In this document: in pieces, positions 1 through 15,806 of the stretch
Numbering within the stretch: the first letter of the stretch is position 1
Layout of the letters: the number at the start of each line of letters is the position of its first letter
Notes under the pieces: generated by a model
What the model saw: only the letters and a program-made list of their open reading frames with translations
What the model was told of the DNA's origin: nothing
The model's database searches: none
Program-made: the position numbers and the translations under genes
Virus record (IMG/VR): IMGVR_UViG_643348547_000009
From: a virus
Taxonomy: Duplodnaviria; Heunggongvirae; Uroviricota; Caudoviricetes
Reading direction: 5' to 3' (one strand)
Length of the DNA stretch: 15,806 bases

Positions 1-1461
1 ATGAAAAAATTACTGCGTCTTTTTTTCCCGCTCTCGCTGCGGGTACGTTTTCTGTTGGCAACGGCAGCGGTAGTACTGGTGCTTTCGCTTGCCTACGGAA
101 TGGTCGCGCTGATCGGTTATAGCGTCAGTTTCGATAAAACTACGTTTCGGCTGTTACGTGGCGAGAGCAATCTGTTCTATACCCTTGCGAAGTGGGAAAA
201 CAATAAGTTGCATGTCGAGTTACCCGAAAATATCGACAAGCAAAGCCCCACCATGACGCTAATTTATGATGAGAACGGGCAGCTTTTATGGGCGCAACGT
301 GACGTGCCCTGGCTGATGAAGATGATCCAGCCTGACTGGCTGAAATCGAATGGTTTTCATGAAATTGAAGCGGATGTTAACGATACCAGCCTCTTGCTGA
401 GTGGAGATCATTCGATACAGCAACAGTTGCAGGAAGTGCGGGAAGATGATGACGACGCGGAGATGACCCACTCGGTAGCGGTAAACGTCTACCCGGCAAC
501 ATCGCGGATGCCAAAGTTAACCATTGTGGTGGTGGATACCATTCCGGTGGAGCTAAAAAGTTCCTATATGGTCTGGAGCTGGTTTATCTATGTGCTCTCA
601 GCCAATCTGCTGTTAGTGATCCCGCTGCTGTGGGTCGCCGCCTGGTGGAGTTTACGCCCCATCGAAGCCCTGGCAAAAGAAGTCCGCGAACTGGAAGAAC
701 ATAACCGCGAATTGCTCAATCCTGCCACAACGCGAGAACTGACCAGTCTGGTACGAAACCTGAACCGACTGTTAAAAAGTGAACGCGAACGTTACGACAA
801 ATATCGTACGACGCTCACCGACCTGACCCATAGTCTGAAAACGCCACTGGCGGTGCTGCAAAGTACGCTGCGTTCTCTGCGTAGTGAGAAGATGAGCGTC
901 AGTGATGCTGAGCCGGTAATGCTGGAGCAAATCAGCCGCATTTCACAGCAAATTGGCTACTACCTGCATCGTGCCAGTATGCGCGGCGGGACATTGCTTA
1001 GCCGCGAGCTGCATCCGGTCGCCCCACTGTTGGACAATCTCACCTCGGCGCTGAACAAAGTGTATCAACGCAAAGGGGTCAATATCTCTCTCGATATTTC
1101 GCCAGAGATCAGCTTTGTTGGTGAGCAGAACGATTTTGTCGAGGTGATGGGCAATGTGCTGGATAATGCCTGTAAATATTGCCTCGAGTTTGTCGAAATT
1201 TCTGCAAGGCAAACCGACGAGCATCTCTATATTGTGGTCGAGGATGATGGCCCCGGTATTCCATTAAGCAAGCGAGAGGTCATTTTCGACCGTGGTCAAC
1301 GGGTTGATACTTTACGCCCTGGGCAAGGTGTGGGGCTGGCGGTAGCCCGCGAAATCACCGAGCAATATGAGGGTAAAATCGTCGCCGGAGAGAGCATGCT
1401 GGGCGGTGCGCGGATGGAGGTGATTTTTGGTCGCCAGCATTCTGCGCCGAAAGATGAATAA
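1..1461 (+). CDS. phoQ: Sensor histidine kinase PhoQ of the PhoP/PhoQ two-component system, complete 486 aa
   Basis: ATG at 1, TAA at 1459-1461. Two hydrophobic TM segments flank a periplasmic domain with the acidic cluster EDDDDAEM; H-box [11 protein letters not shown]; ATP-binding G-boxes DDGPGI and GQGVGLAV. Sequence matches E. coli PhoQ as I remember it. Confidence 0.97.
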
Positions 1462-1584
1462 ATATGTCCTTTTATCACTATATCAAGACAAACCATTGAT
1501 TTAATTAAATAATCTTCACTGCAAAAAGTGCCAAAAATCGCAAATTGACTACACCATTAACTACACCGTTCGGTGCACCGTATG

Positions 1585-1610
1585 AAACAACGTGGAACAA
1601 ATAGACACAA
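1585..1610. repeat. Three direct hexamer repeats (AAACAA, GAACAA, ACACAA) at exact 10 bp spacing; shares the 15-mer AACAACGTGGAACAA with 8861-8875
   Basis: Read directly: tgAAACAAcgtgGAACAAatagACACAAgaa. The 15-mer at 1586-1600 is identical to 8861-8875, and the flanks also align with indels. Confidence 0.6.
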
Positions 1611-1755
1611 GAAATATACAGGCGGATCATCTTTCCAGGGGGAAGCGCACCAATTCATGAGGGGCGTTAATGTCTATATGGGGATCTCCACCTACCTGGA
1701 TTTTTTTCCGGTTAAACGTTAATCAGGCTGGTGGGTTTTACCTGTTCTGTAGGAG

Positions 1756-1770
1756 TGGTCATTATGACCA
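1756..1770. repeat. Perfect 15 bp palindrome TGGTCATTATGACCA, copy 1
   Basis: Read directly; a 17 bp exact direct repeat GTGGTCATTATGACCAT is shared with 1850-1866. Confidence 0.7.
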
Positions 1771-1850
1771 TCCCTTATATCGTCCGAATGCCGGACGAAG
1801 GCACACATCAACCGTAACGAAAATCGTTATGGTTGCCTTGATGGTCTGCG

Positions 1851-1865
1851 TGGTCATTATGACCA
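1851..1865. repeat. Perfect 15 bp palindrome TGGTCATTATGACCA, copy 2
   Basis: Read directly; lies 95 bp downstream of copy 1 in the island/host junction zone. Confidence 0.7.
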
Positions 1866-1898
1866 TTCAGCCAATGACCTTAATCAGAATTTTTCGCT

Positions 1899-1922
1899 AA
1901 AAAATGACGTTGGCCACGTCAT
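1899..1922 (-). terminator. Candidate rho-independent terminator ending the packaging operon
   Basis: On the minus strand, inverted repeat ATGACGT / ACGTCAT (1904-1910 and 1916-1922) with a 5 nt loop, followed by a T6 run (A-run 1899-1904 on plus). About 70 nt downstream of the stop of ORF 1993-2274. Confidence 0.45.
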
Positions 1923-1992
1923 CCGGAAAGCACAAAATCACGTCGATTTTTAATGGATGGTTAAACCGTCTTTATCTCGATGTCCGTACGTA

Positions 1993-2274
1993 TTACGTAC
2001 GCAGTCGTTCCGGCTTCTTCCAGTGGTACGTTATTTTCTCCTTCTCCCGATACATCTCCACGCGGCGACGGTAGGCCAGCAACTCAAGAACTCTGGTTCG
2101 TATGTTGCGCATATCCACGCCATTAAGCTGGATACCATCACGGCGCATCACCTCAGCAACAACACGCGCATAATTTTCGGCTGTCACGCTGTCCGGCTGC
2201 GTGGTCTGTTCGTCAGCCTGCTGGTTGATTCCAGAGACGCGGCGGATTAATCGCAGTATTTCGGCTTCTGTCAT
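1993..2274 (-). CDS. Hypothetical 93 aa protein, last gene of the packaging operon
   Basis: ATG at 2274 with a GAGG Shine-Dalgarno 8 nt upstream; starts 13 nt after the TerL stop; basic C-terminus. I do not recognise the family. Confidence 0.5.
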   Translation of the reverse strand: MTEAEILRLIRRVSGINQQADEQTTQPDSVTAENYARVVAEVMRRDGIQLNGVDMRNIRTRVLELLAYRRRVEMYREKEKITYHWKKPERLRT

Positions 2275-2287
2275 GCTGCTGACCTCA

Positions 2288-3949
2288 TTACACCCCGCTA
2301 AATTCTTCCAGTTTCTGGCGGTGGCTGTCGCTTATATCAAAAGCAAAATCCTCATGCTCTGCCTGAAATGTACCAAACGCCATCAGTGCCGCTACGCTCG
2401 GGTCTATCTTGTTCGGTGATTTTTTCTTGTTCGGCTTGATATTGGCGTTCGCGTCACTCTGCATCACGACGTTACTCATCGACCAGGACAACACCGGATC
2501 GCCACGATGCACAATCACCCTGCGGTTAACAAAAACTTCGAACGATTTCGCCGCCGGACTGAATCTGAGGTAGGTTTGCGGGAACGGCTCCACCTCAAAG
2601 CCTGCCCCCTGTAATTGCGTTCTCAGGTGCGTGGCGTTCCACGTATCGAAGCCCACCAACCTGATATTAAATTTCTCGGCGTCCTGCATGATGTCATCTC
2701 TGATCCGGTCGTAATCAATGCAGTCGCCAGGCGTTGTGCATATCCAGCCCGCTTTAGCCCACTGGCGATAGACAGCGCGATTTTTATTGGCTGGGTTCTG
2801 TAGCTGGAACTCCGGCAGATAATGACGGGAAACCAGCATGATATTTTTACCGACCGGAAAGGCATAGCATACGCTGGAAATATCGCTGGTTGATGATAAG
2901 TCCAGCCCCGCGTAACACTCCTGACCGTGTAAATCTTCCTCCGTGAACGTTCCGGTACACTCAGCCCATGCACCATTACCCATCCACGGGGTAGTCCCCT
3001 GACACCAGATATTAAATCGCTTTGTCATCATCTCCACCCACTGCGACGGAATACCCCGCGCTTTCTGGATGGTTGAGGCCAGTTTTTCACGATCGACGGA
3101 AACATCGATGTTAGGGTTAGCCTTTATCCACATCGCCGGATCATCAACCTCGTTTTCGTCGTCCAGTTCGTAAATCAGTACAAAAATTGAATCGTTGACC
3201 TCTTCGCCGTCCAGGATCTGGCAGCAATAATCATAGTGCTGCTTACAGGCTGAAACGACGTTACTGCCCGATGTGGTAATGGCAAATAACAGCCCTTCGG
3301 GACGTGCGCCCATCCCCAGCTCAAGCGCGGAATAAACGCCGTTATCGGGGTGTAGGTGGTATTCGTCCACGATAGAAAGACTGGGGTTTGTCCCCTCGAT
3401 GGTTGCTGCTTTTGCTGCCAGCGGCTTTAACAGGCTGTTGCTTTTCGGGTGTATCACCTTATGCGCCTGAATATTCACCCGCCTGCGTAACGGTCGGGAT
3501 AAAAGGCACATCTGACGCGCATCATCAAAGACGATCCGCGCCTGGTCACGGCTCACCGCTGCGGTGTAGATATCCTGCTGACCGTTCTCCATAATCAGAA
3601 ACCAGTTAGCCAGAATCGCGGCGGTCGTGGATTTCGCATTTTTGCGCGGCACTTCGATAAAGGCGCTCGTGTATTTGCGCCGTCCGGTGGCCTTAACCTT
3701 AAAGCCGAGGATGCACGCAAAGGCGAACTGCTGCCACGGCTCCAGCTCAATGGGTCTGCCACGCATCGGTCCTTTTACGTGCGGGCACACCCTGGAAAAG
3801 GCAATAAACCGCTCCACAACCTCACGATCGAACGTGTAAAGGGGGCTTTTAAGGTCCGAAAAGTACCGTTTAACAGCCTGTTTTAACCGTTTACAGGCCG
3901 GAATTTTGCCCGTTTTTACGTCTTCTGCGTACTTATTCCAGGCGGTCAA
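2288..3949 (-). CDS. Phage terminase large subunit (553 aa)
   Basis: Walker-A-like PRKNAKST in the N-terminal ATPase region and an acidic nuclease-type C-terminal half; follows TerS directly. Start is TTG at 3949 with a GAGGA Shine-Dalgarno 5 nt upstream and overlaps the TerS 3' end by 17 nt; there is no in-frame ATG nearby. Confidence 0.88.
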   Translation of the reverse strand: MTAWNKYAEDVKTGKIPACKRLKQAVKRYFSDLKSPLYTFDREVVERFIAFSRVCPHVKGPMRGRPIELEPWQQFAFACILGFKVKATGRRKYTSAFIEVPRKNAKSTTAAILANWFLIMENGQQDIYTAAVSRDQARIVFDDARQMCLLSRPLRRRVNIQAHKVIHPKSNSLLKPLAAKAATIEGTNPSLSIVDEYHLHPDNGVYSALELGMGARPEGLLFAITTSGSNVVSACKQHYDYCCQILDGEEVNDSIFVLIYELDDENEVDDPAMWIKANPNIDVSVDREKLASTIQKARGIPSQWVEMMTKRFNIWCQGTTPWMGNGAWAECTGTFTEEDLHGQECYAGLDLSSTSDISSVCYAFPVGKNIMLVSRHYLPEFQLQNPANKNRAVYRQWAKAGWICTTPGDCIDYDRIRDDIMQDAEKFNIRLVGFDTWNATHLRTQLQGAGFEVEPFPQTYLRFSPAAKSFEVFVNRRVIVHRGDPVLSWSMSNVVMQSDANANIKPNKKKSPNKIDPSVAALMAFGTFQAEHEDFAFDISDSHRQKLEEFSGV

Positions 3950-4289
3950 GCTCGTCCTCTTCTTCTGTTTCCGGTGGATTTTTACGGCGGCTTATCGGGT
4001 CAAAACCGAGCAAGGAGGCCATTTTTATCATCACTCTTTCAGCGTCGGATTTTGCGCTTAATGCGGGGTTTCTGCTCTCGCCGCCCTGACTGTTAACAAT
4101 GCTGAACCCGCGCGCCGCAAGGTCTGCAACGGCTTTCCGGTAAATGGAGTAGTTGACGCAATACAGTTCCAGATTGCTCCAGTCGGCGGGGGTCAGGTCT
4201 CCCCGTTCCGCAAGCTGCCGCGATTTTTCCCGCCACTGCTTCACGGCGATATCATCCAGGTAGGCGGGGGCTTTCGGTGGTCTTGCCAT
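3933..4289 (-). CDS. Phage terminase small subunit, P27-like (118 aa)
   Basis: Small protein immediately upstream of and overlapping TerL, with an acidic C-terminal tail (ETEEEDELDRLE). The sequence resembles P27-family TerS as I remember it. Confidence 0.75.
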   Translation of the reverse strand: MARPPKAPAYLDDIAVKQWREKSRQLAERGDLTPADWSNLELYCVNYSIYRKAVADLAARGFSIVNSQGGESRNPALSAKSDAERVMIKMASLLGFDPISRRKNPPETEEEDELDRLE

Positions 4290-4340
4290 GCTTATTTTTC
4301 GTCAGATTATTTTTCAAAAAATTCCCGTGCATAAAAATTT

Positions 4341-4400
4341 GGGGAGGCGGTCGGTGCCCGGCGGGGTCGGGTTTGTCCTGAAAACGCCCCCCACCCCGTC
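4341..4400. other. Candidate cos / packaging recognition site in the HNH-TerS intergenic region
   Basis: GC-rich tract ggggaggcggtcggtgcccggcggggtcgggtttgtcctgaaaacgccccccaccccgtc, with a G-rich left end and a C-rich right end in inverted symmetry, lying between HNH and TerS where HNH-dependent cos sites usually sit. The first 10 nt (GGGGAGGCGG) resemble the start of the P2-type cohesive end GGCGAGGCGG, which I recall from memory. Confidence 0.35.
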
Positions 4401-4577
4401 ATACAGCCTCATCAGCGATTGCGGAAACATTCCATAACCTCGCGGTCACGGTCGGTTAATCGCTTCGCTGTGATGCGTTCTGCGCGTCCTGACGCTTTAT
4501 CTTTATGCCCTGTTTCCTGTGTCTTCCATGCGTCACGCTGCCTTATAAGTCCACGGATAAGGCGGTTTTGTTCCCGC

Positions 4578-5018
4578 TCATTCATCAGCGTCATACATCC
4601 AGTTATTGCGGTTAGCGGCCCGTTCTTCCTCTTCACGAAATCCACCTGCGGCACGCTTGCTTTTTGTTGCCGGATCAAGCCATTTCGTTTTCTGGTTATG
4701 GCACGCCTGACACAATGGTTGATGGTTCCATTCGGGCCAGAAGAGAACATCATCACCGCCATCGATGGGGATAATGTGATCCACCACCACGGCGGGCGTA
4801 TATATCCCCTTCTCAAGGCATCGCACGCATAACGGGTTTTTACTCAGATACATGGCGCGGTATTTGTCCCACTGTCTGGAGTACCCACGCGCGCGGCGGT
4901 GTCCTCGTCTGGCATCCTCTGCACGCCATGCCGCCCGCCTGTGCTCCTCACACTTGCCGGACTTCACGCGCCTGTTACAGCCTGGTTCTGTGCATCGTCT
5001 TAATGGTTGCCACGGCAT
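4578..5018 (-). CDS. HNH endonuclease, phage packaging-associated (146 aa)
   Basis: HNH-type motifs CVRCLEKG, VDHIIPIDGG and CQACHNQK; sits directly upstream of TerS as in HK97-like HNH/terminase systems. ATG at 5018 overlaps the stop of the upstream gene (ATGA). Confidence 0.85.
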   Translation of the reverse strand: MPWQPLRRCTEPGCNRRVKSGKCEEHRRAAWRAEDARRGHRRARGYSRQWDKYRAMYLSKNPLCVRCLEKGIYTPAVVVDHIIPIDGGDDVLFWPEWNHQPLCQACHNQKTKWLDPATKSKRAAGGFREEEERAANRNNWMYDADE

Positions 5019-5314
5019 CAGTACACCCCCACATCACGATAAACCGACCAGAGCATCCCTACAGCCAGCGGGATTTCTTTTGTGTCTCCATCCCCGACCG
5101 TGGCCCTGTATTCGTACAGTTGCGACACGTACATCATGCAGCCAATCTTTATGGCTGGCGTGAACTCCAGCCCGTCATCAAAGCGCCTGCCGATGTGTTT
5201 CTGGCACACCTCAAGCGCGGCGGCGATGTATCCGCTGATTAACTGGTCTTCCTCATTGCCATCAATGCGGCAATGGAGTTTCACTTCTTCCAGGGTGATT
5301 AATTCTGCTGTCAT
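5018..5314 (-). CDS. Head-tail connector protein, gp6-like (98 aa)
   Basis: N-terminal LEEVKLHCRIDGNEEDQLISGYIAAA pattern typical of gp6-like connector proteins; start and stop overlap neighbours by ATGA. Confidence 0.7.
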   Translation of the reverse strand: MTAELITLEEVKLHCRIDGNEEDQLISGYIAAALEVCQKHIGRRFDDGLEFTPAIKIGCMMYVSQLYEYRATVGDGDTKEIPLAVGMLWSVYRDVGVY

Positions 5315-5649
5315 CGTGGCGCACCTGTTTTACAAAGAATTTCCAGACGAGTCCTTTTACCGTCGGGAACGGGGGGGCCAACAATATCAAGCTCATTGCC
5401 GGAATAAGCCCCCGTGAGTACCCGTATCCGGCTGGATGCCGTAACATCCACACGAAAACGGATCCAGACTCTTACGGTTGCCTGTGCCGTTTCTGCACCT
5501 GCGGTCATGCGTTCCCGTCCGCTGATCCCTTTCACCTCCGCCCATACGGTGGCAACATCCTCCCATGTGCTTTTCATTGCACCGGAAGGGAGGCGGGAAA
5601 GTTTCGCGCTCATGATGACAATGCGATCCCTCATGCTCCCCGCTCTCAT
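5311..5649 (-). CDS. Phage head closure / head-tail joining protein (112 aa)
   Basis: Size, position between portal and connector, and resemblance to the head closure protein family; ATGA overlap with the portal stop. Confidence 0.68.
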   Translation of the reverse strand: MRAGSMRDRIVIMSAKLSRLPSGAMKSTWEDVATVWAEVKGISGRERMTAGAETAQATVRVWIRFRVDVTASSRIRVLTGAYSGNELDIVGPPVPDGKRTRLEILCKTGAPR

Positions 5650-6860
5650 GATTTGCCCTCTTTATCATCCTTTACTTCGATCTCCTGTTTCCAGGCCTGG
5701 CTGAACTCATCGCCACCATCACGCGGCGATAATCCCTCACGTTCGCGGGCTTCGTTCGGGCACATAACGCCGGACTTGATGCCGCGTTCATAGGTGGCAA
5801 AGCGTTCGCCAGGTGTGGCCCGTAACAGATCCGCGCTGTCAAACTCCACCTGATACCGGATACCAGGTACAGGCGAGGCCACCAGCAAAGCATTTTTTAT
5901 CTGCTGCTCAAAGTTCGCCAGCCACGGGCGCATCGTCATGGTGAGAAATGCGCGGCTTGCCTCGCTGAAATTGCTGTAGGTGCTGTTGCTGTATTCCTGC
6001 AGAAAAATCGGCGAGACGTTGAACATTCGGGCGATGTCTTCAATGGTGAAGCGACGGGAGGCCAGCCATTCAGCATCCTGGTTACTCATGCCAAGCTGCT
6101 GATAGCTCATACCCCCTTCAAGAATGGGCGTTTTTCCGGCGTTTCTGGCTCCTTTGTAGCGTTCCAGTGCGGCTAATGCCTGTTTGCCCTTCACGCCGTC
6201 CAGCCATTCGCCTGACGTGATAACCCCTGCTGCCATCATGCCATCACGCATCACGCTCGCGCCGTGGCGCTGTTGGGCCAGCCCAAGCCCCAGCGATTCG
6301 CGGCAGATGGTCACAGGTGAGCGCCCCATAAAGCCGTCATCCGTGGAGTAACGAAGGTGGAGAACCTCCCACGGTAAATAGTTGCGGGTGTTTCCGCTGT
6401 AAGCGTCAGTGATGCGGTAACGCCAGTTATGTTCCCCTGTCTGCTCAACATTCACCGACTGCGGCGGGTAAGGGTGCAAAGCCACTGGAAAACCATCACG
6501 CCCCCACTGAATCACCGCATAAGCATTACCGTTTAACAGGCAGTGGCGGACCATCATTCGCTTAAACTGATAGGGCGTCTGCCACGCGTTCGGGCGCTCG
6601 TTGAGGATATGATCGACCGGATGAGAATCAAGCCACTCGCGGGCCTCCTTCCCCTTCTCATTGCGTACCAGGTACAGGTAGCATGGCATAGTAGCCACCG
6701 CCTCAGAGATGACCGTGACGGCGTTCATGACGGCGGGGAGTGATTCCGCTGTCCCCGATGATACGTACTCACCCGCCCCCGTGTTCGATGTGCCAGCCAG
6801 CGCCATAAATTCATCCAGCGTCATGCTGCGATGCTCTTGTTTTCGTCTGAAAGGCCACAT
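5646..6860 (-). CDS. Phage portal protein, HK97 family (404 aa)
   Basis: About 400 aa protein adjacent to the prohead protease with an acidic C-terminal tail; GGGGG Shine-Dalgarno about 6 nt upstream of the ATG at 6860. Confidence 0.88.
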   Translation of the reverse strand: MWPFRRKQEHRSMTLDEFMALAGTSNTGAGEYVSSGTAESLPAVMNAVTVISEAVATMPCYLYLVRNEKGKEAREWLDSHPVDHILNERPNAWQTPYQFKRMMVRHCLLNGNAYAVIQWGRDGFPVALHPYPPQSVNVEQTGEHNWRYRITDAYSGNTRNYLPWEVLHLRYSTDDGFMGRSPVTICRESLGLGLAQQRHGASVMRDGMMAAGVITSGEWLDGVKGKQALAALERYKGARNAGKTPILEGGMSYQQLGMSNQDAEWLASRRFTIEDIARMFNVSPIFLQEYSNSTYSNFSEASRAFLTMTMRPWLANFEQQIKNALLVASPVPGIRYQVEFDSADLLRATPGERFATYERGIKSGVMCPNEAREREGLSPRDGGDEFSQAWKQEIEVKDDKEGKS

Positions 6861-6861
6861 A

Positions 6862-7437
6862 TCACACCCCCGCTAAATCCGCCCACCAGCGGCGATTATC
6901 CGCGCGTGGCATTTTTTCGGGGTGCTGCTCATACAGGGAACGGCGGGCCAGATCCACGCCGGAATCAGGGTAAGCCGGTACGGATGTAACGGTAATTTCG
7001 TACAGTTCCGCCACCAGCACGGTGCGCACGCATGGATCTGTTGTGGTATCCCATACATCCTTACGGGAACGAAAGCCAAAGCTCATCCCCGAGATATCAC
7101 CACGCTTAACCAGTTCGATAACGTCCCGCCCTGTACTGGTATCCGGTGGGGTCAGTTCAAAGCGTAACCCTGTTTCATCCTCTTCCAGTTTCAGCGTACC
7201 GGAACGGGTACGCCCCAGTAACATGCTGTGGTCGTGCTCATACAGGCCGCGAACGTCATTACCCGCCGCCAGCCACTCACTGAACGCCCCCCGCTGGAAT
7301 TTTTCGTAAAACTCACCCCATAGCAGATCAGAAAGGTTATTCCAGCGAACAACGTAACCCGTCAGCGTACTGGCTCCGCTGGTGGTGATTTCTGATGACC
7401 GGATTTCCATGCTCTTTTTCATATTTTTTTCACCCAT
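6862..7437 (-). CDS. HK97-family prohead protease (191 aa; start may instead be the ATG at 7422)
   Basis: Conserved protease-family segments LYEHDHS, GRTRSGTL and GMSFGF. The ATG at 7437 has no good Shine-Dalgarno; the in-frame ATG at 7422 has GGTGA about 9 nt upstream. Confidence 0.85.
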   Translation of the reverse strand: MGEKNMKKSMEIRSSEITTSGASTLTGYVVRWNNLSDLLWGEFYEKFQRGAFSEWLAAGNDVRGLYEHDHSMLLGRTRSGTLKLEEDETGLRFELTPPDTSTGRDVIELVKRGDISGMSFGFRSRKDVWDTTTDPCVRTVLVAELYEITVTSVPAYPDSGVDLARRSLYEQHPEKMPRADNRRWWADLAGV

Positions 7438-7445
7438 AAAACACC

Positions 7446-7468
7446 AAAGGGGCTTTTTAGCCCCTTTT
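7446..7468 (-). terminator. Stem-loop plus U-rich tract between the capsid and protease genes (candidate attenuator)
   Basis: Inverted repeat AAAGGGGC / GCCCCTTT (8 bp stem, 6 nt loop) 4 nt after the capsid stop; on the minus strand it is followed by GGTGTTTT and then the protease ATG. Confidence 0.4.
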
Positions 7469-7472
7469 TCTG

Positions 7473-8645
7473 TTAACCGCCGTTTTTCATCTCGAGGACT
7501 TTTATCGCGCGGGAGTCAACAACCCCGCCGCCGATGTATTTGTCCGTGTGTACCTTGTAGAAACCCGGCTCTGTAATGTTGTCCGGTCGGGTACGAATAC
7601 CCGTTTCATGGTCAACGATGAAATAACCGCGCTTAAAGTCACCGACAGCCAGCGGCGTTTTGCCTTTGCCGATGTCCGGCATACTTTCCAGGTAATAAAC
7701 AGGACGGCCCAGCAATGTGTCAGGTGCGCCCTCTTTGAGGCTGTCACGCCATACGTAATCACCGCTCTGGTTTTTCAGCTTCTGCAATGCTGCCGCTGTG
7801 CTCGAGTTCATCACCCATACGGCGTTCTTACGGTATTTCGCTTTCAGCTTGTAGAGGATGTCGATCAGTTCGTCCGCTGTAATGGCGGCTTCGGCTGCTG
7901 CTACCATTTTTTCAATGGTGCCAAAGGCGCGGGTTTTGTCGTTGGTTAGATCTCGGTTGTAACTCAGGAAACCTTTCGGCTTGCCAGTACCATTACCATT
8001 TACAAAATCATCTTCTTCGGTCGTGGCGAACGTATCGGCGATTTCAGACGATAACCAGCCCAGTACGTCCACCTCTGAAAAATCCAGAATTTCCTGTGTG
8101 GTTTTCGGGTAGGCATAGATCGGGTTAAGTTTGATGCTTACGCGCTCAACTTTCGGGGTGTTGGTTTCGTTACGCTTGCTGCCCTCGGTTCCATAATTTA
8201 CAGCCGCGCCACCTGTGGAAACCAGTTTCTGATATTCGTTTGATTTCGCCGTTTTCACGGTCGCAATCATTCGCATGACGCTTTCATCACTCAGTAACCG
8301 CATGACCTCGCGATCAAGCTCAGGGATAACGGTATAGCCACCGTCCTTGCCGCTGTTGCTAGTGGTGGATAATGAGCGAACGTCACCCGTTACGATGTAA
8401 TTGCGAAGTTCTGCGGGGTCAGTGGTCTGGCTGGCTTTACCTGGCTTGCTGCGCTCTTCGTCTGCAATGGCTTCAAGGCGGGAAATGTCTTTATCGAGGG
8501 ATTCAGCTTTAGCGCGTAATTCGTCAAATTTTGCGCCCTCAGCATCGTTAAGACTGCGGTTTTCTTTTTCCGCGTTCTCCAGCATGTCGCGCATCTGATT
8601 TTTAATGGCGGTTTTCTGCTGGCGTAATTCGATTATTCTCGGCAT
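7473..8645 (-). CDS. Major capsid protein, HK97 fold (390 aa)
   Basis: N-terminal coiled-coil scaffold-like delta domain (ELRQQKTAIKNQMRDMLENAEKE...), about 390 aa, adjacent to the prohead protease; ATG at 8645. Confidence 0.92.
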   Translation of the reverse strand: MPRIIELRQQKTAIKNQMRDMLENAEKENRSLNDAEGAKFDELRAKAESLDKDISRLEAIADEERSKPGKASQTTDPAELRNYIVTGDVRSLSTTSNSGKDGGYTVIPELDREVMRLLSDESVMRMIATVKTAKSNEYQKLVSTGGAAVNYGTEGSKRNETNTPKVERVSIKLNPIYAYPKTTQEILDFSEVDVLGWLSSEIADTFATTEEDDFVNGNGTGKPKGFLSYNRDLTNDKTRAFGTIEKMVAAAEAAITADELIDILYKLKAKYRKNAVWVMNSSTAAALQKLKNQSGDYVWRDSLKEGAPDTLLGRPVYYLESMPDIGKGKTPLAVGDFKRGYFIVDHETGIRTRPDNITEPGFYKVHTDKYIGGGVVDSRAIKVLEMKNGG

Positions 8646-8682
8646 AAAAAAAGTCCTGGGGTTAAGTAAGGAACTCCAGGAC
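8646..8682 (-). promoter_or_regulatory. Terminator-like hairpin plus T7 tract directly abutting the capsid start codon
   Basis: Minus strand reads GTCCTGG-(16 nt loop)-CCAGGAC-TTTTTTT-ATG. The only Shine-Dalgarno candidate (AGGA) is inside the 3' arm of the stem. Confidence 0.4.
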
Positions 8683-8859
8683 GCGGCAAAAACTCAACCG
8701 TTTTTCATAAGGAAATCAGCAATCGCACCGATCGTTTTCCCGCCTGGTAATGAATATTGGCGAGAACATTAACAGGCGGAAAAGTGGCCCCAGCGTCCTG
8801 GCACCACGGGCGAGAATAATCATGATTCAGTTCGGGTAAAATATGCCGATCCGGTCAGC

Positions 8860-8885
8860 GAACAACGTGGAACAACCACGAACAA
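8860..8885. repeat. Three GAACAA direct repeats at exact 10 bp spacing in the packaging-operon upstream region
   Basis: Read directly: cGAACAAcgtgGAACAAccacGAACAAataa; shares a 15-mer with 1586-1600. Confidence 0.6.
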
Positions 8886-8904
8886 ATAATTTACAAAACA
8901 TGAC

Positions 8905-8925
8905 AAAAAGCCGGATTGCTCCGGC
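8905..8925 (-). terminator. Candidate rho-independent terminator after the perC-like gene
   Basis: On the minus strand, GCCGGA-gcaa-TCCGGC (6 bp stem, tetraloop) followed by TTTTTGTCATGTTTTG, starting 7 nt after the perC-like stop. Confidence 0.5.
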
Positions 8926-8932
8926 TGTGTGA

Positions 8933-9205
8933 TTATCTGTCCTGGTAATTTCGCCATATTTCATCACCAGCACCATCCATACCCATTTCGGCATAAGTGC
9001 GATCGACCGCCTTTTTCAGGTCTCCGTAATTATCCGGCGGCTCCGGTGGCCTCTGTGCCTTCCTGGAACATTCCAGCCGTCGCATCGTGATGTGATGCCG
9101 TTCCTTGTCTGTCTCCACCAGTTGCATGACTTCACCCCATCGCGCCGACGCTCTCCGGTAAAAGCCTTTCGCCTCCAGTTCTTCCGCTATGCGGTCATGT
9201 ACCAT
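8933..9205 (-). CDS. PerC-family transcriptional regulator-like protein (90 aa)
   Basis: N-terminal pattern MVHDRIAEELEAKGFYRRASARW matches my recollection of PerC-family proteins; strong Shine-Dalgarno (GAGGGGGG); last gene before the head module. Confidence 0.55.
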   Translation of the reverse strand: MVHDRIAEELEAKGFYRRASARWGEVMQLVETDKERHHITMRRLECSRKAQRPPEPPDNYGDLKKAVDRTYAEMGMDGAGDEIWRNYQDR

Positions 9206-9214
9206 CGCCCCCCC

Positions 9215-9625
9215 TCAGAACGGAATATCATCACCGTAAGGGTCATCGCCTCCCGCTGGTGGCTGATTACCCTGTGTGCCTGTGGTCTTGCGTCGGCTCC
9301 CACCAGGTCGCGCCGTTCTGGCACTGATTACGCTGTCTGCAATAACCTGCCAGCCCTGCCGCGTTTCGCCGTTCTGGCCTGTCCACTGGCTTACCTGCAT
9401 GTTACCCGCCACGCTCACCAGCTCGCCTTTGTGGTGTTTTGCCAGTGCGTCGGCCTGTCTGCCAAACGCCAGGACGGATAACCACATCGTCGCCTGTCCG
9501 TCATCTGCCTGATTGCACGGCAGGGGGACCGCCATGCTTGCCATAGCCATTTGTGTGCCCTTGCTGGTGGTCTTTAACTGCGGGTCAGCCACCAGCCGCC
9601 CGTAAGCGGCTATCTGTGCTGTCAT
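9215..9625 (-). CDS. ssb: Single-stranded DNA-binding protein (136 aa)
   Basis: OB-fold-like N-terminal region alignable with E. coli SSB, a Gly/Pro/Gln-rich linker, and the acidic C-terminal tip DDIPF. Confidence 0.8.
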   Translation of the reverse strand: MTAQIAAYGRLVADPQLKTTSKGTQMAMASMAVPLPCNQADDGQATMWLSVLAFGRQADALAKHHKGELVSVAGNMQVSQWTGQNGETRQGWQVIADSVISARTARPGGSRRKTTGTQGNQPPAGGDDPYGDDIPF

Positions 9626-9879
9626 GATTCCACCTCTCCGGTTTTAACGTTGATGGTTGTTACCTGTTCCGCTTCGGCAATCTCCCGTTCCGTCAGCGTG
9701 GCAAAGTTTGCCGCCGCCGTGGTCATGAATGCGCTTATCAGGTCGGGATGTGCTTTCGCGTATCCTTCCCCCGTGTTGCGGTCGATGATTTTTATCGCCA
9801 CTCTCAGCCAGTGCTCTGTAAGGTCAATGGCGCGGTTATGCTGCTTCTTCTGATTATTAAGTTTTCCTGATGTGCGCAT
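9622..9879 (-). CDS. Hypothetical 85 aa protein between the ori and ssb
   Basis: ATG at 9879 with a GAGGGGG Shine-Dalgarno upstream; stop overlaps the ssb start (ATGA). Function unknown. Confidence 0.5.
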   Translation of the reverse strand: MRTSGKLNNQKKQHNRAIDLTEHWLRVAIKIIDRNTGEGYAKAHPDLISAFMTTAAANFATLTEREIAEAEQVTTINVKTGEVES

Positions 9880-9928
9880 TTTTATTTTTACCCCCTCGTT
9901 TAAAAAGTTTTGAGTTGTGCCTCCCCTT

Positions 9929-10154
9929 GTCTACCTTATCTACCTTACTGGCTCTCATGCCAGTAATGGCGCGGCTTTCAGCGGGGTAGAGTGCTTTTAT
10001 CCACTATCTACCCCGTATCTACCTCCCTGTCTGATTCAGGTAAAATCAGGTAGAGAGGGTAGATAGTAGGTAGACAGTGAAAAAAGGCTGTCTACCTAAG
10101 TTAATATACTGAATTAAATGTATTTTTCTTTACTCAGGTAGACAGGGTAGACAG
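9929..10154. repeat. Candidate replication origin: about 11 iterons with core GGTAGA / TCTACC in both orientations, plus an AT-rich stretch
   Basis: TCTACC at 9931, 9940, 10007, 10018 and 10091; GGTAGA at 9985, 10049, 10058, 10069, 10138 and 10147. AT-rich segment at about 10100-10130. Located immediately 3' of the primase gene. Confidence 0.65.
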
Positions 10155-10167
10155 CCATTGCAAAAAA

Positions 10168-11916
10168 TTATAAAAACGCGTCGCAATCGTCTGTTGTTAT
10201 TGCGTTAGTCTGCGTTACTCCCTTAACTTTCCGCGTAATATATTCATGTCCGTAAACTTTCGCGGCTGGCTTCATAGCCTTGCCAAAGTCATTTACGTTT
10301 AGCGGTTTGCTCCTGCCTGCGTATGCCATAAACGCCAGATAGACGCGGTAAAGGCTGTTTCTGGTCGTGTACTTCACTGAATCGCCACCGCCACCCATCA
10401 TCAGGCCGCGCGCTTCCTCCAGAAAATTCAGGAACTGGCAAAACTCAATAACCGGATCCGTCTGTTGCTTTATTGCCAGTGCTTCATCACCGTCACGCTG
10501 TTCCAGTAGTAAAGCCCGTGCCTTCTCAGGGTCGGTAAAGTTCGCCAGCAAGCGGCGGATAATGACAGGGATTTCAGCCGCGATCTTTTCCGGTAGCTCC
10601 CTGTCTTTTTCTGCCTCGCTTACGATATTGTCGAAGCGGAAAATAACCCGACGACGTGACACGCCTCCGGCCCGTTCGGTGAATATCATCGGGTTGTTAT
10701 TGGTCGCCAGCACCACCGCCCTGATTACCGTAGTGAAACGCTTTTCATATTTCGGGTTGATTTCCACGGGGTCGCCGCCCGTGATTTTCTTGATGCCCGT
10801 GCCTTCGCCTGTATATTTCGGCTGGTCTGCCAGGACGATAAGACGACTCCCGACAACCTGCGCACGCCCACCAGCATCATCAAGCGATGTCATTTCCGCG
10901 CTTACCGTGTTTTGTTTCCCCGCTAAAAGGCTGGCGATGTGGGTGAATGTACTTTTGCCGCTCCCGCCGTCTCCGGTGGCCTCAATAAACATCTGCCAGT
11001 CGTACCGGTTCGCCATAATCATGTACAGCGCGGCACATATACGCATCATCTTGCGCGAGTCTTTTCCGGCTGCGTGCTCAAGCCATTTATGAAAGTTTGG
11101 CGCGTTATCGCGGATGTTCTCCCCTGGTGCTGGTGGCGTGTACTCAATGCCGTTGTTCGTGGTGATCCAGTTCTCCGGCGTGTGCGGGGAAAATTCCCCC
11201 GTTTTCAGGTCAAGCGCACCATTGGCGAACGGCAGCAAATCGCCGGACGGCTCGCCCATTGGTTCGGCAATAACTTTTAACGCTTCCACGGCGTTATTGA
11301 TTACGCGCTTGCTGAAAGTGGCCCTGTGCTCTGAATAGATCGCCACCATTTCGCGGCTAAGTTCCATTGTGCTGACCGGACACCATACCCCGCCGCGCCA
11401 TACGTGAACGATTTCACTTTCCGGATGCACACAAACGCCATCAAATCGACCAGCAAGCATCTGTGCGCGCTCACTGTCTGCCATTTGTGCCAGTTGCGTA
11501 TTTTTCTGCTCCGGCATGGTAAGCCCTGCGGCAATATTTTCACGCTCAGCATTCAGATAGCGCCGCCAGTTTTCACACTTCTGGACGTGCATTCCTTCGG
11601 GGTAAAAATTTGCGTCCTGAATATCTGCCGCCGCCAGCTTCTGACCAATCTTTTTGGTCTCCACCAAATCCAGTTCTCCGGCCTGGTACAGCCTTACGCG
11701 TTTTTTTCCATCCGGAACAATTTTCAGTGCATCAAGTTCGGCAAGCTGATTTGGCCCAAGCCACACAGGCGGCACATTATCGCCGGATGCGGGGCCATCC
11801 TGCTCCTGCCATTGTTTCGCGTGCGACCAGGCATCACTACCCGCGAAAATAATTACCTCTGTGTCTTTGTGTTTTATTCCGCGTGGCTGTTTTTTTACGT
11901 TCGGTGCCAGTTTCAT
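10168..11916 (-). CDS. Phage/plasmid primase-helicase, P4 family (582 aa)
   Basis: Walker A motif GDGGSGKST in the C-terminal NTPase domain and a primase-like N-terminal half; ATG at 11916 with an AGGGG Shine-Dalgarno; followed by the iteron region. Confidence 0.88.
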   Translation of the reverse strand: MKLAPNVKKQPRGIKHKDTEVIIFAGSDAWSHAKQWQEQDGPASGDNVPPVWLGPNQLAELDALKIVPDGKKRVRLYQAGELDLVETKKIGQKLAAADIQDANFYPEGMHVQKCENWRRYLNAERENIAAGLTMPEQKNTQLAQMADSERAQMLAGRFDGVCVHPESEIVHVWRGGVWCPVSTMELSREMVAIYSEHRATFSKRVINNAVEALKVIAEPMGEPSGDLLPFANGALDLKTGEFSPHTPENWITTNNGIEYTPPAPGENIRDNAPNFHKWLEHAAGKDSRKMMRICAALYMIMANRYDWQMFIEATGDGGSGKSTFTHIASLLAGKQNTVSAEMTSLDDAGGRAQVVGSRLIVLADQPKYTGEGTGIKKITGGDPVEINPKYEKRFTTVIRAVVLATNNNPMIFTERAGGVSRRRVIFRFDNIVSEAEKDRELPEKIAAEIPVIIRRLLANFTDPEKARALLLEQRDGDEALAIKQQTDPVIEFCQFLNFLEEARGLMMGGGGDSVKYTTRNSLYRVYLAFMAYAGRSKPLNVNDFGKAMKPAAKVYGHEYITRKVKGVTQTNAITTDDCDAFL

Positions 11917-12212
11917 TTTTTACCCCTGAATACGTTAAGCATCTTTTTTATTTCCTGAATATTGGCGCGTGCTTTCTCCCTGCTGGTGGGCACGTTACGC
12001 GGTACGGCCTGCACCAGAGAAAAATCACGATCGAACTGATAAACAGGCATCACGCAATCATATTCGTAGCCTTCACGACGGTAGGTTACGCGCCGTTCCT
12101 CCACGCCCTTAATCATTACCATGCCGCCATATTTATCGCGGTAAATATCGCCGTTCATAAATTCAGGACGAGCGGGGCCGCTGGCAGTAACGCCAGAATT
12201 TTTATTTTTCAT
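11913..12212 (-). CDS. Small hypothetical protein (99 aa), possibly DUF4222-like (tentative)
   Basis: ATG at 12212; stop overlaps the primase start (ATGA). The RDKYGGMVMIKGVEERRVTYRREGYEYDCVMP segment resembles small proteins I recall upstream of P4-family primases. Confidence 0.5.
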   Translation of the reverse strand: MKNKNSGVTASGPARPEFMNGDIYRDKYGGMVMIKGVEERRVTYRREGYEYDCVMPVYQFDRDFSLVQAVPRNVPTSREKARANIQEIKKMLNVFRGKK

Positions 12213-12217
12213 GTTTT

Positions 12218-12445
12218 TTATTCTCCGGTGTGCTGCGCTTTATTATTCTCGTGAATTGCCATCACTGTATTTAATTCATTAATAACAGGCGTTAATAGCG
12301 TACGCACGGCAGAAAACATCATTGAATCAGATTCATCGCCACTTTCCGGCACATCAATTAACTTAAGTAGTAATGCGTCCATTTCCTTTGCGCGGATTAA
12401 TGCGTTTTCAGAATGAACAAGAACATCAAAGGGTATTTTATGCAT
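12218..12445 (-). CDS. Hypothetical 75 aa protein
   Basis: ATG at 12445 preceded by AGGGGGGGA; start overlaps the last codons of the upstream Icd-like ORF (ATGCATAA). The longer 109 aa reading in the ORF track has no Shine-Dalgarno. Confidence 0.5.
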   Translation of the reverse strand: MHKIPFDVLVHSENALIRAKEMDALLLKLIDVPESGDESDSMMFSAVRTLLTPVINELNTVMAIHENNKAQHTGE

Positions 12446-12902
12446 GACTCCCCCCCTGGCGAATACGGGCGACAAAAATAAGATGTGCGTGCGGCAGCTG
12501 TGCACGTGCTTCGCGCTCAGTGGCAGCGGTAACGGTGAATATTGCAATACTGTCTGTCAGGCACTGCATAAAGCGCCAGACAAAATAAGGGCGTGCGAAT
12601 ACAGCCATGTGAAAGGCTCCCAGATGAATTTTAAGGAGTCTCGCTACTACGCTGCTAAACATGGTGGCGAGACGTAACAGGGTTAGCAGACTGGTCATCT
12701 GGAAACCAGCGAGCACAAAGGCTCCCCCGTTACGCCCCGCCATAATGCGGGTATGGGTAGGTTTACGGACACAAAAAAACCGCTTATCGGATGTGGGCGG
12801 CTGTCCGCCAGATGTATTCAGGCTGCTAAACCCGGTCGCCATGTGGGCGACGGGGGAAGCATACAGCCCCGTGATAATTTTTTGCAAGCGGTTTTTACGC
12901 AT
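12438..12902 (-). CDS. Icd-like (P4 cell-division-inhibitor family) domain protein, copy 1; full ORF is 154 aa, and an internal start at 12608 would give 56 aa
   Basis: C-terminal WRF...ATEREARAQ...FVARIRQGGSHA is paralogous to the C-terminus of copy 2. The ATG at 12902 has an AGGGG Shine-Dalgarno and overlaps the copy 2 stop; the ATG at 12608 has a GGGAG Shine-Dalgarno. Confidence 0.45.
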   Translation of the reverse strand: MRKNRLQKIITGLYASPVAHMATGFSSLNTSGGQPPTSDKRFFCVRKPTHTRIMAGRNGGAFVLAGFQMTSLLTLLRLATMFSSVVARLLKIHLGAFHMAVFARPYFVWRFMQCLTDSIAIFTVTAATEREARAQLPHAHLIFVARIRQGGSHA

Positions 12903-13098
12903 GATGTGACCCCTGACGAATACGGGCGGCGAATACCATCACGCAGCCAGCCGGGGATTGCTGGCGTGCCTCCTGTTCGCTGGTGGCCTCAATGGTAATC
13001 ACGCGCGGTTGTGCCGTGCTCAGGGCGATAAAACGCCAGATGTATTTATTCAGGTTGTGCGAATCCCGCCCTTGCGGGTGTGTGGTATGATTTAACAT
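12895..13098 (-). CDS. Icd-like small protein, copy 2 (67 aa)
   Basis: ATG at 13098 with GAGG 5 nt upstream; ...KYIWRF...ATSEQEARQQ...FAARIRQGSHHA. The long upstream in-frame extension (353 aa ORF) is Cys/Arg-rich and antisense to plus-strand genes, so it is treated as non-coding. Confidence 0.5.
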   Translation of the reverse strand: MLNHTTHPQGRDSHNLNKYIWRFIALSTAQPRVITIEATSEQEARQQSPAGCVMVFAARIRQGSHHA

Positions 13099-13192
13099 AG
13101 CTACCTCGATACTTTCGCTATCGTTGGTGGTTAGAAGCCCCGTTACTGCTCCTACAGTGCGGGGTTTCGTCGTTTCTACACCTTGCCTTAAT

Positions 13193-13249
13193 AAGGTGTT
13201 GAACACCAATTTAAATCGAGGTGTTAAACACGTCAAGTGTTGAACACTT
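13193..13249. promoter_or_regulatory. Three palindromic operator-like sites GTGTT-N-AACAC in the divergent control region
   Basis: GGTGTTgAACACC at 13195-13207, GTGTTaAACAC at 13221-13231, and the perfect 15 bp site AAGTGTTgAACACTT at 13235-13249; centres are spaced 25 and 16 bp apart. Confidence 0.55.
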
Positions 13250-13268
13250 ATTTTTTTTCCTGCATACT
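13240..13268 (+). promoter_or_regulatory. Candidate sigma70 promoter for the plus-strand RHH gene, overlapping operator 3
   Basis: TTGAAC at 13240-13245, a 17 bp spacer containing a T8 run, and CATACT at 13263-13268, about 30 nt upstream of the ATG at 13298. Confidence 0.3.
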
Positions 13269-13297
13269 GCATTTGTTTTTTATGAAGGGTGCTCAAC

Positions 13298-13477
13298 ATG
13301 GCGACAAAAGCAGTAAACGCAAAATCACAAACAGTTGCGGCAAGGGTTCCACATGAAGTTATGAACAATGTTGAGGCGGTAAAAATGCCCGGCGAAAGTA
13401 CAGGGCAGTTTGTTACAGCTGCATTAAAGCGGGAAGTTGAATACCGCCAGCGTCGCAAGGCCAAAGAATCAGAATAA
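13298..13477 (+). CDS. Small ribbon-helix-helix-like DNA-binding protein (59 aa), candidate island regulator
   Basis: ATG at 13298 (the ORF track starts at an upstream GTG at 13289); AAGGG 9 nt upstream. The pattern ARVPHEVMNNVEAV...GESTGQFVTAALKREV fits a beta-strand, helix, helix (Arc/CopG-like) layout. Confidence 0.5.
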   Translation: MATKAVNAKSQTVAARVPHEVMNNVEAVKMPGESTGQFVTAALKREVEYRQRRKAKESE

Positions 13478-13534
13478 TCACTATCAGCGCCGTGGCGTGA
13501 GGTACTCCGGCGCATTGCTTTACAGGTCAGTACT

Positions 13535-13744
13535 ATGAGCAAAAAACACCGATCAGCAGATGAGATTTTTGCAGAACAACGAAGATTGCTTTTGCAAAGT
13601 ATCATTTCACGCCAGCAAGAGAAGGCGCGAGCTAAACAAATGCCACCAAATACAGAACCAGCGCCTACAAGATTTGCGCTTGATGACTTTCTCGATAAAC
13701 ACCCCAGGGTAATGAAAGCAAACAAAAACCGCCCACCAGGCTGA
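13535..13744 (+). CDS. Hypothetical 69 aa basic protein, second gene of the plus-strand module
   Basis: ATG at 13535 with a weak Shine-Dalgarno; co-directional with the RHH gene and followed by a strong terminator; no family recognised. Confidence 0.35.
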   Translation: MSKKHRSADEIFAEQRRLLLQSIISRQQEKARAKQMPPNTEPAPTRFALDDFLDKHPRVMKANKNRPPG

Positions 13745-13839
13745 TCACATTGCCCACCAGCCTGATAGCGGCTATCATCCCCGTGCTTATGTTTGAGATC
13801 ACACACACAAACGGCGCAGCGGGTTATCTGTTCAGAAAG

Positions 13840-13870
13840 GCGGCTCCATTTCGGGGCCGCTTTTTTTATT
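13840..13870 (+). terminator. Rho-independent terminator of the plus-strand module
   Basis: GCGGCTCC-atttc-GGGGCCGC (8 bp stem with one G-U pair) followed by TTTTTTTATT. Confidence 0.6.
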
Positions 13871-14013
13871 CCTGAAAAACCCCAATTTTGTTGTTTTTCA
13901 GTTTCACCAGGGCGAACGAATCCCCGCCCACGTTCTGGCGTATATTCAATCTTCATGGTTATAGCTCTGTGTTCAGATGATTGATGTGTGGCGGCTGCGT
14001 GCCGCCAGCGTGA

Positions 14014-14202
14014 TTAATGAACTGCCTTGCAGCTATCCTTCCAGGCCAGAACCTCGGATAAAGACCAGCCAACGGAACGACCGCCAAGTTTACGACGTGA
14101 TGGGAATTGTCCGGCCTTTTCCAGGCGGTAGCGACACGTACGGCTAAGGCCGGTTAGTTTTTCGCATTCTTTTTCACGTATAAACCGATCAGTGCTTAAC
14201 AC
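14014..14202 (-). CDS. alpA: AlpA-family phage transcriptional regulator (62 aa)
   Basis: HTH segment LTGLSRTCRYRLEKAGQFPSRRKLGGRSVGWSLSEVLAW typical of the AlpA family; GTG start at 14202 with an AAGGGGG Shine-Dalgarno 5 nt upstream; immediately downstream of int. Confidence 0.8.
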   Translation of the reverse strand: MLSTDRFIREKECEKLTGLSRTCRYRLEKAGQFPSRRKLGGRSVGWSLSEVLAWKDSCKAVH

Positions 14203-14361
14203 TATTGCCCCCTTTCGTTTCTTAAAGAGTTATTTCGTGTTCTATTGCGTTGGGATGTGTCTGATTGTGTCAGGATGATTCAGAGTTGGCAAATGTTGAG
14301 GCCGTATGGTTTACAGAAAGAGGAATAATCAGGATAAAATCATTTAATTTCATGTTAATAC

Positions 14362-14396
14362 AAAGGCATAAAATATTGTTTCATGCCTTTTTTCTC
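14362..14396. terminator. Hairpin with flanking T-runs between int and alpA (weak, possibly bidirectional)
   Basis: AAAGGCAT / ATGCCTTT arms (14362-14369 and 14383-14390) with a 13 nt loop, then TTTTTT on the plus strand and TTTGTATT on the minus strand. Confidence 0.3.
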
Positions 14397-14576
14397 GCTA
14401 TTTAAAGAGTGATTCGCTAGTGTATAAAAAACCAGTAACACATTAAAAATCAGCTACTTATAAATCCGTACACTTTTTCGCCTCTTGTTCGTAGTTGTTC
14501 CGCATTGTTGCTCATTGTTGCACGTTGTATCTGTTCGCATATCCAGTATGCGCATACTGAAAAAACACGAAAAAAA

Positions 14577-15806
14577 TTATTTTCTTCTGGCTACTGGTAG
14601 CGTGGTTACGTTTTCATGTGTTCCCGCCAGTATCCCTAACCGCTCCGTCCACATATCCAGCGCATTGCGTTTAGCATCCAGATAACGGGAATGATTATAA
14701 ACTCGCTGCATTCCTGGCATCTGGTGGCCTGTAAGCTGCTCCACGACGTGAGGATCCACGCCTAAATCGCTCAGCATCGTTGTAAAGGTGCGCCGGATGT
14801 CATGTAGTGACCAGTGAGGGTGATTTAGCCTCCTGTGCGCTAATCTGCCGTACTGCGACACGCTTGTTTCCTGTTTCACTTCCCCCAGCAATAAGCCCGT
14901 GTGCCTGTTCTGCTCCACCAGCTGCGTGACGAACGGCAGTATTGCTTCCGGTATGGGCCGGAATATTGCCACCTTCGTTTTGCTGTGTTCTTTCGGCACG
15001 GTCCAGAGCATTTCGGTAAAATCCCACTCGCTGATCTCCGATAACCTCAGTTCTACCGTCCGGCATCCGAACACAATCAGGAGGCGGATTAACGCGATGT
15101 AGTAGGGGGAGAATATTTTTTTGTCCAGTGCCTGCAATAATTCGCCCAGTTCTTTGGTGCTTAAGACACGCTCGCTTATATCCGGTTTTTTCCCAACGTC
15201 CGCCACACTCATATCATCAAGAACGTTGCTGATTGCATAGCGCCGCCTCCGGCAGAACTTAAGCGCCTGTTTGCACGTCTGTAGCAAGAATCCGGCAGTA
15301 ACAGGCGTTCGCTTTGCCACCTGGTCAAAACAGGCCAGCCAGTGCCGTAGCTCGCATTTATCCAGCGGCATAGCACCAATGTGCTGTATTACGTGATTAT
15401 TAAGGCGCTTTTTCAGGGCGGCATAATCCACGCGGTTTTCCTTTGCGTACGACTCAAGCCAGTAGGTGAGCGCATCGCCAACCGTTACCGGCTTTAACGC
15501 TTCCTGTACGGTGTAATTAAGCTCATGACGTGGATTTTTCCCCTCTGCCAGCCATGCGCGACACTGGGCGGCTTTTTCCCTGGCTGATTTCAGGCTCAGA
15601 TCAGGATAATTTCCCAGCTTAATGCGTTCCGGTGGTGCCCCCCTTCCCGTTCCGGCCCTGTAAGTGAAATACCAGGTTAAAAGGCCACTGGTTGAATGCC
15701 TGACGCTCAGGTTTCCACCGTCATTAAGAAAGGCTGTTTTTTGGGCGGGTGTGCCGTTGATTTTCCTCAGCTGTGTATCGCTCAGTTTGTTAAGTGCTCT
15801 GCTCAT
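14577..15806 (-). CDS. int: Site-specific tyrosine integrase, P4-type (409 aa)
   Basis: ATG is formed by the last three bases of the window. N-terminal arm-binding-like domain, and a C-terminal catalytic region (...HDIRRTFTT...YNHSRYLD) consistent with the tyrosine recombinase R/H/R/Y arrangement. Confidence 0.93.
   Translation of the reverse strand: MSRALNKLSDTQLRKINGTPAQKTAFLNDGGNLSVRHSTSGLLTWYFTYRAGTGRGAPPERIKLGNYPDLSLKSAREKAAQCRAWLAEGKNPRHELNYTVQEALKPVTVGDALTYWLESYAKENRVDYAALKKRLNNHVIQHIGAMPLDKCELRHWLACFDQVAKRTPVTAGFLLQTCKQALKFCRRRRYAISNVLDDMSVADVGKKPDISERVLSTKELGELLQALDKKIFSPYYIALIRLLIVFGCRTVELRLSEISEWDFTEMLWTVPKEHSKTKVAIFRPIPEAILPFVTQLVEQNRHTGLLLGEVKQETSVSQYGRLAHRRLNHPHWSLHDIRRTFTTMLSDLGVDPHVVEQLTGHQMPGMQRVYNHSRYLDAKRNALDMWTERLGILAGTHENVTTLPVARRK

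Follow-up and report, generated by a model that had tools for sequence, protein, structure and literature searches.

The locus analysed here, a stretch of viral DNA of 15,806 nucleotides (IMGVR_UViG_643348547_000009; the window), raises the question of what kind of element places phage head genes next to the host gene phoQ. A preliminary description, made from the sequence alone, had assigned it to the capsid-forming PICI (cf-PICI) class, a class already described in publications of 2022/2023, with an extension in 2025. Our analysis supports this assignment: the region is very probably an intact cf-PICI of Escherichia coli IAI39, integrated by its Int at the 3' end of phoQ, in the attB of EcCIEDL933. 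EcCIEDL933, from E. coli O157:H7 EDL933, is the prototype cf-PICI (Alqurainy et al., bioRxiv 10.1101/2022.09.08.507074) and was further described by He et al. (bioRxiv 10.1101/2025.02.11.637232); the structure of its capsid is PDB 9GYI. The prototype occupies the identical locus, phoQ|roxA of EDL933, with a syntenic island whose capsid protein has exactly the PDB 9GYI sequence. Genes were called with Pfam and NCBIfam profiles, and the list of core components follows the SatelliteFinder definition.

Location and boundaries of the element

The host chromosome of the window was identified as E. coli IAI39 (100% match), in which the interval between phoQ and roxA holds an intact element of 14,518 bp (14.5 kb). 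A 10-bp direct repeat, AAATATGTCC, flanks the element; the two IAI39 copies lie 14,518 bp apart, and the empty site of K-12 has a single copy inside the 75-bp phoQ-roxA spacer. Features at the boundaries are as follows.

1460-1469: attL core AAATATGTCC, sharing 2 nt with the end of the phoQ stop codon
1470-1992: non-coding left-end region, without a RefSeq-annotated gene
1548-1567, plus strand: tandem ACTACACC pair, candidate Int arm-type sites
1586-1600, minus strand: TTGTTY box of the left arm, TTGTTCCACGTTGTT, two repeats with 10-bp spacing
15978-15987 (window-equivalent): attR core AAATATGTCC, beyond the window end

The island had been placed about 0.5 kb from phoQ; its last ORF does end 532 bp away, but the element itself begins at the phoQ stop codon. 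At the other end the element extends about 180 bp beyond the window, whose final base is the int start codon. Here tail or lysis genes continuing past the integrase would have spoken against a cf-PICI; directly beyond int we found the host gene roxA, starting 249 bp past the int start codon. The integrase gene lies at the roxA end, and the size of the island and its att repeats agree with those of cf-PICIs (about 10-18 kb).

A second ACTACACC pair is present at the opposite end of the element (window-equivalent 15833-15852). All four ACTACACC matches in the 38-kb locus (0.6 expected) occur at the two element ends, where the pairs sit within a 75-nt direct repeat, D2. The palindrome GGTCATTATGACC appears twice in the left-end region, at 1757-1769 and 1852-1864, and an Rfam search of this region (1470-1992) found no family reaching threshold. 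Phased TTGTTY boxes were observed in both att arms and upstream of alpA and of the capsid operon.

Integration, regulation and accessory genes

The following genes and RNA elements were found in the integration and regulatory part of the element.

14577-15806, minus strand: tyrosine integrase, int (Pfam Arm-DNA-bind_3 and Phage_integrase)
14485-14509, plus strand: phased TTGTTY repeats (three) upstream of alpA, between it and int
14014-14202, minus strand: alpA, AlpA regulator, excisionase-like (Pfam Phage_AlpA)
13535-13744, plus strand: small annotated ORF
13298-13477, plus strand: YlcI/YnfO-family small protein (RefSeq annotation, phrog_949)
12895-13098, minus strand: Icd-like protein of 67 aa (NF033153, E 1.5e-19; RefSeq annotation)
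12438-12902, minus strand: ORF annotated as Icd-like, of which the C-terminal ~55 aa alone resemble Icd
12815-12864, minus strand: a1/b1-type C4 RNA target (Rfam RF03163, 45.5 bits, below the gathering score of 46.7; E 9e-10)
12660-12747, minus strand: C4-type antisense RNA (Rfam RF01695, 72.7 bits vs a gathering score of 45)
12218-12445, minus strand: 75-aa ORF (RefSeq annotation, phrog_2196)
11913-12212, minus strand: DUF4222 protein (family match)
8933-9205, minus strand: PerC-family regulator (Pfam PerC, E 3e-43)

All genes from int to terL that had been listed in the preliminary description are present, full length and on the minus strand (Pfam, NCBIfam). Its statement that the gene set is co-directional thus holds for the listed genes, but not for the two small plus-strand ORFs (13298-13477 and 13535-13744).

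Two long reading frames (12438-12902 and 12895-13956) were mostly rejected as genes in favour of short Icd-like genes, a C4 RNA and an a1/b1 target; the 5' part of the former overlaps the C4 RNA and C4 targets. Rfam searches of the EDL933 and RM6927 loci gave no match at the gathering threshold.

Replication module

The following features were found in this part of the element.

10168-11916, minus strand: pri-rep, P4-family primase / D5-type helicase (Pfam D5_N, DUF5906, Pox_D5)
9929-10152: iteron replication origin, nine GGTAGAY iterons in both orientations on either side of an A+T-rich tract
9622-9879, minus strand: 85-aa ORF (phrog_1231, function unknown), 84% identical to its EDL933 counterpart
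9215-9625, minus strand: ssb, single-stranded DNA-binding protein (Pfam SSB)

Pri-rep scored 109.9 bits against TIGR01613 (primase, P4 family; cut-off 108.7). The iterons adjoin the primase gene, and of ten GGTAGAY matches found across the window nine fall within 9929-10152, compared with an expectation of 1.8 for the whole window, in agreement with the iteron origin proposed earlier. AlpA, a primase and an origin of its own give the element an early module of the PICI type.

Head and packaging module

The following genes and control sequences were found in the head and packaging part of the element.

8646-8932, minus strand: packaging-operon control region, with a terminator-like hairpin of perC (8909-8926), a phased set of three TTGTTY repeats (8861-8885) and a conserved 15-mer TTGTAAATTATTTGT (8882-8896)
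7473-8645, minus strand: HK97-fold major capsid protein with N-terminal delta (scaffolding) domain (Pfam Phage_capsid, TIGR01554)
7446-7467, minus strand: G+C-rich stem-loop between capsid and protease genes, terminator-like by pattern match only
6862-7437, minus strand: HK97-family S78 prohead serine protease (Pfam Peptidase_S78)
5646-6860, minus strand: portal (Pfam Phage_portal, E 8e-92)
5311-5649, minus strand: head-closure protein, tail-facing neck (Pfam Phage_HCP), the 'adaptor' of the cf-PICI papers
5018-5314, minus strand: gp6-like head-tail connector (Pfam Phage_connect_1, TIGR01560)
4578-5018, minus strand: HNH endonuclease, packaging cofactor (Pfam HNH)
4412-4594, minus strand: 60-aa ORF, homologous to gene 1792 of EcCIEDL933 (proteins 100% identical)
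4290-4411: putative cos region, spacer rich in G/C runs upstream of terS
3933-4289, minus strand: TerS, P27 family (Pfam Terminase_4, TIGR01558)
2288-3949, minus strand: TerL (Pfam TerL_ATPase and TerL_nuclease)
1993-2274, minus strand: 93-aa ORF in a variable slot past terL (phrog_1561, function unknown), 89% identical to its EcCIEDL933 counterpart

With these genes, all 11 of the 11 SatelliteFinder core components (int, alpA, primase, capsid, protease, portal, two neck proteins, HNH, TerS and TerL) are accounted for, and the order capsid, protease, portal, neck proteins, hnh, terS, terL is that of proteobacterial cf-PICIs. Every core ORF is full length and within a few residues of the prototype lengths. 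Pfam and NCBIfam scores of the capsid, protease and portal are far above the cut-offs, and the best PDB match of the capsid is 9GYI, the EcCIEDL933 capsid (E 1e-173). A mutant of EcCIEDL933 gene 1792 is severely impaired in transfer. Of 89 loci, 58 carry the 15-mer TTGTAAATTATTTGT upstream of the capsid gene, at a distance of about 230 bp. In some relatives a tape-measure gene occupies the slot past terL.

In HNH-dependent packaging of the HK97 type, cos is located upstream of terS. For vB_KppS-Ant, a relative that is packaged, the linear sequence deposited in GenBank starts and stops within the homologous spacer, and cos is therefore putatively placed within 4290-4411.

Since the head and packaging genes belong to phage-derived families of the HK97 type, one might suppose that a complete HK97-like prophage decayed here to its head module, losing the genes for tail and lysis. 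We consider this very improbable. Decay of the head genes had been named beforehand as an observation that would contradict a cf-PICI; the module was found intact, inside att repeats that precisely bound 14.5 kb with host genes on either side. Its gene order is unlike that of the phages HK106 and Evi, and it is joined to a satellite-type int-alpA-primase module with its own origin. The cf-PICI reading agrees with these observations.

Functions absent from the element

Profile searches of all element ORFs (Pfam, PHROGs, PADLOC) gave no match to tail, holin or lysis families, which SatelliteFinder treats as 'forbidden components' for a cf-PICI. No repressor or lysogeny switch, tail module or lysis cassette lies between the att sites, and the set expected of a complete HK97-like phage is thus lacking. 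There is no room for tail or lysis genes, because the longest non-coding gap in the element is 523 bp. Families of the sid, psu, delta, epsilon and rpp type likewise had no match among element ORFs (Pfam, PHROGs). The absences noted earlier for tail, lysis and sid/psu/delta genes are in this way confirmed.

A P4-like satellite or classical PICI, acting by remodelling or redirecting the capsids of a helper, would share with this element the P4-family primase domain and the AlpA regulator, and the combination of Icd-like genes and a C4-type antisense RNA, a regulatory module of the type known from phages P1/P7, could be counted in its favour. The gene content contradicts this reading, which is scarcely credible: the island encodes a complete capsid, protease, portal and TerL, none of which is present in P4 or classical PICIs, it has no remodelling or redirecting gene of the families searched, and SatelliteFinder does not admit portal or neck genes in its PICI model. 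Judged from its sequence, the element carries every feature by which a cf-PICI can be recognised at that level; gene content, intactness, att boundaries, origin and orthology to the prototype were all read directly.

Distribution of related elements

The architecture recurs in no fewer than 125 genomes of E. coli and in 80 IMG/VR loci. The head and packaging set is kept in all 80 IMG/VR relatives, and a tail tube of the HK106 or Evi type, neck Ne1, terminator, holin and lysin were found in none of them. This recurrence is a further argument against a prophage remnant, as is the capsid, which is at most 38% identical to that of any full-size true phage; capsid matches of about 70% in the phage collection include records of 15-16.5 kb. 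Such distance from true phages is also expected of a cf-PICI.

The capsid/neck cassette alleles of IAI39 are rare, occurring in three of 5,426 complete E. coli genomes. This rarity, together with a capsid that fuses a delta domain of the prototype type with a divergent shell, would fit an element that is a cf-PICI by descent but dead, its recombinant cassette or the want of a matching helper having left a fixed, immobile island in the IAI39 lineage. Such an outcome is unlikely, given the full-length core ORFs, the two intact att cores and a near-identical head/neck module in an IMG/VR element (L008) with a different integrase, in which protease, portal and both neck proteins are 100% and the capsid 99% identical. 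This combination indicates that the head/neck module is preserved and exchanged as one block. These data favour an intact cf-PICI.

Proposed life cycle

EcCIEDL933 has been shown in experiments to build its own small capsids, to package itself only and to require only helper tails, and its AlpA is required for induction and transfer. By homology, we infer induction, small capsids, tail borrowing, the cos position and the fitting tails for the IAI39 element. A helper phage would turn alpA on, and AlpA and Int would excise the 14.5-kb element, which would replicate from its iteron origin by means of the P4-family primase/helicase. The capsid protein, protease and portal of the island are predicted to form small (T=4-type) HK97-fold heads; its HNH-TerS-TerL complex would cut the island cos and load these heads with island DNA only. 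Head closure and connector may then complete a neck that takes the non-contractile tail of an HK97-like lambdoid phage, which would supply lysis too.

Comparison with known systems

Satellite P4 and the island both carry an integrase, an AlpA-type regulator and a primase of the P4 family, and virion parts come from a helper in P4 and, as predicted, in the island. Unlike P4, which uses helper capsid protein (resized by Sid) and helper terminase, the island encodes its own; sid, psu and delta are absent and only the primase domain and AlpA are in common. Classical proteobacterial PICIs redirect packaging via Rpp or TerS into helper capsids. The island differs from this type (EcCICFT073) in having a portal, two neck proteins and TerL.

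HK106, for which helper activity towards EcCIEDL933 is proven, and Evi share with the island an HK97-fold capsid, S78 protease, portal, gp6/gp7-type neck and HNH-assisted cos packaging. These phages, however, are about 40 kb in size with full tail and lysis modules, which the island has not, and their order is terS, terL, portal, protease, capsid. Head closure is the island protein nearest to HK97-like siphophages (63% identical to Evi Hc1 and 56% to HK106 Hc1); capsid and portal are at 25-30%.

Comparison with E. coli genomes and described cf-PICIs, as proposed at the outset, returned EcCIEDL933 and a near-identical backbone in E. coli O7:K1 CE10. The CE10 island, uncharacterised and described by RefSeq annotation only, lies at the phoQ-roxA site with 97% nucleotide identity across 90% of the element. 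It has identical RefSeq accessions for TerL, TerS, the 93-aa ORF, PerC, SSB, AlpA and one Icd-like protein, but other alleles (by accession) of capsid (385 aa), protease, portal, head closure and connector; the head/neck segment of IAI39 is therefore read as a replacement in a CE10-type backbone.

EcCIEDL933 and the IAI39 element share attB (phoQ|roxA), orientation and gene order. AlpA, HNH, the gene 1792 product and TerS are each 100% identical, followed by Int (99.8%), TerL (98.2%), portal (96.8%), protease (95.3%) and the capsid delta domain (94.6%), and a conserved 14-mer, ACAACGTGRAACAA, is present at three matching places. In contrast, identity is just 61% for the mature capsid shell, 50.9% for head closure and 74.5% for the connector, and the IAI39 capsid does not conserve SxGxxAD, a motif reported for the maturation site in both EcCIEDL933 and HK97. 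The IAI39 element is also shorter (14.5 kb vs 15.4-15.5 kb), differs in the alpA-DUF4222 accessory region, where it has the C4 RNA and an Icd-like gene, and encodes a 582-aa P4-family primase instead of a 710-aa DUF927 replication protein; pri-rep resembles the EcCIEDL933 Rep in the C-terminal 162 aa only (68%). The chimeric capsid, with its prototype-like delta domain and 61% shell, could in principle assemble differently or poorly, and the IAI39 element probably has its own tail compatibility. At the level of sequence it is a close mosaic relative of EcCIEDL933, with a swapped cassette (mature shell, head closure and connector) and a different replication protein.

Location and boundaries of the island

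The window is 100% identical to NC_011750.1 2058702-2074507 in the chromosome of Escherichia coli IAI39. Alignment of the IAI39 junctions with the empty site of K-12, where the phoQ-roxA spacer measures 75 bp, revealed a 10-bp core, AAATATGTCC. The left copy is at window 1460-1469 and overlaps the stop codon of phoQ, which is intact; the right copy is 14,518 bp from the left one, about 172 bp past the window end. From the two copies at this distance and the comparison with the K-12 junction it follows that the island was inserted as a discrete unit of 14.5 kb and has kept both att sites. The preliminary description had placed the element at 1462-15806; its start is essentially the left boundary, but the right boundary lies just outside the window. 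Beyond the integrase, where tail or lysis genes would have counted against the satellite reading, none are present; the host gene roxA (ycfD) begins 249 bp past the integrase, and no host junction was found within the head module.

Two tandem ACTACACC repeats lie inside each end. The 38-kb IAI39 locus around the window (L001) contains four matches, all at the ends, against 0.6 expected, and the pairs are candidate integrase arm sites. A 75-nt direct repeat (D2) was rejected as the att sites, since the K-12 empty site gives the short direct repeat (D11) as the core and D2 is internal on both arms. The left end includes the longest non-coding gap (523 bp), with no annotated gene and nothing credible in an Rfam search. 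The palindrome GGTCATTATGACC occurs twice in this gap (1757-1769 and 1852-1864, 95 bp apart) and once in the islands of EDL933 and of the comparison strain RM6927.

Other mobile sequences were observed in IAI39. Past roxA (L001 27861-32673), an IS3/IS629-family element that carries a group II intron (ltrA) interrupts pepT; it appears unrelated to the island. At L001 1-4712 a truncated site-specific integrase adjoins icd near an IS3-interrupted STM2901-family gene, and this looks like an e14-type-site remnant. Another part of NC_011750.1 also matches the island, over part of its length, and may be a further satellite with shared early-module genes.

Gene content of the island

From 1462 to the window end almost all genes are on the minus strand. 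Gene calls are based on Pfam, NCBIfam and RefSeq annotation.

Features of the window, listed against the direction of transcription of the island
1-1461, plus, phoQ (host)
after TerL, last in transcription order, minus, 93-aa ORF
2288-3949, minus, TerL
3933-4289, minus, TerS, P27 family
between the TerS and HNH genes, minus, 60-aa ORF (gene-1792 homolog)
4578-5018, minus, HNH endonuclease
5018-5314, minus, gp6-like connector
5311-5649, minus, head-closure protein
5646-6860, minus, portal
6862-7437, minus, S78 prohead protease
7473-8645, minus, HK97-type major capsid protein
between the primase and capsid genes, minus, in transcription order: 85-aa ORF, SSB, PerC-family regulator
10168-11916, minus, primase / D5-type helicase, above the NCBIfam 'primase, P4 family' cut-off
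11913-12212, minus, DUF4222 protein
between the DUF4222 and AlpA genes, variable stretch with Icd-like genes (minus)
14014-14202, minus, AlpA
14577-15806, minus, tyrosine integrase

The int, alpA, P4-family primase and ssb genes and the full HK97-type head and packaging set read from the sequence in the preliminary description were all recovered in this annotation. The iteron origin proposed there was likewise borne out: nine GGTAGAY heptamers in both orientations flank an A+T-rich tract at 9929-10152, whereas 1.8 would be expected across the entire window. The small unassigned ORFs gave no match to tail, lysis, capsid-remodelling or defence families, and PADLOC analysis of the accessory ORFs found no defence genes. 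A P4-like satellite or a classical PICI, to which the P4-family primase might point, is excluded, as the island encodes its own capsid, portal, neck proteins and TerL.

Comparison with the prototype EcCIEDL933

A syntenic island occupies the identical phoQ|roxA site in EDL933 (E. coli O157:H7). Its capsid gene encodes a protein that shows no difference from PDB chain 9GYI_B in the aligned stretch, and 9GYI is the capsid of EcCIEDL933 (He et al., bioRxiv 10.1101/2025.02.11.637232). The island in EDL933 can thus be equated with the published prototype of the cf-PICIs (capsid-forming PICIs).

Protein identity between the IAI39 island and EcCIEDL933
AlpA, HNH, gene-1792 homolog, TerS: 100%
Int: 99.8%
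TerL: 98.2%
Portal: 96.8%
Protease: 95.3%
PerC: 88%
SSB: 82%

All 11 core components in the SatelliteFinder definition of cf-PICIs are present in the IAI39 element, the tail and holin components that this definition forbids are absent, and the gene order is that described for proteobacterial cf-PICIs. Synteny with EcCIEDL933, the eleven core components and this gene order support the assignment to cf-PICIs made in the preliminary description. True-phage capsids reach no more than 38% identity with the IAI39 capsid, and the matches of about 70% in the phage collection include records of 15-16.5 kb, such as vB_KppS-Ant and Pasteurella Pmp8. Among 80 IMG/VR relatives, the capsid, protease and portal genes are present in all and the other head and packaging genes in most (the rest being short or truncated contigs), and tail tube, neck Ne1, tail terminator, holin and lysin genes of the HK106 or Evi type (HK97-like lambdoid siphophages) in none.

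A decayed prophage, of which the head genes would be a remnant, is excluded by several lines of evidence. The att sites are precise, the early module is of satellite type, the gene order is not phage-like, and the same architecture is seen again among the IMG/VR relatives and in at least 125 genomes of E. coli. The analysis thus supports the identification of the IAI39 island as a mosaic cf-PICI, an element of a kind already described, with the prototype at the very same locus. The papers searched contained no co-mention of IAI39 and PICI.

Divergence in the head and neck cassette

Sliding comparison with EcCIEDL933 (150 nt) revealed two sharply divergent cassettes, at roughly 8400-7445 and 5700-5048, against 93-100% identity in the rest of the packaging module. 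The IAI39 capsid is chimeric relative to EcCIEDL933, with a delta (scaffolding) domain 94.6% identical and a mature shell only 61% identical, and the SxGxxAD motif of EcCIEDL933 and HK97 is not kept. The head-closure protein (the tail-facing neck protein, called adaptor in the cf-PICI papers) is 51% and the connector 74.5% identical, and the replication protein is similar over its C-terminal 162 aa only. Capsid and neck alleles of the IAI39 type occur in three of 5,426 complete E. coli genomes (IAI39, ZH063 and SB0258h1).

Alleles across window 5018-8400 were compared with those of two other islands. CE10 carries the same backbone as IAI39 in the same place, and many of the protein accessions are shared, but its capsid, protease, portal and neck alleles differ. 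One IMG/VR relative (L008) shares with IAI39 the protease, portal and both neck proteins at 100% and the capsid at 99%, with an integrase only 77% and an AlpA only 66% identical. These comparisons are evidence for exchange of the whole head/neck module, as a unit, from one cf-PICI backbone to another, and in their light IAI39 has the look of a backbone with a head/neck segment of foreign origin.

The adaptor and connector determine which tails fit (He et al., bioRxiv 10.1101/2025.02.11.637232). The head-closure protein is also the island protein nearest to the HK97-like siphophages: it shares 63% identity with Evi and 56% with HK106, whereas capsid and portal reach 25-30%. Given this role and this likeness, the tails predicted for the IAI39 island are lambdoid and non-contractile, with a tail specificity peculiar to this island.

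Relatives with a tape-measure gene

Nine of the 80 IMG/VR relatives (L037, L039, L042, L053, L054, L058, L062, L063 and L069) carry a tape-measure gene inside the element, as does vB_KppS-Ant (GenBank LR881103.1; 765 aa, L088 2036-4333). These genes occupy the slot directly after terL, which in IAI39 holds the 93-aa ORF. The nine IMG/VR genes are full length (about 1,100 aa), lie on the same strand as terL and start 14-17 bp past it (L069: 13456-16761). The Pfam domains in the tape-measure proteins are TMP_3, HK97 TLTM and lambda Tape_meas_lam_C. The tape-measure gene is followed by a host phosphoribosyltransferase gene (hpt-like) in L069, by a 178-aa ORF in the equivalent position in L037, and by lambda M-, L- and K-like genes in L063. 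A satellite tape-measure gene is 86% identical in nucleotide sequence to that of an ordinary HK97-like prophage of E. coli ET245. The terL-to-tape-measure junction was absent from the 5,426 complete E. coli genomes and from GTDB representative genomes, and no discussion of the arrangement was found in the cf-PICI literature searched. Relatives with their own tape-measure gene raise the question of how strictly 'tail-less' the cf-PICI family is.

Candidate regulatory elements

Analysis of the 38-kb locus revealed TTGTTY repeats with 10-bp phasing, as six overlapping matches at four places, all within the element, against 0.07 expected.

TTGTTY boxes
window 1586-1600, left att arm
window 8861-8885, about 220 bp upstream of the capsid gene
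window 14485-14509, int-alpA spacer, upstream of alpA
L001 26420-26434, about 75-90 bp past the window end, right att arm

A 14-mer from these boxes, ACAACGTGRAACAA, is shared by the islands of IAI39, RM6927 and EDL933, each of which carries it at three corresponding positions. It is a reasonable guess that the boxes answer to a common regulator, most simply the Xis-like AlpA, which would link excision, autoregulation and the late operon. As candidate AlpA binding sites, these conserved boxes offer a testable candidate for the way in which AlpA might tie excision to late-gene expression. In 58 of 89 loci the neighbouring 15-mer TTGTAAATTATYTGT (window 8882-8896) occurs about 230 bp before the start codon of the capsid gene; among these loci are islands with a capsid only 70% identical and differing Int and AlpA. 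The 15-mer probably belongs to the core of the promoter region for the late (packaging) genes. A scan for promoter and terminator consensus sequences gave no enrichment over shuffled sequence, and only two individual hairpins were taken from it.

A C4-type antisense RNA was identified at 12660-12747 on the minus strand (Rfam RF01695, 72.7 bits). Just upstream of it, on the same strand, is an a1/b1-type target at 12815-12864 (RF03163), whose 45.5 bits fall below the gathering score of 46.7. An Icd-like ORF and the primase operon lie downstream of both, and a possible role of the C4 RNA is that of an RNA switch for the replication operon. The EDL933 and RM6927 loci gave no Rfam match at the gathering threshold, C4 included. 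The long ORFs 12438-12902 and 12895-13956, which cover the C4 RNA region, are for the most part artefacts.

Predicted life cycle, packaging and relation to known systems

EcCIEDL933 is induced by the helper phages HK106 and HK446 and requires alpA; each gene of its capsid/packaging module is needed for transfer and dispensable for replication, and of the helper only tail genes are required (Alqurainy et al., bioRxiv 10.1101/2022.09.08.507074; He et al., bioRxiv 10.1101/2025.02.11.637232). Its small capsids (T=4, 47.5 nm) are built from the island's own protein and contain island DNA only, and DNA-filled tail-less capsids are released that are able to join free tails later (same references). 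By orthology the IAI39 island would follow the same cycle, and its 14.5-kb genome would fit a T=4 head. We infer a cos site in the G/C-run-rich spacer 5' of terS (4290-4411), because the linear record of a packaged relative begins and ends in the homologous spacer. A less likely alternative is that the IAI39 copy is functionally impaired.

A combined reading is put forward tentatively, as possible rather than probable: the IAI39 island would be the product of a cassette swap in nature, in which a backbone of CE10 type, resident next to phoQ, gained a head/neck segment that is rare (a capsid shell new to it, joined to the delta domain already there, with a new head closure and connector), giving a tail compatibility and host reach unlike those of EcCIEDL933, and the TTGTTY boxes would possibly be AlpA operators coupling excision to capsid production.

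No new principle is involved, as tail-borrowing, capsid-forming satellites were described in 2022/2023 and their tail-less particles in 2025. The islands of IAI39, CE10 and EDL933 and the IMG/VR element form a natural series in which capsid shell and neck proteins are swapped on otherwise near-identical islands, and such a series constitutes the contrast needed for mapping the determinants of tail compatibility and capsid size.

Follow-up and report, generated by a model that had tools for sequence, protein, structure and literature searches.

A probable integrase-distal attachment-site arm with doubled and phased repeats in a capsid-forming phage-inducible chromosomal island between phoQ and roxA

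Gene content and boundaries of the island

The stretch of DNA analysed here (15,806 nucleotides; hereafter the window) opens with phoQ and closes with the start codon of a tyrosine integrase gene, int (Table 1). On its gene content, the window comprises phoQ and a capsid-forming phage-inducible chromosomal island (cf-PICI) of 14.4–14.5 kb, inserted between phoQ and roxA. Read from phoQ towards int, the island encodes TerL, TerS of the P27 type, an HNH protein, a head-tail connector and head-completion proteins, followed by the portal, the prohead protease, an HK97-type capsid protein, PerC, SSB, a D5-type primase, Icd-like genes and AlpA. These assignments derive from Pfam and from the annotation of a 97–98% identical element in strain AR_0013 (L001), and by the same two sources tail genes and lysis genes are absent from the island. 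An int-alpA-primase backbone is thus combined with the island's own HK97-type capsid, protease, portal, connectors, HNH, TerS and TerL, in an element whose size falls within the 10–15 kb of cf-PICIs, and this gene set is that given for capsid-forming PICIs (10.1101/2022.09.08.507074). EcCIEDL933 has been shown to depend on a helper phage for induction and to be transferred in capsids that the PICI makes itself, fitted with phage tails (10.1101/2022.09.08.507074). The cf-PICI status of the present island is read from its genes, and the data on induction and transfer are those of EcCIEDL933. The best match to the island among complete E. coli genomes is 97.4% identical over 90%.

A preliminary description of this DNA had singled out the repeat-dense segment at 1540–1620 as a candidate island junction or att arm, and had held that the left junction could not be fixed from the window. 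Comparison with the island-free phoQ downstream region does fix it. Of the 5,364 E. coli genomes with a match to the phoQ end, most lose homology at 1469 or earlier, so that the segment is not ordinary host intergenic DNA, and the empty site of an island-free strain reads phoQ-TAAATATGTCC/ATACTTCACG-roxA, the slash marking the insertion point (with a fuller left side, ...GAATAAATATGTCC/ATACTTCACG..., running on into roxA). The end of host homology at 1469 and the empty-site read therefore place the island junction, by alignment, at 1469/1470, with a second AAATATGTCC at the opposite end of the island. Measured from this junction, the segment starts after about 80 bp of island DNA. Of the two roles first suggested for it, that of an arm holds, and the junction lies 70–80 bp farther left.

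With int drawn on the left, the phoQ-side junction corresponds to attR. The int-side arm lies just beyond the end of the window and was read in the close relatives L001 and L008. The distal arm was found in 885 of 5,426 complete E. coli genomes, and a comparison with Rfam matched nothing in the 1540–1620 segment.

Table 1. Coordinates of genes and of observed or predicted sites in the window
Feature	Position	Strand	Remarks
phoQ	1–1461		Window start; 1460–1461 are the last two stop-codon bases
att identity block AAATATGTCC	1460–1469		Overlaps the last two phoQ stop bases
Overlap (crossover) TATGTCC	1463–1469		Predicted
Island junction	1469/1470		From alignment with the empty site
Core-type integrase site C' TTTTATCA	1470–1477	+	Predicted; perfect inverted repeat of TGATAAAA
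IHF-consensus match AATCAATGGTTTG	1489–1501	-	Between core and arm sites; A/T-rich tract adjoining
Doubled arm-type site ATTG-ACTACACC / ATTA-ACTACACC	1544–1567	+	12-bp period; proposed sites for two integrase N-terminal domains
Spacer, 17 nt	1568–1584		Contains palindrome CGGTGCACCG (1571–1580); probably spacer only
Three-unit array AAACAA, GAACAA, ACACAA	1585–1610	+	Units at 1585–1590, 1595–1600 and 1605–1610; exact 10-bp phasing; proposed accessory factor/RDF sites
Three-unit GAACAA array	8860–8885	+	Between perC terminator-like hairpin (8909–8926) and capsid gene start (8645)
alpA, 62 aa	14014–14202	-	PF05930
Five-unit array ATACAA, CAACAA, CAACAA, GAACAA, GAACAA	14485–14530	-	Just past the int stop, upstream of alpA
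Tyrosine integrase (int), 409 aa	14577–15806	-	ATG is the final codon of the window

Predicted crossover and core-type sites

The 10-mer AAATATGTCC recurs at the roxA-side end of the island, 172 bp past the int ATG, and is also found at the roxA-side end in L001, L013 and L014; in L011 the identity block shrinks to TATGTCC. For phoQ.EcCICFT073, the block is written GGACATATTT in the supplement of PMC10111431. The 7-bp sequence TATGTCC is the predicted overlap at which crossover would occur. On the int-side arm this overlap is preceded by TGATAAAA, and the reconstructed attP, TGATAAAA-TATGTCC-TTTTATCA, is a perfect 8-bp inverted repeat around the 7-bp overlap. A short attP/attB identity (the overlap of about 7 bp) is therefore flanked by inverted sites of core type, and TTTTATCA would act as one of them.

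The exact IHF consensus, WATCAANNNNTTR, has two matches in the window (0.60 expected), including the one at 1489–1501. In an alignment of nine distal arms (the window and eight relatives), this match is exact at the same place in four of the relatives and differs by one mismatch in the other four, and its flanks diverge; as a match to a consensus, it marks a candidate IHF site.

The doubled motif and its spacer

The motif ACTACACC occurs at 1548–1555 and 1560–1567 and nowhere else in the 15.8 kb window, for which 0.29 copies are expected; at least two copies appeared in 8 of 200 shuffles. The true repeat unit is 12 nt long (ATTGACTACACC and ATTAACTACACC, 1544–1567), and the general form of the tandem 12-bp sites is A(T/G)T(A/G)ACTACACC.

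The features listed in the preliminary description are all present and were correctly positioned, and the ACTACACC pair and the phased array exceed chance. The palindrome CGGTGCACCG, which had been counted as part of the recombination apparatus, does not: perfect 10-bp palindromes number 10 in the window against 14.8 in shuffles. Nor is it conserved, being replaced by CGGTGCACTG or CGGCGCACTG on the distal arms of relatives and by CGTTGCACAA on the int-side arm, and in L015 it is absent, with 5 nt in place of the 17-nt spacer. Given this chance-level number and lack of conservation, the palindrome was rejected as a functional element. Palindromes of sequence GGTCATTATGACC at 1757 and 1852 were also set aside; they are sporadic among relatives and tied to neither the capsid-forming nor the classical type of PICI.

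Recurrence of the module at both island ends and among relatives

The 12-mer ATTRACTACACC has four copies in the 40.9 kb of L001, arranged as one tandem pair per island end and all on one strand, a number reached in 0 of 100 shuffles. The int-side doublet precedes the int ATG by 26 bp and has the same orientation as the distal doublet. An alignment of the two L001 arms extends for about 70 bp, through the doublet, the spacer and then phased RAACAA units.

Exactly two plus two co-oriented copies of ACTACACC are found in 11 of 11 elements (the window, L001, L003, L004, L005, L006 and L011–L015), which span five target sites and two kinds of packaging module. At phoQ/roxA, the window and L001 are cf-PICIs and L011, L013 and L014 (= EcCICFT073) are classical PICIs; at tqsA, L003 and L004 are cf-PICIs and L006 is classical. 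L012, a cf-PICI, occupies yifB. The remaining two are classical PICIs, L005 inside an ISEc45 transposase gene and L015, whose integrase is only 77.7% identical, at clpS/cspD. The motif is thus a repeated non-core element located inside the island on either side of the crossover, with the ACTACACC doublets confined to the arms. The four arm-only half-sites are the number that fits an integrase tetramer.

The geometry is also constant. In nine relatives, measured from the middle of the identity block, the start of the distal doublet is at 80–83.5 bp and the end of the int-side doublet at 130.5–133.5 bp; the window's own distal spacing, read directly, is about 82 bp. For L005, whose junction identity is only about 4 bp, the longest shared block gives 74.5/122.5 bp, and the element fits (81.5/130.5 bp) only with the 4-bp identity TCAC, assigned by eye, as the crossover. 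Across the nine distal arms (the window and eight relatives), the stretch from the first ACTACACC through CACAAG is almost invariant, and both of its flanks are divergent. A scan of genome contigs with the integrase alignment returned three loci and added no phylogenetic breadth: one is a Shigella element with an identical integrase, and two hold unrelated integrases (23–26% identity).

The integrase and the doublets

The integrase matches PF13356 (Arm-DNA-bind_3; residues 8–95, E=5e-18) and PF00589 (E=2e-16), together with a weak match to PF22022 (E=1.6e-4; 22.3 bits, below the 27-bit cut-off). It therefore has a separate N-terminal arm-DNA-binding domain besides core-binding and catalytic domains. 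The doublet at 1544–1567 is proposed to consist of sites for the N-terminal arm-binding domains of two integrase protomers. The earlier suggestion that arm-type or accessory-factor sites lie near the island end gains support both from the repetition of the module beside int and from the PF13356 domain.

On both arms, the 4-nt prefix of ACTACACC is of two types, ATTA (with ATTG) and AGTG (with AATG or AGTA). The ATTA prefix is always paired with an integrase N-terminal domain reading ...GGNLSVRHST(S/N)GLLTW..., and the AGTG prefix with one reading ...GGNLSVKYLTSGKLTW..., which includes SVKYLTSGKL. This pairing is independent of target site, packaging type and overall integrase divergence, and the variants of AlpA (T22/S22 and a few others) do not track the prefix split. 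The covariation could in part reflect linkage, since the int-side arm abuts the 5' end of int and about 230 bp separate the two arms once the element is a circle.

A promoter scan found no sigma-70-like site in the int-side arm, and elsewhere only weak 9/12 matches. Because of this result, the idea that int is autoregulated through the arm sites was dropped as a supported claim.

Phased RAACAA arrays and AlpA

The "(A/G)AACAA triple repeat" of the preliminary description proves to be phased at exactly 10 bp, although its third unit, ACACAA, departs from the consensus. Three-unit phased arrays of this kind appeared in none of 200 shuffles of the window. In L001, the pattern RAACAAN4RAACAA with one mismatch allowed has 11 matches against 1.03 expected, and the int-side arm carries two exact RAACAA units with degenerate neighbours. 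The arrays of the distal arm and upstream of alpA are present in every EcCICFT073-type element examined, the distal one being invariant or nearly so across all left arms aligned. The array at 8860–8885, which lies 215 bp upstream of the capsid ATG and is oriented opposite to the capsid operon, is found in all cf-PICIs examined (the window, L001, L003, L004 and L012) and is missing from the classical PICIs examined.

AlpA of EcCICFT073 activates PalpA and leaves Pint unchanged, and over-expression of AlpA without any phage leads to int-dependent excision (PMC6092414). From the positions of the arrays and these published experiments, which together form a circumstantial case, we infer that AlpA may bind the RAACAA arrays and act as both directionality factor and activator. 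AlpA is nearly invariant across this set of elements, and its variants are too similar to be informative on covariation with the arrays. The orientation of the capsid-operon array, its absence from classical PICIs and the lack of comparable arrays in TGTATTGC-type relatives count against the assignment to AlpA. The AlpA binding element of Pseudomonas was set aside as a comparison, as it is a single GGGACG site bound by a larger antiterminator protein with contact residues up to 142. The fuller proposal, that the arrays are the operator of the 62-aa AlpA and that this one helper-induced protein serves as RDF, as its own activator and as the switch of the late (capsid) operon, is offered tentatively, as something slightly short of an even chance.

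Comparison with known attachment sites

The attP of phage lambda contains the Int arm-type sites P1, P2 and P'1-3, the Xis sites X1, X1.5 and X2, and IHF sites. The present arrangement resembles it in having a heterobivalent tyrosine integrase, arm sites that differ from the core sites and lie to either side of a 7-bp overlap, a candidate IHF site between core and arms, and close direct repeats, putatively for a small RDF, beside an Int arm site. It differs in that its four half-sites form two identical co-oriented tandem doublets, whereas lambda has five in a mixed arrangement; in that the putative RDF array lies on both arms rather than on one; and in that the arm domain is PF13356, not that of lambda. 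Arrays of direct repeats about one helical turn apart, at att arms and at promoters, are also known for P2 Cox and P4 Vis, in which one small protein controls both recombination directionality and transcription. Unlike these, the candidate here belongs to the AlpA family (PF05930), and its binding to the arrays is putative.

In the KplE1 (CPS-53) IntS/TorI system, int likewise abuts att, arm and RDF sites lie upstream of int, the RDF gene is transcribed apart from int, and excision depends on RDF expression (Panis et al. 2010, PMC2951348). Unlike in KplE1, no int promoter was detected in the arm by the promoter scan, the sequences and numbers of the sites differ, and AlpA of EcCICFT073 did not alter Pint activity (PMC6092414).

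The closest parallel in layout is the attP of the HE-PICIs, for which Tommasini, Mageeney & Williams (2023) describe two co-oriented copies of tgTGTATTGCantgTGTATTGCa, at 81±2 bp on the upstream side and 132±2 bp on the downstream side of the attP centre, and name Int arm domains, AlpA or another protein as the possible binder (PMC10111431). As with their TGTATTGC, the motif here is a doubled 8-mer with a 12-bp period that forms two co-oriented doublets per attP. The spacings of 80–83.5 and 130.5–133.5 bp match as well (L005 through its hand-assigned core), the int-side doublet closely precedes the int ATG, and the integrase is homologous, with the same N-terminal domain. In viral contigs that carry TGTATTGC doublets about 10–11 kb apart, the int-side doublet also lies just upstream of the integrase gene, and these integrases are 40–46% identical to that of the window and start M..ENKLSD.... 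Read in the int direction, ACTACACC becomes GGTGTAGT, which has the core TGTA.T in common with TGTATTGC.

The doubled TGTATTGC motif was reported to be absent from other PICIs (PMC10111431), and the present island does not belong to the HE-PICI clade: its 8-mer is ACTACACC, not TGTATTGC, and the targets in its group are chromosomal (phoQ/roxA, tqsA, yifB, clpS/cspD), whereas those of HE-PICIs are prophage late genes. Also, the RAACAA arrays set it apart: three TGTATTGC-type elements, searched generically for phased 5-mer arrays, had none at their arms.

With EcCICFT073, the prototype Gram-negative PICI, the island shares the phoQ/roxA site, the identity block and related int and alpA genes (alpA DNA 88% identical), and the element of CFT073 itself carries the same two-plus-two ACTACACC layout. 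With EcCIEDL933, the prototype cf-PICI, it shares a packaging module comprising capsid, protease, portal, connectors, HNH, TerS and TerL. The island is a mosaic of an EcCICFT073-type integration module and a cf-PICI packaging module. Within the full-text library searched, no paper carries the doubled-motif strings. Arm sites for the EcCICFT073-type clade are not mentioned in the available passages on EcCICFT073 and cf-PICIs, nor in the text and att supplements of PMC10111431. The phoQ.EcCICFT073 att excerpts in that supplement end short of the ACTACACC doublets. The module is a known kind of feature, the arm-type site module of a PICI integrase, whose motif has not been described previously.

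Interpretation and alternative explanations

The positions, repetition, conservation, geometry, protein domains and covariation reported above were read directly. They point, with good though not complete confidence, to 1540–1620 as the int-distal attachment-site arm of a phoQ/roxA cf-PICI with an EcCICFT073-type integrase/AlpA module, with a layout and mechanism as follows. IHF at 1489–1501 would bend the DNA between the core and arm sites, two integrase protomers would occupy 1544–1567 through their N-terminal arm-binding domains, and a small accessory protein, most likely AlpA, would line one face of the helix at 1585–1610. Doublets on both arms would offer four arm half-sites to an integrase tetramer. 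On switching on of AlpA by a helper phage for excision, AlpA bound to the arrays of both arms would configure attL and attR and tip the balance towards the excisive complex, and the arrays upstream of alpA, plus that of the capsid operon in cf-PICIs, would couple excision with transcription. Which protein binds which site, and in which direction it acts, we infer from the pattern of sites and domains.

Alternatively, the ACTACACC doublet may be bound by AlpA or by another island or host protein, in which case the arm sites of the integrase would be found in another place, such as the RAACAA units. Excisionases that attach to att arms are common in the AlpA family, and the authors who described the equivalent TGTATTGC doublet made no choice among Int, AlpA and another binder (PMC10111431). 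However, ACTACACC is confined to the two arms in a number of half-sites that suits an Int tetramer, its 4-nt prefix tracks the type of the Int N-terminal domain and not the variants of AlpA, and the RAACAA arrays also occupy regulatory positions away from att, which fits a transcription factor or RDF better than an integrase; this exchange of roles is therefore unlikely. Considerably less credible is the view that the distal copy is a non-functional relic, a duplicate of the int upstream region, and that only the int-side copy works, as an int operator or promoter. The position of that copy, 26 bp upstream of the int ATG, does recall KplE1, where att arm sites overlap the int promoter. Yet the distal copy is the best-conserved block of an otherwise divergent arm, its distance of 80–83.5 bp from the crossover is held across four clearly mapped target sites (ISEc45 requires the hand-assigned core), the int-side arm has no promoter-like site, and the two-copy layout is kept with integrases only 40–46% identical (PMC10111431).

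About 700 bp separate the segment from the 3' end of the TerL gene, and the island end that it occupies is the terminase-proximal one. Binding sites of terminases are often short phased repeats, and the repeats could on these grounds be a packaging signal, either cos/pac or sites for the terminase small subunit. This is more improbable still, as cf-PICIs, equipped with TerS, TerL and HNH of their own, and classical PICIs with other packaging genes carry an identical module, and as it is duplicated at the int end and tracks the type of int rather than that of packaging. That the repeats are a chance cluster in ordinary host DNA downstream of phoQ might have been argued from the palindrome, which is at chance level, and from the ACTACACC pair, which in the window alone is moderately unlikely (8 of 200 shuffles). 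This reading is refuted: island-free genomes lack the segment, the repeats are found again at the opposite end of the island and in every relative, and no shuffle of 200 yields the phased array.

Significance for PICI biology

This analysis gives exact boundaries, together with a predicted recombination apparatus, for a satellite module that is widespread in E. coli and Shigella. It extends the two-plus-two, 81/132-bp arm layout from one PICI integrase clade to the EcCICFT073-type clade, in which the 8-mer is different. The integrase residues RHS..L and KYL..K, which covary with ATTA and AGTG, respectively, are candidate determinants that could be used to retarget or type integrases of this kind. 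Finally, the RAACAA arrays provide a testable candidate for the AlpA binding site and, if they are indeed its operator, would give the induction circuit of Gram-negative PICIs a defined DNA target.

Mosaic Structure of the Island

The island is a mosaic. Over most of its length it shows 98-99% identity to L001, the E. coli AR_0013 cf-PICI that also lies between phoQ and roxA, but the portal-protease-capsid stretch is only ~92-93% identical (window 5300-8400 compared). Against the close relative L008, positions 5683-7643 are likewise ~92.7% identical. Among complete E. coli genomes, the best match extends over 90% of the island, with 97.4% identity.

Repeats and Candidate Regulatory Features of the Island

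PICI replication origins are located downstream of pri. In the window, the region downstream of the primase gene features an A/T-rich stretch flanked by dense iterons in both orientations (see table), and this region is probably the replication origin of the island. The variable zone of the island holds a match to the C4 antisense RNA, an immunity RNA of the P1/P7 type. Just upstream of alpA, a degenerate phased series (ACACAA-TCAG-ACACAT-CCCA-ACGCAA-TAGA-ACACGA) is similar to the RAACAA arrays; TTGCCA/CACAAT, which weakly resembles a promoter, overlaps it.

GTGGTCATTATGACCAT, a motif that includes the 13-bp palindrome GGTCATTATGACC, occurs in two perfect copies, with the distal att arm on one side and a conserved 93-aa ORF (1993-2274) on the other. 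This motif is patchy among the relatives compared, with two copies in L001, one each in L004 (a cf-PICI at tqsA) and L013 (a classical PICI at phoQ/roxA), and none in the remaining relatives. Its occurrence follows neither the cf type nor the classical type.

Features of the island and of related elements
Feature	Location	Strand	Remarks
GTGGTCATTATGACCAT, two perfect copies	window 1755-1771 and 1850-1866		95 bp apart
(G)TCTACC / GGTAGA(C) iterons	window 9925-10160	minus	downstream of primase gene
TCTACC triplet, 10-bp-phased	window 10049-10074		part of iteron set
C4 antisense RNA (RF01695)	window 12660-12747	minus	Rfam match, 72.7 bits, E=7.5e-13
Degenerate 10-bp-phased series	window 14236-14275	minus	just upstream of alpA start
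Remnant of this integrase type	L007 17815-18090		E. coli Z226-6, between smrA and abgR
Classical PICI with this integrase type	L005 17968-17985 and 28805-28820		E. coli SCU-112
TGTATTGC doublets, two	L068 7252-7529	one strand	IMG/VR contig 3300020043_006768

Related Elements

The two doublets of the sister-clade motif TGTATTGC in L068 are separated by only 258 bp, and a search of the 250 bp downstream of them revealed no integrase ORF. Such close spacing is what one would expect of attP in its excised or packaged form, not of an element that is integrated. The remnant in E. coli Z226-6 (L007) retains the first 55 int codons together with the whole int-side arm, including its ACTACACC doublet and arrays, and no island is present next to it. 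Apparently an element at a further integration site has decayed here. The classical PICI of E. coli SCU-112 (L005) is inserted in the transposase gene of ISEc45, an IS110-family element, where identity at the predicted crossover extends over only ~4 bp (TCAC); this insertion may represent integration at a secondary site.

What the first reader, a model, noticed from the sequence alone, without database searches (positions are those of the whole stretch)
1755..1866. Two copies of a perfect 15 bp palindrome TGGTCATTATGACCA, 95 bp apart
Each palindrome is embedded in an identical 17 bp direct repeat (GTGGTCATTATGACCAT), in non-coding DNA between the operon terminator and the repeat-dense junction. 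A pair of strong dyad sites at this spacing suggests a dimeric DNA-binding protein site, perhaps a looping or partition-like site, a recombination site, or a host regulator box controlling what lies beyond the island.
Basis: seen in the sequence. Interest (0 to 1): 0.45.

Follow-up and report, generated by a model that had tools for sequence, protein, structure and literature searches.

The report
Hairpin repeat modules in a phage satellite
The two palindromes are real, but they are two copies of one stem-loop module from a patchwork of hairpin repeats at the far end of a phage satellite island, and neither the pair nor the palindrome is needed for that kind of island to spread.

Summary
Observation confirmed: TGGTCAT-T-ATGACCA occurs at 1756-1770 and 1851-1865, each inside the 17-mer GTGGTCATTATGACCAT.

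The DNA is not host sequence. It lies 300-400 bp inside a 14.5 kb capsid-forming PICI (cf-PICI, a phage satellite related to EcCIEDL933) inserted between phoQ and roxA.

The pair is not conserved:
- Only 10 of 5426 complete E. coli genomes carry both copies.
- Related islands carry 0, 1 or 2 copies at varying spacing.
- The EDL933 island, taken here to be the transfer-proficient prototype, has one copy.
- The CFT073 island has a broken copy.

What is conserved is hairpin potential:
- A second allele, TAATCATAATGATTA, keeps the dyad through changes on both arms.
- The flanks extend each stem.
- In sister islands the first palindrome's slot holds unrelated hairpins, within a block of conserved length.

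The identical 17-mer also occurs in Pasteurellaceae cf-PICI-like elements, just after the HNH gene. It is absent from deposited phage genomes, and its count across 185,579 species genomes is near chance.

Best reading: a satellite-borne, REP/BIME-like stem-loop module. It probably acts as a hairpin in transcripts, as a barrier or insulator between the late operon, phoQ and int. This function is inferred, not shown.

A looping operator pair, a host regulator box, cos and att-arm roles are not supported.

The parts
1460..1469 (.). att core (direct repeat AAATATGTCC) marking the int-distal edge of the island. It overlaps the last two bases of the phoQ stop codon (1459-1461).
   Evidence: Comparison with the empty K-12 site and with the int-proximal junction in CE10.
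1544..1567 (+). Two tandem 12-mers, ATTGACTACACC and ATTAACTACACC. They are probably integrase arm-type sites. The same motif lies next to int at the other end of the island.
   Evidence: D4. L001 30402-30425. The role is inferred.
1727..1734 (+). Chi site GCTGGTGG, 22 nt upstream of palindrome 1. It is conserved in nearly all versions of the block.
1751..1775 (.). Stem-loop module 1. The conserved top is 1755-1771 (palindrome 1756-1770). The lower stem is AGG/CCT after a G.T pair and a mismatch.
   Evidence: (I8). In sister islands this slot holds unrelated hairpins.
1780..1798 (.). Hairpin H2, TCGTCCG-AATGC-CGGACGA. It is specific to the two-copy variant. Other variants have CCCCAATGGGG-type hairpins here.
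1809..1835 (.). Hairpin H3, CAACCGTAACG-5nt-CGTTATGGTTG. It is the most widespread partner of palindrome 2 and resembles the AACCGTTGC... hairpins of the Pasteurellaceae arrays.
1841..1875 (.). Stem-loop module 2. The conserved top is 1850-1866 (palindrome 1851-1865). The lower stem is CTG/CAG. An extra half-site ATGGTC lies at 1841-1846.
   Evidence: (I4). Window 1830-1868, which includes the palindrome, is 100% identical to EDL933.
1899..1922 (-). Intrinsic-terminator-like hairpin ATGACGT-GGCCA-ACGTCAT followed by six T on the minus strand. It is the probable end of the late (capsid to terL to orf93) operon. Both palindromes lie beyond it.
   Evidence: Sequence. Fold of -13.7 kcal/mol. The simple consensus scan did not list it.
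1985..2001 (.). Another 8-1-8 palindrome, CGTACGTA-T-TACGTACG, overlapping the orf93 stop codon.
   Evidence: Sequence.
1993..2274 (-). orf93, the last gene of the late operon and the usual neighbour of the hairpin array in E. coli islands. Its function is unknown (phrog_1561).
   Evidence: The AF2 model is of low confidence. It is absent from the Pasteurellaceae carriers.
4290..4411 (-). Probable true cos region of this island. It is a G-rich element between HNH/small ORF and terS, conserved from E. coli to Pasteurella, Haemophilus and Aggregatibacter. It is listed to show that the palindromes are not cos.
   Evidence: alignment A1.

Best explanation
The window is the 3' end of phoQ followed by a capsid-forming phage-inducible chromosomal island (cf-PICI), a close relative of EcCIEDL933. 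The two palindromes are the conserved 17-nt tops of two stem-loop modules. These modules belong to a modular hairpin array that fills the non-coding stretch between the island's last gene and its int-distal att site.

Such arrays sit at the int-distal end of several kinds of E. coli PICI-like satellites. A related array sits between the HNH gene and cos in Pasteurellaceae cf-PICI-like elements. The arrays are built from interchangeable hairpin units, and in some relatives the units carry IHF-consensus linkers. This is the same design as REP/BIME/RIP extragenic palindromes, but the sequences are unrelated and the arrays are satellite-borne.

The two-copy state in this window is a rare product of module shuffling. 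It is not a functional pair.

Proposed mechanism (inferred, not shown): the modules act as stem-loops in single-stranded nucleic acid, most likely in transcripts. Arrays of stable hairpins stop 3' exonucleases and dampen read-through. Here they would insulate three transcription units that meet at this point:
- phoQ, reading into the island on the plus strand.
- The late packaging operon, reading out on the minus strand.
- int, which after excision and circularisation lies directly downstream of the array on the same strand as the late operon.

Identity as a shuffled hairpin module, not an operator pair: about 0.85. The specific RNA barrier or insulator role: about 0.3. The single confidence value given (0.4) is a compromise between these two.
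For: Location and identity of the island:
- Gene content is int, HTH, Icd-like, primase, SSB, PerC, capsid, protease, portal, head closure, connector, HNH, TerS (P27 family), TerL and orf93.
- The att core and the empty K-12 site define the boundaries.
- EcCIEDL933 is described as a cf-PICI in bioRxiv 10.1101/2022.09.08.507074.

The pair is not conserved:
- 10 of 5426 genomes carry both copies, while 728 carry the H3 plus palindrome 2 part.
- Of 52 arrays anchored on orf93, 20 have one allele-1 copy, 13 have one allele-2 copy, 9 have none and 3 have two allele-1 copies.
- The EDL933 island has one copy, and the CFT073 island has TGGTAATTATCAGCA.
- Both those islands, if they are the published EcCIEDL933 and EcCICFT073, transfer experimentally.

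Hairpin constraint:
- Allele TAATCATAATGATTA sits in the same flanks, with GG/CC changed to AA/TT. L008 has TGATCATTATGATCA.
- Flanks beyond the 17-mer are complementary: 3.63 of 7 positions against 2.49 with shuffled partners, reached in 0 of 5000 shuffles.
- The block from Chi to palindrome 2 keeps a length of 179-189 nt while its first two hairpins are swapped for unrelated hairpins.
- Both strands fold well below shuffled controls, with z scores from -2.3 to -5.9.
- 53 distinct hairpins were found in the E. coli arrays.

Cross-genus conservation: the identical 17-mer lies directly after the HNH stop codon in Aggregatibacter, Haemophilus and IMG/VR Pasteurellaceae-type elements related to Pasteurella phages Pmp7 and Pmp8.

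Position relative to transcription:
- A minus-strand terminator-like hairpin lies at 1899-1922.
- int and the late operon are on the same strand.

The exonuclease-blocking and read-through roles of REP-type hairpins are established knowledge for E. coli REP/BIME elements, not a result obtained here.
Against: - No transcript data were available, so it is not shown that either strand of 1690-1990 is transcribed.
- In this window both palindromes lie downstream of a good minus-strand terminator. They may see little late-operon transcription.
- The hairpins show no strand bias in G.T against A.C mismatches (16 vs 24 in E. coli, 6 vs 9 in Pasteurellaceae). That does not favour RNA over DNA.
- The motif's orientation relative to the neighbouring operon is opposite in E. 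coli and in Pasteurellaceae.
- A pure barrier role does not explain why the top 17 nt are identical across genera while the lower stems differ. That pattern suggests sequence-specific recognition by an unknown factor.
- Nine arrays have no such palindrome, and Pmp8 has no array between HNH and terS. Any role is therefore dispensable.
Confidence: 0.4

Rival explanations
1. Each palindrome is a duplex-DNA operator for a dimeric protein of the satellite, the helper phage or the host. A copy would repress or activate something nearby, for example a weak promoter whose -10-like hexamer (CATTAT on plus, CATAAT on minus) lies in the centre of the dyad.
For: - Perfect 7-bp arms.
- The 17-mer is identical from E. 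coli to Pasteurellaceae while the lower flanks vary.
- Symmetric arm changes (GG/CC to AA/TT) are also what a change of operator specificity would look like.
- An extra half-site lies upstream of palindrome 2 and changes together with the allele.
- A 43-nt stretch that includes palindrome 2 is invariant between the window and EDL933.
Against: - No other copy exists anywhere in the island with up to 3 mismatches, so there is no regulon.
- No promoter reaches the scan threshold at either palindrome.
- Copy number and spacing are not conserved, and 9 of 52 arrays lack the palindrome.
- Flank complementarity and replacement by unrelated hairpins are not expected for a duplex operator.
- No candidate protein is shared by all carriers. 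orf93 is absent from the Pasteurellaceae elements.
- The motif is absent from deposited phage genomes.
Confidence: 0.2
2. The modules have no function of their own. They would be selfish or mutationally generated palindromes (template-switch or quasi-palindrome correction, unequal recombination) in dispensable DNA, perhaps tolerated as filler that adjusts genome length to the small capsid. On this view the repeated 17-mer is simply a recombination scar.
For: - The architecture is highly mosaic, with the 17-mer at junctions between at least 4 left flanks and at least 6 right flanks.
- L023 and L007 look like a deletion between the two copies.
- Copies number 0 to 2, and array length is very variable.
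- Functional islands carry one copy or a broken copy.
- Many IMG/VR contigs end right after orf93, as expected for repeat-rich DNA.
Against: - An identical 17-mer in E. coli and in Pasteurellaceae elements of 40% G+C is hard to explain without selection.
- The dyad is kept through compensatory changes.
- The 43-nt stretch around palindrome 2 shows no change, while neighbouring third codon positions differ at 12%.
- The block length is conserved.
Confidence: 0.2
3. The hairpin array is an accessory part of the packaging site. It would be a nucleoprotein region on the cosQ side of cos (IHF bends plus terminase or HNH contacts) that helps cos cleavage or the end of packaging.
For: - In Pasteurellaceae elements the palindrome and the hairpin units lie between HNH and the conserved G-rich cos, 50-450 bp upstream of it.
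- The units in relatives carry perfect IHF consensus sites WATCAANNNNTTR.
- In classical E. coli PICIs the array lies roughly 0.1-0.6 kb from a lambda-type cosN, on the side that is packaged last.
Against: - In this island the conserved cos-like element is at 4290-4411, 2.4 kb away on the other side of terS and terL.
- The window's array has no IHF units.
- The array occurs in islands with quite different packaging modules and in one with none visible nearby: TerL type, lambda-cos/Rpp type, small-capsid type and Q-like type.
- Pmp8 has no array between HNH and terS.
Confidence: 0.12
4. The hairpins act in single-stranded DNA as priming signals (ssi-type, as in phage G4 or RSF1010). They would be used by the island's P4-like primase together with its own SSB during replication.
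For: - The island encodes a primase-helicase and an SSB.
- The hairpins are equally good on both strands.
- A conserved top with a variable lower stem is typical of hairpins read by a protein.
Against: - The carriers have different replication proteins: a P4-like primase here and DUF927 in the tRNA-Gly island.
- The array is far from the primase gene, next to which the EcCICFT073 origin was mapped (pri-ori constructs, PMC6092414).
- There is no direct evidence.
Confidence: 0.08

Closest known systems
REP / BIME / RIP extragenic palindromic elements of E. coli
   Same: - Both are extragenic imperfect palindromes of about 20-40 nt arranged in mosaic arrays.
- In relatives the hairpins alternate with linkers that carry the IHF consensus, as in RIP/BIME-1.
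- They are placed just after stop codons and between convergent units.
- Copy number varies through recombination.
   Different: - There is no sequence similarity to REP.
- The arrays are not dispersed in the host chromosome. They are confined to PICI-type satellites and are also found in Pasteurellaceae.
- No RAYT-type transposase is associated.
- Many different hairpin sequences occur instead of one consensus.
Non-coding int-distal end of E. coli PICIs (EcCIEDL933, EcCICFT073)
   Same: The window's island has the same organisation and the same insertion site as the EDL933 island. This identification rests on gene content and position. The array is homologous, and H3 plus palindrome 2 are near-identical.
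   Different: - The prototype has one palindrome plus about nine hairpin/IHF units, whereas this island has two palindromes and no IHF units.
- Term searches of the PICI papers consulted returned nothing on non-coding, intergenic, palindromic or inverted-repeat sequences where those words were searched, and no passage about this region.
Lambda sib / tI retroregulation region beyond att
   Same: A structured non-coding region lies next to att. Its linkage to int changes between the integrated and the circular form.
   Different: - Here int is transcribed away from att, so the array lies upstream of int in the circle, not downstream.
- No RNase III site has been shown.
- The resemblance is in logic only.
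Paired operators for DNA looping (lac, gal, deo, lambda OL-OR)
   Same: Two identical dyads about 9 helical turns apart.
   Different: Neither the pair, the spacing nor the presence is conserved. No promoter or regulator is associated.

Membership tests
Paired operator / DNA-looping site | Two sites kept together at a conserved, helically phased spacing in related elements | tested here: not met
   10 of 5426 genomes carry both copies. Copies number 0, 1 or 2. Spacings of 95, 85 and 271 bp were seen, plus 311 bp between two allele-2 copies.
Paired operator / DNA-looping site | Dyad symmetry fit for a dimer | tested here: met
   Perfect 7-bp arms around one central base.
Paired operator / DNA-looping site | Overlap with or proximity to a promoter, and a cognate regulator gene | tested here: inconclusive
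   No promoter-like site lies at the palindromes in the consensus scan. Only weak hexamers were seen by eye. No protein is shared by all carriers.
Host transcription-factor box (regulon member) | Further copies at host promoters, and presence in island-free genomes | tested here: not met
   The exact 17-mer count in one genome per 185,579 species is near chance (98 found, about 70 expected). No E. coli record is among the listed hits, and the only recognisable carriers are satellite-like elements. In E. coli every matching place that was opened lay at the end of a PICI-like island.
REP/BIME-like extragenic palindromic arrays | Extragenic imperfect palindromes able to form stem-loops, arranged in mosaic arrays | tested here: met
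   (53 distinct hairpins). Flank complementarity.
REP/BIME-like extragenic palindromic arrays | IHF-binding linker between palindromes (RIP/BIME-1) | tested here: inconclusive
   The consensus WATCAANNNNTTR is present 1-6 times in many related arrays but 0 times in the window-type arrays. Binding was not tested.
REP/BIME-like extragenic palindromic arrays | Sequence homology to the REP consensus and dispersal over the host chromosome | tested here: not met
   At most 5 places per genome, and those opened were all at island ends. No REP-like consensus was seen in the sequences read. The comparison with the REP consensus is from memory.
cos site of HNH-dependent (HK97/P27-type) packaging | Conserved element immediately upstream of terS | tested here: not met
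   The element conserved across genera is at 4290-4411. The palindromes are 2.4 kb away, beyond terL.
att arm (integrase arm-type or excisionase sites) | Specific to one integrase/att type and within a few hundred bp of the core | tested here: not met
   The same block occurs in islands at phoQ, tqsA, rclA, clpS, yejO and tRNA-Gly, with different arm repeats. In Pasteurellaceae it lies between HNH and terS.
Intrinsic terminator | G+C-rich hairpin followed by a U tract | tested here: not met
   No T run follows either palindrome on either strand, and none was found by the scan. The true terminator-like hairpin is at 1899-1922.
Described RNA family (Rfam 15) | Match to a covariance model | tested here: not met
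   Nothing below E = 0.3 in 1300-2500. Nothing at gathering score in the window or in seven related loci, except C4 RNA elsewhere in the window.
Small protein gene | Open frame kept, with mostly synonymous change | tested here: not met
   Block lengths differ by 3, 6 and 7 nt. The 13-codon frame that starts in palindrome 2 changes almost only non-synonymously and loses its start codon in L013 (sequences).

The most novel reading that the evidence does not exclude
The 17-nt stem-loop top GTGGTCATTATGACCAT, and its compensated allele, may be a sequence-specific recognition hairpin shared by PICI-type satellites of Enterobacteriaceae and Pasteurellaceae. An as yet unknown hairpin-binding factor of the helper, the host or the satellite would read it. 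On that reading the factor might couple late transcription or packaging to int expression after circularisation, or mark the satellite DNA or RNA for its own machinery.
Probability: 0.18. Interest if true: 0.6.

Novelty: new variant of a known kind. Interest (0 to 1): 0.3.

Why it matters
PICI and cf-PICI satellites move virulence and defence genes between bacteria. Their genes have been dissected, but term searches of the four PICI papers consulted returned nothing about their conserved non-coding ends.

This work shows three things:
- The end of these islands is a structured, modular hairpin array.
- One module is conserved between genera.
- The array sits where host, late-operon and integrase transcription meet.

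That gives a concrete and easily testable candidate for a cis-acting control or insulation element. If the modules prove to be inert, the result still matters in practice. The region could then serve as a safe insertion site for engineered PICIs. The repeats may also explain why assemblies often break just after orf93.

Tried and rejected
- Host repeat or regulator box. Rejected by the genome-contig scan and by the island boundaries.
- cos site. Rejected because a conserved cos-like element lies at 4290-4411. Lambda cosN (GGGCGGCGACCT) was not found in the window-equivalent stretches of L001 and L191.
- att-arm or excisionase sites. Rejected because the block is shared by islands with different integrases.
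- Known RNA family. Rfam gave nothing. Esr41 was checked as a lead; it is in Rfam and did not match.
- Strand-specific RNA. I first thought G.U pairs favoured the plus strand. A symmetric count showed no bias, 16 vs 24.
- Small ORFs. AGGAG-N8-ATG at palindrome 1 gives 17 codons, and the ATG in palindrome 2 gives 13 codons. There is no coding-type conservation.
- Sigma-70 promoter inside the dyad. It scores only 8 of 12 by eye and is not reported by the scan.
- Fur box. Allele 2 resembles three NATWAT hexamers, but allele 1, the one in this window, does not. This comparison is from memory and was not tested.
- orf93 as the cognate binder. It has no Pfam match and no PDB relative, the AF2 model is of low confidence (pLDDT 62), and it is absent from the Pasteurellaceae carriers. 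No fold search was run on that model.
- Helper-phage origin. There is no match to 50,697 phage records.
- The literature search on CP-933C and small RNA led nowhere.
- Some exact 17-mer hits in unrelated contigs lie in coding sequence, for example in Providencia genes and inside a 194-aa ORF in L038. They were treated as chance.

Full report
**1. Observation**

TGGTCATTATGACCA is present at 1756-1770 and 1851-1865. Shuffles give 0.29 matches with up to three mismatches. Each copy lies inside the identical 17-mer GTGGTCATTATGACCAT, at 1755-1771 and 1850-1866, 95 bp apart.

The dyad is 7+1+7, so the opposite strand differs at the central base. Only the 17-mer is repeated. The flanks differ, but each flank pair is partly complementary, which gives longer imperfect inverted repeats at 1751-1775 and 1841-1875 (I8 and I4).

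**2. Where it is**

The first 1461 bases are the 3' end of phoQ. In K-12, phoQ and roxA are 75 bp apart. In this window, and in the near-identical strain CE10, a 14.5 kb island follows the phoQ stop codon (1459-1461). It is bounded by the direct repeat AAATATGTCC, at window 1460-1469, with the second copy beside int.

The gene content is int, HTH, Icd-like, primase, SSB, PerC, capsid, protease, portal, head closure, connector, HNH, P27-family TerS, TerL and a 93-aa ORF. This is the organisation of capsid-forming PICIs, whose prototype EcCIEDL933 comes from strain EDL933 (bioRxiv 10.1101/2022.09.08.507074). The EDL933 island occupies the same site. Equating that island with EcCIEDL933, and the CFT073 island with EcCICFT073, is my inference from gene content, position and the two cos sites.

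The palindromes are therefore island DNA, 300-400 bp inside the int-distal end. They lie between probable integrase arm repeats (1544-1567, with the same motif next to int) and a minus-strand terminator-like hairpin (1899-1922, -13.7 kcal/mol, followed by six T). That hairpin probably ends the late operon.

**3. Distribution**

The non-coding stretch 1600-1990 has relatives in about 1050 of 5426 complete E. coli genomes. Every locus I opened showed it at the int-distal end of a PICI-like island. These islands sit at different insertion sites: phoQ, tqsA, rclA, clpS, yejO and tRNA-Gly. They also have different late modules: TerL type, lambda-cos type, small-capsid type and Q-like type.

- The two-copy arrangement of this window is found in only 10 genomes. 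The hairpin H3 plus palindrome 2 part is found in 728.
- Of 52 arrays anchored on orf93 in IMG/VR, 20 have one copy of this allele. Thirteen have one copy of a second allele, 9 have none, 3 have two copies, and the rest are mixed.
- The EDL933 island has one copy. The CFT073 island, which has the two lambda-type cosN sites described for EcCICFT073, has a broken version, TGGTAATTATCAGCA.
- Both published elements transfer at high frequency in experiments. Neither the pair nor an intact palindrome is therefore required.
- L023 and L007 carry one copy flanked by the left flank of copy 1 and the right flank of copy 2. That is the product expected from recombination between the two copies.

Outside E. 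coli:
- The exact 17-mer is found 98 times in one genome per 185,579 species. About 70 hits are expected by chance for 596 Gb on two strands.
- The hits that resemble the window's element are in Aggregatibacter segnis and a Haemophilus species.
- There, and in five IMG/VR contigs with 40-46% G+C, the 17-mer lies 3-50 nt after the stop codon of an HNH gene. It is followed by more hairpins, units with IHF consensus sites, a G-rich element and terS.
- These elements are related to the 10-15 kb Pasteurella phages Pmp7 and Pmp8, which have cf-PICI-like gene content.
- Pmp8 itself has only 127 bp between HNH and terS and lacks the array.
- Deposited phage genomes match neither the window region, nor the EDL933 array, nor the 17-mer in a meaningful context.

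**4. What is conserved**

*(a) The dyad.* In the same flanks (ctgcG...Ttcag) two alleles are about equally common: TGGTCATTATGACCA and TAATCATAATGATTA. They differ by changes on both arms. L008 has TGATCATTATGATCA, and one-arm intermediates also exist.

*(b) A longer stem.* Beyond the 17-mer the flanks pair at 3.63 of 7 positions. Shuffling the partners gives 2.49, and none of 5000 shuffles reaches the observed value. The contexts are not all independent. Typically there is a G.T pair, one mismatch, then 3-6 pairs whose sequence differs between contexts: AGG/CCT, CTG/CAG, TTGGG/CCCAA and TGAAT/ATTCA.

*(c) The slot.* The block from Chi to palindrome 2 is 179-189 nt long in all variants. Its first two hairpins are replaced by unrelated hairpins. 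For example, GGTGTTATGATTATCGTAATACC occupies the place of palindrome 1. The lengths differ by 3, 6 and 7 nt, so the block is not coding.

*(d) Folding.* Both strands fold far better than shuffles, with z scores from -2.3 to -5.9. The arrays contain 53 different hairpins.

*(e) Constraint.* The 43 nt ending in palindrome 2 are identical between the window and EDL933, while terL differs at 64 of 554 third codon positions.

I first thought that G.T pairs pointed to a plus-strand RNA. A symmetric count shows no bias: 16 G.T against 24 A.C in E. coli, and 6 against 9 in Pasteurellaceae. That argument is withdrawn.

**5. What it is not**

- **Not cos.** A non-coding element conserved from E. coli to Pasteurella lies between HNH/small ORF and terS, at window 4290-4411.
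- **Not an att-arm site.** Islands with different integrases share the block.
- **Not a described RNA family**.
- **Not an intrinsic terminator.** There is no T tract.
- **Not a small gene.** Substitutions in the short frames are almost all non-synonymous.
- **Not an obvious promoter**.
- **orf93 is not a plausible binder.** It is the usual neighbour in E. coli but has no Pfam or PDB relative and only a low-confidence model, and it is absent from the Pasteurellaceae carriers.

**6. Most likely mechanism**

The design resembles REP/BIME/RIP elements: mosaic arrays of stable extragenic hairpins, in relatives interleaved with IHF-consensus linkers, starting at a stop codon. The sequences are unrelated to REP and the arrays are confined to satellites.

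The position is a meeting point of transcription. phoQ reads in on the plus strand, and the late operon reads out on the minus strand. After excision the same minus strand continues across attP into int, which starts 178 bp beyond the core.

I therefore favour a role as stem-loops in transcripts that block exonucleases and read-through. This would insulate these units. It follows from what is established for REP-type hairpins and is an inference. No expression data were available.

This view does not explain why the top 17 nt are identical across genera while the lower stems vary. That leaves room for an unknown factor that reads the hairpin or the duplex dyad. The rivals, with rough weights, are:
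- a duplex operator (0.2);
- functionless shuffled palindromes or filler (0.2);
- a packaging accessory region (0.12);
- a single-strand priming signal (0.08).

**7. Verdict**

- The idea of a functional pair (looping or partition) or of a host regulator box is not supported.
- The element is a member of a previously undescribed, satellite-borne family of hairpin repeat modules, and its duplication here is incidental.
- Interest is modest. It would rise if the 17-nt hairpin proves to be a recognition element.

Noticed in passing
window 1727-14922 (14 sites): The island is extremely rich in Chi sites (GCTGGTGG). There are 14 in 14.3 kb, 7 on each strand, against 0.46 expected from shuffles. That is about one per kb, several times the E. 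coli average as I recall it. This may protect the linear or rolling-circle satellite DNA from RecBCD, since the annotated CE10 island shows no Gam homologue. One site (1727-1734) is conserved in the hairpin block of nearly all relatives.
   Followed up: partly
window 12660-12747 (-): A C4 antisense RNA (Rfam RF01695, 72.7 bits against a gathering score of 45) lies in the regulatory region, next to the Icd-like genes. This is a P1/P7-type immunity RNA inside a cf-PICI.
   Followed up: no
window 4290-4411 (-): The non-coding element between HNH/small ORF and terS is conserved from E. coli to Pasteurella, Haemophilus and Aggregatibacter. It has a GGGGG...TTTT tract, then ACCGCC.CC, then TCAAATTTTTA.GCA and ATTTTTT..AAAATAA. 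It is probably the cos site of these cf-PICIs. The cf-PICI papers consulted do not appear to map it.
   Followed up: partly
window 1544-1567, and L001 30402-30425: Tandem ATT(A/G)ACTACACC repeats, followed by GAAACAA/GGAACAA motifs, lie on both sides of the att core. They are probably integrase arm-type and accessory sites. The rclA and yejO islands have different repeats (CGTATAAC...) at the same place.
   Followed up: partly
window 1985-2001: A second perfect palindrome with the same kind of odd-centred layout (8-1-8), CGTACGTA-T-TACGTACG, overlaps the orf93 stop codon.
   Followed up: no
L003 2790-3225, L005, L009, L012, L212, L098: Related arrays contain up to about nine tandem units. Each unit is a variable perfect hairpin (for example CCTCAAATTGAGG, GCGCAATTTTGCGC or ACGAAAATTTCGT) plus a linker with a perfect IHF consensus (AATCAACGGGTTA or TATCAACCAGTTA). 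Homologous units occur upstream of cos in Haemophilus and Aggregatibacter elements.
   Followed up: partly
L004 1875-1915, L007, L008, L013, L055: GTCAC is repeated four times at 10-11 bp spacing (tGTCACggtgtGTCACtggttGTCACtctccGTCACg) in many arrays, just beyond a plus-strand hairpin followed by a T run. The arrangement is iteron-like. It is absent from the window.
   Followed up: no
L191-L270: About a third of the IMG/VR contigs that encode orf93 end 6 nt after its stop codon. This suggests that short-read assemblies break at the hairpin array.
   Followed up: no
L271 (NZ_CP075632.1 4472000-4486600): Another PICI-like island lies at tRNA-Gly, next to the ETT2 type III secretion remnant. It carries Rha, Icd-like, DUF927, SSB, a ProQ/FinO-family RNA chaperone, three PerC genes and a Q-like antiterminator. 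It ends in the same hairpin block, with two copies of the 17-mer 271 bp apart.
   Followed up: partly
L006 2263-2274(+) and 3002-3013(-); L007 and others: Classical PICIs that share the array have two convergent lambda-type cosN sequences (GGGCGGCGACCT) flanking one gene, just beyond the orf93 homologue. This matches the cos1 and cos2 described for EcCICFT073.
   Followed up: partly

Follow-up and report, generated by a model that had tools for sequence, protein, structure and literature searches.

Head and packaging operon of a capsid-forming PICI satellite between phoQ and roxA: a capsid-first gene order inherited across its clade

Genes of the head and packaging operon

The window, which is the whole stretch of 15,806 nucleotides analysed here (IMG/VR virus record IMGVR_UViG_643348547_000009), contains on its minus strand, from 8645 to 2288, the head and packaging operon of a capsid-forming PICI (cf-PICI) satellite and no phage. 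The operon and its immediate 3' neighbor are made up of the following features, listed in the direction of transcription.

7473–8645, minus strand: major capsid protein, HK97-fold, first gene of the operon (PF05065 2.7e-71, phrog_10)
7446–7467, minus strand: conserved GC hairpin, AAAGGGGCT-AAAA-AGCCCCTTT, with a short interrupted T tract, in the 35-nt capsid–protease gap
6862–7437, minus strand: prohead serine protease, HK97-type, S78 (PF04586 1.1e-47, phrog_80)
5646–6860, minus strand: portal protein (PF04860 8.2e-92, phrog_12)
5311–5649, minus strand: head closure/head completion protein Hc1 (PF05521 1.5e-23, phrog_25)
5018–5314, minus strand: gp6-like head–tail connector/adaptor Ad1 (PF05135 1.7e-10, phrog_40)
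4578–5018, minus strand: HNH endonuclease, packaging cofactor (PF01844 1.2e-08, phrog_144 9e-45)
4412–4594, minus strand: conserved 60-aa ORF between HNH and TerS, detected in many loci (phrog_3173)
4290–4411, no strand: GC-rich noncoding gap of 122 nt, probable cos site (vB_KppS-Ant termini in the homologous region)
3933–4289, minus strand: small terminase TerS, P27 family (PF05119 1.3e-23, phrog_83)
2288–3949, minus strand: large terminase TerL (PF03354 and PF20441, phrog_9 3e-178)
1993–2274, minus strand: 93-aa conserved hypothetical gene (hyp93) 3' of TerL (phrog_1561)

The initial annotation had assigned the eight head and packaging proteins from the letters alone. Pfam matches, with PHROGs in agreement, uphold all eight at these positions on the minus strand, and its own reservation that 7473–8645 might not encode a capsid protein is settled by the PF05065 match. 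All eight genes are full length against the Pfam models and tightly packed; TerL has a TTG start and overlaps terS by 17 nt. Only two noncoding gaps are found in the operon, the one holding the hairpin after the capsid gene and the 122-nt gap upstream of terS. In HNH-dependent cos phages, cos is established to sit between HNH and terS (cited in 10.1101/2022.09.08.507074). The termini of the vB_KppS-Ant record align to the 122-nt gap, where the window has ~60 extra nt, and the gap is probably the cos site of the island, with the position of the cut approximate.

Boundaries and class of the island

The rest of the island contains the attachment core and a set of integration, replication and regulatory features.

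1548–1568, no strand: att core, phoQ-side copy (ACTACACCATTAACTACACCG), identical in the window to the CE10/EDL933 repeat
8646–8908, minus strand: leader/promoter region of the head and packaging operon, 96.7% identical to the EcCIEDL933 upstream region
8909–8926, minus strand: terminator-like hairpin closing the perC transcription unit (z = -3.5)
8933–9205, minus strand: PerC-family transcriptional activator (PF06069 2.7e-43)
9215–9625, minus strand: single-strand DNA-binding protein, SSB (PF00436)
10168–11916, minus strand: D5_N/DUF5906 primase-replicase (phrog_864 3e-169)
12660–12747, minus strand: C4 antisense RNA in an Icd-like immunity region (Rfam RF01695, 72.7 bits), with Icd-like domains detected around it
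14014–14202, minus strand: AlpA-family regulator (PF05930 5.4e-17)
14485–14529, minus strand: five phased (A/T)ACAA pentamers in the int–alpA spacer
14577–15806, minus strand: tyrosine integrase with arm-binding and catalytic domains (PF13356 and PF00589)

The island lies between phoQ and roxA and is bounded by a 21-bp direct repeat, found at both ends of the island in CE10 and EDL933. In these two genomes the second copy sits 26 nt past the int ATG, a position outside the window. Measured from the att core (1548) to the last position of the window (15806), the distance is 14.26 kb, or ~14.3 kb with the second copy, which falls within the size range of cf-PICIs (about 10–18 kb). Another trait looked for in cf-PICIs is an attachment site of their own, flanked by direct repeats and unused by prophages; the roxA/phoQ site and the 21-bp repeat of the island are those of the prototype EcCIEDL933.

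The cfPICI core used by SatelliteFinder comprises integrase, AlpA regulator, primase-replicase, capsid, prohead protease, portal, adaptor, connector, HNH, TerS and TerL (PMC10085698). All 11 of these components are present by Pfam and PHROGs profile matches made against the published component list, not by SatelliteFinder output. The genes also follow the organization of the proteobacterial cf-PICI clade, with capsid, protease, portal and head connectors ahead of hnh–terS–terL. Among the ORFs of at least ~55 aa from the att core to int, a few of the small ones matching no family at all, there were no matches to tail, holin or endolysin families in Pfam, NCBIfam and/or PHROGs. A divergent regulator pair next to int was a manual search criterion in the methods of the founding paper (10.1101/2022.09.08.507074). 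No divergent regulator was recognized beside int in the island, where alpA is codirectional with int; because the prototype EcCIEDL933 has the same int–alpA arrangement, this criterion does not discriminate within the clade. At ~14 kb, lacking tail and lysis genes and with a noncanonical order, the island does not fit a complete HK97-like temperate phage, and by encoding portal, connector, closure and TerL it does not fit a classical PICI of the EcCICFT073 type. The initial annotation had framed the locus as HK97-like, which holds for the homology of the genes and misses their context, a cf-PICI satellite.

Phased TTGTT repeats are common to the att end, the int–alpA spacer and the capsid leader, which has three such pentamers at 8861–8885. 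They were rejected as a general feature upstream of cf-PICI capsid genes, being present at only 6 of 83 loci, essentially those of the E. coli/Shigella int/alpA lineage. When capsid leaders were compared with int flanks in a generic shared-word test, only 5 of 36 loci reached significance. A sigma-70 scan returned no minus-strand match upstream of the capsid gene, with total matches not above shuffle expectation. At the other end of the operon, a stem after hyp93 (about 1902–1924) looks terminator-like by folding; the terminator scanner was silent there and its energy is not above that of shuffles.

Gene order across related loci

The minus-strand order is capsid, protease, portal, closure, connector, HNH, TerS, TerL. 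The initial annotation had called this order noncanonical with all genes kept on one strand, and the comparison bears it out: the canonical-order phages SfII and VW-6S run TerS–TerL–portal–protease–capsid–connector–closure–tail. Its further claim of a permutation on one strand is also correct. The head block has changed position relative to the integration/replication module, and there are two local reversals, from portal–protease–capsid to capsid–protease–portal and from connector–closure to closure–connector. No permutation affects the HNH–TerS–TerL unit, given that HNH is already a neighbor of cos and TerS when the DNA of a cos phage is circular or concatemeric.

The synteny check proposed with the initial annotation found no close relatives with canonical order. 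Related loci were compared across Enterobacterales, Pasteurellaceae and Orbaceae. Of the 66 complete ones, 65 show the identical one-strand order and the remaining one shows it cyclically, with the break between HNH and TerS; all 11 truncated loci are consistent with the identical order. The closed genomes CE10 and EDL933 share the order, as do 109 E. coli genomes in which 80% or more of the head region is covered. The order was inherited throughout the proteobacterial cf-PICI clade and is no local rearrangement. The capsid-first order was described as the conserved organization of proteobacterial cf-PICIs (10.1101/2022.09.08.507074) and is also stated in later work (10.1101/2025.02.11.637232). 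The observation is correct and already known, and since the order is a published signature of the clade it adds nothing new.

The hairpin after the capsid gene and capsid output

The hairpin that the initial annotation placed 3' of the capsid gene is real. It folds with z = -3.4 to -5.6 against shuffles and is conserved: of 84 related capsid genes, 78 are followed by one, and the six without any hairpin belong to Xenorhabdus/Photorhabdus. The set includes 30 different loops and 34 stem variants, with a mean dG of -13 kcal/mol versus -5 for shuffles, and its T run is short, mostly 3–6 nt. For 47 unique sequences aligned with MAFFT, RNAalifold predicted only 3 pairs; formal covariation is uninformative here, since the GGGG/CCCC core hardly varies and the loops differ in length, and the case therefore rests on retained pairing, the loop and stem variants, and dG against shuffles. 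The hairpin is a candidate leaky terminator or mRNA 3' stabilizer. A GC hairpin of this kind also lies directly 3' of the capsid gene in SfII and VW-6S, indicating that it travels with that gene. This rules out the hairpin as an innovation tied to the capsid-first order.

What the order does for expression can be read in two ways. The first is that it is a neutral legacy of the proteobacterial cf-PICI ancestor, in which it arose by rearrangement or piecemeal assembly; the hairpin would be an old appendage that came with the capsid gene, and neither would have an expression function. This is a strong contender that falls just short of being probable. It fits the hairpins of the canonical-order phages, the six capsid 3' ends that lost nothing of the order while having no hairpin, and the other orders used by independent cf-PICI lineages, including one with HNH–TerS–TerL first (10.1101/2022.09.08.507074). 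The order is also invariant across the clade, which leaves no variants in which selection could be seen. Yet this strict conservation over three bacterial orders despite heavy mosaicism of single genes suggests constraint, and two of three independent cf-PICI lineages place morphogenesis genes ahead of packaging genes (10.1101/2022.09.08.507074). In addition, the predicted Shine–Dalgarno pairing of the capsid gene, by a crude measure, is -4.0 kcal/mol, weaker than that of portal and HNH (about -10), which argues that another layer must raise capsid output. Shine–Dalgarno strength was accordingly rejected as the cause of capsid abundance.

The second reading follows the suggestion of the initial annotation that a capsid gene placed first and followed by a hairpin would favor high capsid output over the low-copy genes, which is plausible. 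The presence of the hairpin after nearly all related capsid genes, and its filling one of only two noncoding gaps, are points in its favor, as is a capsid Shine–Dalgarno that others in the module exceed in strength. Most likely, the hairpin would lower transcription of the seven downstream low-copy genes or stabilize the capsid message relative to them. In the ancestral phage order, a hairpin in this position can only separate capsid from connector and tail genes. A more specific version is that the capsid-first order was selected so that a leaky hairpin sets the ratio of capsid to the seven low-copy proteins and that, in this E. coli lineage, an AlpA- or Int-type protein on the phased TTGTT repeats may also switch the operon on directly; we regard this combination as rather unlikely.

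Proposed mechanism

We are highly confident in the overall explanation, a cf-PICI head and packaging operon at roxA/phoQ that is a mosaic allele of the EcCIEDL933 type, has its clade's inherited order and would work through the following steps. They are drawn from homology with the prototype, in which they were shown experimentally, and we infer them for the island. A helper phage would induce the island through AlpA, and the island would excise and replicate. Capsid, protease and portal would form small island-specific procapsids with the HK97 fold. HNH, TerS and TerL would package island DNA by cutting at the cos site of the island, which probably lies in the 122-nt gap. Closure and connector would then complete the head for docking of helper-phage tails.

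The same locus could instead be the scrambled, nonfunctional remnant of an HK97-like prophage, now cryptic and decayed after loss of tail and lysis genes, as its HK97-type head genes and missing tail and lysis genes might suggest. This is highly improbable: the eight genes are full length and tightly coupled, the same compact element and order are found in many genera, about one third of the complete E. coli genomes contain homologous sequence, mobility of the near-identical prototype was shown by experiment, and related elements were recovered from lysates as ~15–16.5-kb records. The intact genes, the absence of tail and lysis genes and the layout of the prototype satellite rule out a complete HK97-like prophage as well. 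That the order is a local artefact of assembly, or a canonical phage module rearranged in one strain, has next to no probability and was rejected, since 65 of 66 independent complete loci, the closed genomes and the 109 E. coli genomes all share it.

Comparison with known systems

Among true phages, SfII and Pseudomonas phage VW-6S come closest, with ~35–38% capsid and ~34–36% TerL identity. HK97-like cos phages with an HNH-dependent terminase have homologous capsid, S78 protease, portal, connector, closure, P27-type TerS, TerL and HNH. In SfII and VW-6S, tail genes come after closure, while the island is without tail and lysis genes and has its head block upstream of HNH with the two suborders reversed.

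Much closer relatives have been deposited as phages. The record vB_KppS-Ant (LR881103, 16.5 kb), deposited as a linear phage from an induced lysate, has 71% capsid and 81% TerL identity and a gene order that is cyclically the same, with its ends falling between HNH and TerS: it starts 22 nt before terS and ends after HNH and a small ORF. It has no real tail module; a 765-aa accessory gene after TerL is annotated as "tape measure." Pasteurella phage Pmp8 (15.3 kb), also deposited as a linear phage, shows 59% capsid and 69% TerL identity, and Pmp7 (10.7 kb) matches in TerL only (69%). Recognizing this class has value for annotation, as islands of ~14–16 kb are routinely labeled cryptic prophages and even deposited as phages.

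Among satellites, the classical Gram-negative PICIs (EcCICFT073, EcCIED1a) and P4-like satellites share the int–alpA–primase left half with the island, which also has the P4/P1-type C4 antisense RNA along with Icd-like domains. Classical PICIs and P4 lack genes for portal, connector, closure and TerL, components that SatelliteFinder treats as forbidden markers for PICI (PMC10085698), and they remodel the capsids of their helpers. The cf-PICIs of Firmicutes (Bacillus/Clostridium/Staphylococcus and Lactococcus/Enterococcus) have the same gene content and their own capsids with other operon orders, one group starting with HNH–TerS–TerL, and have independent origins by capsid and TerL trees (10.1101/2022.09.08.507074).

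The nearest known system is EcCIEDL933, the prototype cf-PICI of E. coli O157:H7 EDL933 (Alqurainy et al., bioRxiv 10.1101/2022.09.08.507074). Its induction depends on helper phage and AlpA, and it makes its own small capsids, packages itself exclusively and uses helper tails. Mutating each gene of its packaging module from major capsid through TerL abolished transfer, except for one hypothetical gene, whose loss severely reduced it; the island was still transferred when the homologous genes of the helper phage were mutated. The two islands are alike in site (roxA/phoQ), 21-bp att repeat and gene order throughout. Identity is 99.8% for Int, 98% for AlpA, 100% for HNH and TerS, 98% for TerL, 97% for portal, 95% for protease, 100% for the 60-aa ORF and 89% for the 93-aa ORF. 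The differences lie in capsid (70%, with residues 1–~75 identical and the remainder ~60%), head closure (51%) and connector (74%), in a D5_N primase in place of the DUF927 type (only the first ~160 aa align), in the Icd-like/accessory region, and in size (~14.3 versus ~15.2–15.4 kb). Across the eight packaging-module proteins, the full-length range is 51–100%, compared with the 50–90% similarity to EcCIEDL933 reported by the founding paper (10.1101/2022.09.08.507074).

In this copy of the island, the capsid, closure and connector alleles are rare ones, set in a backbone that otherwise resembles EcCIEDL933. cf-PICIs carry DNA between species by borrowing tails, and adaptor and connector alleles set their tail compatibility (10.1101/2025.02.11.637232); the island may therefore use another helper tail, and its helper or tail specificity may differ from that of the prototype. 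The additions made here are small, a nearly clade-wide hairpin in common with canonical-order phages and the rare alleles, and they could guide work on expression stoichiometry and tail specificity.

Identity and content of the element

The element in the window is a satellite rather than a phage, a capsid-forming phage-inducible chromosomal island (cf-PICI) of the kind that uses helper-phage tails. ORF listing and profile searches place its head and packaging genes on a single (minus) strand in the transcription order capsid, protease, portal, closure, connector, HNH, TerS, TerL, and all eight protein assignments and coordinates of the initial annotation were upheld.

Main features of the window (coordinates, strand, identity)
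1-1461, plus: phoQ, which opens the window
14577-15806, minus: tyrosine integrase; the window ends at its start codon
14014-14202, minus: AlpA-family regulator
12660-12747, minus: C4 antisense RNA within Icd-like ORFs (Rfam RF01695, 72.7 bits)
10168-11916, minus: D5_N-type primase
8933-9205, minus: PerC-family activator (2.7e-43)
7473-8645, minus: major capsid protein (PF05065)
6862-7437, minus: prohead protease (PF04586, S78)
5646-6860, minus: portal (PF04860)
5311-5649, minus: head closure (PF05521, PHROG Hc1)
5018-5314, minus: gp6-like connector/adaptor (PF05135, PHROG Ad1)
4578-5018, minus: HNH endonuclease (PF01844)
3933-4289, minus: small terminase TerS, P27 type (PF05119)
2288-3949, minus: large terminase TerL (PF03354 and PF20441)

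Genes for a DUF4222 protein and SSB also lie on the minus strand between phoQ and int. Two conserved ORFs had been overlooked, one of 60 aa between HNH and TerS (4412-4594) and one of 93 aa (hyp93) downstream of TerL (1993-2274). The module is closely packed, with 1-17 nt overlaps or 1-nt spacing, and from capsid to TerL it holds two noncoding gaps only, 35 nt between capsid and protease and 122 nt between the small ORF and terS. About 70 nt past hyp93, the last operon gene, folding prediction gives a candidate terminator-like stem at 1902-1924 on the minus strand (GATGACGT-GGCCA-ACGTCAT, then a T run), where the scanner gave no flag and regional energy was not above shuffles.

Profile searches found no match to tail, holin, or endolysin families among the window ORFs. 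Compared with the SatelliteFinder cfPICI model list, the element has 11 of 11 core components and lacks the forbidden tail and holin classes. The closest complete genome is E. coli CE10 (97.6% identity), where phoQ and roxA flank the element and a 21-bp direct repeat, ACTACACCATTAACTACACCG, bounds it. The repeat copy next to phoQ lies at 1548-1568, which makes the island ~14.3 kb long. Only 26 nt separate the int ATG from the att core, and transcription of int must therefore begin on the far side of the att junction. In CE10 (16805-16870 of its collected locus, L001), the roxA-side flank past the core resembles the phoQ-side end of the island (window 1548-1610) over ~65 bp, including phased ACAA repeats.

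Region 12438-13956 is a P1/P4-type immunity module inside a cf-PICI. An intact 353-aa ORF (12895-13956), whose C terminus holds an Icd-like domain, adjoins the 154-aa Icd-like ORF carrying the C4 RNA. In CE10 the counterpart of the longer gene is broken into a pseudogene plus a fragment, and different DNA takes the place of window 13135-13444.

Gene order across relatives and true phages

A capsid-based search, taking one genome per species, gave 80 loci from Enterobacterales, Pasteurellaceae, and Orbaceae. Order was counted in these plus CE10, EDL933, and vB_KppS-Ant, a locus being complete when all seven readily detected genes were present. The identical one-strand order occurs in 65 of 66 complete loci, and none of the 11 truncated loci contradicts it. 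The sole exception is vB_KppS-Ant, a linear record of 16.5 kb that came from an induced lysate and reads TerS-TerL … int … primase-capsid-protease-portal-closure-connector-HNH, the same cyclic order cut between HNH and TerS. In Xenorhabdus kozodoii (L059), the capsid-protease pair occurs twice in tandem (MCP-prot-MCP-prot-portal…), which suggests adjacent or partly duplicated cf-PICIs. Checks for wrong assignments and for canonical order in close relatives turned up neither, and the observation of a capsid-first order is correct and robust, its interpretation partly right. This order is a known hallmark of the clade, a previously described organization in a satellite family that was itself known. 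The founding cf-PICI paper gives it as conserved in proteobacterial cf-PICIs (10.1101/2022.09.08.507074), and a 2025 preprint uses it as a search criterion (10.1101/2025.02.11.637232).

The best phage-database matches (59-81% identity) are records of 3.8-16.5 kb, evidently cf-PICIs or fragments, plus one of 106 kb. GenBank "phage" records that look like or contain a cf-PICI are LR881103.1 (vB_KppS-Ant, locus L082), PQ569648.1 86000-106503 (locus L087), OR544138/OR544139, and OR850982. They include Pasteurella phages Pmp7 (10.7 kb) and Pmp8 (15.3 kb) and a fragment of 3.8 kb, Salmonella phage S.Kent 1-2-1. The 765-aa gene directly after TerL in vB_KppS-Ant is annotated "tape measure." The last ~16 kb of Klebsiella phage P12620-1 (106 kb), to which L087 belongs, hold TerL (81.6%) and capsid (70.6%) matches ~10 kb apart in the relative order of vB_KppS-Ant; its genes all carry the annotation "hypothetical."

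The closest true phages reach a capsid identity of only 34-38%. SfII and Pseudomonas phage VW-6S, whose annotation was inspected, have the canonical order TerS-TerL-portal-protease-capsid-connector-closure-tail. The integration/replication module of the island is placed between TerL and the head block, instead of following the head-tail genes. Two sub-orders run backward without a change of strand: capsid-protease-portal in place of portal-protease-capsid, and closure-connector in place of connector-closure. Such an arrangement cannot arise by one inversion, and the earlier description of a true permutation is therefore correct. HNH-cos-TerS-TerL itself is not permuted, since in cos phages with circular or concatemeric DNA HNH is already the neighbor of cos and TerS.

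The post-capsid hairpin

The 35-nt capsid/protease gap holds AAAGGGGCT-AAAA-AGCCCCTTT, then GGTGTTTT. The hairpin reported here was confirmed: the scanner flags it as terminator-like, and it folds at much lower energy than shuffled sequences (z = -3.4 and -5.6). A hairpin lies no more than 35 nt from the stop codon at 78 of 84 capsid 3' ends, and about 75 of these hairpins follow the pattern (A)GGGG…CCCC(T). The 47 unique sequences comprise 30 different loops and 34 stem variants, with a mean dG of -13 kcal/mol versus -5 for shuffles. Compensatory stem changes are occasional (e.g., GGGAT/ATCCC and CGGGGC/GCCCCG), and RNAalifold covariation is uninformative because the stem core is nearly invariant. 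The T run past the stem is short, 3-6 nt in 40 of the 47 sequences, a length more in keeping with a leaky terminator or a 3' stabilizing stem-loop than with a strong terminator. The hairpin is missing from six capsid 3' ends of Xenorhabdus/Photorhabdus (L030, L037, L054, L056, L060, and L076), where the protease gene starts within ~25 nt of the capsid stop without a stem-loop.

Hairpins also stand directly after the capsid gene in the canonical-order phages SfII (AGGGGCGCGG-AA-CCGCGCCCCT) and VW-6S (GGGCGCC-TAC-GGGCGCC), which marks the hairpin as an ancestral companion of the capsid gene and rules out its invention for the new order. All the low-copy genes lie downstream of it in the cf-PICI order. 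The initial annotation proposed that a leading capsid gene followed by a hairpin would favor high capsid output; this is plausible, with modest support from conservation. By a crude measure, the Shine-Dalgarno sequence scores -4.0 kcal/mol for capsid against about -10 for portal and HNH, capsid having the weaker site; TerS is virtually without one, and the start codon of TerL is TTG. Ribosome-binding strength alone, so measured, does not favor capsid, leaving room for a transcript-level effect. It is at least as likely that the gene order is a neutral legacy. The six hairpin-less loci provide natural controls for a possible attenuator role of the hairpin. Neither the founding cf-PICI paper (10.1101/2022.09.08.507074) nor the 2025 preprint (10.1101/2025.02.11.637232) mentions a terminator, hairpin, or promoter; clade-wide hairpin conservation and its presence in canonical-order phages are modest additions here.

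Probable cos site and operon start

HNH-dependent cos phages place cos between HNH and terS, and the 122-nt GC-rich gap at 4290-4411 is probably the cos site. In alignment, the two ends of the vB_KppS-Ant record fall at the edges of this gap, where the window has ~60 extra nt.

The perC gene lies directly upstream of the head operon and ends in its own terminator-like hairpin (8909-8926), so the operon probably has its own promoter within 8646-8908. A promoter scan found no good sigma-70 consensus in that interval, which suggests activator dependence. PerC, 88% identical to its EcCIEDL933 homologue, may target either the promoter of the head operon or genes of the host.

AACAA/TTGTT pentamers in 10-bp register form three clusters: 1586-1610 (plus), adjoining the att core; 8861-8885 (plus), just past the perC terminator and 216-240 nt upstream of the capsid ATG; and 14485-14529 (minus), between int and alpA. 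Phased matches number 8-10, against 0.7-1.5 expected, and in CE10 and EDL933 the capsid leader and an int flank have a 19-25-nt exact word in common. The pentamers are lineage specific (6 of 83 loci) and are candidate AlpA/excisionase or Int-arm binding sites that would link excision to operon activation.

Comparison with the prototype EcCIEDL933

The prototype cf-PICI, EcCIEDL933, is a 15.4-kb island with int, alpA, rep, capsid, protease, portal, head-tail connectors, HNH, TerS, and TerL and without tail genes; it builds its own small capsids and needs a helper for tails only (Alqurainy et al., 10.1101/2022.09.08.507074). When its packaging-module genes were mutated one by one, transfer was abolished for all but one, a hypothetical gene whose loss only severely reduced it (10.1101/2022.09.08.507074).

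In the EDL933 chromosome, the roxA/phoQ site, the 21-bp repeat, and the gene layout are all the same as in the window island; the primase type differs. Protein identities are 99.8% for Int, 98% for AlpA, 100% for HNH and TerS, 98% for TerL, 97% for portal, and 95% for protease, and 70% for capsid, 51% for head closure, and 74% for connector. Mosaicism thus appears at 5018-5649 and 7473-8420, within a backbone 95-100% identical to the prototype. Capsid residues 1-~75 are 100% identical and those beyond ~60%, which places a recombination breakpoint within the N-terminal (delta/scaffold-like) part. The window capsid allele recurs at ~97% in two complete E. coli genomes only, ZH063 and SB0258h1, and is at most 73% identical to any member of the one-genome-per-species set. 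The rarity of the capsid, closure, and connector alleles of this copy is a further modest addition. Together, the core components and these identities make the window island a mosaic allelic variant of EcCIEDL933.

Follow-up and report, generated by a model that had tools for sequence, protein, structure and literature searches.

Capsid-forming PICIs (cf-PICIs) have small capsids of their own that receive only island DNA. Those of the EcCIEDL933 type make their own capsids and have their DNA packaged by their own TerS, TerL and HNH proteins, and packaging by the island and by its helper phage is mutually exclusive (10.1101/2022.09.08.507074). Cos-type packaging of these elements is already established, and the packaged DNA of the Klebsiella island KpCIDSM30104 was reported to form concatemers via cohesive ends (10.1101/2025.02.11.637232), while we found no paper that gives either the position or the sequence of a cf-PICI cos. 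Mapped sites are available for two phages. In SfI, comparison of run-off sequences of virion DNA with the prophage revealed a 10-nt gap, TGCCCGCCCC; the HNH gene lies upstream of this cos, and the packaging genes were reported to be identical to those of SfV (PMC3636060). The SfI record ends exactly with TGCCCGCCCC. In HK97, the termini have 10-nt 3' overhangs, and TerS binds at +15..+29, where it contacts T16, the C:G pair at 21 and a 9-bp A-tract, with the same numbering in the papers as in the record (PMC9410871, PMC11331095). The HNH protein of the HK97 system, gp74, stimulates cutting, and its TerS is gp1.

The stretch of viral DNA analyzed here (15,806 nt, referred to below as the window) starts within phoQ (1-1461, plus strand) and has the gene content of an E. 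coli cf-PICI of the EcCIEDL933 type adjoining that gene. The island is about 14-15 kb long, and all of its genes are on the minus strand. The cf-PICI gene set is complete, including the integrase (14577-15806), replication genes, capsid, protease, portal, connectors, HNH, TerS and TerL; the island has neither tail nor lysis genes. Among these genes are a D5-type primase (10168-11916), SSB and PerC, the major capsid protein (7473-8645), the prohead protease (6862-7437), the portal (5646-6860), and head closure and connector proteins. The packaging genes comprise an HNH endonuclease of the terminase-associated type (4578-5018; PF01844, E = 1.2e-8; phrog_144; PDB 5H0M, E = 2.3e-15), a small terminase TerS of the P27/Terminase_4 family (3933-4289; PF05119, E = 1.3e-23; TIGR01558) and a large terminase TerL of the HK97 type (2288-3949; PF03354 and PF20441). 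TerL matches the HK97 TerL structure 6Z6D over nearly its full length (residues 46-540, E = 4e-41). TerS is 36% identical to SfV TerS over 90 amino acids and has no sequence relationship to HK97 gp1; it had no match in PDB, so that the HK97 TerS-DNA structure is not transferable by homology.

A small conserved gene of 60 amino acids (4412-4594, minus strand; RefSeq CDS WP_000174068.1) sits between HNH and the candidate cos, overlapping the HNH stop by 17 nt and matching phrog_3173 over its full length (E = 7.5e-37). The order on the coding strand is thus HNH, the 60-aa ORF, the spacer, TerS and TerL. The C-terminus of the 60-aa product (...RDRExxECFRNR) is kept in many Enterobacterales relatives, including other genera such as Klebsiella, and a different sequence takes the place of this gene in Xenorhabdus, Aeromonas and Serratia. 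The 501 bp around the site are present in 488 of 5,426 complete E. coli genomes, and this HNH-TerS stretch is 99% identical to the phoQ-adjoining island of O157:H7 strains. The island as a whole is a mosaic: while the tested packaging stretch is 99% identical to O157:H7, the replication module (9900-12300 in the window, 17700-20300 in O157:H7) has a D5-type primase here and a RepA-family helicase there. Elsewhere in the island, two tandem minus-strand genes (12441-12620 and 12898-13077) encode Icd-like cell-division inhibitors (NF033153, E = 1.8e-14 and 1.1e-19) with 43% mutual identity; the long ORFs of 154 and 353 aa listed at these positions are probably over-extended. Between terL and phoQ, the island ends with a conserved gene of 93 amino acids (1993-2274, minus strand; phrog_1561, E = 4e-55).

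The preliminary description of this locus had placed a candidate cos in a 288-bp spacer between HNH and TerS. The two genes do bound a gap of 288 nt (4290-4577), but not all of it is spacer, because the 60-aa gene covers 4412-4594 and leaves 122 non-coding nucleotides (4290-4411). The GC-rich tract described there (4341-4400) has 75% GC versus 51% for the whole window, which is the highest value for any 60-nt window and is equalled only at about 4884-4888; it abuts a stretch of 25% GC (4290-4340). Its two ends read as quoted, GGGGAGGCGG at 4341-4350 and CGCCCCCCACCCC at 4385-4397, and their inverted symmetry is real if imperfect, the reverse complement of 4385-4397 (GGGGTGGGGGGCG) matching 4341-4353 (GGGGAGGCGGTCG) at 10 of 13 positions. 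The interval is also a known position for cos, since HNH, cos and TerS follow each other in HK97, SfV, SfI and ST64B. The island belongs to a known type of E. coli phage satellite, and the GC-rich stretch is very probably its cos site. We consider it likely that the whole of 4290-4411 constitutes the predicted cf-PICI cos, recognized and cut by the TerS, TerL and HNH of the island itself.

For the analysis of conservation, we collected relatives from more than 20 genera (with TerS 68-84% identical) and further copies from IMG/VR; information content per column was calculated from 31 relatives, and the wider sets comprise 228 loci and 134 sequence variants. Absence of the tract from otherwise conserved relatives, which had been named as evidence against a cos, was not observed, as every intact relative has the tract (228 loci). 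In the direction of the genes, the 228 loci share one order of blocks: a G-box, TTTTCAGGACAAA, a 13-nt variable block, a C-rich box and an AT-rich block. The G-box (4385-4397), which reads GGGGTGGGGGGCG on the gene strand, lies at -54..-42 from the predicted cut; its family form is GGGGTGGGGG(NNN), and its core GGTGGGGG is nearly invariant both in the 31 relatives (1.66 bits per column) and in the 134 variants. The C-rich right end noted earlier is this upstream G-box seen on the other strand. The adjacent conserved block TTTTCAGGACAAA (4372-4384; 1.31 bits per column, with GAC(A/G)A most conserved) has the same position as TCAAATCT in SfI and HK97. The next block (4359-4371; CCCGACCCCGCCG in the window) is a hypervariable spacer with a fixed length of 13 nt, in which the information content falls to 0.47 bits per column. 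It occurs in 62 versions among the 228 loci, with a change of length in a few cases only, and 46% of its bases are C on the gene strand. A conserved GGCAC (4354-4358; 1.66 bits per column), which aligns with GGAC(T) in SfI and SfV, stands directly upstream of the predicted 10-nt 3' cohesive end (4344-4353), which reads CGACCGCCTC on the gene strand and GAGGCGGTCG on the plus strand and has the family consensus CRMMYGCCYC. The G-rich left end of the preliminary description would correspond to this predicted cohesive end. Downstream of it, at +1..+40, is a block of AT-rich sequence, a GC island and an AT-tract (4304-4343; CCCAAATTTTTATGCACGGGAATTTTTTGAAAAATAATCT), composed of CTCAAATTTTTA, CGCACGG, two variable positions and ATTTTTTTGAAAATAAAAC, in which CTCAAATTTTTA is almost invariant in the 134 variants. 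This block is the predicted TerS-binding, cosB-like region.

The conserved non-coding blocks reach 1.4-1.7 bits per column, compared with 1.66, 1.74 and 0.86 bits for the first, second and third codon positions of terS. Since these blocks match the first two positions and exceed the third, the tract is under strong selection as DNA. The 13-nt block varies even more than the synonymous positions (0.47 versus 0.86 bits). In two decayed copies of the island, found in Shigella and Erwinia tracheiphila, part of the tract has been lost together with the start of terS. In the island of Shigella flexneri SFBU1023 (CP182556.1), two CCCCGCC repeats mark a deletion that has taken out the C-box together with the AT block and approximately the first seven codons of terS, so that both cos and terS of this copy are dead. 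We considered the endpoint of this deletion as a cos-related break and rejected it, as the deletion is explained by the 7-nt microhomology (CCCCGCC).

Complementarity between the G-box and the C-box is kept in 27 of 27 relatives, and this raises the question of whether the two arms form a hairpin or cruciform whose structure, rather than sequence, is functional, for example as a replication or recombination signal. A variant of this explanation pairs the G-box with the variable block, which is rich in C (46%); in the window, these two can pair at 90% over 10 nt. The substitutions among relatives speak against structure, as no compensatory changes were found, the Klebsiella and Pluralibacter versions pair poorly, and shuffling the variable block did not worsen its pairing with the G-box (mean z = -0.56). 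We regard a structural role of the arms as very unlikely.

Anchored on the cut, the layout of the island tract lines up without gaps with the cos sites of SfI and HK97, and this comparison, which the preliminary description had proposed for HK97, supports its candidate cos. Positions 4344-4353 of the window align with the SfI end TGCCCGCCCC and with the 10 nt that close the HK97 record, so that a C-rich 10-mer occupies -10..-1 in the anchored sequences. In the window, the Klebsiella island and SfI alike, the G-box spans -54..-42; in AbIPP1 it lies within 1 nt of this offset, and in HK97 at -56..-43. Downstream of the cut, the sequences coincide in T7-T11, in ACG at +12..+14 and in an A/T tract from about +22. 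When we scanned registers with the 31 island sequences, the mean number of matches peaked at shift 0, with 40.0 and 43.2 of 93 positions for SfI and HK97, respectively; the combined score was 83.1 at this shift versus 74.5 for the next best. The comparison of SfI with HK97 also peaks at shift 0, while the window alone, scanned against HK97, leaves an ambiguity of 2 nt in the register.

Two further sites bridge the phage and island sequences. ST64B reads GCCCGCCCC|CTCGAATTTTTA and has a near-identical G-box at the SfI spacing, and AbIPP1 has a G-box followed by 30 nt and then by CGCCCCCTAA|AGTACATTTTTACG; in the downstream block, ST64B and AbIPP1 share ...CTCGAATTTTTA... and ...ATTTTTACG.... 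The island has in common with SfI, SfV, SfII, SfIV and ST64B the order HNH-cos-TerS-TerL and a TerS of the P27 family. As in the SfI-type cos, the G-box at -54..-42 and the C-rich 10-mer at -10..-1 are followed by a T-tract and a GC island, and ST64B even has GCCCGCCCC|CTCGAATTTTTA in common with the island. In contrast to the SfI type, the sequence between the two boxes is unrelated and the island has a second long T-tract downstream; the element itself is a satellite of roughly 15 kb without tail genes, whereas the SfI group consists of phages of 37-40 kb. With HK97, the island shares a homologous TerL, an HNH partner, and the G-box, cut and GC-step/A-tract at the same offsets, whereas the TerS proteins are unrelated in sequence and both the cohesive end and the TerS site differ. 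Every feature of the HK97/SfV type for which a test was made was found at the locus, namely HNH upstream and terS-terL downstream, an HK97-type TerL, a P27 TerS and the co-linear layout. By every testable criterion, the site would belong to the HK97/SfV class of HNH-dependent cos, for which fixed 10-nt 3' termini and protein binding are predicted. An alternative cut at the start of the SfV record, which would put the overhang in the variable block, was rejected since the mapped SfI end TGCCCGCCCC is located 7 nt inside that record.

The alignment predicts nicks on the minus strand between 4344 and 4343 and on the plus strand between 4353 and 4354, within about 2 nt. We infer these exact positions by homology, the cut being transferred from phages whose TerS is either 36% identical (SfV, representing SfI) or unrelated (HK97). 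Because the cohesive end is 4344-4353, the predicted cut falls at the boundary between GC-rich and AT-rich sequence and not in the middle of the tract. For the overhang, both the 3' polarity and the length are taken from SfI and HK97 by assumption. By analogy with HK97 biochemistry, TerS is predicted to bind within 4304-4343, where a GC step followed by an A-tract is found at the same offset, and cutting would need both TerL and HNH. In the model that we propose, TerS would bind the downstream block after excision and replication of the island, and TerL together with HNH would make staggered nicks at 4344/4343 on the gene strand and at 4353/4354 on the other strand. The C-rich 10-mer 4344-4353 would thereby become a 10-nt 3' cohesive end, and packaging would start on the terS side and traverse the element as far as the next cos.

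DNA derived from particles provides a further view of the site. The record LR881103 (vB_KppS-Ant) is a 16.5-kb linear contig from a lysate of K. pneumoniae DSM 30104, produced from a Nextera XT library by SPAdes assembly with no re-ordering described (PMC8006926). Its gene content is that of a cf-PICI, and the source strain carries KpCIDSM30104. The first base of the contig lies 22 nt ahead of terS and its last just past the G-box; 69 nt that the chromosomal copy has at -31..+38 from the predicted cut are missing. In the cf-PICI part of PQ569648, positions -73..+61 around the predicted cut are missing. Two particle-DNA assemblies of Klebsiella relatives thus break across the predicted site, symmetrically around the cut. 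Because the terminal tens of bases of linear molecules are lost in tagmentation libraries, fixed ends at the predicted cut would be expected to give breaks centered on it. These breaks could alternatively reflect low coverage of a region with extreme GC and AT content rather than physical ends. A pattern scan of IMG/VR yielded many additional copies of the site, none of which lay at a contig end, and a contig search with TerS returned long chromosomal contigs only.

Some annotations of these two records deserve comment. The vB_KppS-Ant contig is listed in GenBank as an 'Escherichia phage' and treated in its paper as a filamentous ssDNA prophage (PMC8006926). By gene content it is a cf-PICI, probably KpCIDSM30104. 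The 765-aa ORF after its terL is annotated as a tape measure protein, which seems doubtful for an island without tail genes. The 106.5-kb 'complete genome' of Klebsiella phage P12620-1 (PQ569648.1) consists in its last ~16 kb (90.6-106.5 kb) of a cf-PICI whose junction with unrelated sequence falls precisely on the terS start codon, and this looks like a chimeric assembly.

The same data bear on the mode of packaging. Recognition sites close to TerS are also known in pac systems, and under headful packaging the tract would be a pac site or irrelevant. The vB_KppS-Ant contig, however, is of unit length, linear and not permuted, with ends that flank the spacer; TerL is of the HK97 type, an HNH partner gene is present, and cohesive ends were reported for a related cf-PICI (10.1101/2025.02.11.637232). 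Headful packaging is thus extremely unlikely, and cohesive-end packaging from the predicted cos is the preferred reading.

The spacer might instead serve mainly the expression of terS and terL, as a promoter, anti-terminator target, attenuator or terminator, or translational leader, with the packaging signal located elsewhere. An AT-rich block does lie directly upstream of terS, and a role in gene expression is conceivable for the bases that vary least, those of CTCAAATTTTTA and of the G-box. The G-box and the C-box could also pair, with a T-run following, in a stem of 9 pairs predicted by RNAalifold; this stem, however, has zero covariation and encloses a loop of 37 nt. Scanning for promoters and terminators yielded neither a sigma-70-like promoter on the gene strand nor any terminator-like site, and no Rfam match was obtained even at a permissive threshold. 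An expression element would also have to account for the same blocks at identical offsets around the mapped SfI and HK97 cuts and for the break of particle-derived contigs at the site. We judge this explanation very unlikely and retain a cos as the probable function of the spacer.

An element-specific cos, as the preliminary description suggested, would explain packaging that does not depend on the helper terminase. The helper published for EcCIEDL933, HK106, carries the HK97 cos essentially unchanged, and this differs from the island site in its cohesive end (CGCCGCCAAA versus CGACCGCCTC, 4 of 10 bases identical) as well as in its TerS site, where about 6 of 15 bases match. The HK97/HK106 cos core is absent from the window. 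The island and HK106 sites share one design in different sequence, which fits the mutually exclusive packaging of cf-PICI and helper.

The tract could also be a mimic of a helper cos of the P2, lambda or HK97 type, through which a helper terminase packages the island. Precedents exist, as helper-like cos sites are carried by P4, by cos SaPIs and by Rpp PICIs (10.1101/2022.09.08.507074), and the left end of the tract had been likened to a P2-type cohesive end. As in P2 and P4, the sequence starts G-rich, and over the first 10 bases GGGGAGGCGG agrees with the P2 end at 9. The likeness does not extend further: only 12 of 19 bases agree overall (4341-4359), the 19-nt P2 end GGCGAGGCGGGGAAAGCAC has no match with up to 3 mismatches anywhere in the window, and P2 and P4 have 19-nt 5' ends and another type of terminase. 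We attribute the P2 resemblance to chance. The lambda cosN GGGCGGCGACCT is absent from the spacer, and its only matches in the window, at 632-643 and 10769-10780, are at chance level. The second of these, in the primase gene on the minus strand, reads GGGCGGCGACCC and has 11 of the 12 bases of the lambda cosN cohesive end; it is coding sequence without a cosB-like context and is probably fortuitous (we estimate ~0.1 such match to be expected at no more than one mismatch). Mimicry of a helper is further at odds with the TerS, TerL and HNH genes of the island and with packaging that is independent of the helper terminase (10.1101/2022.09.08.507074). On this evidence we consider it most improbable, and an island-specific cos remains the favored interpretation.

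Other satellites and phages offer instructive comparisons with such a cos. P4 borrows the cos of its helper, whereas the island has its own. The cos SaPIs of Staphylococcus (SaPIbov5, with helpers phi12 and phiSLT) resemble it as satellites whose cos is served by an HNH-dependent terminase; SaPIbov5, set apart here on its published description, copies the cos and uses the terminase of the helper, whereas the island supplies both its terminase and a distinct cos. The arrangement also recalls cosQ-cosN-cosB of lambda, where the nick site is flanked upstream by an accessory site and downstream by a TerS-binding region next to the terminase genes. This analogy is functional only, since lambda has 12-nt 5' ends, a gpNu1/gpA terminase and no HNH.

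The existence and location of the cos are what a specialist would expect, and our result is a useful refinement rather than a surprise. Only the conserved offset of the G-box and the hypervariable 13-nt spacer are mildly unexpected. In aligned sequences, the G-box offset of about -54..-42 appears fixed in HK97, SfI/ST64B, AbIPP1 and the cf-PICI sites at 228 loci. We propose the G-box as an accessory cos subsite, which may be cosQ-like or a docking site for the nuclease complex. Much more tentatively, and with doubt prevailing, it might represent a so far undescribed second recognition subsite common to HNH-dependent 3'-cos terminases. If so, it could, for example, signal termination in the manner of cosQ or be the place where the HNH/TerL nuclease docks. 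The partial inverted symmetry between the G-box and the cohesive end would then reflect a two-fold nuclease complex, and the 13-nt block between them would be either a fast-evolving spacer or a specificity element against cross-packaging between island and helper.

For the biology of cf-PICIs, the predicted cos would help to explain why the island and its helpers with an HK106/HK97 cos do not cross-package. The predictions at the level of single bases (the cohesive end, the TerS block and the G-box) provide targets for mutagenesis and for the construction of cos plasmids that cf-PICIs can package. The offsets shared by HK97, SfI and the islands suggest that the HK97 system may be used directly as a model of the island terminase.

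Follow-up and report, generated by a model that had tools for sequence, protein, structure and literature searches.

The prototype of the capsid-forming PICIs (cf-PICIs) is EcCIEDL933 of Escherichia coli O157:H7 EDL933, in which each of the packaging genes downstream of the capsid gene is required for transfer of the island (bioRxiv 10.1101/2022.09.08.507074). The same paper mentions no terminator, hairpin, or promoter in the packaging module, and a literature search on EcCIEDL933 transcription and on SpLE2 returned nothing on the packaging operon; for the island family, it turned up no Term-seq, RNA-seq, or in vitro transcription data. For phages, LUZ100 is reported to have what looks like a strong terminator immediately past the MCP gene, “similar to T7” (PMC10134795), and T7 is cited in an ONT-cappable-seq preprint for inefficient terminators that balance expression (bioRxiv 10.1101/2022.03.18.484859). 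These two statements were the only ones on post-capsid terminators found in the literature. In a reporter series built on lambda tR2, termination was almost completely repressed close to the stop codon and rose to its full level only from about 30 bp onward, the terminating ribosome being what keeps the hairpin from folding (Li et al. 2015, PMC4824070). The intercistronic hairpin of the Rhodobacter puf operon, in contrast to a terminator, works by slowing mRNA decay (Chen et al. 1988 Cell 52:609, as cited in PMC9690577).

The window analyzed here (the whole stretch of DNA, 15,806 nt in length) is, by gene content and synteny, an EcCIEDL933-type cf-PICI adjoining phoQ (1-1461, plus strand). A cf-PICI is defined in the cf-PICI preprint cited above as an island of 10 to 15 kb that has an integrase, regulators, and a primase besides capsid, protease, portal, connector, HNH, TerS, and TerL genes of its own and lacks tail and lysis genes. 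Pfam searches of the window revealed an integrase, regulators, a primase, and the packaging genes of the island itself, and no tail or lysis genes; the island layout and the phoQ neighborhood are syntenic with those of the E. coli O157:H7 EDL933 island (locus L001). This gene content marks the element as a phage satellite with small capsids of its own making. Pfam assignments on the minus strand comprise the integrase (14577-15806), AlpA (14014-14202), a DUF4222 protein (11913-12212), a D5-type primase (10168-11916), SSB (9215-9625), and PerC (8933-9205). The first packaging gene, also on the minus strand, encodes the major capsid protein of the HK97 fold (7473-8645; PF05065 Phage_capsid, E 2.7e-71), whose RefSeq homologues are annotated “phage major capsid protein.” It is followed by the prohead serine protease (6862-7437; Peptidase_S78, PF04586, E 1.1e-47), and these two Pfam matches bear out the capsid and protease labels that an earlier note on this DNA had given from the sequence. 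Next on the same strand, again by Pfam, are the portal (5646-6860; Phage_portal), head closure (5311-5649), gp6-like connector (5018-5314), HNH (4578-5018), TerS (3933-4289), and TerL (2288-3949) genes. The order capsid, protease, portal is the reverse of the usual portal-protease-capsid order of phages. Junctions of the packaging genes within 2288..6860 mostly overlap or are 1 nt apart, and the capsid-protease junction is the only one in the head-gene block that does neither.

Several other features of the island were observed along the way. Another strong terminator-like hairpin, at 8909-8926 on the minus strand and 6 nt past the PerC-family gene, reads AGCCGGA-GCAA-UCCGGCU and has UUUUGU after it. 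The packaging-operon promoter must lie in the 264-nt non-coding stretch from this hairpin to the capsid ATG (8646-8908); no sigma-70-like site turned up in that stretch, nor did a scan of the minus strand from 12435 to 676 find one. The only other sizeable gap of the packaging module (4290-4411, about 120 nt), which precedes terS and follows a small ORF overlapping the HNH gene at its end, is a candidate location of the cos site. Just downstream of the D5-type primase gene, at 9925-10159, the 8-nt iteron (T)GTCTACC / TATCTACC is repeated at least 12 times, with copies pointing either way; this array is probably the replication origin of the island, and it explains a weak palindromic “mir-3927” Rfam match. 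A full-length C4 antisense RNA (RF01695, 72.7 bits) was identified at 12660-12864 (minus strand), beside an a1/b1 target (RF03163, 45.5 bits, slightly below the gathering score) and an isrK-like match, so that a P1/P7-type antisense immunity module is present within a satellite; at the position of the C4 RNA, relatives carry genes annotated as Icd-like cell-division inhibitors. The packaging module of E. coli ZH063 (L005), which is 95.6% identical to that of the window, lies between bioD and uvrB, while the window and EcCIEDL933 lie beside phoQ, indicating that one head module has been joined to integrase and attachment-site modules that differ between islands. The match of the EDL933 island to the window is split in two and makes up only 61% of the capsid-protease query, and thus the islands are mosaic.

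Intrinsic terminators are recognized by a GC-rich hairpin that lies on the coding strand just past a stop codon and has U's directly after it. In the window, the RNA hairpin AAAGGGGCU-AAAA-AGCCCCUUU occupies 7446..7467 on the minus (coding) strand, with its 5′ arm at 7467-7459, its 4-nt loop at 7458-7455, and its 3′ arm at 7454-7446. Its stem has nine contiguous pairs (5 G:C and 4 A:U), and a spacer of 5 nt, CAGAA (7468..7472), separates it from the capsid stop codon TAA (7475-7473), so that the hairpin marks the 3′ end of the capsid gene. Read along the minus strand, the order is GGC GGT TAA, CAGAA, AAAGGGGCT, AAAA, AGCCCCTTT, GGTGTTTT, ATG GGT GAA AAA AAT ATG AAA AAG. The part of the hairpin that is homologous among relatives (see below) is the core GGGGC...GCCCC. 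Directly 3′ of the stem, GGTGTTTT (7445-7438) leads to an in-frame ATG at 7437-7435; the coding-strand tract after the hairpin is GGUGUUUU, then ATG. An intrinsic terminator calls for a U-tract of about 7 to 9 nt. The window has, after its G:C core, the interrupted U-rich tract UUUGGUGUUUU (7438..7448), composed of three proximal U's, GGUG, and UUUU, with a T-run of 3 and T at 7 of 10 bases; the first three U's are able to pair with the upstream AAA. The hairpin had been recognized in the earlier note, in which the stem length (8 bp), the distance from the capsid stop (4 nt), and the extent (7446-7468) were each off by one. The additional suggestion of a processing site found no support, as nothing points to a specific nuclease site, and an RNase III site was rejected because the stem is only 9 bp long.

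The isolated hairpin has a predicted energy of -13.7 kcal/mol on the minus strand and -14.1 kcal/mol on the plus strand, which makes it a stable GC-rich stem-loop, as expected of an intrinsic terminator. Folding an 81-nt context gave -20.9 kcal/mol, which corresponds to a z of -2.45; of 200 shuffles, 4 folded as well or better. In a scan of the window for terminator-like sites, the hairpin ranked first on either strand, although the total number of such sites was no higher than expected (23 observed versus 19.5 in shuffles). When dinucleotide-shuffled windows were searched on both strands for hairpins of at least 9 pairs, at least 5 of them G:C, with a T-rich tail, comparable hairpins arose 0.41 times per shuffled window, with at least one in 26% of the shuffles, and the 15.8-kb window contains just one of such quality. 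Given this chance rate, the window alone is weak evidence for the hairpin. What lifts it beyond chance is its placement in the 35- to 50-nt gap after the capsid stop together with its conservation in relatives. When the entire window was compared with Rfam by cmscan at E up to 1, nothing matched at 7438-7475, the only matches being at 12660-12864 and 9992-10089.

Relatives were collected by a capsid-protein scan with one genome per species, which yielded 80 loci in Enterobacterales, Pasteurellaceae, and Orbaceae whose capsids are 61 to 73% identical to that of the window. With the window and five loci from E. coli included, the set contained 79 junctions in which an intact capsid gene is followed by the protease gene. 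A hairpin with a GC core is present in the capsid-protease gap of 69 of these 79 junctions, past the capsid stop and in coding orientation as in the window. It starts 2 to 15 nt (median, 4) past the capsid stop and ends 8 to 24 nt (median, 20) before the protease start of the family. A strict terminator-like test (at least 6 pairs, at least 4 of them G:C, and a tail starting with TT and holding at least 4 T in 8) was passed by 54 of the 79 junctions and by 65 of 10,786 (0.6%) other 53-nt windows on the same strand of the same loci. In six loci, namely, L019, L055, L062, L076, L081, and L084 (from Shigella flexneri, Gilliamella, and several Xenorhabdus), the capsid gene has a premature stop codon, which suggests that these islands are decaying. 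In L065 (Testudinibacter aquarius; region of about 4171-4260), the hairpin is present and the next ORF (MLTVKLYGDLKQF...) is not the protease; in this locus the hairpin stayed with the capsid gene when the neighboring gene changed. We considered a REP element, a palindrome repeated at many intergenic sites of a genome, and rejected it, as the hairpin is single copy in the 15.8-kb window and, from one genus or phage to the next, its sequence goes with the capsid gene and not with the host genome.

Forty-two distinct hairpin sequences were found, with 28 distinct loops of 3 to 8 nt, among which C(UNCG)G tetraloops are frequent. Because loop lengths differ, a MAFFT alignment of the 53 distinct junction sequences put the 5′ arms out of register, and an alignment of the subset with 4-nt loops also mis-registered the window. 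Pairing was judged instead from a table anchored on the outermost G:C pair of the core, which takes the place of a formal covariation count or RNAalifold. In the relatives, the four outer core pairs of this table are nearly always G:C in one orientation; being near-invariant, they are uninformative about pairing and covariation. Support for pairing comes from three sources: (i) inner pairs 5 and 6 vary with pairing kept, pair 5 being C:G, G:C, U:A, U:G, or G:U; (ii) the stem has been replaced, in the E. coli loci L002/L003 (islands of 76% DNA identity) by GGAGGC-UGCG-GCCUCC followed by UUUUU, in L043 by GGGAU/AUCCC, and in Proteus by a 14-bp stem; and (iii) the loops turn over.

The orientation of the signal can be read from the flanks of the core. 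Among the 53 distinct junctions, 44 have a T-run of 3 or more directly 3′ of the core (median, 3; 5 to 6 in 14 and only 1 to 2 in 9), whereas an A-run of that length 5′ of the core, which would serve as the U-tract of the opposite strand, is seen in only 5 (median, 1). A paired Wilcoxon test of the difference gave p ~ 9e-9, for sequences that are not phylogenetically independent. On this comparison, the conserved terminator-like signal is that of the coding strand. The window, with an A-run of five, is an outlier, and its five A's make the hairpin look bidirectional there. Indeed, its plus-strand form, GGGGCUUUUUAGCCCC then UUUUUCUGUU, has the better U-tract, comes first in the scan, and is the more stable at the -14.1 kcal/mol given above; within the window, therefore, the opposite strand looks as good as the coding strand or better, which counts against a terminator of the capsid transcript. 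One may ask whether the hairpin acts on the other strand or on both, as a bidirectional terminator or insulator against antisense transcription into the capsid gene. We regard this as extremely unlikely, for no plus-strand gene or convincing promoter converges on the hairpin and the long A-run is a peculiarity of the window, not of the family.

The quality of the tail varies among relatives. Textbook terminators with 5 to 6 U's occur in L044, L046, L072, and L079, while poor U-tract tails are seen in CCCCUGUCUGG (L082), CCUCUUAAAG, and CCCCUGUUCUG (L086/L087). This variation bears on a competing explanation, that the hairpin is a barrier to mRNA decay only, with no useful termination, and that the capsid segment outlives the rest of the transcript after an endonucleolytic cleavage downstream. 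The intercistronic hairpins of puf and malEFG are precedents for such barriers. Stable hairpins with almost no U-tract in L086/L087, L082, and Brucella phage BiPBO1 are consistent with it, as are the frequent, extra-stable C(UNCG)G loops and the distance of the stem from the capsid stop (2 to 15 nt; median, 4), at which ribosomes repress termination. However, an exonuclease barrier needs no T-run, and yet a run of at least 3 is kept in 44 of 53 junctions on the coding-strand side only; textbook 5- to 6-U terminators are found, besides the four loci named above, in Vibrio phage K311 and Klebsiella phage 1 LV-2017. A role in decay alone is in our judgment possible but rather unlikely.

Ten of the 79 relatives have no hairpin, and their capsid-protease gap is 1 to 18 nt long. 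They belong to a Xenorhabdus subgroup (with the junction type TGATAATATTGGAG..ATG), Photorhabdus (L080), Symbiopectobacterium, and “Candidatus Pantoea bathycoeliae.” The hairpin is thus dispensable; it tunes something and is not required.

The distance from the hairpin to the next gene depends on the protease start codon. PGAP places the start in the two closest E. coli islands, L005 and L001, at the ATG homologous to that at 7437. In more than 70 homologues from other genera, however, the protease starts with MK..(D)FEIR and has a GGAG Shine-Dalgarno sequence upstream, and the counterpart of this conserved start in the window is the second in-frame ATG (7422-7420; MKKSMEIRSSE), 7 nt downstream of a Shine-Dalgarno-like GGUGA (7434-7430). 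In E. coli L002/L003, the equivalent of the upstream ATG is out of frame and lies within the Shine-Dalgarno region ...TATGGAG.... Comparison of the sequences thus makes ATG 7422 the more likely start, rather than ATG 7437. The earlier placement of the hairpin just before a protease ATG holds for the in-frame ATG 7437, which is present, and probably not for the conserved start: the hairpin ends 8 nt before the former and 23 nt before the latter. The automatic protease start in EDL933-type islands may be 15 nt too far upstream, adding MGEKN to the protein.

Were ATG 7437 used, the GGUG that abuts the 3′ end of the stem would lie 8 nt from it, and the junction is, as noted, the only one of the head block that neither overlaps nor is 1 nt apart. 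These two facts could be taken to mean that the hairpin controls translation of the protease by shaping its ribosome-binding region or by breaking the coupling between capsid and protease. In the family, however, the stem ends a median of 20 nt before the conserved start and the GGAG lies outside it, with nothing sequestered; the same hairpin follows phage capsid genes that have an unrelated small ORF or a connector next; and the conserved T-run would be left unexplained. We find control of protease translation very unlikely.

Hairpins of this kind are not confined to islands. We sampled 12 records of ordinary phages with homologous capsids and the portal-protease-capsid order from a spread of capsid-homologue records, and in 10 of them the capsid stop is immediately followed by a GC-rich hairpin, mostly with a T-run; the two others, Streptococcus Javan100 and Monoglobales CHVD5762, have none. 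The hairpins sit in the largest gap of the head module. Examples are AAAAGGGGC-TGAT-GCCCCTTTT in Serratia Rovert, CCGGGGCC-ACA-(A)TGGCCCCG followed by TTTTT in Vibrio K311, CCACCGC-TCCG-GCGGT followed by TTTTTT in Klebsiella 1 LV-2017, AAGGGGC..GCCCCTT followed by CTTTTTTT in Burkholderia vB_E184, and ACCGCG-CCGA-CGCGGT followed by TTTTTT in E. coli vB_EcoS-569R6. There is hardly any U-tract in vB_EcoM-689R6, Salmonella 118970_sal3, and Brucella BiPBO1 (UCACC). The gene after the hairpin is an unrelated small ORF or a connector, and the presence of the same hairpin despite a differing next gene indicates that the hairpin travels with the capsid gene. Structure, position, orientation, and conservation of the hairpin, together with the same arrangement in phages, are direct observations on these sequences.

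Attempts at wider phage sampling added nothing to these 12 records. An alignment of ten capsid sequences had no block conserved enough for a search for related loci, and scans of viral contigs returned only copies 99 to 100% identical with the vB_EcoM-689R6 capsid as query and no match with the Rovert capsid. A 16.5-kb record named “Escherichia phage vB_KppS-Ant” (LR881103.1; L088) has the cf-PICI layout of primase, capsid, hairpin, protease, portal, and connectors and a capsid 71% identical to that of the window; though deposited as a phage, it probably represents a packaged satellite. No experimental characterization of the hairpins of the sampled phages was found in the literature.

The core orientation GGGG/CCCC, which is kept in 41 of 42 distinct hairpins, could also mark a sequence-specific site, either for an antiterminator or RNA-binding protein of the island or of the helper or as a DNA operator or packaging signal. 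A G-rich 5′ arm and a C-rich 3′ arm by the U-tract are, however, usual for intrinsic terminators. Neither loops nor flanks are conserved, there is no Rfam match, ten islands do without the hairpin, and unrelated phages with capsids of 22 to 35% identity have similar ones. A recognition site is accordingly given hardly any probability as the role of the hairpin. A cos or pac site was considered separately and rejected, since the loops are not conserved and the hairpin is also present in phages with different terminases. Likewise rejected was a promoter with a 5′ stabilizing hairpin for a separate protease transcript, there being no promoter-like site and the T-run not fitting such an arrangement.

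We consider it probable, by somewhat more than an even chance, that the hairpin is a leaky Rho-independent terminator that also protects the 3′ end of the capsid mRNA. RNA polymerase starting at the packaging-operon promoter upstream of the capsid gene would transcribe this gene and, at GGGGCU-AAAA-AGCCCC followed by UUUGGUGUUUU, part of the polymerases would release the transcript. The remainder would run on into the protease, portal, head closure, connector, HNH, TerS, and TerL genes. Released transcripts, and read-through transcripts after 3′ trimming, would both end in a stable stem-loop that slows 3′-to-5′ exonucleases, and capsid mRNA would thereby outnumber and outlast the mRNA of proteins that are needed in far fewer copies per particle. 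Because the capsid gene comes first, a single hairpin would give its transcript an excess over all others. Both a partial terminator and an mRNA stabilizer had been proposed in the earlier note. The former agrees with the GC core and coding-strand T-run seen at 69 of 79 island junctions and in 10 of 12 phages; the latter fits the comparative evidence as well, a stable hairpin at the 3′ end of the high-demand capsid segment being placed as stabilizing hairpins of the puf/REP type are, and the two roles are not separable in these sequences.

We infer that polymerases terminate at the hairpin, that only some of them do so, and that the stability of the mRNA and the ratios of the proteins are affected as a result. 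Termination would have to be incomplete because the downstream genes are needed for transfer and there is no room for a promoter before the protease gene, only 8 to 23 nt without a promoter-like site being left between the stem and the protease start. That the putative terminator is weak is suggested by its interrupted U-tract, by the stop codon 5 nt away, and by the essential, promoterless genes downstream. For strong terminators, a bubble-edge motif, GC(U)7RU, has been proposed in the hairpin/U-tract/bubble-edge (HUB) model (bioRxiv 10.64898/2026.05.29.728758). Aligned by eye with the U of GGUGU as -1, the window has CC at -11/-10 (-10C matches and -11G does not), 4 of the 7 U's, and a matching GU at -2/-1, a partial match that predicts weak rather than strong termination. 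With poor tails and a close stop codon, termination could even be near zero, and stabilization would then be the sole role.

The short distance to the stop codon admits a further variant, a ribosome-gated terminator. Termination would be suppressed whenever a ribosome at the end of the capsid ORF sat on the 5′ arm, and polymerases without a close ribosome would terminate, so that transcription of the protease, portal, and terminase genes would require active capsid translation and scale with it. The near-invariant orientation of the GGGG/CCCC core might in addition reflect a pause or recognition requirement. This variant is, in our estimate, quite unlikely; if true, it would provide a built-in checkpoint of assembly stoichiometry in satellites and HK97-type phages.

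If the leaky-terminator reading is right, it would explain how hundreds of capsid subunits per dozen portal subunits and a handful of terminase are obtained from one operon, and it would give a reason for the capsid-first order, as one leaky terminator parts the high-copy protein from all low-copy ones. For the annotation of cf-PICIs, the hairpin marks a probable transcript boundary, and engineers who turn cf-PICI packaging modules into delivery vehicles would do well to keep or tune it. The finding opens no new question in phage biology, and its practical uses are modest.

The hairpin is undescribed for the cf-PICI family but is of a well-known kind. It resembles T-phi of T7 (after gene 10) and the LUZ100 terminator in being a stem-loop terminator, here a putative one, just downstream of the major capsid gene in a late structural block, where incomplete termination lets, or in the window would let, the downstream structural genes be expressed. 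T7 and LUZ100 differ in having single-subunit phage RNA polymerases and a capsid gene with its own promoter, whereas the window is a satellite element, presumably transcribed by the host polymerase, in which the capsid gene is the first packaging gene. With the puf hairpin it shares the placement of a stable stem-loop between cistrons, of which the upstream, high-demand segment is, or in the window would be, the more abundant; the puf hairpin differs in acting through mRNA decay with no requirement for a U-tract, and it has an unrelated sequence and a different biological setting. Lambda tR2 is likewise an intrinsic terminator a few nucleotides past an ORF, as is the putative one in the window at 5 nt after the stop, but the tR2 constructs are a synthetic reporter series and not a natural element of a capsid operon. 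A further likeness is with the HK97-type phages (Rovert, K311, 1 LV-2017, and vB_EcoM-689R6, with P27-family or HK97-like head modules), which have homologous capsids (22 to 37% identity) and, right after the capsid stop, a GC-rich hairpin that is often GGGGC...GCCCC with a T-run. In these phages the order is portal, protease, capsid, hairpin, and connector, so that the hairpin parts the head-shell genes from the neck and tail genes and has portal and protease upstream, whereas in cf-PICIs the protease, portal, and terminase genes all lie downstream of it.

Follow-up and report, generated by a model that had tools for sequence, protein, structure and literature searches.

A hairpin over the ribosome-binding site of a cf-PICI capsid gene and the leader RNA to which it belongs

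Capsid-forming PICIs (cf-PICIs) produce the capsids themselves and rely on helper phages for tails only. How is the operon that encodes these capsids switched on, and does a hairpin placed immediately before its first gene act as a gate? The cf-PICI literature searched describes induction by AlpA and gives no account of the packaging operon's own switching on, and a search for PerC or late-gene control in PICIs returned nothing usable. Overexpressed alpA alone suffices for PICI capsid production (bioRxiv 10.1101/2025.02.11.637232), which indicates that a helper-phage factor is not needed.

The DNA analysed here (the window) is a stretch of 15,806 nucleotides that holds a cf-PICI of the EcCIEDL933 type inserted beside phoQ (1-1461). 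The minus strand carries every island gene (Table 1). Besides the capsid, protease and portal genes, the packaging operon encodes a head completion protein, a connector, an HNH endonuclease, TerS and TerL. The capsid gene starts at the ATG at 8645-8643, the same start that PGAP annotates in three related E. coli records, and for 160 homologous genes the tblastn alignment opens with residue 1 on an ATG, or with residue 3 in Pasteurellaceae loci. The 160 loci, from genomes and viral contigs and with capsid homologues of 60-99% identity, form the set whose upstream regions were compared.

Table 1. Positions of genes, RNA elements and candidate promoter elements in the window
Feature	Positions	Strand	Remarks
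Portal gene	5646-6860	-	packaging operon
Prohead protease gene	6862-7437	-	packaging operon
Terminator-like hairpin AAAGGGGCU-AAAA-AGCCCCUUU, then GGUGUUUU	7446-7467	-	terminator scan
Major capsid gene, HK97 type, 390 aa	7473-8645	-	gene 1 of packaging operon; Pfam Phage_capsid 2.7e-71
U7 run between P3 stem and ATG	8646-8652	-	possible terminator tail and ATG spacer
P3 3' arm CCAGGAC	8653-8659	-	holds AGGA 8657-8654, the only Shine-Dalgarno candidate
P3 loop region, 16 nt	8660-8675	-	1x1 internal loop, 3-bp GUU/AAC, 8-nt loop (RNAfold)
P3 5' arm GTCCTGG	8676-8682	-	within GCGTCCTGG (8684-8676); from sequence, fold and pairing counts; invariant CGTC columns in alignment A1
P2 long hairpin	8735-8783	-	core CCGCCUG 8779-8773 paired with CAGGCGG 8746-8740
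P1 stem-loop GUGGU-G-CCAG-GACG-CUGG-G-GCCAC	8784-8807	-	at inferred transcript 5' end
Inferred late promoter, TTTACC 8840-8835, 16 nt, TATTCT 8818-8813	8813-8841	-	inference; below promoter-scan threshold
Three TTGTTC direct repeats, 10 bp apart	8860-8885	-	upstream of inferred promoter; candidate activator sites
PerC gene	8933-9205	-	
SSB-like gene	9215-9625	-	
D5-type primase gene	10168-11916	-	
C4-type antisense RNA	12660-12747	-	sole gathering-level Rfam match in window
AlpA gene, 62 aa	14014-14202	-	Pfam Phage_AlpA
Integrase gene	14577-15806	-	

The hairpins before and after the capsid gene

The hairpin before the capsid gene is the last of the three stems, P1, P2 and P3 in that order, of a leader of ~160 nt. 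On the minus strand, GTCCTGG, 16 nt, CCAGGAC and T7 occupy 8682-8646 and run directly into the ATG at 8645, exactly as an initial annotation had placed them; the strand reads ...gccgcGTCCTGG-AGTTCCTTACTTAACC-CCAGGAC-TTTTTTT-ATGCCGAGA. Structure prediction, one of the checks which that annotation had proposed, gives a stem that folds. RNAfold returns (((((((.(((........))).))))))), a helix of 7 bp, then a 1x1 internal loop and 3 more bp closed by an 8-nt loop, at -12.7 kcal/mol for the hairpin alone and -13.9 with the U-run. Between the perfect arms lie 16 nt, and the loop would come down to 8 nt, within the 3-8 nt of a compact terminator hairpin, only with formation of the inner 3-bp helix beyond the 1x1 mismatch.

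Taken alone, P3 is only modestly unusual. In a 71-nt context its z value against shuffles is -2.1, and 7 of 200 shuffles fold equally well. Perfect 7-bp hairpins with a loop of at most 20 nt, followed by at least 6 T in 7, were also counted; the window contains one, against 0.07 expected, and 6 of 100 dinucleotide shuffles contain at least one. The case for P3 therefore rests on conservation.

Two kinds of regulatory anatomy overlap in this element. The AGGA at 8657-8654 lies 8 nt from the ATG, and in the minimum-energy fold, which contains P3, every base of the Shine-Dalgarno window is paired, as expected of a stable sequestering stem adjoining a start codon. The earlier view that no free spacer is left for a Shine-Dalgarno sequence except this AGGA was right about the candidate and its place in the 3' arm, and wrong about the spacing, which is normal; the unusual feature is the location within a stem. 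P3 also has the GC-rich stem and immediate U-run of an intrinsic terminator, with 7 bp (5 of them G-C) plus 3 bp and a U7 that adjoins the stem. A terminator scan left the window's allele unflagged and flagged the allele of locus L003, where 11 pairs enclose a loop of 8. As the final 12 nt before the ATG hold no -10-like hexamer, both a leaderless mRNA and a promoter within or downstream of P3 were rejected.

The capsid and protease genes had been thought to share one layout of hairpin, U-tract and ATG, a resemblance that proved superficial. The hairpin at 7467-7446 has a 9-bp stem and a 4-nt loop, is followed by UUUGGUGUUUU and lies just after the capsid stop codon. Most clades carry an equivalent at this place, a GC-rich hairpin with a loop of ~3-7 nt and a U-run, and there a free Shine-Dalgarno sequence, GGAG, and the protease start follow 15-25 nt further on. 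This element is an inter-cistronic terminator or attenuator, or a stabiliser of the mRNA 3' end, and not a second copy of P3. The protease of the window may start at the ATG at 7422 rather than at 7437, because MKKSMEIR aligns with MKTIDFEIR of the homologues; PGAP picks the upstream ATG in relatives.

The leader and its conservation across clades

Covariation shows P1 and P2 to be genuine RNA helices. In an alignment of 73 distinct leaders (A1), P1 and the base of P2 together comprise 17 pairs that are 99% paired, with compensatory changes in 13 of the 17, a result reached by 0 of 500 shuffles. P1 contributes 9 pairs (99.5% paired, 5 compensatory) and P2 8 basal pairs (98.3% paired, all compensatory), and RNAalifold independently yields the identical 17 pairs. 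P1 is almost invariant within the main clade, as GUGGC-A-CUCA-GACG-UGAG-CC-GCCAC, and takes the form GUGAC-A-CUCC-GRCG-GGAG-CC-GUCAC in a third clade. The basal stem of P2 is wholly different in sequence between lineages and yet always paired, and the sequence, length and branching of P2 as a whole differ widely. That P1 is nearly invariant across genera suggests its recognition by something.

The leader is widespread, with a single copy in each island immediately before the capsid gene. R1, a covariance model of the leaders, finds one copy in the window and further copies in Xenorhabdus, where the first P1 pair is A-U instead of G-C. More than 120 IMG/VR contigs, mostly of ~15 kb, each contain one exact copy of the P1 25-mer. 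Among 5426 complete E. coli genomes, 360 carry the leader, EDL933 included, with 95-100% identity in 351 of the carriers and an annotation in none. In EDL933 it corresponds to coordinates 1687938-1688122. Most loci share one architecture, which along the direction of transcription consists of a TTTGTAAAT box, 3-4 direct repeats ~10 bp apart, a -10-like element and the three-stem leader.

The transcript probably starts at ~8807-8805, immediately at P1. The -10-like element, TATTCT (8818-8813) in the window and TATCTT in the main clade, keeps a fixed distance to the leader, and the spacing from TATTCT to P1 equals that of the conserved ATGTATATCTT element in the main clade. In L003 an unrelated DNA upstream of P1 bears a 10/12 sigma-70 promoter that ends 6-7 nt before P1, and homology with the window begins exactly where this promoter ends, a position that supports a transcript 5' end at P1. 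The repeats upstream of the promoter, TTGTTC in the window and TGTTTAC-like elsewhere, recur with the same phasing at 14485-14520 (the int-alpA interval) and at 1585-1610 (near the island end); the repeat pattern has 11 matches in the window against 1.7 expected. The phased repeats are candidate sites for an activator such as AlpA, a Xis-type protein.

Searches for a known identity of the leader gave little. A phage collection searched with the leader of the window gave no match, and the main-clade leader matched three records only, the best a 16.5-kb cf-PICI-like record; a homologous leader in real phages was therefore rejected. A pattern search of viral contigs for the two P3 arms gave mostly chance matches and was set aside. 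Rfam at E<=10 returned nothing relevant in the leader of the window or in a main-clade leader, and with a negative R1 search of the HK022 genome a known RNA family was likewise rejected.

P3 is kept in a different manner from P1 and P2. In E. coli leaders of the L004 type, merely 72% identical overall, the P3 arms and a T7-8 run are kept and the loop differs; in L004 and L085 alike the loop is an unrelated 18-nt sequence, and the flanks are diverged as well. The L003 allele carries TT in place of CC, so that a G-C pair and an A.C mismatch become G.U and A-U in a stem of 11 continuous pairs; this G.U pair, which restores pairing in RNA only, argues against a DNA operator. Beyond these leaders, all clades that bear P1 cover the Shine-Dalgarno region with the 3' arm of a hairpin of -10 to -17 kcal/mol, and clades with short leaders (many Xenorhabdus loci, Pasteurellaceae) have none. 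The occluding arms are GUCCUGG/CCAGGAC in the clade of the window, GGUUUC/GAAACC in the main clade, CUGCAUG/CAUGCAG in a Xenorhabdus/Photorhabdus clade and CUGUA/UACAG in Gilliamella. The P3 of the window's clade and that of the main clade are not column-homologous. Covariation inside P3 is weak, and the main-clade arms are nearly invariant, which leaves the covariation test uninformative there.

The U-run is distributed differently. A run of T7-T8 is present in every E. coli-clade leader seen and missing from all sister clades, where the spacer before AUG is GAAACCACUCC in the main clade and GAAAACCUUC in the clade with 82% capsid identity, so that the terminator anatomy of P3 is not conserved in homologous leaders. 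Being clade-specific, the U-run may be a mere U-rich spacer or a translation enhancer. As occlusion is found in all P1-bearing clades and the U-run in the E. coli clade only, occlusion of the ribosome site appears to be the conserved function and the terminator anatomy at most an addition of the E. coli lineage.

A possible switch and its alternatives

The 5' end of the leader offers P3 a competing partner. The apex of P1, CCAGGACGC (8801-8793), includes the GACG loop and is perfectly complementary to GCGUCCUGG (8684-8676), which is the P3 5' arm plus two bases, and the two could form a 9-bp long-range helix in the window. The equivalent pairing is AGACGUGA with UCACGUCU in the main clade and GACGGGA with UCCCGUC in the third clade, and throughout, the P1 loop GACG faces an invariant CGUC. 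On the 73 distinct leaders of A1 this helix has 8 pairs and is 96.2% paired, against 22-58% for slid controls. Its pair 17-152 is U-A, C-G or G-C across the three clades, and a directed search for more P1 variants found just three types, each with the matching base on the P3 side. The covariation amounts to only three lineage-level events, and the sequences that served to test the pairing are those from which it was derived. An unrelated leader, in the Xenorhabdus/Photorhabdus clade with CUGCAUG arms, has a similar arrangement, in which the apex of a 5' hairpin, CAUGUAGG, complements its own P3, CCUACAUG, over 8 bp.

The long-range helix and P3 are mutually exclusive. When leaders from three clades are folded as growing prefixes, the long-range helix has the lowest energy, by a margin of 0.3-4.9 kcal/mol, as long as only the 5' half of P3 has been made, and P1 with P3 is favoured by ~2-10 kcal/mol once the 3' arm has been made. 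In these folding models the pattern is the signature of a metastable co-transcriptional switch. An alternative pairing that would free the Shine-Dalgarno sequence, as expected of a sequestor, is present, with few independent changes behind it. In the equilibrium nested model P1 with P3 is favoured by ~9-10 kcal/mol and the probability of P3 is ~1, so the ON state would depend on kinetics, on a factor, or on a pseudoknot in which the outer stem of P1 persists.

We lean, with little more than even confidence, towards reading P3 and U7 as the expression-platform helix of a conserved P1-P2-P3 leader of the cf-PICI packaging operon, working as an anti-terminator/anti-sequestor switch. Transcription would begin at ~8807 from a weak promoter that is probably activator-dependent, with the TTGTTC repeats as candidate sites and AlpA as candidate activator, and P1 and P2 would fold first. 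In the ON state the emerging GCGUCCUGG would invade P1 through its GACG loop and form the 9-bp helix; CCAGGAC-U7 would remain single-stranded, no terminator would form, AGGA would be free and capsid would be made. In the OFF state P1 would stay closed, or the RNA would reach its equilibrium fold, and GUCCUGG would pair with CCAGGAC; polymerase would then stop in the U-run, or any read-through mRNA would be translationally silent. A factor that binds P1, folding kinetics or RNA processing are candidates for biasing the choice of fold.

P3 probably acts as an on/off gate for capsid production. The initial annotation had suggested that the stem may need unfolding and would lock capsid synthesis tightly until induction, and the stem of ~-13 kcal/mol, which ribosomes must open, the conserved occlusion and the co-varying alternative fit a gate of this kind, as a plausible arrangement. 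Its proposal that late expression needs read-through or antitermination keeps as its basis the terminator-like signal of stem and U7, which every transcript bound for the capsid gene has to traverse, and, with the U-run confined to the E. coli clade, may apply to that clade at most.

The two regulators that had been suggested, PerC and AlpA, fared less well. By tblastn, PerC lies upstream of the leader only in the window's clade and in part of the 81-82% E. coli-type clade; none was found in the other clades tested, and it was rejected as the cognate factor and is regarded as an accessory gene. The island AlpA, of 62 aa, matches a 73-aa AlpA-family structure (chain 8c3t), and a PDB search at E<=10 gave no match to chains of the Pseudomonas aeruginosa AlpA antiterminator. 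In the latter the DNA-reading residues are at 128-142 (PMC9371919). That protein is larger and shows no similarity, so homology was rejected; the shared name is a coincidence, and dependence on AlpA as an antiterminator was dropped. No Q-like domain was found among the 20 ORFs scanned, and no antiterminator of the Q type or the P. aeruginosa AlpA type was found to be encoded by the element. The island C4 antisense RNA was rejected as a regulator for want of complementarity, as its loops have no complement of at least 8 nt within 8643-8810 and the nearest ones flank the C4 gene itself. Attenuation of the trp type by a leader peptide was also rejected. The ORF at 8716-8823 (35 aa) starts upstream of the inferred transcript start and is not conserved, its ATG being missing in L003 and L004.

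P3 could instead be a constitutive structure, a leaky terminator or attenuator or a stability element, which would fix read-through at a low level or shield the late operon from transcription arriving from upstream, with no switch and a functionless complementarity between P1 and P3. The equilibrium preference of ~9-10 kcal/mol for P1 with P3 agrees with this reading, the other terminator-like hairpin, behind the capsid gene, shows internal terminators to be tolerated in the operon, and the variable slot for accessory genes upstream would profit from insulation (bioRxiv 10.1101/2025.02.11.637232). However, the most-needed protein, the capsid, would then have its sole Shine-Dalgarno candidate buried in a stem of ~-13 kcal/mol, sister clades keep the hairpin without the U-run, and changes in the P1 apex go with changes in the 5' half of P3 in three clades, with a fourth leader type of the same design; we judge this account unlikely, if still one of some weight. 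Less likely again would be a polymerase-modifying antitermination RNA like HK022 put, formed by P1 and P2, with P3 as a true terminator for unmodified polymerases only; polymerases from the late promoter would processively pass P3-U7, the hairpin after the capsid gene and later signals. Two stem-loops 0-2 nt apart that start at the inferred +1, a P1 almost invariant across genera and terminator-like hairpins both before and after the capsid gene would suit such an RNA, but model R1 finds nothing in the HK022 genome (locus L426) at E<=1, there is no Rfam match, and the variability of P2 is unexpected for a polymerase-binding surface. The P1-P3 complementarity and the burial of the ribosome site in clades devoid of a U-run would also be left unexplained.

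The usual 3' module of Hfq-dependent small RNAs consists of a hairpin and a tail of at least 7 U. The leader ending at U7 might thus itself be the product, a small RNA of ~160 nt and possible Hfq binder, with capsid made from read-through only; its unannotated sequence, 95-100% identical in 351 of 360 carrier E. coli genomes, would be compatible with this. The idea is very improbable, since the leader is far more widespread than the U-run, no target or seed region was identified, and a literature search found no small RNA at the locus (O157 island CP-933C/SpLE2). The least probable of the readings is that the inverted repeat is a DNA operator for a dimeric regulator, with CCAGGAC half-sites at 8801-8795, 8682-8676 and 8659-8653. 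Three copies of CCAGGAC do lie within 150 bp (7 in the window against 1.3 expected), and the arms are conserved while the loop varies. Such a site would nevertheless sit 7 nt from the start codon, in a transcribed leader with no room for a downstream promoter; the L003 stem is kept through a G.U pair, which is pairing in RNA only; the main-clade P1 complement UCACGUC differs from the P3 arms GGUUUC/GAAACC and leaves no common half-site; and the neighbouring P2 shows heavy covariation of the RNA type. A DNA palindrome to which a dimeric protein binds could also account for the symmetric changes in P1, a point that counts against a switch; the asymmetric bulge of P1 and its G.U pairs argue against such a palindrome.

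More broadly, and with rather less than even confidence, P1-P2-P3 may represent an undescribed, widespread family of cis-regulatory RNA in hundreds of Enterobacterales cf-PICIs. P1 would sense polymerase or a factor of the island or the host, its apex toehold would time capsid synthesis, and the output helix would have been rebuilt in each lineage as a translational gate or a terminator. No description of a leader with such a putative co-varying alternative pairing was found in Rfam or in the cf-PICI literature searched. The regulatory map that the analysis provides comprises the phased repeats, a weak promoter and the ~160-nt leader, in which the capsid ribosome site is concealed by the final stem, and this map offers an explanation of how leaky capsid synthesis could be avoided. 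If the switch is true, it would constitute a new leader-RNA family specific to phage satellites, and a compact terminator/ribosome-site gate that could be used in engineered PICI delivery vectors.

Comparison with known systems

In the phage Mu mom/Com and lambda cIII systems, a ribosome-binding site is locked in a stem and opened for expression, and an upstream element selects the fold. By analogy, the leader described here would likewise lock the ribosome-binding site of a phage-type gene; it differs in that no Com-like or RNase III-like activator has been identified for it. The putL site of HK022 is located just downstream of PL and comprises two stem-loops of ~70 nt in total (PMC9378689). 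The likeness to put is one of layout only, with two adjacent stem-loops right after the promoter and an operon that has internal terminators (PMC9378689), whereas the P2 of the leader is not conserved and the HK022 genome holds no sequence or structure match to R1.

In lambda pR'-6S RNA-tR' with Q, and in P. aeruginosa AlpA with the terminator tB just upstream of alpB, a leader terminator is read through (PMC7969949, PMC9371919). These systems and the cf-PICI locus have in common a short leader that ends in a terminator, or terminator-like hairpin, directly before the first late or lysis gene. They differ in that the island has no such protein, its AlpA being a 62-aa winged-helix protein of the Xis type, that no binding element or -10-like pause signal was identified, and that the sister clades have no U-run.

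The closest parallels may be the expression platforms of riboswitches and attenuators. From these the leader differs in having no leader peptide, no match to an Rfam family and no recognisable ligand-binding domain, the last because P2 is too variable; its competing strand is also distinct, coming from the upper stem and apical loop of the 5'-terminal hairpin. As in those platforms, two exclusive helices would decide both the formation of a hairpin with a U-run and the exposure of the Shine-Dalgarno sequence, and the two classes of riboswitch platform find their counterparts in a translational platform in the main clade and a terminator-type platform in the E. coli clade.

Terminator-like signals around the capsid gene

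Judging by the homologous loci, this leader family seems to have acquired terminators within the capsid leader, the structured RNA preceding the capsid gene, on more than one occasion. Other leader types carry a separate hairpin with a U-run within the leader, at a distance from the ribosome site; in L024 and L055 it lies some 45-90 nt 5' of the capsid ATG. In Pantoea/Symbiopectobacterium this hairpin is formed by GCGGCGGUUA...UAACCGCUGC and is followed by ACUUUUUU, and in the Photorhabdus locus L079 a U7 tract comes after stem P2. Between P2 and P3, the E. coli-clade leader contains about 50 nt of additional sequence (8734-8685; window 8643-8812 compared with columns 101-149 of A1, the alignment of 73 distinct leaders). 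This segment comprises two small hairpins and an A-run, AUGAAAAAC, which is complementary to the U-run.

Immediately after the stop codon of the capsid gene comes a GC-rich hairpin with a U-run, and most clades have its equivalent at the corresponding site (loci L005-L164). A terminator-like signal thus lies inside the packaging operon, between the genes for capsid and protease. The protease start in the window is ambiguous (ATG 7437 or 7422).

Features located in the window
Feature	Position	Strand	Remarks
C4 antisense RNA (P1/P7 C4 and P4 CI type)	12660-12747	(-)	Rfam, 72.7 bits
TTGTTC-like direct repeats, 10 bp spacing	8860-8885	(-)	upstream of capsid leader
TTGTTC-like direct repeats, 10 bp spacing	14485-14520	(+)	between int and alpA
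TTGTTC-like direct repeats, 10 bp spacing	1585-1610	(-)	near island end adjoining phoQ
CCAGGAC	2483, 8653, 8676, 8795, 8939, 9469, 10830		whole window
GC-rich hairpin, loop of about 3-7 nt, U-run	7446-7467	(-)	directly 3' of capsid stop codon

Repeats and rearrangements upstream of the leader

Matches to the TTGTTC-like repeat number 11 in the window, against 1.7 expected. TGTTTAC-like repeats occur at the equivalent position, upstream of the leader, in islands of the main clade. The placement of the TTGTTC-like repeats fits candidate sites for an Xis-type protein, such as AlpA serving as both activator and excision factor. One record deposited as a phage, LR881103.1 ('Escherichia phage vB_KppS-Ant', 16.5 kb, an induced prophage), has a main-clade leader directly 5' of its capsid gene and looks like a cf-PICI under a phage label.

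Two homologous loci differ in the DNA preceding the leader. In the E. coli locus L003 (1894-2228, NZ_AP045172.1), the entire region from the perC terminator to P1 is replaced by unrelated DNA and the phased repeats are absent. The replacement brings its own terminator-like hairpin and a sigma-70 promoter (10/12) ending 6-7 nt 5' of P1. This locus represents a natural promoter swap, in which the leader would remain the sole control. L001 (1838-2260), found in O157:H7-type islands, e.g., NZ_CP032797.1, has about 350 bp of extra DNA inserted between perC and the leader. Within the insert lie a hypothetical ORF of 74 aa and another copy of the perC terminator hairpin, and the RefSeq annotation places a frameshifted 'trigger factor' fragment there too.

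The CCAGGAC heptamer and the C4 antisense RNA

The heptamer CCAGGAC, which contains the Dcm site (CCWGG), is found in seven copies in the whole window, with 1.3 expected, and three of the seven are parts of P1 and P3. The C4 antisense RNA has an 8-nt complement close by on either side, one upstream (12857-12850) and one downstream (12627-12620). Together, the RNA and its complements suggest an RNA-based immunity, or control of the early operon, in this cf-PICI. The arrangement of the flanking complements is reminiscent of that of seqA and seqC in P4.

Follow-up and report, generated by a model that had tools for sequence, protein, structure and literature searches.

P2 Cox is both an excisionase and a transcription regulator, and it activates the P_LL promoter of satellite P4 from upstream cox boxes. 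The sites of lambda Xis lie on one arm only, and to our knowledge lambda Xis has no role as a late-gene activator. Recombination directionality factors (RDFs) bind head-to-tail and cooperatively to direct repeats one helix turn apart, with about three adjacent sites needed, and RDFs including Vis bend att DNA (PMC7498355). In lambda, three head-to-tail Xis monomers occupy the phased repeats X1-X1.5-X2 between the Int arm site P2 and the core (PMC7498355). Some RDFs act at promoters besides att, among them 186 Apl (PMC7498355) and TorI of KplE1; in the latter system (TorI/IntS), attL carries blocks of excisionase sites, among them three sites separated by 2 nt, which alternate with integrase arm-type sites ahead of the integrase gene (PMC2951348).

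Gram-negative PICIs have AlpA as their master switch. EcCICFT073 shares int and alpA with EcCIEDL933; its AlpA activates the AlpA promoter region when tested in a reporter strain, and AlpA overexpression alone leads to int-dependent excision and replication (PMC6092414). Mutation of alpA abolishes induction and transfer of EcCIEDL933, and particles of that island were purified with the island driven by alpA overexpression. Vis of satellite P4, a remote AlpA homologue, is required for excision (PMC6092414), although P4 lacks capsid genes. In helper-embedded PICIs, a doubled motif (tgTGTATTGCa x2) lies co-oriented on both att arms, 81 and 132 bp from the core, and its binder, integrase arm domains or AlpA, was left open by the authors (PMC10111431). 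We found no published description in the searchable literature of the sites reported here or of AlpA DNA targets in PICIs.

The window, the whole 15,806-nt stretch that we analysed, is a capsid-forming PICI (cf-PICI) of the EcCIEDL933 type between phoQ and roxA. Its first base is the phoQ ATG and its last is the ATG of the tyrosine integrase gene, the genes in between are all on the minus strand, and the island extends from ~1470 to just past 15806. As expected of a cf-PICI, int, alpA and a replication gene are co-oriented, the HK97-type head/packaging module is complete and the island measures ~15 kb; family searches of its gene content returned no tail or lysis genes. The capsid gene is followed by genes for protease, portal, head closure, connector, HNH, TerS and TerL, and between alpA and the PerC gene lie, on the minus strand, an Icd/C4-RNA zone, DUF4222, the D5-type primase and SSB. 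The landmarks are as follows.

14577-15806, minus strand: int, tyrosine integrase (Pfam Arm-DNA-bind_3, an N-terminal arm-DNA-binding domain, and Phage_integrase)
14014-14202, minus strand: alpA, 62 aa (Pfam Phage_AlpA, PF05930, E=5.4e-17)
10168-11916, minus strand: D5-type primase gene
8933-9205, minus strand: PerC-family gene (Pfam PerC, E=2.7e-43)
7473-8645, minus strand: HK97-type major capsid gene, first of the packaging operon (Pfam Phage_capsid, E=2.7e-71)
2288-3949, minus strand: TerL gene, last of the packaging module
1460-1469, plus strand: att core, ~AAATATGTCC, marking the island's left end where phoQ stops (phoQ stop codon; from both CE10 junctions against the empty K-12 site)

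Three arrays of phased hexamers lie in the window and a fourth just outside it.

1585-1614 (units to 1610), plus strand: array A, on the int-distal att arm, AAACAAcgtg GAACAAatag ACACAAgaaa
8860-8889 (units 8860-8885), minus strand: array B, in plus-strand reading GAACAAcgtg GAACAAccac GAACAAataa, hexamers starting at 8860, 8870 and 8880
14481-14530, minus strand: array C, five units at 10-bp spacing, ATACAAcgtg CAACAAtgag CAACAAtgcg GAACAActac GAACAAgagg
Just outside the window, upstream of int: array D, 19249-19288 in the corresponding E. coli CE10 locus (L003)

Array B had been picked out in a sequence-only reading as three GAACAA hexamers at 10-bp spacing between the perC terminator and the capsid gene, and both the hexamers and their placement proved exact; on the coding minus strand, the array reads as three perfect TTGTTC units 10 bp apart plus TTGTAA. 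That reading also described a second copy of the same build at 1585-1610. The 15-mer AACAACGTGGAACAA is indeed identical at 1586-1600 in array A and 8861-8875 in array B, and the flanks align as claimed (77% identity over 35 nt for the right flanks), but only one of the three hexamers of array A is an exact GAACAA, the outer two being AAACAA and ACACAA. Arrays C and D, two of the four, had been overlooked. Array C begins 47 bp past the int stop, ~280 bp upstream of alpA, and is inverted relative to A, B and D. The window is 100% identical to CE10 over 8600-9250, and the CE10 island also lies between phoQ and roxA; the two differ in several array C units, which in CE10 (17870-17919 of L003) read ATACAAcgga GAACAAtgtg AAACAAcgtg GAACAAccac GAACAAgagg, and in small indels in the head genes. 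The int-alpA stretch is closest to that of strain 14EC001 (99.2%).

Spacing is exactly 10 bp in all three window arrays and in array D, with three units in A (four with a degenerate one), three plus TTGTAA in B, five in C and four in D. The three-hexamer pattern, allowing up to 3 mismatches, gave five overlapping matches in three places of the window, against 0.03 expected and none in 200 shuffles, and the 14-mer ACAACGTGNAACAA occurs once in each of the three window arrays (0.00 expected). A scan for at least three ACAA cores at 10-11 bp spacing detected no array in the window besides A, B and C, none in 68.7 kb of flanking chromosomal DNA and nothing further in the 24.6-kb CE10 stretch. The feature is real and conserved, and is almost certainly an array that binds a protein. 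Like RDF operator arrays, these are direct repeats spaced by one helix turn, and each site has at least about three adjacent units, in line with the three-operator requirement (PMC7498355). Because ACAACGTGNAACAA is common to all four arrays, one binder for all of them is the simplest reading.

To place these sites among related islands, we compared five islands spanning the identity range (L085-L089) together with the EcCIEDL933-type O157:H7 island (L093), which has the same insertion site as the window and the same four arrays. The int-alpA region is present in 903 of 5426 complete E. coli genomes at 75-99% identity, and the array B block in 450 of the 5426, where it is never annotated. The compared islands occupy four insertion sites and vary in cargo and in replication genes (primase, RepA helicase). 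All of them have arrays A, C and D, with array B confined to the cf-PICIs; the four sites are retained even in E. coli PICIs with int-alpA identity as low as 75-78%. Conservation in related elements, on which the sequence-only reading had made its proposal depend, was thereby borne out, three or four sites recurring in 8 E. coli/Shigella islands; the motif search that it suggested in islands and phages returned arrays from the islands and no match to the array B block in 50,697 phage genomes. When the int-alpA spacer was aligned across 8 islands, array C proved invariant only at its ACAA cores, every 10 bp, with variable spacers between them, and array B of three further islands (L090, L091 and L092) keeps its hexamers with different spacers, a pattern suggesting purifying selection on the phased cores of array C and the hexamers of array B. 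The AlpA proteins of L001 and L085-L088 differ from that of the window at few positions.

Array B is specific to the HK97-type operon, and classical PICIs with lambda-type capsid genes had no array upstream of the capsid gene. Among 80 cf-PICI loci of other genera, we found few exact-5-mer periodic arrays, and the int-alpA arrays of these genera are built of different motifs (AACCC, TTTTGCA, CTATTGTC) that have no counterpart in front of the capsid gene. The four-site layout is thus demonstrated only for the E. coli/Shigella AlpA type. Two prophage-embedded cf-PICIs (L002 and L091) keep array B, and their AlpA-like proteins are more diverged; in L002, neither the one arm examined nor the surroundings of the alpA-like genes held AACAA arrays. 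Both of these islands are inserted in a prophage terL gene, that is, helper-embedded, and each has two tandem AlpA-like genes. L002 carries the published doubled motif, GCAATACA-N4-GCAATACA, at 1003-1024.

The surroundings of array B have the layout of a promoter region.

8909-8926, minus strand: intrinsic terminator of the PerC gene, which bounds the regulatory region
8886-8896, minus strand: motif TTGTAAATTAT (coding-strand reading), abutting array B
8813-8840, minus strand: predicted weak sigma-70 capsid promoter, -35 TTTACC (8840-8835), 16-bp spacer, -10 TATTCT (8818-8813)

On the coding strand, TTGTAAATTAT is followed by about three 10-bp units. The motif is common to cf-PICIs of both repeat classes described below, precedes the capsid gene by ~204-257 bp in 18 loci that represent many genera, and is separated from a conserved leader hairpin (GTGGCAC) by 87-88 bp in 23 distinct cf-PICI sequences. 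In these other cf-PICIs, the last unit is followed after 17-19 bp by a -35 element (TTTACA/TTTACT) and, 16 bp on, by a -10 element (TATGTT/TATCTT). The window has its own, different leader with a matching layout, its last unit lying 19 bp from the predicted -35. The predicted promoter matches the consensus at 8 of 12 positions by manual count, and a consensus promoter scan near array B found no site of at least 9/12; near array C it gave distant candidates only. Such a weak promoter fits an activator-dependent capsid start, predicted near 8806; array B would then lie ~55-90 bp upstream (about -55 to -90), with its units centred near -57, -67 and -77. A plus-strand promoter after array B or A was dropped because it has no -10. 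Of 40 exact matches to the array B block in IMG/VR contigs, 32 are placed 217-222 bp ahead of a capsid start. In the O157:H7 island, an extra gene with its own copy of the perC terminator is inserted upstream and array B still adjoins the capsid leader, and in diverged cf-PICIs a conserved block stands between two unrelated flanks, as at a mosaic boundary.

The conserved leader hairpin of the other cf-PICIs is GTGGCACTCAGACGTGAGCCGCCAC (loci L001-L092 compared), and the window does not have it. Its own capsid leader (8646-8810, minus strand) is predicted to fold strongly (MFE -63.1 kcal/mol, z = -4.4). Its last hairpin, GUCCUGG...CCAGGAC, includes an AGGA Shine-Dalgarno, with U7 and the capsid AUG coming next, and could serve as a terminator/attenuator or as a mask of the ribosome-binding site. 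Rfam gave no match on the arrays or the capsid leader.

Arrays A and D each sit in a 75-bp module, and the two copies are co-oriented and 76% identical. On the coding strand, the module consists of four TTGT(T/G)(C/T)-type units, 7-17 bp of intervening sequence and GGTGTAGT-N4-GGTGTAGT. The doublet beside array A is as follows.

1548-1567, plus strand: doubled motif ACTACACC-atta-ACTACACC (GGTGTAGT on the coding strand), adjoining array A

An identical doublet lies beside array D upstream of int, and the doublet is confined to the arms, ~90 and 146 bp from the att core. In form and position, it resembles the doubled motif of helper-embedded PICIs, for which the doublet only was described; phased AACAA arrays and copies near alpA or the capsid operon are absent from that account (PMC10111431). 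The suggestion that the element-end copy, 1585-1610, is att-associated agrees with its position ~120-150 bp inside the island end and with the matching module on the int-side arm. As is usual for RDF sites, the units lie in the att arm next to candidate integrase arm sites, ~90-150 bp from the core, and array D is arranged like lambda X1-X1.5-X2. The GGTGTAGT doublet would represent the integrase arm-type sites and the phased units a second class of site.

Which protein reads the units is indicated by a change in their sequence between islands. Wherever a locus has an AlpA-family gene, whatever its subtype, the units after TTGTAAATTAT are of the T(T/C)GTT(C/T) type; in five loci without AlpA, which have only an HTH_17 excisionase-type gene (TIGR01764), the units after TTGTAAATTAT are TAC(T/C)C. 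These TAC(T/C)C islands come from Kluyvera, Kosakonia, Citrobacter, Leclercia and Erwinia, and in three of the five (L007, L010 and L084), a TACTC doublet also lies beside the island's own integrase arm doublet (GGTATCCT x2). A hybrid island, L092, separates the regulator from the integrase: its integrase is 23% identical to that of the window and 74% to that of L007, and its arms carry TAC(C/T)(C/T) plus GGTATCC, whereas its AlpA is 72% identical to that of the window and its array B is a perfect TTGTTC x3 with altered spacers. Array B therefore follows AlpA, not the integrase. Across the loci, the repeat type of array B tracks the small regulator gene and not the integrase, PerC, replication or terminase genes, the loci being phylogenetically related and the association counts accordingly not independent; in the other genera, TGTT-type units are short and degenerate, and single matches there are weak evidence.

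AlpA itself is a protein of the kind expected to bind such arrays, small and of the winged-helix excisionase type. It matches PHROG 2790, 'excisionase and transcriptional regulator', and PDB 8c3t, 'AlpA family phage regulatory protein' (E=2.2e-6), and screening of the window ORFs revealed no further excisionase-like genes. AlpA of P. aeruginosa was considered as a model and set aside, being a larger antiterminator that uses a single GGGACG element and a different mechanism.

We consider it probable that the four arrays are operators of AlpA, acting as a Cox/Apl-like excisionase-activator that couples excision, self-expression and capsid production. From the positions of the arrays and their co-variation with the regulator gene, we infer AlpA binding, activation at array B and an excisionase role at arrays A and D. 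AlpA would bind head-to-tail, one monomer per 10-bp unit on one helix face, nucleating at ACAACGTGNAACAA, with ACAACGTGGAACAA as candidate AlpA-bound DNA. At arrays A and D it would shape the att arms for excision, beside the GGTGTAGT candidate integrase arm sites; array C would be its autoregulatory operator, mediating the known AlpA autoactivation; and at array B it would act as the switch for the capsid/packaging operon at the weak sigma-70 promoter. A single protein would thereby couple excision, self-amplification and capsid synthesis. Several points weigh against this reading. Array C is inverted relative to B and lies ~190 bp upstream of the sole consensus-like alpA promoter (TTGCCA-17-CACAAT), the arrays occupy both att arms where lambda Xis sites occupy one, and int-promoter activity was reported as unchanged by AlpA (PMC6092414), though array D lies upstream of int. 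The prophage-embedded cf-PICIs, moreover, keep array B with more diverged AlpA-like proteins and, in the L002 regions examined, no AACAA arrays.

Among the closest described parallels is 186 Apl, likewise a small DNA-binding protein on about three or more direct repeats 10-11 bp apart, with sites at att and at promoters (PMC7498355), as proposed here for AlpA. The binder here would belong to the Phage_AlpA family and not to Cox/Apl, however, and its arrays lie on both att arms; moreover, Apl represses pR/pL, whereas the proposed AlpA targets, its own gene and the capsid operon, would be activated. The TorI sites of KplE1 differ in motif and repress the integrase promoter, and that study describes no TorI site upstream of a morphogenesis operon (PMC2951348).

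The int product carries an Arm-DNA-bind_3 domain and two of the arrays lie in att arms, which raises the alternative that the arrays are integrase arm-type sites and that the capsid-upstream copy is one such site gone astray or left as a relic. Lambda P'1-P'3 and other consecutive arm sites likewise form direct repeats spaced by about one turn, and the left flank of array B weakly resembles the arm module (GGCATATT against GGTGTAGT). Nonetheless, we regard this explanation as unlikely. Each arm offers a better candidate in the doubled 8-mer GGTGTAGT, which is arm-restricted and provides four half-sites for a tetramer; this doublet changes among islands with ~50%-identical integrases while the TGTT-type units persist, and L092 combines an unrelated integrase and other arm motifs with a perfect array B. 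Arm sites would be restricted to the arms and co-vary with the integrase, but the motif recurs near alpA and upstream of the capsid gene, and there is no evident reason for the integrase to bind beyond the stop codon of its gene and ahead of the capsid operon. The 15-mer and flank similarity that B has in common with arm array A, and its location at a mosaic boundary, with flanks that may both be unrelated from one island to the next, could alternatively mean that array B is functionless, a leftover duplication of the att-arm module or a recombination joint kept by hitch-hiking. This is decidedly unlikely given that the hexamers of B are perfect while its spacers diverge, that 450 genomes have the block and its distance to the capsid start is fixed, and that its units hold fixed positions in the 87-88-bp promoter scaffold and match in type the regulator of the island.

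For array B, a different binder could be envisaged: the PerC-like protein, a host response regulator of the OmpR/PhoB/TorR type, or a helper-phage protein. A PerC-family activator gene lies immediately upstream of the array, and natural induction requires helper phages. Response regulators recognise direct repeats of 10-11 bp, and the TGTTC of the array B units also occurs in the TorR box CTGTTCATAT. Of the regulators that the sequence-only reading had listed for these direct repeats, the comparative evidence favours AlpA and speaks against the PerC-like protein and a host response regulator. Islands L001, L088, L090 and L092 keep array B without PerC; a host response regulator would entail a constant motif independent of the island regulators, yet the units switch between TTGTTC and TAC(T/C)C with the AlpA or Xis gene of the island across hosts from related enterobacterial genera; the array B block is missing from the phage genomes searched; the same 14-mer ACAACGTGNAACAA occurs in the att arms and beside alpA; and alpA overexpression alone is reported to drive the island. 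Together, these points make such a binder very improbable. Direct repeats are also frequent at terminase and initiator sites, and array A lies downstream of terL, but the idea that the arrays are small terminase (packaging) sites or replication initiator iterons seems scarcely credible: A, C and D stay identical whether an island has another small-terminase gene or lacks an annotated one, and whether its replication genes are of the primase or the RepA-helicase type; a separate set of GGTAGA repeats just downstream of the primase gene (10048-10154) probably supplies the iterons; and the cos region likely lies elsewhere, in the HNH-terS gap (4290-4577).

Returning to AlpA as the binder, the switch of unit type at array B allows a more far-reaching and more tentative proposal, which we regard as possible though somewhat doubtful. 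The capsid promoter may be a plug-in late promoter, in which an invariant TTGTAAATTAT scaffold, 87-88 bp from the leader, receives a swappable three-unit cassette that matches the regulator of the island (TTGTTC for AlpA, TAC(T/C)C for the HTH_17 Xis type) and was copied from the island's own att-arm module. The RDF would thus have been co-opted as a single switch for excision, self-induction and capsid production.

The arrays provide mutable candidate operators at the four places that need AlpA input, and they would directly explain how excision, replication and cf-PICI particles can all result from overexpressing alpA and nothing else. They are useful to the satellite field, and the principle itself, RDF-type operator arrays, is already known. 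The signature of ACAACGTGNAACAA plus phased ACAA cores marks the island ends and the packaging-operon start in ~450-900 of 5426 complete E. coli genomes, and could aid annotation and the engineering of PICI-based delivery vehicles.

Several further features of these islands were observed. Near the island end, the 17-mer GTGGTCATTATGACCAT, which contains a palindrome, occurs exactly at ~1755-1771 and ~1850-1866, 95 bp apart, in an unannotated stretch (1670-1990); a plus-strand ORF at 1670-1900 was rejected as a gene under array A, having no family match and no RefSeq annotation. The GGTAGA-unit repeats at 10048-10154, AGGTAGAGAGGGTAGATAG and AGGTAGACAG, lie immediately downstream of the primase stop (10168) and are probably replication-origin iterons. 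In the Icd-like zone, a C4 antisense RNA lies at 12660-12747 on the minus strand (Rfam RF01695, 72.7 bits against a gathering score of 45), an immunity RNA of the P1/P7/P4 type within the island. In the same zone, a 48-nt direct repeat (12429-12476 and 12886-12933, 75% identical) covers the starts of two minus-strand ORFs, 12438-12902 and 12895-13956, which suggests a local duplication. Finally, in the three Xis-only islands with a TACTC doublet next to int, a LexA-box-like TACTGTATAAATAACCAG lies directly upstream of that doublet (~2255-2275 in L007, ~1695-1715 in L010, ~2440-2460 in L084), hinting that the integration module of tRNA-integrating, Xis-only cf-PICIs may be under SOS control.

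Follow-up and report, generated by a model that had tools for sequence, protein, structure and literature searches.

Among the Pch proteins of pathogenic Escherichia coli, those of group 1 activate LEE1 by relieving the silencing imposed by H-NS, StpA, Hha, and YdgT, an effect that extends to an in vitro reconstruction (Fukui et al., 2016; PMC4764244). Literature quoted in one report describes groups 2 and 3 (PchD and PchE) as not required for ler or espA expression, and group 3 as not required for adherence either (PMC6265319). The pchE gene is transcribed in uninduced cells on a polycistronic RNA that covers ECs1586, ECs1587 (ssb), and pchE (Andreozzi and Uhlich; PMC6265319, PMC7369912), and 5' RACE in O157:H7 placed the 5' end of the pchE mRNA about 10 nt upstream of ECs1586 (PMC7369912). 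A pchE promoter fusion was active without induction, and its activity dropped about threefold in the presence of the SOS inducer SMX-TM (PMC6265319, PMC7369912). Overexpression of PchE raised flhDC/fliC expression and motility and lowered csgD/curli expression and adhesion to HEp-2 cells; these phenotypes come mostly from plasmid overexpression, and deletion of the gene changed Congo-red binding only slightly (PMC7369912, PMC6265319).

The genomic island OI-51 contains PchE, a single-stranded DNA-binding protein, and structural genes, and another regulator, ECs1581/RgdR, was identified on the same island (Flockhart et al., 2012). The gene set of the capsid-forming PICIs (cf-PICIs) and their prototype, EcCIEDL933, are described in a preprint that makes no mention of PerC (10.1101/2022.09.08.507074). 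The cf-PICIs need the tails of a helper, and mutation of alpA alone abolished both the induction and the transfer of EcCIEDL933 (10.1101/2022.09.08.507074).

The stretch of DNA analyzed here, a window of 15,806 nucleotides, is E. coli chromosome and is 99.9% identical to strain CE10 (O7:K1) over positions 8600–9700. It begins with phoQ (1–1461, plus strand) and ends with the start of an integrase gene (14577–15806, minus strand), and the element between phoQ and the integrase end is read on the minus strand as one unit. The early part of this element encodes a tyrosine integrase, a 62-aa AlpA-type excisionase/regulator, Icd-like ORFs, a DUF4222 protein (11913–12212), which is an ECs1581/RgdR ortholog with 83% identity, and a D5-type primase. 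An 85-aa protein, SSB, and a PerC-like ORF follow the primase, and the late part, as assigned by Pfam, consists of an HK97-type capsid, prohead protease, portal, head completion protein, connector, HNH, TerS, and TerL. Tail and lysis genes were not found within the element. The combination of int, alpA, a primase, and a capsid-to-TerL set, free of tail and lysis genes and contained in about 15 kb at a dedicated attachment site, is that of a cf-PICI, and the element is the CE10 counterpart of Sp7, CP-933C, OI-51, and EcCIEDL933 at roxA-phoQ. The RefSeq annotation of CE10 likewise has the island between phoQ and roxA.

The ORF at 8933–9205 on the minus strand starts with ATG and encodes 90 aa followed by a stop codon. 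The original prediction, made from the DNA letters and their translations, had called its product PerC-like, and a Pfam search bears this out: the protein matches PF06069 (PerC) with 146.6 bits (cut-off 22.6) and an E value of 2.7e-43, and residues 1–89 align on profile positions 1–89 of 90, which is the full length of the family. It also matches phrog_994 (E 2.9e-46), and the same ORF in CE10 bears the RefSeq name “PerC family transcriptional regulator.” Sakai ECs_1588 (“transcriptional regulator PchE”) has equal length and is 88% identical over 89 residues, one database match carries the explicit name PchE, and PerC of EPEC plasmid pMAR2 (E2348/69) is 41% identical and 63% similar over the full length. 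The family core motif, deduced from 56 diverse members as G[LFM][YW]RRA[AS]xRW, is present as GFYRRASARW at residues 14–23; R17 and A19 are invariant among these members, and G14, R18, R22, and W23 are nearly so. PerC family proteins are about 80–130 aa in length and all-helical, as is the 90-aa protein of the window by its AlphaFold2 model. The family is small: among the representatives of 1.84 billion clusters at 50% identity, only 96 have an E value below 1e-3. The gene is under purifying selection, with a dN/dS of about 0.23 and intact alleles in 73 of 80 related loci. Its identity to PchE, together with the synteny of the ECs1586 homolog, ssb, and pchE at roxA-phoQ in both CE10 and Sakai, makes it an ortholog of pchE. 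It is thus a genuine member of the PerC family and the PchE-type (group 3) counterpart of O157:H7 PchE, and since the gene was already known and annotated, the finding is a correct re-identification of pchE in the type of cf-PICI that serves as the prototype.

The AlphaFold2 model of PerC, made from 56 sequences, contains five helices and has a mean pLDDT of 83. No relatives of solved structure were found by sequence, a viral fold library held no significant structural neighbor of the model, and neither a DNA-binding domain match nor a recognizable DNA-binding fold, including a helix-turn-helix, was found for it. The modeled fold may suit a perturber of nucleoprotein complexes or a partner-binding protein better than a sequence-specific activator, although this indication is a weak one because small helical models match many folds. 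The lack of a DNA-binding domain match and the dependence of cf-PICIs on helper tails would also be compatible with a PerC that, instead of working as a classical transcription factor, uses a TPR-like helical hairpin to make contact with a protein of the helper phage or the host, for example to tune the late or tail genes of the helper or to hinder competitors. Such a role is improbable: TPR-like hairpins are matched non-specifically by small helical models, PADLOC gave no defense-system match for PerC, for the 85-aa protein, for SSB, or for the neighbors tested, and the published effects of Pch, including those reconstructed in vitro, are exerted on DNA nucleoprotein complexes (PMC4764244).

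The neighborhood of perC on the minus strand is that of a three-gene cassette. Its first gene (9622–9879) encodes the 85-aa homolog of ECs1586, hereafter hyp85, which matches phrog_1231 (E 2.5e-48) and no Pfam family, and its middle gene is ssb (9215–9625; PF00436, E 1.3e-16; phrog_44). The cassette is preceded by an iteron-rich intergenic region located 3' of the primase gene (9880–10167), which has a G+C content of 41–42% and contains many copies of GGTAGAYA/TRTCTACC in both orientations; this region is probably the replication origin and is also the candidate site of the cassette promoter. In agreement with the original prediction, perC is the last gene before the head/packaging operon, between ssb and the head module, as seen from gene order and the Pfam assignments of its neighbors, and it is followed by a terminator of its own. 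This intrinsic terminator of the hyp85-ssb-perC transcript (8904–8926, minus strand), recognized by a terminator scan and by its folding energy, begins 7 nt past the perC stop codon and reads AGCCGGA-GCAA-TCCGGCT followed by TTTTTG at 8926–8904, forming a G+C-rich stem of 7 bp with a loop of 4 nt. It folds with an energy of -13.2 kcal/mol, at z = -4.0 against shuffled sequences, and none of 200 shuffles was as stable. The same hairpin follows perC in Sakai, in CFT073, and in nearly all of the related IMG/VR loci. The G+C content rises to 59–61% over ssb-perC from 46–51% on both flanks, and the stretch from ssb through perC to the capsid leader is contiguous in 352 of the 357 complete E. coli genomes that bear this leader. 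The cassette is best read as an accessory unit having its own promoter, its own terminator, a deviant G+C content, and a lineage-restricted distribution.

A spacer of 287 bp separates perC from the ATG (8645) of the first gene of the packaging operon, which encodes the HK97-type major capsid protein (7473–8645, minus strand; PF05065, E 2.7e-71). This spacer holds an array of three TTGTTC copies (GAACAA on the plus strand) in exact 10-bp phase at 8860–8885 on the minus strand, which is a part of the capsid control region and not of the perC unit, and the array sits roughly 45–75 bp upstream of the palindrome AATCATGATTAT (8829–8818), a candidate -10 region on the coding strand. The leader of the capsid operon (8646–8829, minus strand), which likewise lies outside the perC unit, was delineated by sequence, hairpin energy, and covariation in 21 elements. 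Its first stem, GTGGTGCCAG-GACG-CTGGGGCCAC in E. coli, covaries across the aligned elements and is kept by compensation against GTGGCACTCA-GACG-TGAGCCGCCAC. Directly before the capsid ATG, a strong hairpin GUCCUGGAG...CCCAGGAC followed by U7 (8681–8646) contains the AGGA ribosome-binding site. A search of Rfam with the capsid leader gave no family, and the matches nearby were only spurious miRNA ones to the origin palindrome. The ORF, its family, its neighbors, the terminator, the array, and the hairpin were all found, so that every element of the earlier observation is confirmed.

The function that had been assigned to these elements is another matter. The original prediction took PerC for a candidate activator of the packaging operon working through the GAACAA array or the hairpin, which would make it a late activator comparable with lambda Q or P4 Delta and, like them, placed where the early genes end. 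The position of perC immediately upstream of this operon, with a terminator in between, is compatible with that role, as are the placement of the array relative to the candidate -10 region and the nearly constant presence of perC in E. coli cf-PICIs. In addition, the minus (coding) strand showed no consensus sigma-70 promoter anywhere within 8400–10200, which suggests that the promoter is activator-dependent. The role is nevertheless very improbable in view of the distribution of PerC and of the array, both across genera and within E. coli.

A capsid-protein query identified 80 loci in species representatives of Enterobacterales, Pasteurellaceae, and Orbaceae, with 61–73% identity and up to 8 kb of flanking sequence, which were searched for PerC with a narrow HMM and with a broad HMM built from 56 diverse members (--max, all filters off, E up to 10). 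The sole match among the 80 capsid loci was a truncated one in Shigella flexneri; PerC was found in none of the 79 non-E. coli loci, even by the broad HMM under these permissive settings. The ECs1586 homolog and the window-type ssb were not found outside the E. coli/Shigella group in these 80 loci either, a scan of genome contigs with a single PerC sequence gave no match, and a Pfam scan of the accessory ORFs that occupy the equivalent slot in other genera gave no family. Yet 20 of the Enterobacterales elements that lack PerC keep one precise arrangement ahead of the capsid gene. Its parts are, in order, an anchor, TTTGTAAATTATTTGT, located 204–252 nt upstream of the ATG; direct repeats, two or three in number and in 10-bp phase, with TTGTTC, TGTTTACC, or TACTC(A/C) as the unit; a small hairpin that has a T-run; a CATGTATATCT box; and a leader of about 150 nt with covarying stems, in which 14 of the 20 predicted pairs show double compensatory changes in an alignment of 21 elements. 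A Pantoea element (L012) has TTGTTC-type repeats both ahead of its capsid gene and beside alpA, and a Rosenbergiella element (L018) has a TTGTTC pair beside alpA; neither element has PerC. These repeats therefore function, or at least persist, without PerC.

The opposite arrangement, perC without the array, is found within E. coli. When 80 IMG/VR loci with close relatives of PerC (76–100% identity) were sorted by what lies after perC, about 33 had an HK97-type capsid gene, which in 27 cases came with the exact triple array, and about 42 had an EcCICFT073-type module, in which a 68-aa protein is followed by a lambda-E-like capsid homolog and the upstream region is different and devoid of the array. 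PerC alleles of 89–95% identity precede the CFT073-type module, and the allele classes of 95.5%, about 89%, and 77% identity were each seen with both of these unrelated late modules. Since the allele classes are common to the two modules, perC travels with ssb, which adjoins it in most of the 80 IMG/VR loci, and not with the late module. Conversely, the array is invariant across PerC alleles that range from 100% down to 77% identity. The perC type of the window is found in 792 complete E. coli genomes and the capsid leader in 357. Sakai, like roughly half of the cf-type loci, carries an insertion between pchE and the array that consists of ECs_1589, an ORF of 74 aa, and a further copy of the terminator. 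The array stays beside the capsid gene; this insertion indicates that the array belongs to the capsid control region.

Relatives of PerC occur beside finO and hha on F-like plasmids, including Salmonella pLG26p2, where perC lies between the two, as well as in EPEC perABC, after a lambdoid lysis cassette, and in other satellites, and PerC is present in 91 plasmid records. The repeated presence of nucleoid- and RNA-associated modulators near perC, in pLG26p2 and in a third E. coli PICI type with proQ, is no more than suggestive. Among 50,697 deposited phage records, PerC is all but missing, with one 1.6-kb fragment as the only match, and there is therefore no precedent for PerC as a phage late regulator. 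Published expression data do not suit a late activator either, in that pchE is expressed constitutively and less so on SOS induction (PMC7369912, PMC6265319), and the alpA mutation suffices to abolish EcCIEDL933 induction (10.1101/2022.09.08.507074). Together with the PerC model, which shows no recognizable DNA-binding fold, the cross-genus absence of PerC, its association with two late modules, the ECs_1589 insertion, its near-absence from phages, and the loss of induction in the alpA mutant make a PerC-array-capsid circuit unlikely. Judged by comparative genomics, which provides no backing for it, PerC is thus unlikely to be a dedicated activator of the capsid/packaging operon, and annotation should not assign it a packaging role. 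The useful result is in this respect a negative one, and it runs against the tempting view of PerC as a regulator placed before the operon it governs.

What drives the capsid operon, which has an anchor, phased repeats, a covarying leader, and no described regulator, is the more interesting neighboring question. TTGTTC pairs occur between int and alpA in E. coli, Pantoea, and Rosenbergiella. Binding to phased direct repeats is a property of excisionase-type regulators such as P2 Cox, and on these general grounds AlpA is a candidate for binding the phased repeats here. The co-variation evidence is mixed: in two cf-PICIs (L095 and L148), this capsid array goes together with another type of AlpA, and no pair lies near alpA, and detection of AlpA by tblastn in other genera is patchy. 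A relationship to Pseudomonas aeruginosa, in which an AlpA binding element is read by a Q-like antiterminator, was also considered for the array, and homology was rejected. The AlpA of P. aeruginosa is larger and 21Q-like, and its DNA-contact residues extend to position 142; the PICI AlpA is of the excisionase type and has 62 aa.

The reading that we favor, and regard as fairly probable, is that perC forms part of a PchE-type accessory cassette in a cf-PICI and that PerC acts in trans on host or acquired genes and not as an activator of the capsid operon. By analogy with pchE of O157:H7, the cassette would be transcribed from its own promoter in the resident, uninduced island, and its transcription would drop on SOS induction. 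PerC may then act in trans on promoters of the host or of other horizontally acquired DNA, as cargo of the lysogenic-conversion type, and would probably do so by disturbing nucleoprotein complexes of H-NS, StpA, and Hha, as its relative Pch does. A small, all-helical protein without a recognizable helix-turn-helix, as modeled here, would fit such an anti-silencing route; the evidence for H-NS anti-silencing concerns group 1 Pch and can perhaps be extended to the PchE type. The original prediction had also raised cross-talk with host virulence regulons, and this part of it stands in so far as the published effects of the 88%-identical PchE, with flagella up and curli and adhesion down, are effects on host regulons; it does not extend to the LEE, for which group 3 is described as not needed (PMC6265319). 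The O7:K1-like host of the window may lack the O157 targets.

The main rival to trans action on host genes is that PerC serves the island in general, as an anti-silencer in cis or trans or as an auxiliary of the ori-SSB replication module, and not by way of the array. The hyp85-ssb-perC cassette lies directly downstream of the iteron-rich origin and is common to three E. coli PICI types; such a function would help classical and capsid-forming PICIs alike to be expressed or replicated once induced. It is always found at the boundary between the replication and late modules, where lambda keeps Q, a position compatible with a role in the island cycle. The third E. coli PICI type has the order ssb-proQ-perC, and the linkage of SSB to PerC is kept in the locus of a 36%-identical homolog, as part of a DUF4222-primase-ProQ-SSB-PerC block, a hint that the function of PerC is connected with the replication module. 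This block, the boundary position, the near-fixation of the cassette in the E. coli cf-PICI lineage (352 of 357 leader-bearing genomes), and purifying selection on perC are the reasons for which a general island-serving role is kept as the main rival, and H-NS anti-silencing as the mechanism of the family (PMC4764244) would also accommodate it. We nonetheless consider it unlikely, given that cf-PICIs of other genera lack the cassette and are presumably functional, that the capsid control region, at 46–47% G+C, is not markedly AT-rich, that SOS induction lowers pchE expression instead of raising it, and that other members of the family reside in plasmids and prophages without SSB nearby.

The ori-(ProQ)-SSB-PerC block, traceable down to 36% identity and across the three E. 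coli PICI types, is also the basis of a broader evolutionary proposal, which we consider distinctly unlikely: the PerC family may originally have been part of the replication modules of satellites (PICI or P4-like), and its virulence roles in EPEC and EHEC would be later exaptations. PerC would then have a task in the satellite cycle, for instance to counter silencing of the island or to set the time of late expression. If PerC does have a role in the satellite cycle, a classic family of virulence regulators would be linked to satellite biology, and the near-fixation of the cassette in E. coli PICIs would be explained. Trans action on host or acquired genes remains the preferred reading, and it is in this light that the locus can be set beside the known systems that it most resembles.

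The likeness of PerC to lambda Q and to P2 Ogr or P4 Delta is confined to position, in that each is the last gene before a late operon and has terminators around it. Neither homology to Q-type or Ogr/Delta proteins nor a shared fold was detected by Pfam or fold comparison. The zinc site of Ogr/Delta consists of four cysteines, and PerC, with a single cysteine, cannot form a site of this type. A late regulator would be expected to be found together with its target site from one related element to the next, and PerC and the array are not.

The PchE locus of the Sakai/EDL933 island is far closer, sharing with the window the same neighbors, the roxA-phoQ site, and the TTGTTC array and leader downstream. 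It differs in that Sakai has the extra 74-aa ECs_1589 and a duplicated terminator before the array, both of which the window lacks, and in its host, which is O157:H7 and not a CE10-like O7:K1 strain. EPEC PerC and EHEC PchA, PchB, and PchC, the activators of LEE1/ler, have the same Pfam family and core motif as PerC of the window, but their genes lie in the per operon or at the ends of lambdoid prophages and not in a satellite replication module. The moron-type cassettes of prophages and PICIs have in common with the hyp85-ssb-perC cassette their own promoter, their own terminator, and expression from the resident element. The likeness extends to a deviant G+C content and a lineage-restricted presence, and a second such unit, ECs_1589, has been inserted alongside. 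The cassette of the window differs from them in holding an SSB gene and in adjoining the origin, and this gene and this location give it the appearance of something that is not purely cargo.

The region upstream of the capsid gene contains a structured leader (window 8646-8815, minus strand) that is conserved in 21 Enterobacterales elements. In the cf-PICI loci of this order (L003-L025 and L082), it takes up about 170 nt ahead of the ATG of each capsid gene. It consists of a first stem, P1, with the form GTGGCACTCA-GACG-TGAGCCGCCAC (GTGGTGCCAG-GACG-CTGGGGCCAC in the E. coli version), a long and variable stem, P2, and a hairpin, P3, which abuts the capsid ATG. Compensatory double changes were found at 14 of the 20 predicted pairs across the 21 elements, and comparison of the leader with Rfam returned no match. 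Because the final hairpin of the E. coli leader holds the ribosome-binding site and is followed by U7, it has the appearance of a terminator or a translational gate.

Further upstream, at window 8860-8896 (minus strand) and at the matching site of L003-L025 and L082, lies an anchor sequence, TTTGTAAATTATTTGT, that is near-invariant across genera and is followed by two to three direct repeats in 10-bp phase. The repeat unit varies by element, being TTGTTC, TGTTTACC or TACTC(A/C), and PerC is unlikely to be the binder of these anchor-linked repeats. TTGTTC units also occur as a pair or triplet with 10-bp phase in the int-alpA spacer, in the orientation opposite to that of the capsid-upstream array (window 14485-14500, plus strand; 14946-14971 in L083 and 15692-15717 in L084, two further compared loci). 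The distance from these units to the downstream alpA gene is ~290 nt in the E. coli elements and ~30-40 bp in Pantoea (L012, ~1163) and Rosenbergiella (L018, 2622-2637). These alpA-side units are present in three E. coli PICI types as well as in Pantoea and Rosenbergiella, and are absent from two cf-PICIs with a second AlpA type (L095 and L148).

The regions preceding the HK97-type and CFT073-type late modules are otherwise unrelated and have in common a 12-mer, AATCATGATTAT, the first 10 bases of which form a perfect palindrome. It was found in 46 loci in total, including window 8818-8829 and L083 8784-8795, and is a candidate for the -10 region or operator of both late promoters.

The promoter of the hyp85-ssb-perC transcript, as mapped in O157:H7, falls within the primase-hyp85 spacer (PMC7369912). 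This spacer (window 9880-10167; 41-42% G+C) is rich in iterons, with at least 14 copies of GGTAGAYA/TRTCTACC in both orientations, and also includes an imperfect inverted repeat of 39 nt, features of what is probably the replication origin of the island. The G+C content of ssb-perC (window 9000-9750) is 58-61%, vs. 46-51% in the flanking capsid and spacer regions, which suggests that the cassette and the remainder of the island were acquired in separate events.

In the Sakai locus (L002, 9046-9420), a 74-amino-acid ORF, ECs_1589, lies between pchE and the late module, flanked on both sides by copies of the perC terminator. ECs_1589 belongs to no Pfam family and is absent from the window; insertions of its type occur in about half of the IMG/VR loci, with late modules of both types, and the ORF with its paired terminators resembles a moron. 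On other elements, ProQ/FinO-family genes recurrently adjoin PerC genes (Salmonella plasmid pLG26p2, L175, 2890-6045; L084, 7943-9210; L086, 5154-6273), with hha also nearby on an F-like plasmid, and this company may represent a functional neighborhood in which mobile elements group modulators of the nucleoid and of RNA.

In HNH-dependent cos phages, the usual place of the cos site is the gap that separates the HNH gene from TerS, and the corresponding gap here is a noncoding stretch of 288 bp (window 4290-4577). The DUF4222 protein (gene at window 11913-12212, minus strand) is the orthologue, with 83% identity, of RgdR/ECs1581, which has been published as an activator of LEE/type III secretion and is itself a product of the same island. 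Reported effects on host genes therefore exist for two regulators of the element.

Follow-up and report, generated by a model that had tools for sequence, protein, structure and literature searches.

[quoted passage not shown] Within the tip the proline and the phenylalanine are the most conserved residues, and both a proline-to-serine mutation and deletion of the tip abolish the binding (PMC10018359). The DNA analysed here, a 15,806-nt stretch of a Caudoviricetes record (IMG/VR IMGVR_UViG_643348547_000009) that is referred to as the window throughout, encodes a short protein with the host-like ending DDIPF among the genes of an apparent phage satellite. The question raised by this locus is whether the protein is a genuine SSB and, if so, whether the satellite would use the host-like tip to draw on the replication and repair proteins of its host, as the original prediction had proposed along with competition with the host SSB, or whether the tip serves some other end.

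The element that carries the ssb gene

The window opens with phoQ (positions 1-1461), which is followed by a run of minus-strand island genes coding, in this order, for TerL, TerS, an HNH protein, a connector, a head closure protein, a portal, an S78 protease, a major capsid protein, PerC, the SSB, the product of orf85, a P4-family primase-helicase, DUF4222, AlpA and a tyrosine integrase. In E. coli CE10, a 97%-identical element is located between phoQ and roxA and is bordered on both sides by a 75-nt imperfect direct repeat, the two copies of which lie 14,256 bp apart (positions 2644-2718 and 16900-16974 of the CE10 locus, L001). The core of the same repeat is found at the phoQ-proximal end of the island in the window, and the island spans ~14.3 kb between the att repeats. 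No tail or lysis families are present in the annotation or the Pfam context of the island, and its gene content, with int, alpA, a primase-helicase and capsid and packaging genes, agrees with the criteria published for capsid-forming PICIs (cf-PICIs). By its genes, the element is a capsid-forming PICI-type phage satellite, and the description of the SSB as island-encoded is upheld by the CE10 repeat, the insertion between phoQ and roxA and the cf-PICI-type gene set. For the prototype cf-PICI, EcCIEDL933, it has been shown that a helper phage induces the island and that the island is transferred with nothing but tails from the helper (10.1101/2022.09.08.507074).

The ssb gene and the replication module

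The ssb translation starts with MTAQ and closes with the C-terminal stretch GGDDPYGDDIPF, after which a TGA stop codon follows; the N-terminal stretch of the protein is MTAQIAAYGRLV. The ATG of ssb shares bases with the stop codon of the 85-aa ORF upstream, orf85, in the sequence ATGA (9622-9625), an overlap that suggests translational coupling of the two genes, and a Shine-Dalgarno-like stretch, GGAGAGGTGG, is located 5-14 nt 5′ of the start codon. The product of orf85 gave no match in the Pfam and NCBIfam scans, and the gene is found 5′ of ssb in every island with the identical SSB. In the DUF927-type islands a different protein of 180-257 aa, without a precomputed Pfam match, is encoded at the same overlapping position.

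On the other side of ssb, the perC gene follows closely, and orf85, ssb and perC form a tightly packed gene run. The ssb-perC pair is seen again in many related islands, beside replicases of either the D5_N or the DUF927 type and sometimes with a ProQ/FinO-like gene between the two (loci L036-L039 and L043-L048), and it looks like a portable cassette. The terminator-like hairpin beyond perC may mark the point where the transcript of the replication module ends. The coordinates of all these features are collected in Table 1.

Table 1 Features of the island in the window, with the evidence on which each assignment is based.
Feature	Position	Strand	Description and evidence
att repeat core, phoQ-proximal island end	1548..1568	+	CE10 repeat; core occurs once in the window
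Terminator-like hairpin	8909..8926	-	just 3′ of perC; consensus scan alone, weak evidence
perC	8933..9205	-	PerC-family regulator; Pfam PerC, E = 2.7e-43; 9 nt 3′ of ssb
ssb	9215..9625	-	136-aa SSB, stop codon counted; Pfam, TIGR00621, phrog_44, RefSeq identity
DDIPF	9218-9232	-	last five residues of the SSB
Acidic tip DDPYGDDIPF, residues 127-136	9218..9247	-	read from translation
Linker ARPGGSRRKTTGTQGNQPPAGG, ~residues 105-126	9248..9313	-	short, disordered
OB-fold core, residues 1-104	9314..9625	-	AlphaFold2, Foldseek
orf85	9622..9879	-	85-aa ORF; phrog_1231 (unknown function); stop overlaps ssb start
Iteron field, origin-like	9928..10153		9 x GGTAGAYA in both orientations, AT-rich core
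P4-family primase-helicase, island replicase	10168..11916	-	Pfam D5_N, DUF5906 and Pox_D5; TIGR01613 primase_Cterm above cut-off

Between the primase-helicase gene and orf85-ssb, the motif GGTAGAYA occurs nine times against 0.38 matches expected, with all nine confined to 226 bp, and the GC content of this iteron field, which has its AT-rich core at ~10098-10130, falls to 0.41. The field has the look of a classical PICI origin and is probably the replication origin of the island. Since ssb is located near the replicase gene, ~300 bp downstream of it with the nine iterons in between, and just past the likely origin, the gene is a part of the replication module. In Gram-negative PICIs, SSB together with Primase and DUF5906 makes up the replication category, which is co-located with mapped origins (PMC10111431). 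The island protein is 100% identical to WP_000126632.1 of CE10, which is annotated as an SSB in RefSeq; the two do not differ in sequence, and as in other Gram-negative PICIs the gene is placed beside a primase/DUF5906 gene and the origin.

Family assignment and predicted fold

The assignment of the protein to the SSB family is consistent across profile collections. Pfam PF00436 is matched with E = 1.3e-16 and 61 bits (cut-off 26), residues 5-99 corresponding to positions 4-101 of the 104 in the profile; TIGR00621 is matched with 60.1 bits (cut-off 53.95) and the SSB family phrog_44 with E = 6.7e-41. When the sequence is searched against the PDB, 29 of the 30 matches are SSB entries, the best being from Thermus (5e-13) and Thermotoga (1e-10), with E. 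coli SSB at 1e-5. The Thermus and Thermotoga proteins (2FXQ, 2CWA and 1Z9F) are hence the closest solved structures by sequence, and the alignment with Thermus SSB runs through the acidic tail with its PF end, although each chain of the Thermus SSBs contains two OB domains and their hosts are unrelated.

The AlphaFold2 model, a monomer calculated from a shallow alignment of 36 sequences with at least 77% identity, contains β-strands at residues 3-11, 16-19, 25-35, 45-54, 69-82 and 88-101 and a helix at residues 55-62. This order is that of the OB fold, a five-stranded β-barrel whose strands 3 and 4 are separated by a helix. The core is predicted with confidence, its pLDDT ranging from 72 to 92 when taken by blocks of ten residues. 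In a Foldseek search of the PDB with the model, all 50 matches listed are bacterial SSBs with a probability of 1.00, and the target-normalised TM scores across these matches lie between 0.67 and 0.81, with the exception of a two-domain Thermus entry, and are ~0.8 for the top matches. The family thresholds, the predicted OB fold and the fact that the Foldseek matches listed are SSBs throughout support the original prediction of an SSB, and the structure prediction, where a missing OB fold would have spoken against it, contains one. On these grounds of sequence and model the gene encodes a bona fide bacterial-type SSB.

The alignment with E. coli SSB (PDB 1EQQ, 1EYG) that had been proposed as a check shows shared features as well as differences. 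The OB fold, the disordered linker and the tip are shared between the two proteins, and W48, F54 and W81 of the island SSB, which are invariant in its close relatives, occupy the alignment columns of W54, F60 and W88 in E. coli SSB, so that of the four aromatic residues with which the latter contacts ssDNA three are kept. The cores, however, are just 25% identical, the fourth aromatic residue, W40, is replaced by C37, the tetramer-interface His55 is replaced by a leucine, and the island protein has a shorter L23 loop and a total length of 136 residues compared to 178 in E. coli SSB. The 25% identity, together with a score of 24.5 bits for the enterobacterial host-type model NF006533 against a cut-off of 260, rules out a captured or recent copy of the host ssb gene. 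The host-type NCBIfam models are all missed widely, and the protein represents a separate SSB lineage.

Distribution of the island SSB

The identical protein forms a large database cluster with 297 member sequences on 577 contigs and is indexed in the assembly collection with 1,477 blocks, in which the order int, AlpA, DUF4222, D5_N, orf85, SSB, PerC and packaging genes is constant. Islands with the identical SSB occupy one of two places in the chromosome, either phoQ-roxA or cspD-clpS, and those at cspD-clpS combine the same SSB with a different integrase. DNA related to ssb and annotated as SSB is present in 1,536 of the 5,426 complete E. coli genomes (28%), with up to six copies per genome. 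A 73%-identical homologue occurs in classical capsid-less PICI-type islands, where it is located downstream of a DUF927 replicase and is followed by a ProQ/FinO-like gene and then by PerC. Across 34 species-representative Enterobacterales genomes, an integrase is found 8-10 kb upstream at most loci, AlpA and a downstream PerC are both frequent, and the capsid module is shared by sequence similarity at just three loci. By these comparisons, the island SSB belongs to a short-linker SSB clade of integrase/AlpA/primase islands in Enterobacterales. Among 50,697 phage records, no relative exceeds 36% identity, which rules out a loan from the helper phage, and because a close phage relative is missing from these records, the clade appears to be satellite-associated, that is, confined to satellites rather than phages.

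The wide occurrence of the gene also bears on whether it has a present role at all. In a near-identical island of Shigella flexneri SFBU1023, an in-frame deletion has left just 25 codons from the start of ssb, fused to the C-terminal portion of perC (L035 10001-10162), from which it follows that ssb is dispensable for keeping the integrated island, and truncated SSB copies are also found among the database matches. Both observations would agree with a dispensable passenger or a decaying gene, but the identical protein is retained at full length in the 1,477 blocks, relatives are spread through the E. coli genomes counted above, conservation is strong in both the OB core and the tip, and in the window an intact reading frame follows a good ribosome-binding site. 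We consider it extremely improbable that the gene is without a present role. As a separate observation, the capsid gene of the SFBU1023 island is a shortened ORF of 291 aa, which suggests that this particular island is a decaying element.

The C-terminal tip and linker

Beyond the OB-fold core the chain is predicted to be disordered, with a pLDDT below 50 over residues 107-131 in the AlphaFold2 model, and the translation ends in an acidic Pro-Phe tip. A disordered linker followed by such a tip (the tip as defined in PMC10018359) is the C-terminal arrangement of an SSB. The last five residues are the same as those at the end of E. coli SSB, and the likeness extends to an aromatic residue at position -7, which is Y130 in the island SSB and F171 in the E. 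coli protein. When 35 close relatives are compared with the window protein, the OB core is 87% identical and the linker 57%, but the final ten residues reach 92%, and D128, P129, D132, I134 and F136 among them are invariant. The same relatives have two or three alternative linkers, with indels, which all lead into the same PYGD(D/G/N/E)IPF tip. A tip that is the best-conserved part of the protein, behind linkers that have been swapped, points to selection that acts on the tip and leaves the linker free to change. The proposed equivalence of DDIPF with the tip of E. coli SSB is hereby confirmed, and in a bona fide SSB whose relatives retain the tip the match is not due to chance.

Selection on the tip is also supported at the level of 50%-identity clusters, where an acidic stretch with a terminal phenylalanine, or a close PF-like variant of it, is present in 70 of 120 near-full-length relatives (cluster representatives with a length of at least 115 aa), and many of the others look truncated. 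The tips in other genera include DDEAPF and DDETPF, which are found in many of them, and DDQIPF, as well as DDDF or HEDDF, which are devoid of the Ile-Pro pair. Since the tip has drifted in other genera, a host-identical tip is not obligatory for the clade, and the exact host motif is, by these sequences, typical of the Escherichia branch; the divergence might reflect selective use of partners. In the satellite SSBs of Rosenbergiella, Enterobacter, Klebsiella and Pluralibacter (L003-L007, L032) the ends are HEDDF or (P/L)YDDDF, without Ile-Pro, except in the Pluralibacter one, which ends in PPFDGL.

The acidic, Phe-terminated tail of phage T7 gp2.5 binds the polymerase and the helicase of the phage itself, and the island tip could in a similar manner chiefly recruit the island primase-helicase and not host proteins. 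The location of ssb and the replicase gene in one module would agree with such a function, as would the DDDF and HEDDF tails of some clade members, which without their Ile-Pro are nearer to the T7-type tail than to the host tip. However, near-identical DDIPF tips occur beside the unrelated D5_N and DUF927 replicases, and this independence of the tip from the type of replicase speaks for a host partner that stays the same and less for a tip that has co-evolved with a protein of the island. In the window protein, moreover, the host motif is reproduced exactly over the last five positions, and the two roles are compatible with each other. Recruitment of the island primase-helicase as the chief task of the tip is for these reasons unlikely, and the recruitment of host proteins is preferred here.

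The presence of DDIPF is not in itself a peculiarity of the island. Relatives of E. coli SSB are encoded on plasmids, in at least 5,000 records, and by phages, in 1,454 records, and the motif is shared by all three E. coli mobile-element SSBs that were translated, one from an IncF plasmid and two from phages. The IncF plasmid SSB (WP_000290834.1, pHB42-2) resembles the island SSB in its residence on an E. coli mobile element and in its end, EDYGFSDDIPF, but its core is ~80% identical to the host SSB, it has 175 residues with a long linker, and its function is in conjugative ssDNA transfer. The SSBs of the Escherichia phages IME_EC2 (Murrayvirus) and vB-Eco-KMB41 are phage-encoded and end in DFDDDIPF, but they are derivatives of the host SSB, to which they are 65-92% identical. 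Retention of the host tip looks normal for the SSBs of E. coli mobile elements, as far as these translations indicate, and the plasmid and phage SSBs with DDIPF are conventionally replication and ssDNA-protection factors. The noteworthiness that had been implied for the motif does not survive this comparison, the more so as the protein is annotated and widespread; the island SSB is a very common and mechanistically conventional protein.

The linker of the island SSB departs from its host counterpart, with ~22 residues, four of them basic, compared to 56 uncharged residues in E. coli SSB. The linkers of bacterial SSBs are reported to be 25-125 aa long and not highly charged, and they have no part in partner binding, although they are needed for cooperative ssDNA binding (PMC10018359), and the stimulation of PriA requires the Gly-rich part of the linker (PMC9087215). 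With a charged linker of only ~22 residues, the island SSB may leave some of the partners that it binds incompletely activated, and its cooperativity on ssDNA may be lower.

Proposed role of the island SSB

The role that we regard as probable, with rather high confidence, is that of a functional SSB of a cf-PICI-type replication module, which coats ssDNA and recruits host partners through its tip. Upon induction of the island by a helper phage, the co-oriented primase-helicase, orf85, ssb and perC genes would be expressed, the primase-helicase would open the adjoining iteron origin, and the island SSB would cover the single strands exposed there. The DDPYGDDIPF tip on its short flexible linker could then dock into the SSB-tip pockets of Pol III chi, DnaG, PriA, ExoI, RecQ and others, and the host enzymes of replication, restart and repair would thereby be tethered to replicate and process the island DNA, while the additional SSB would meet the surge in the demand for ssDNA binding. 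The ssDNA binding, the oligomeric state, the binding of host partners, the timing of expression and any requirement in replication are properties that we infer for the protein. For the binding of host partners by the tip, the identity of the motif and its conservation are suggestive, and the co-option of host SSB partners fits both the pattern of a best-conserved tip behind swapped linkers and the occurrence of one SSB clade beside two unrelated replicases. The searchable literature yielded no experiment on the island SSB; PICI SSBs appear in it solely by categorisation as a replication gene (PMC10111431), the cf-PICI papers do not mention the SSB, and the cf-PICI study mutated packaging genes only (10.1101/2022.09.08.507074).

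Competition with the host SSB, the other effect that the original prediction had considered, would be conceivable. It could even be the main mode of action, in which case the island SSB would titrate ExoI or PriA or displace the host or helper SSB from ssDNA. Instead of supporting the replication of the island, it would then interfere with the replication of the helper phage, or defence systems would be modulated or triggered by it. According to the proposal of a 2026 preprint, the ssDNA metabolism that depends on ExoI is perturbed by an SSB-like phage protein with the tip FDDDIPF, and the DRT10 defence system is triggered; both the apparent association of the clade with satellites and the short charged linker, which could permit partner binding without stimulation, would be compatible with a similar activity in the island. 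Direct support for it is lacking, however, and the location next to the replicase and the origin is the classical position of a replication-module gene, in line with the conventional functions of the plasmid and phage SSBs that have the same tip. We therefore judge a mainly competitive action to be quite improbable. Similarly little credence is given to the notion that the protein represents a satellite-restricted, minimal-linker SSB lineage, carried together with perC as a cassette next to replicases that can be exchanged, whose tip chiefly hijacks or titrates host SSB partners such as ExoI, PriA or Pol III chi; if true, such a hijacking SSB would be directed against the helper phage as a weapon or would modulate defence systems that sense SSB, and would not be a simple replication accessory.

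With recruitment of host partners in a replication module as the preferred role, the analysis bears out that satellites of the cf-PICI type encode an SSB of their own beside the replicase and the origin, which matters little beyond correct annotation. The tip nevertheless offers a clean genetic handle on the replication of Gram-negative PICIs, either by deletion or by a P135S replacement. The apparent confinement of the clade to satellites and the drift of the tip in other genera are both mildly interesting, as either could mean selective use of partners.

Other features of the island

The GC content at positions 9150-9600, the region of ssb, is 0.60-0.61 compared to 0.41-0.54 around it, which hints at another origin of the gene or at a composition-driven bias. 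Two plus-strand antisense ORFs across ssb, at 9092-9481 and 9276-9512, are taken here to have arisen as a side effect of the high GC content of the coding strand. A member of the SSB clade is also carried by several Klebsiella and Enterobacter "plasmids" of 10-23 kb (H50, H61-H66), which may be excised circular satellites that have been deposited as plasmids.

In the regulatory region of the island, a C4 antisense RNA (Rfam RF01695) is found on the minus strand at 12660-12747, where its 72.7 bits exceed the gathering score of 45. Its presence indicates a P4-like RNA immunity, and Icd-like ORFs are located in the same region. An unbroken minus-strand ORF of 353 aa at 12895-13956 has no precomputed Pfam match in a related island, and the region that it spans is annotated in CE10 as several small genes on both strands (Icd-like fragments and YlcI/YnfO); the long ORF may be spurious or a fusion.

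Follow-up and report, generated by a model that had tools for sequence, protein, structure and literature searches.

The stretch of DNA analysed here (the window, 15,806 bp in full) contains an island located between phoQ and its own integrase gene; the genes of the island all run on the minus strand and phoQ on the opposite one. Starting from the integrase side, the order is integrase, AlpA, Icd-like and HTH genes together with a C4 antisense RNA, DUF4222 and Pri-Rep. Past an intergenic gap filled with iterons follow the 85-aa phrog_1231 protein, SSB, PerC, HK97-type capsid, prohead protease and portal, and after the portal come the head completion protein, connector, HNH, TerS and TerL, and then phoQ. 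The genes and proteins around the gap are as follows:

14577-15806, minus strand: integrase
14014-14202, minus strand: AlpA
11913-12212, minus strand: DUF4222 protein, whose frame runs into the start of the initiator gene; it accompanies the cassette in every relative examined
10168-11916, minus strand: Pri-Rep initiator, 582 aa, P4 α-like D5_N/SF3 helicase with a predicted C-terminal origin-binding domain
9622-9879, minus strand: 85-aa protein, phrog_1231, always the first gene after the putative origin in the cassette
9215-9625, minus strand: island SSB, 136 aa, OB fold, with a C-terminal DDIPF tip

The island belongs to the capsid-forming PICIs (cf-PICIs), since int, alpA and rep are accompanied in it by capsid, protease, portal, connector, HNH, TerS and TerL genes, and no tail or lysis genes are present. 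Criteria published for this group include a size of 10-18 kb and the absence of tail and lysis genes (bioRxiv 10.1101/2025.02.11.637232), and the prototype cf-PICI, EcCIEDL933 (bioRxiv 10.1101/2022.09.08.507074), is the same kind of island, the two being likened by gene content alone. The best match to the island (1462-15806) among complete E. coli genomes is 97.4% identical over 90% of its length; 124 of these genomes cover at least 80% of it and none has an identical copy, and on sequence comparison the island is a mosaic variant. E. coli AR_0013 carries a copy of the gap that is 100% identical to that of the window, and its RefSeq gene annotation agrees with the cf-PICI gene set.

Several observations were made on the flanking parts of the island. 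The cassette of DUF4222, Pri-Rep, gap, 85-aa gene and SSB (9215-12212 of the window) is joined to at least four unrelated downstream modules when the window is compared with the loci L001, L003, L004, L005 and L010: an HK97-type cf-PICI head with terminase, a λ-like capsid with decoration genes, a ClpP-capsid fusion, and TerS with a ProQ-like gene. These pairings indicate, as far as the compared sequences go, that modules have been shuffled at the ssb/perC boundary or close to it. On the integrase side, the Rfam family C4 antisense RNA (RF01695) matches 12660-12747 on the minus strand, in the region of the Icd-like genes upstream of the replication genes; the match scores 72.7 bits, where the gathering threshold is 45. 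Phages P1 and P7 use C4 as their antisense immunity RNA, and here the C4 RNA together with the Icd-like region gives the impression of a c4/icd-type module on a PICI. In the same region, a minus-strand frame of 353 aa (12895-13956) matches PHROG "transcriptional repressor" families with its C-terminal part; in AR_0013 the annotation of the equivalent region is split into several short Icd-like genes and a pseudogene, so that the gene models differ. The SSB itself is recognised by Pfam SSB (E 1.3e-16) and by TIGR00621 (60.1 bits, cut-off 53.95). In E. coli SSB the tip DDDIPF contacts partner proteins, and the DDIPF of the island protein is close to it.

The gap between Pri-Rep and the 85-aa gene covers 288 bp (9880-10167) between two minus-strand genes, and most of it is occupied by an array of short repeats, which begins 16 nt past the stop codon of the initiator gene (10168-10170). 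The gap holds no credible ORF but only spurious frames of 20-49 aa, and no structured RNA was detected in it by Rfam at gathering thresholds, the C4 antisense RNA being the sole match in the window; a tRNA search likewise found none. The parts of the array, read from the initiator outwards, are:

9927-10154, minus strand: whole iteron array, the putative replication origin, with 11 GGTAGA in both orientations and a 302/311 match to the EcCICFT073 ori
10137-10154, minus strand: primase-proximal iteron pair, CTGTCTACC twice on the coding strand, 9 bp apart
10097-10136: AT-rich spacer (40 bp, 17.5% GC), where the DNA is presumed to unwind (melt)
10049-10096, minus strand: one iteron in inverted orientation (10088-10096) and then three direct ones (10069, 10058 and 10049)
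9927-10023, minus strand: distal module, roughly a mirror image, as indicated by the inverted repeats I1/I2, spacings and conservation

The hexamer GGTAGA/TCTACC occurs 13 times in the whole window when both strands are counted, and 11 of these copies lie at 9930-10151; the other two are singletons at 488 (in phoQ) and 15052 (in int), and there is no second iteron cluster within the 15,806 bp. Shuffling of the whole window gave 3.5 GGTAGA on average, with 0 of 200 shuffles reaching 13, and base composition predicts 0.11 copies per 222 bp against the 11 observed (Poisson P(>=11) about 6e-19). Once the copies are oriented alike and their flanks are added, the longer consensus RGGTAGAYAG emerges. 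On the plus strand, the orientations from 9930 to 10151 read - - + - - + + + - + +, and the start-to-start spacings are 9, 46, 22, 11, 31, 9, 11, 22, 46 and 9; orientations and spacings form a near-dyad, which is consistent with the inverted repeats I1 and I2. The proximal pair and the group at 10049-10096 together make up a module of six iterons, arranged as two, AT gap, one inverted and three. The AT-rich spacer within it is tied for the lowest GC content of any 40-mer in the window (window mean 51% GC), and it has two iterons on the initiator side and nine on the other. In the distal module, the iterons at 10018 and 10007 are followed by an opposite iteron at 9985, a 40-bp gap (9945-9984) and the iterons at 9939 and 9930; this second gap is not AT-rich and contains a conserved box, CAGTAATGGCGCGGCTTTCA, at 9961-9980. 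The initial annotation of this DNA had described about 11 such hexamers in both orientations, with an AT-rich stretch, immediately 3′ of a primase-helicase gene. Coordinates, copy number (exactly 11) and orientations all proved right, and both the AT-rich stretch and the position next to the stop codon are real.

The same array is present in EcCICFT073, the prototype E. coli PICI, which is inserted at the same chromosomal site, phoQ-roxA. The EcCICFT073 gap with short flanks is identical to the window at 302 of 311 positions (about 97%), all 11 iterons have the same offsets, and the 9 differences are substitutions in the spacers, with none in the iteron cores. Both islands share the order DUF4222, Pri-Rep, 288-bp gap, 85-aa gene, SSB and PerC. 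The two Pri-Rep proteins are 90% identical overall, with 70% identity in the first ~140 residues, 97% in the helicase part and 100% in the last 102 residues. Further downstream the islands differ, the window having an HK97-type head and its own terminase and EcCICFT073 a λ-like capsid with decoration genes. The window can thus be assigned to the EcCICFT073-type Pri-Rep/ori allele, as the origin region, the sequence, number and positions of the iterons, and the DNA-binding domain of the initiator all agree.

This assignment matters for the interpretation, for the EcCICFT073 replicon has been studied experimentally. According to Fillol-Salom et al. (2018, ISME J, PMC6092414), Gram-negative PICIs have their origins directly 3′ of the gene for the initiator. 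In the same study, plasmids carrying pri-ori, pri-Δori or Δpri-ori of EcCICFT073 were compared, rep being under an arabinose-inducible promoter, and deletion of either ori or pri significantly reduced colony formation, that is, plasmid maintenance, at the restrictive temperature of 44 °C; the wording used for the ori deletion is "significantly reduced", and abolition is not claimed (PMC6092414). Deletion of pri-rep from EcCICFT073 itself lowered island transfer about 100-fold, from about 8e3 to 50 (PMC6092414). To place these constructs on the sequence, the primers of the supplement were mapped onto the EcCICFT073 locus (L010), where the printed reverse primer is one C short and matches exactly after correction. 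By this mapping, the pri-ori insert spans L010 10198-12307 and the pri-Δori insert L010 10198-12000, and the Δori primer also matches the window at 10164-10184 with one mismatch. Because the insert ends fall at these places, the published Δori removed the equivalent of 9857-10163 of the window. The primer mapping further shows that the minimal replicon of EcCICFT073 consists of pri-rep and the ori segment only, SSB not being included. The strings GGTAGA and TCTACC do not appear in the main text of PMC6092414, although iterons are drawn in its Figure 2a, and no published report of Pri-Rep binding to GGTAGA was found. In effect, the replication assay of an ori-primase construct, proposed in the initial annotation as a check, has already been carried out on a sequence that is about 97% identical, with reduced maintenance upon deletion of ori.

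Taken with the comparisons given below, the array at 9927-10154 is most probably the vegetative replication origin of a capsid-forming PICI with a replicon of the EcCICFT073 type, and we put the probability of this reading at about 0.93. The repeats with their enrichment, conservation and layout were computed here, as were the domain homologies and the near-identity to EcCICFT073; the effects of Δori and Δpri-rep are published. The reading as an iteron-type origin is supported by the near-identity to EcCICFT073, the published Δori effect, the conservation and the domain homologies. The origin is real and had been rightly interpreted, yet it is already known as the EcCICFT073-type PICI origin published in 2018.

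To assess conservation, the window and three relatives from E. coli were aligned for footprinting; two of the relatives are about 77% identical across the gap, the third matches in part, and all three come from PICIs whose downstream modules differ. In these four E. coli variants, 59 of the 66 iteron columns (89%) are invariant against 54 of the 175 columns of all spacers (Fisher p 5e-17), namely 15 of 40 (38%) in the AT spacer and 39 of 135 (29%) in the other spacers. The proximal pair is invariant in 4 of 4 variants. The AT spacer is poorly conserved in sequence, but its length (39-40 bp) and low GC content (17-31%) are kept in the relatives. Outside the array, the leader and ribosome-binding site of the 85-aa gene (9880-9919) show 78% invariant columns. 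Of 5,426 complete E. coli genomes, 423 (8%) contain a match to the ori region, and nothing is annotated at the ori in the sampled RefSeq records.

Three smaller elements inside the array were examined on the same alignment. The box CAGTAATGGCGCGGCTTTCA (9961-9980) is almost invariant across the E. coli variants, while the spacers adjoining it diverge. A possible hairpin at 9945-9966 (TTACTGGC...GCCAGTAA) was rejected, as its left arm (9945-9952) is unconserved and only the right-hand sequence is constrained. The nonamer TTATCCACT (9996-10004) fits the DnaA box consensus at 8 of 9 positions; it is present in the window and in EcCICFT073 and absent from the RIVM_C029670, Br_112 and E166 variants. 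A DnaA-dependent origin was rejected as well, this single DnaA-box-like sequence being unconserved, and it is treated as chance or strain-specific.

Since the 85-aa gene, with its well-conserved leader and ribosome-binding site, follows directly on the array, and short inverted repeat arrays are typical of operators, the hexamers might instead be binding sites for a regulator (e.g., PerC, AlpA or the 85-aa protein) at a promoter of the 85-aa gene/ssb/perC/capsid operon. However, a consensus scan of 9500-10500 predicted no sigma-70-like promoter on the minus strand, nor a terminator after the initiator gene, and the lack of such a promoter was the reason for downgrading the operator reading. 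Moreover, the array goes with the initiator gene whatever module stands further downstream, distant homologues change the iteron and the DNA-binding domain of the initiator together, and the equivalent deletion impaired plasmid replication even though rep was driven by arabinose (PMC6092414). An operator as the main function of the array is accordingly very unlikely, whereas the array may, secondarily, contribute to autoregulation or to transcriptional activation of the origin.

Next to the replication origin, the initiator is the second element of the replicon, and its two ends behave differently:

10195-10461, minus strand: C-terminal winged-helix origin-binding domain, residues 486-574, the presumed reader of the iterons
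11515-11916, minus strand: N-terminal domain, residues 1-134, a weakly Toprim-like α/β fold and the variable part of Pri-Rep

The 582-aa gene bears the annotation label "DNA primase family" and shares 98% identity with a gene of Shigella flexneri SFBU1023. The window protein matches the Pfam families D5_N, DUF5906 and Pox_D5 as well as TIGR01613, and it is 41% identical over 432 residues to residues 326-756 of P4 α, that is, to the helicase and origin-binding portion; it also matches PDB 7OLA (SaPI5 PriRep5, cryo-EM) with E 6e-15. The C-terminal residues 486-574 match PDB 1KA8 (E 1.1e-6), deposited under the title "putative P4-specific DNA primase", which we take to be the origin-binding winged-helix domain of P4 α. 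This domain is 100% identical to that of EcCICFT073 and 83-100% identical within the group of GGTAGA iterons, and the corresponding domains share 47-51% identity within the group of TGTTCA iterons (Serratia, Morganella and P4). Between the two iteron groups, the C-terminal domain falls to 33-38% identity, against 43-61% in the helicase core. The C-terminal domain appears to track the iteron type, as would be expected if it is this domain that reads the iterons.

The N-terminal end gives a different picture. No match to Zn_Ribbon_Prim or Toprim_3 is found in the N-terminus of Pri-Rep, although P4 α and the Morganella homologue match both, and what remains are weak Toprim-like fold matches. Homologue searches with this domain found hardly anything but fragments from E. 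coli and Shigella and gave a shallow alignment; in this alignment, read by eye and without structural superposition, the position of Toprim motif I reads AGSDA instead of EGxxD, and no DxD motif is seen. As these motifs are degenerate, the domain is probably a catalytically inactive remnant of a Toprim domain, and priming would be left to the host. The same N-terminal module also occurs fused to AAA_25/RepA-type ATPases. The initial annotation had spoken of a primase-helicase gene and, with the element's own SSB, of a self-contained replication module. An own SSB is indeed encoded, but both "self-contained" and "primase" are overstated for a protein without the zinc-ribbon and Toprim domains of P4 α.

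Beyond E. coli, a genome-contig search with a single protein as query yielded three loci, which were used for comparison of the layout. The initiators of Serratia aquatilis and Morganella morganii are 52-53% identical to the window protein. After their stop codons follow two direct iterons, an AT-rich gap of about 35-55 bp (15% GC in Serratia), iterons in mixed orientation, and two inverted ones at the far end, and the iteron is TGTTCAC or TGTTCAT, not GGTAGA. In Serratia, all 9 exact TGTTCAC copies of the 7.7-kb locus fall in the origin region. A counterpart of the proximal pair stands at the same place in Serratia, in Morganella and in the P4 ori. Two further observations concern the PICI-like replicon of Serratia (L007 4790-5020): its TGTTCAC is essentially the type I iteron of P4 (TGTTCACC), and its initiator lacks the P4-type primase domain and has a short N-terminal module like that of the window (49% identity).

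The resemblance to P4 extends to the arrangement of the iterons. The layout of the six proximal iterons is that of the P4 ori (NC_001609), with two iterons, an AT gap (35 bp in P4 and 40 bp here), one inverted iteron and three more, and P4 α has in common with Pri-Rep the SF3 helicase and the origin-binding domain. The differences are that P4 α has an N-terminal primase with zinc ribbon and Toprim, both absent here, that the P4 iteron is of type I (TGTTCACC) and not GGTAGA, that a terminator stands between α and crr while none is predicted in the window, and that P4 has two separate cis elements, the cluster immediately 3′ of α being crr and ori lying 4.5 kb away, where the window has a single compact cluster. 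Given that the P4 cluster in the corresponding position is annotated crr and not ori, and that the spacer of the distal module is not AT-rich, it might be argued that the array is an accessory element of the crr kind only and that replication starts elsewhere in the island. This is extremely unlikely because no second iteron cluster exists in the window, the remaining hexamers being the singletons in phoQ and int; furthermore, the six proximal iterons with their AT gap are laid out as the P4 ori and not as a crr unit, and pri-rep and the ori segment alone form the minimal replicon of EcCICFT073.

The origins of the SaPIs are similar to that of the window in architecture. The SaPI ori lies just downstream of rep and has 6-12 iterons of 5-6 nt in opposite orientations flanking an AT-rich region, and SaPI Rep is a self-loading SF3 helicase whose C-terminal winged-helix domain binds the penta- or hexanucleotide iterons (Qiao et al. 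2022, PMC9371898). The same features recur in the window: the array is 3′ of the initiator gene, the number and length of its iterons are within the SaPI range, and the AT region is flanked by iterons. Opposed orientations are also found, the copies at 10137 and 10146 being on the plus strand and those at 10091, 10018, 10007, 9939 and 9930 on the minus strand, with three same-sense copies (10049-10069) interspersed among them. The initiator combines, by homology only, an SF3 helicase with a C-terminal winged helix. In contrast, there is no DNA similarity to SaPI origins, the iteron sequence is another one, and the AT element, roughly central and symmetric in SaPIs, is off-centre here (two against nine iterons). 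In SaPI5, PriRep5 is the product of a pri-rep fusion that includes a putative primase (PMC9371898), whereas the window protein has only the short Toprim-like N-terminal domain. The reading of this region as a PICI/SaPI and P4-like arrangement, as first proposed, is supported. Classical iteron-plasmid origins (RepA, π and TrfA) have tandem direct iterons of 17-22 bp, a winged-helix Rep that is not a helicase and, usually, DnaA boxes. An origin of this class was rejected for the window, whose iterons are 6-10 bp long and in both orientations, whose initiator is a helicase, and whose DnaA-box-like TTATCCACT is unconserved.

The iterons could also be thought of as a packaging site (cos or pac) for the TerS/TerL/HNH machinery of the island, as the specific packaging of their own DNA by cf-PICIs requires a site in cis, and some pac sites contain repeated short motifs. 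However, identical iterons accompany entirely different packaging modules in EcCICFT073 and other PICIs, and for this reason a function as cos or pac can for practical purposes be dismissed. The array is also 5.6 kb away from terS (3933-4289) and always adjoins the initiator gene, and the strain list of the EcCICFT073 study names the mutants Δcos.1 and Δcos.2 separately from the ori constructs (PMC6092414).

With the array read as the replication origin, a mechanism can be proposed by analogy with SaPI Rep and P4 α, from which the binding of the iterons by the winged helix, the melting of the AT-rich spacer, the loading of hexamers and the use of host DnaG are inferred. First of all, a helper phage would bring about AlpA-dependent transcription of the island. 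The C-terminal winged-helix domain of Pri-Rep would then bind the GGTAGA iterons, and SF3-type hexamers of Pri-Rep would assemble on both sides of the 40-bp AT-rich spacer and melt it, after which Pri-Rep would load itself as the replicative helicase. The unwound DNA would be coated by the island SSB, whose DDIPF tip may recruit host partners, and synthesis would probably be carried out by the host primase and Pol III.

A more far-reaching and rather doubtful idea is that the origin arose as a head-to-head fusion of a P4-ori-like unit with a mirror unit carrying the CAGTAATGGCGCGGCTTTCA box, and that the N-terminal domain of Pri-Rep serves as a recruitment or anti-helper interface. On this idea the box could bind some factor, and the second module might take the role that the distant crr has in P4. 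Its apparent loss of catalytic activity, its hypervariability and its exchangeability between helicase types are the reasons why the N-terminal domain is seen as such an interface and not as a primase.

In summary, the organisation and function of this type of origin were published in 2018, so no new question is opened by it. Its practical value is one of annotation: an array of about 230 bp marks the replication module of the PICI family. For the island itself, such an origin would let the satellite amplify after induction by a helper phage, which is needed for its high-frequency transfer.
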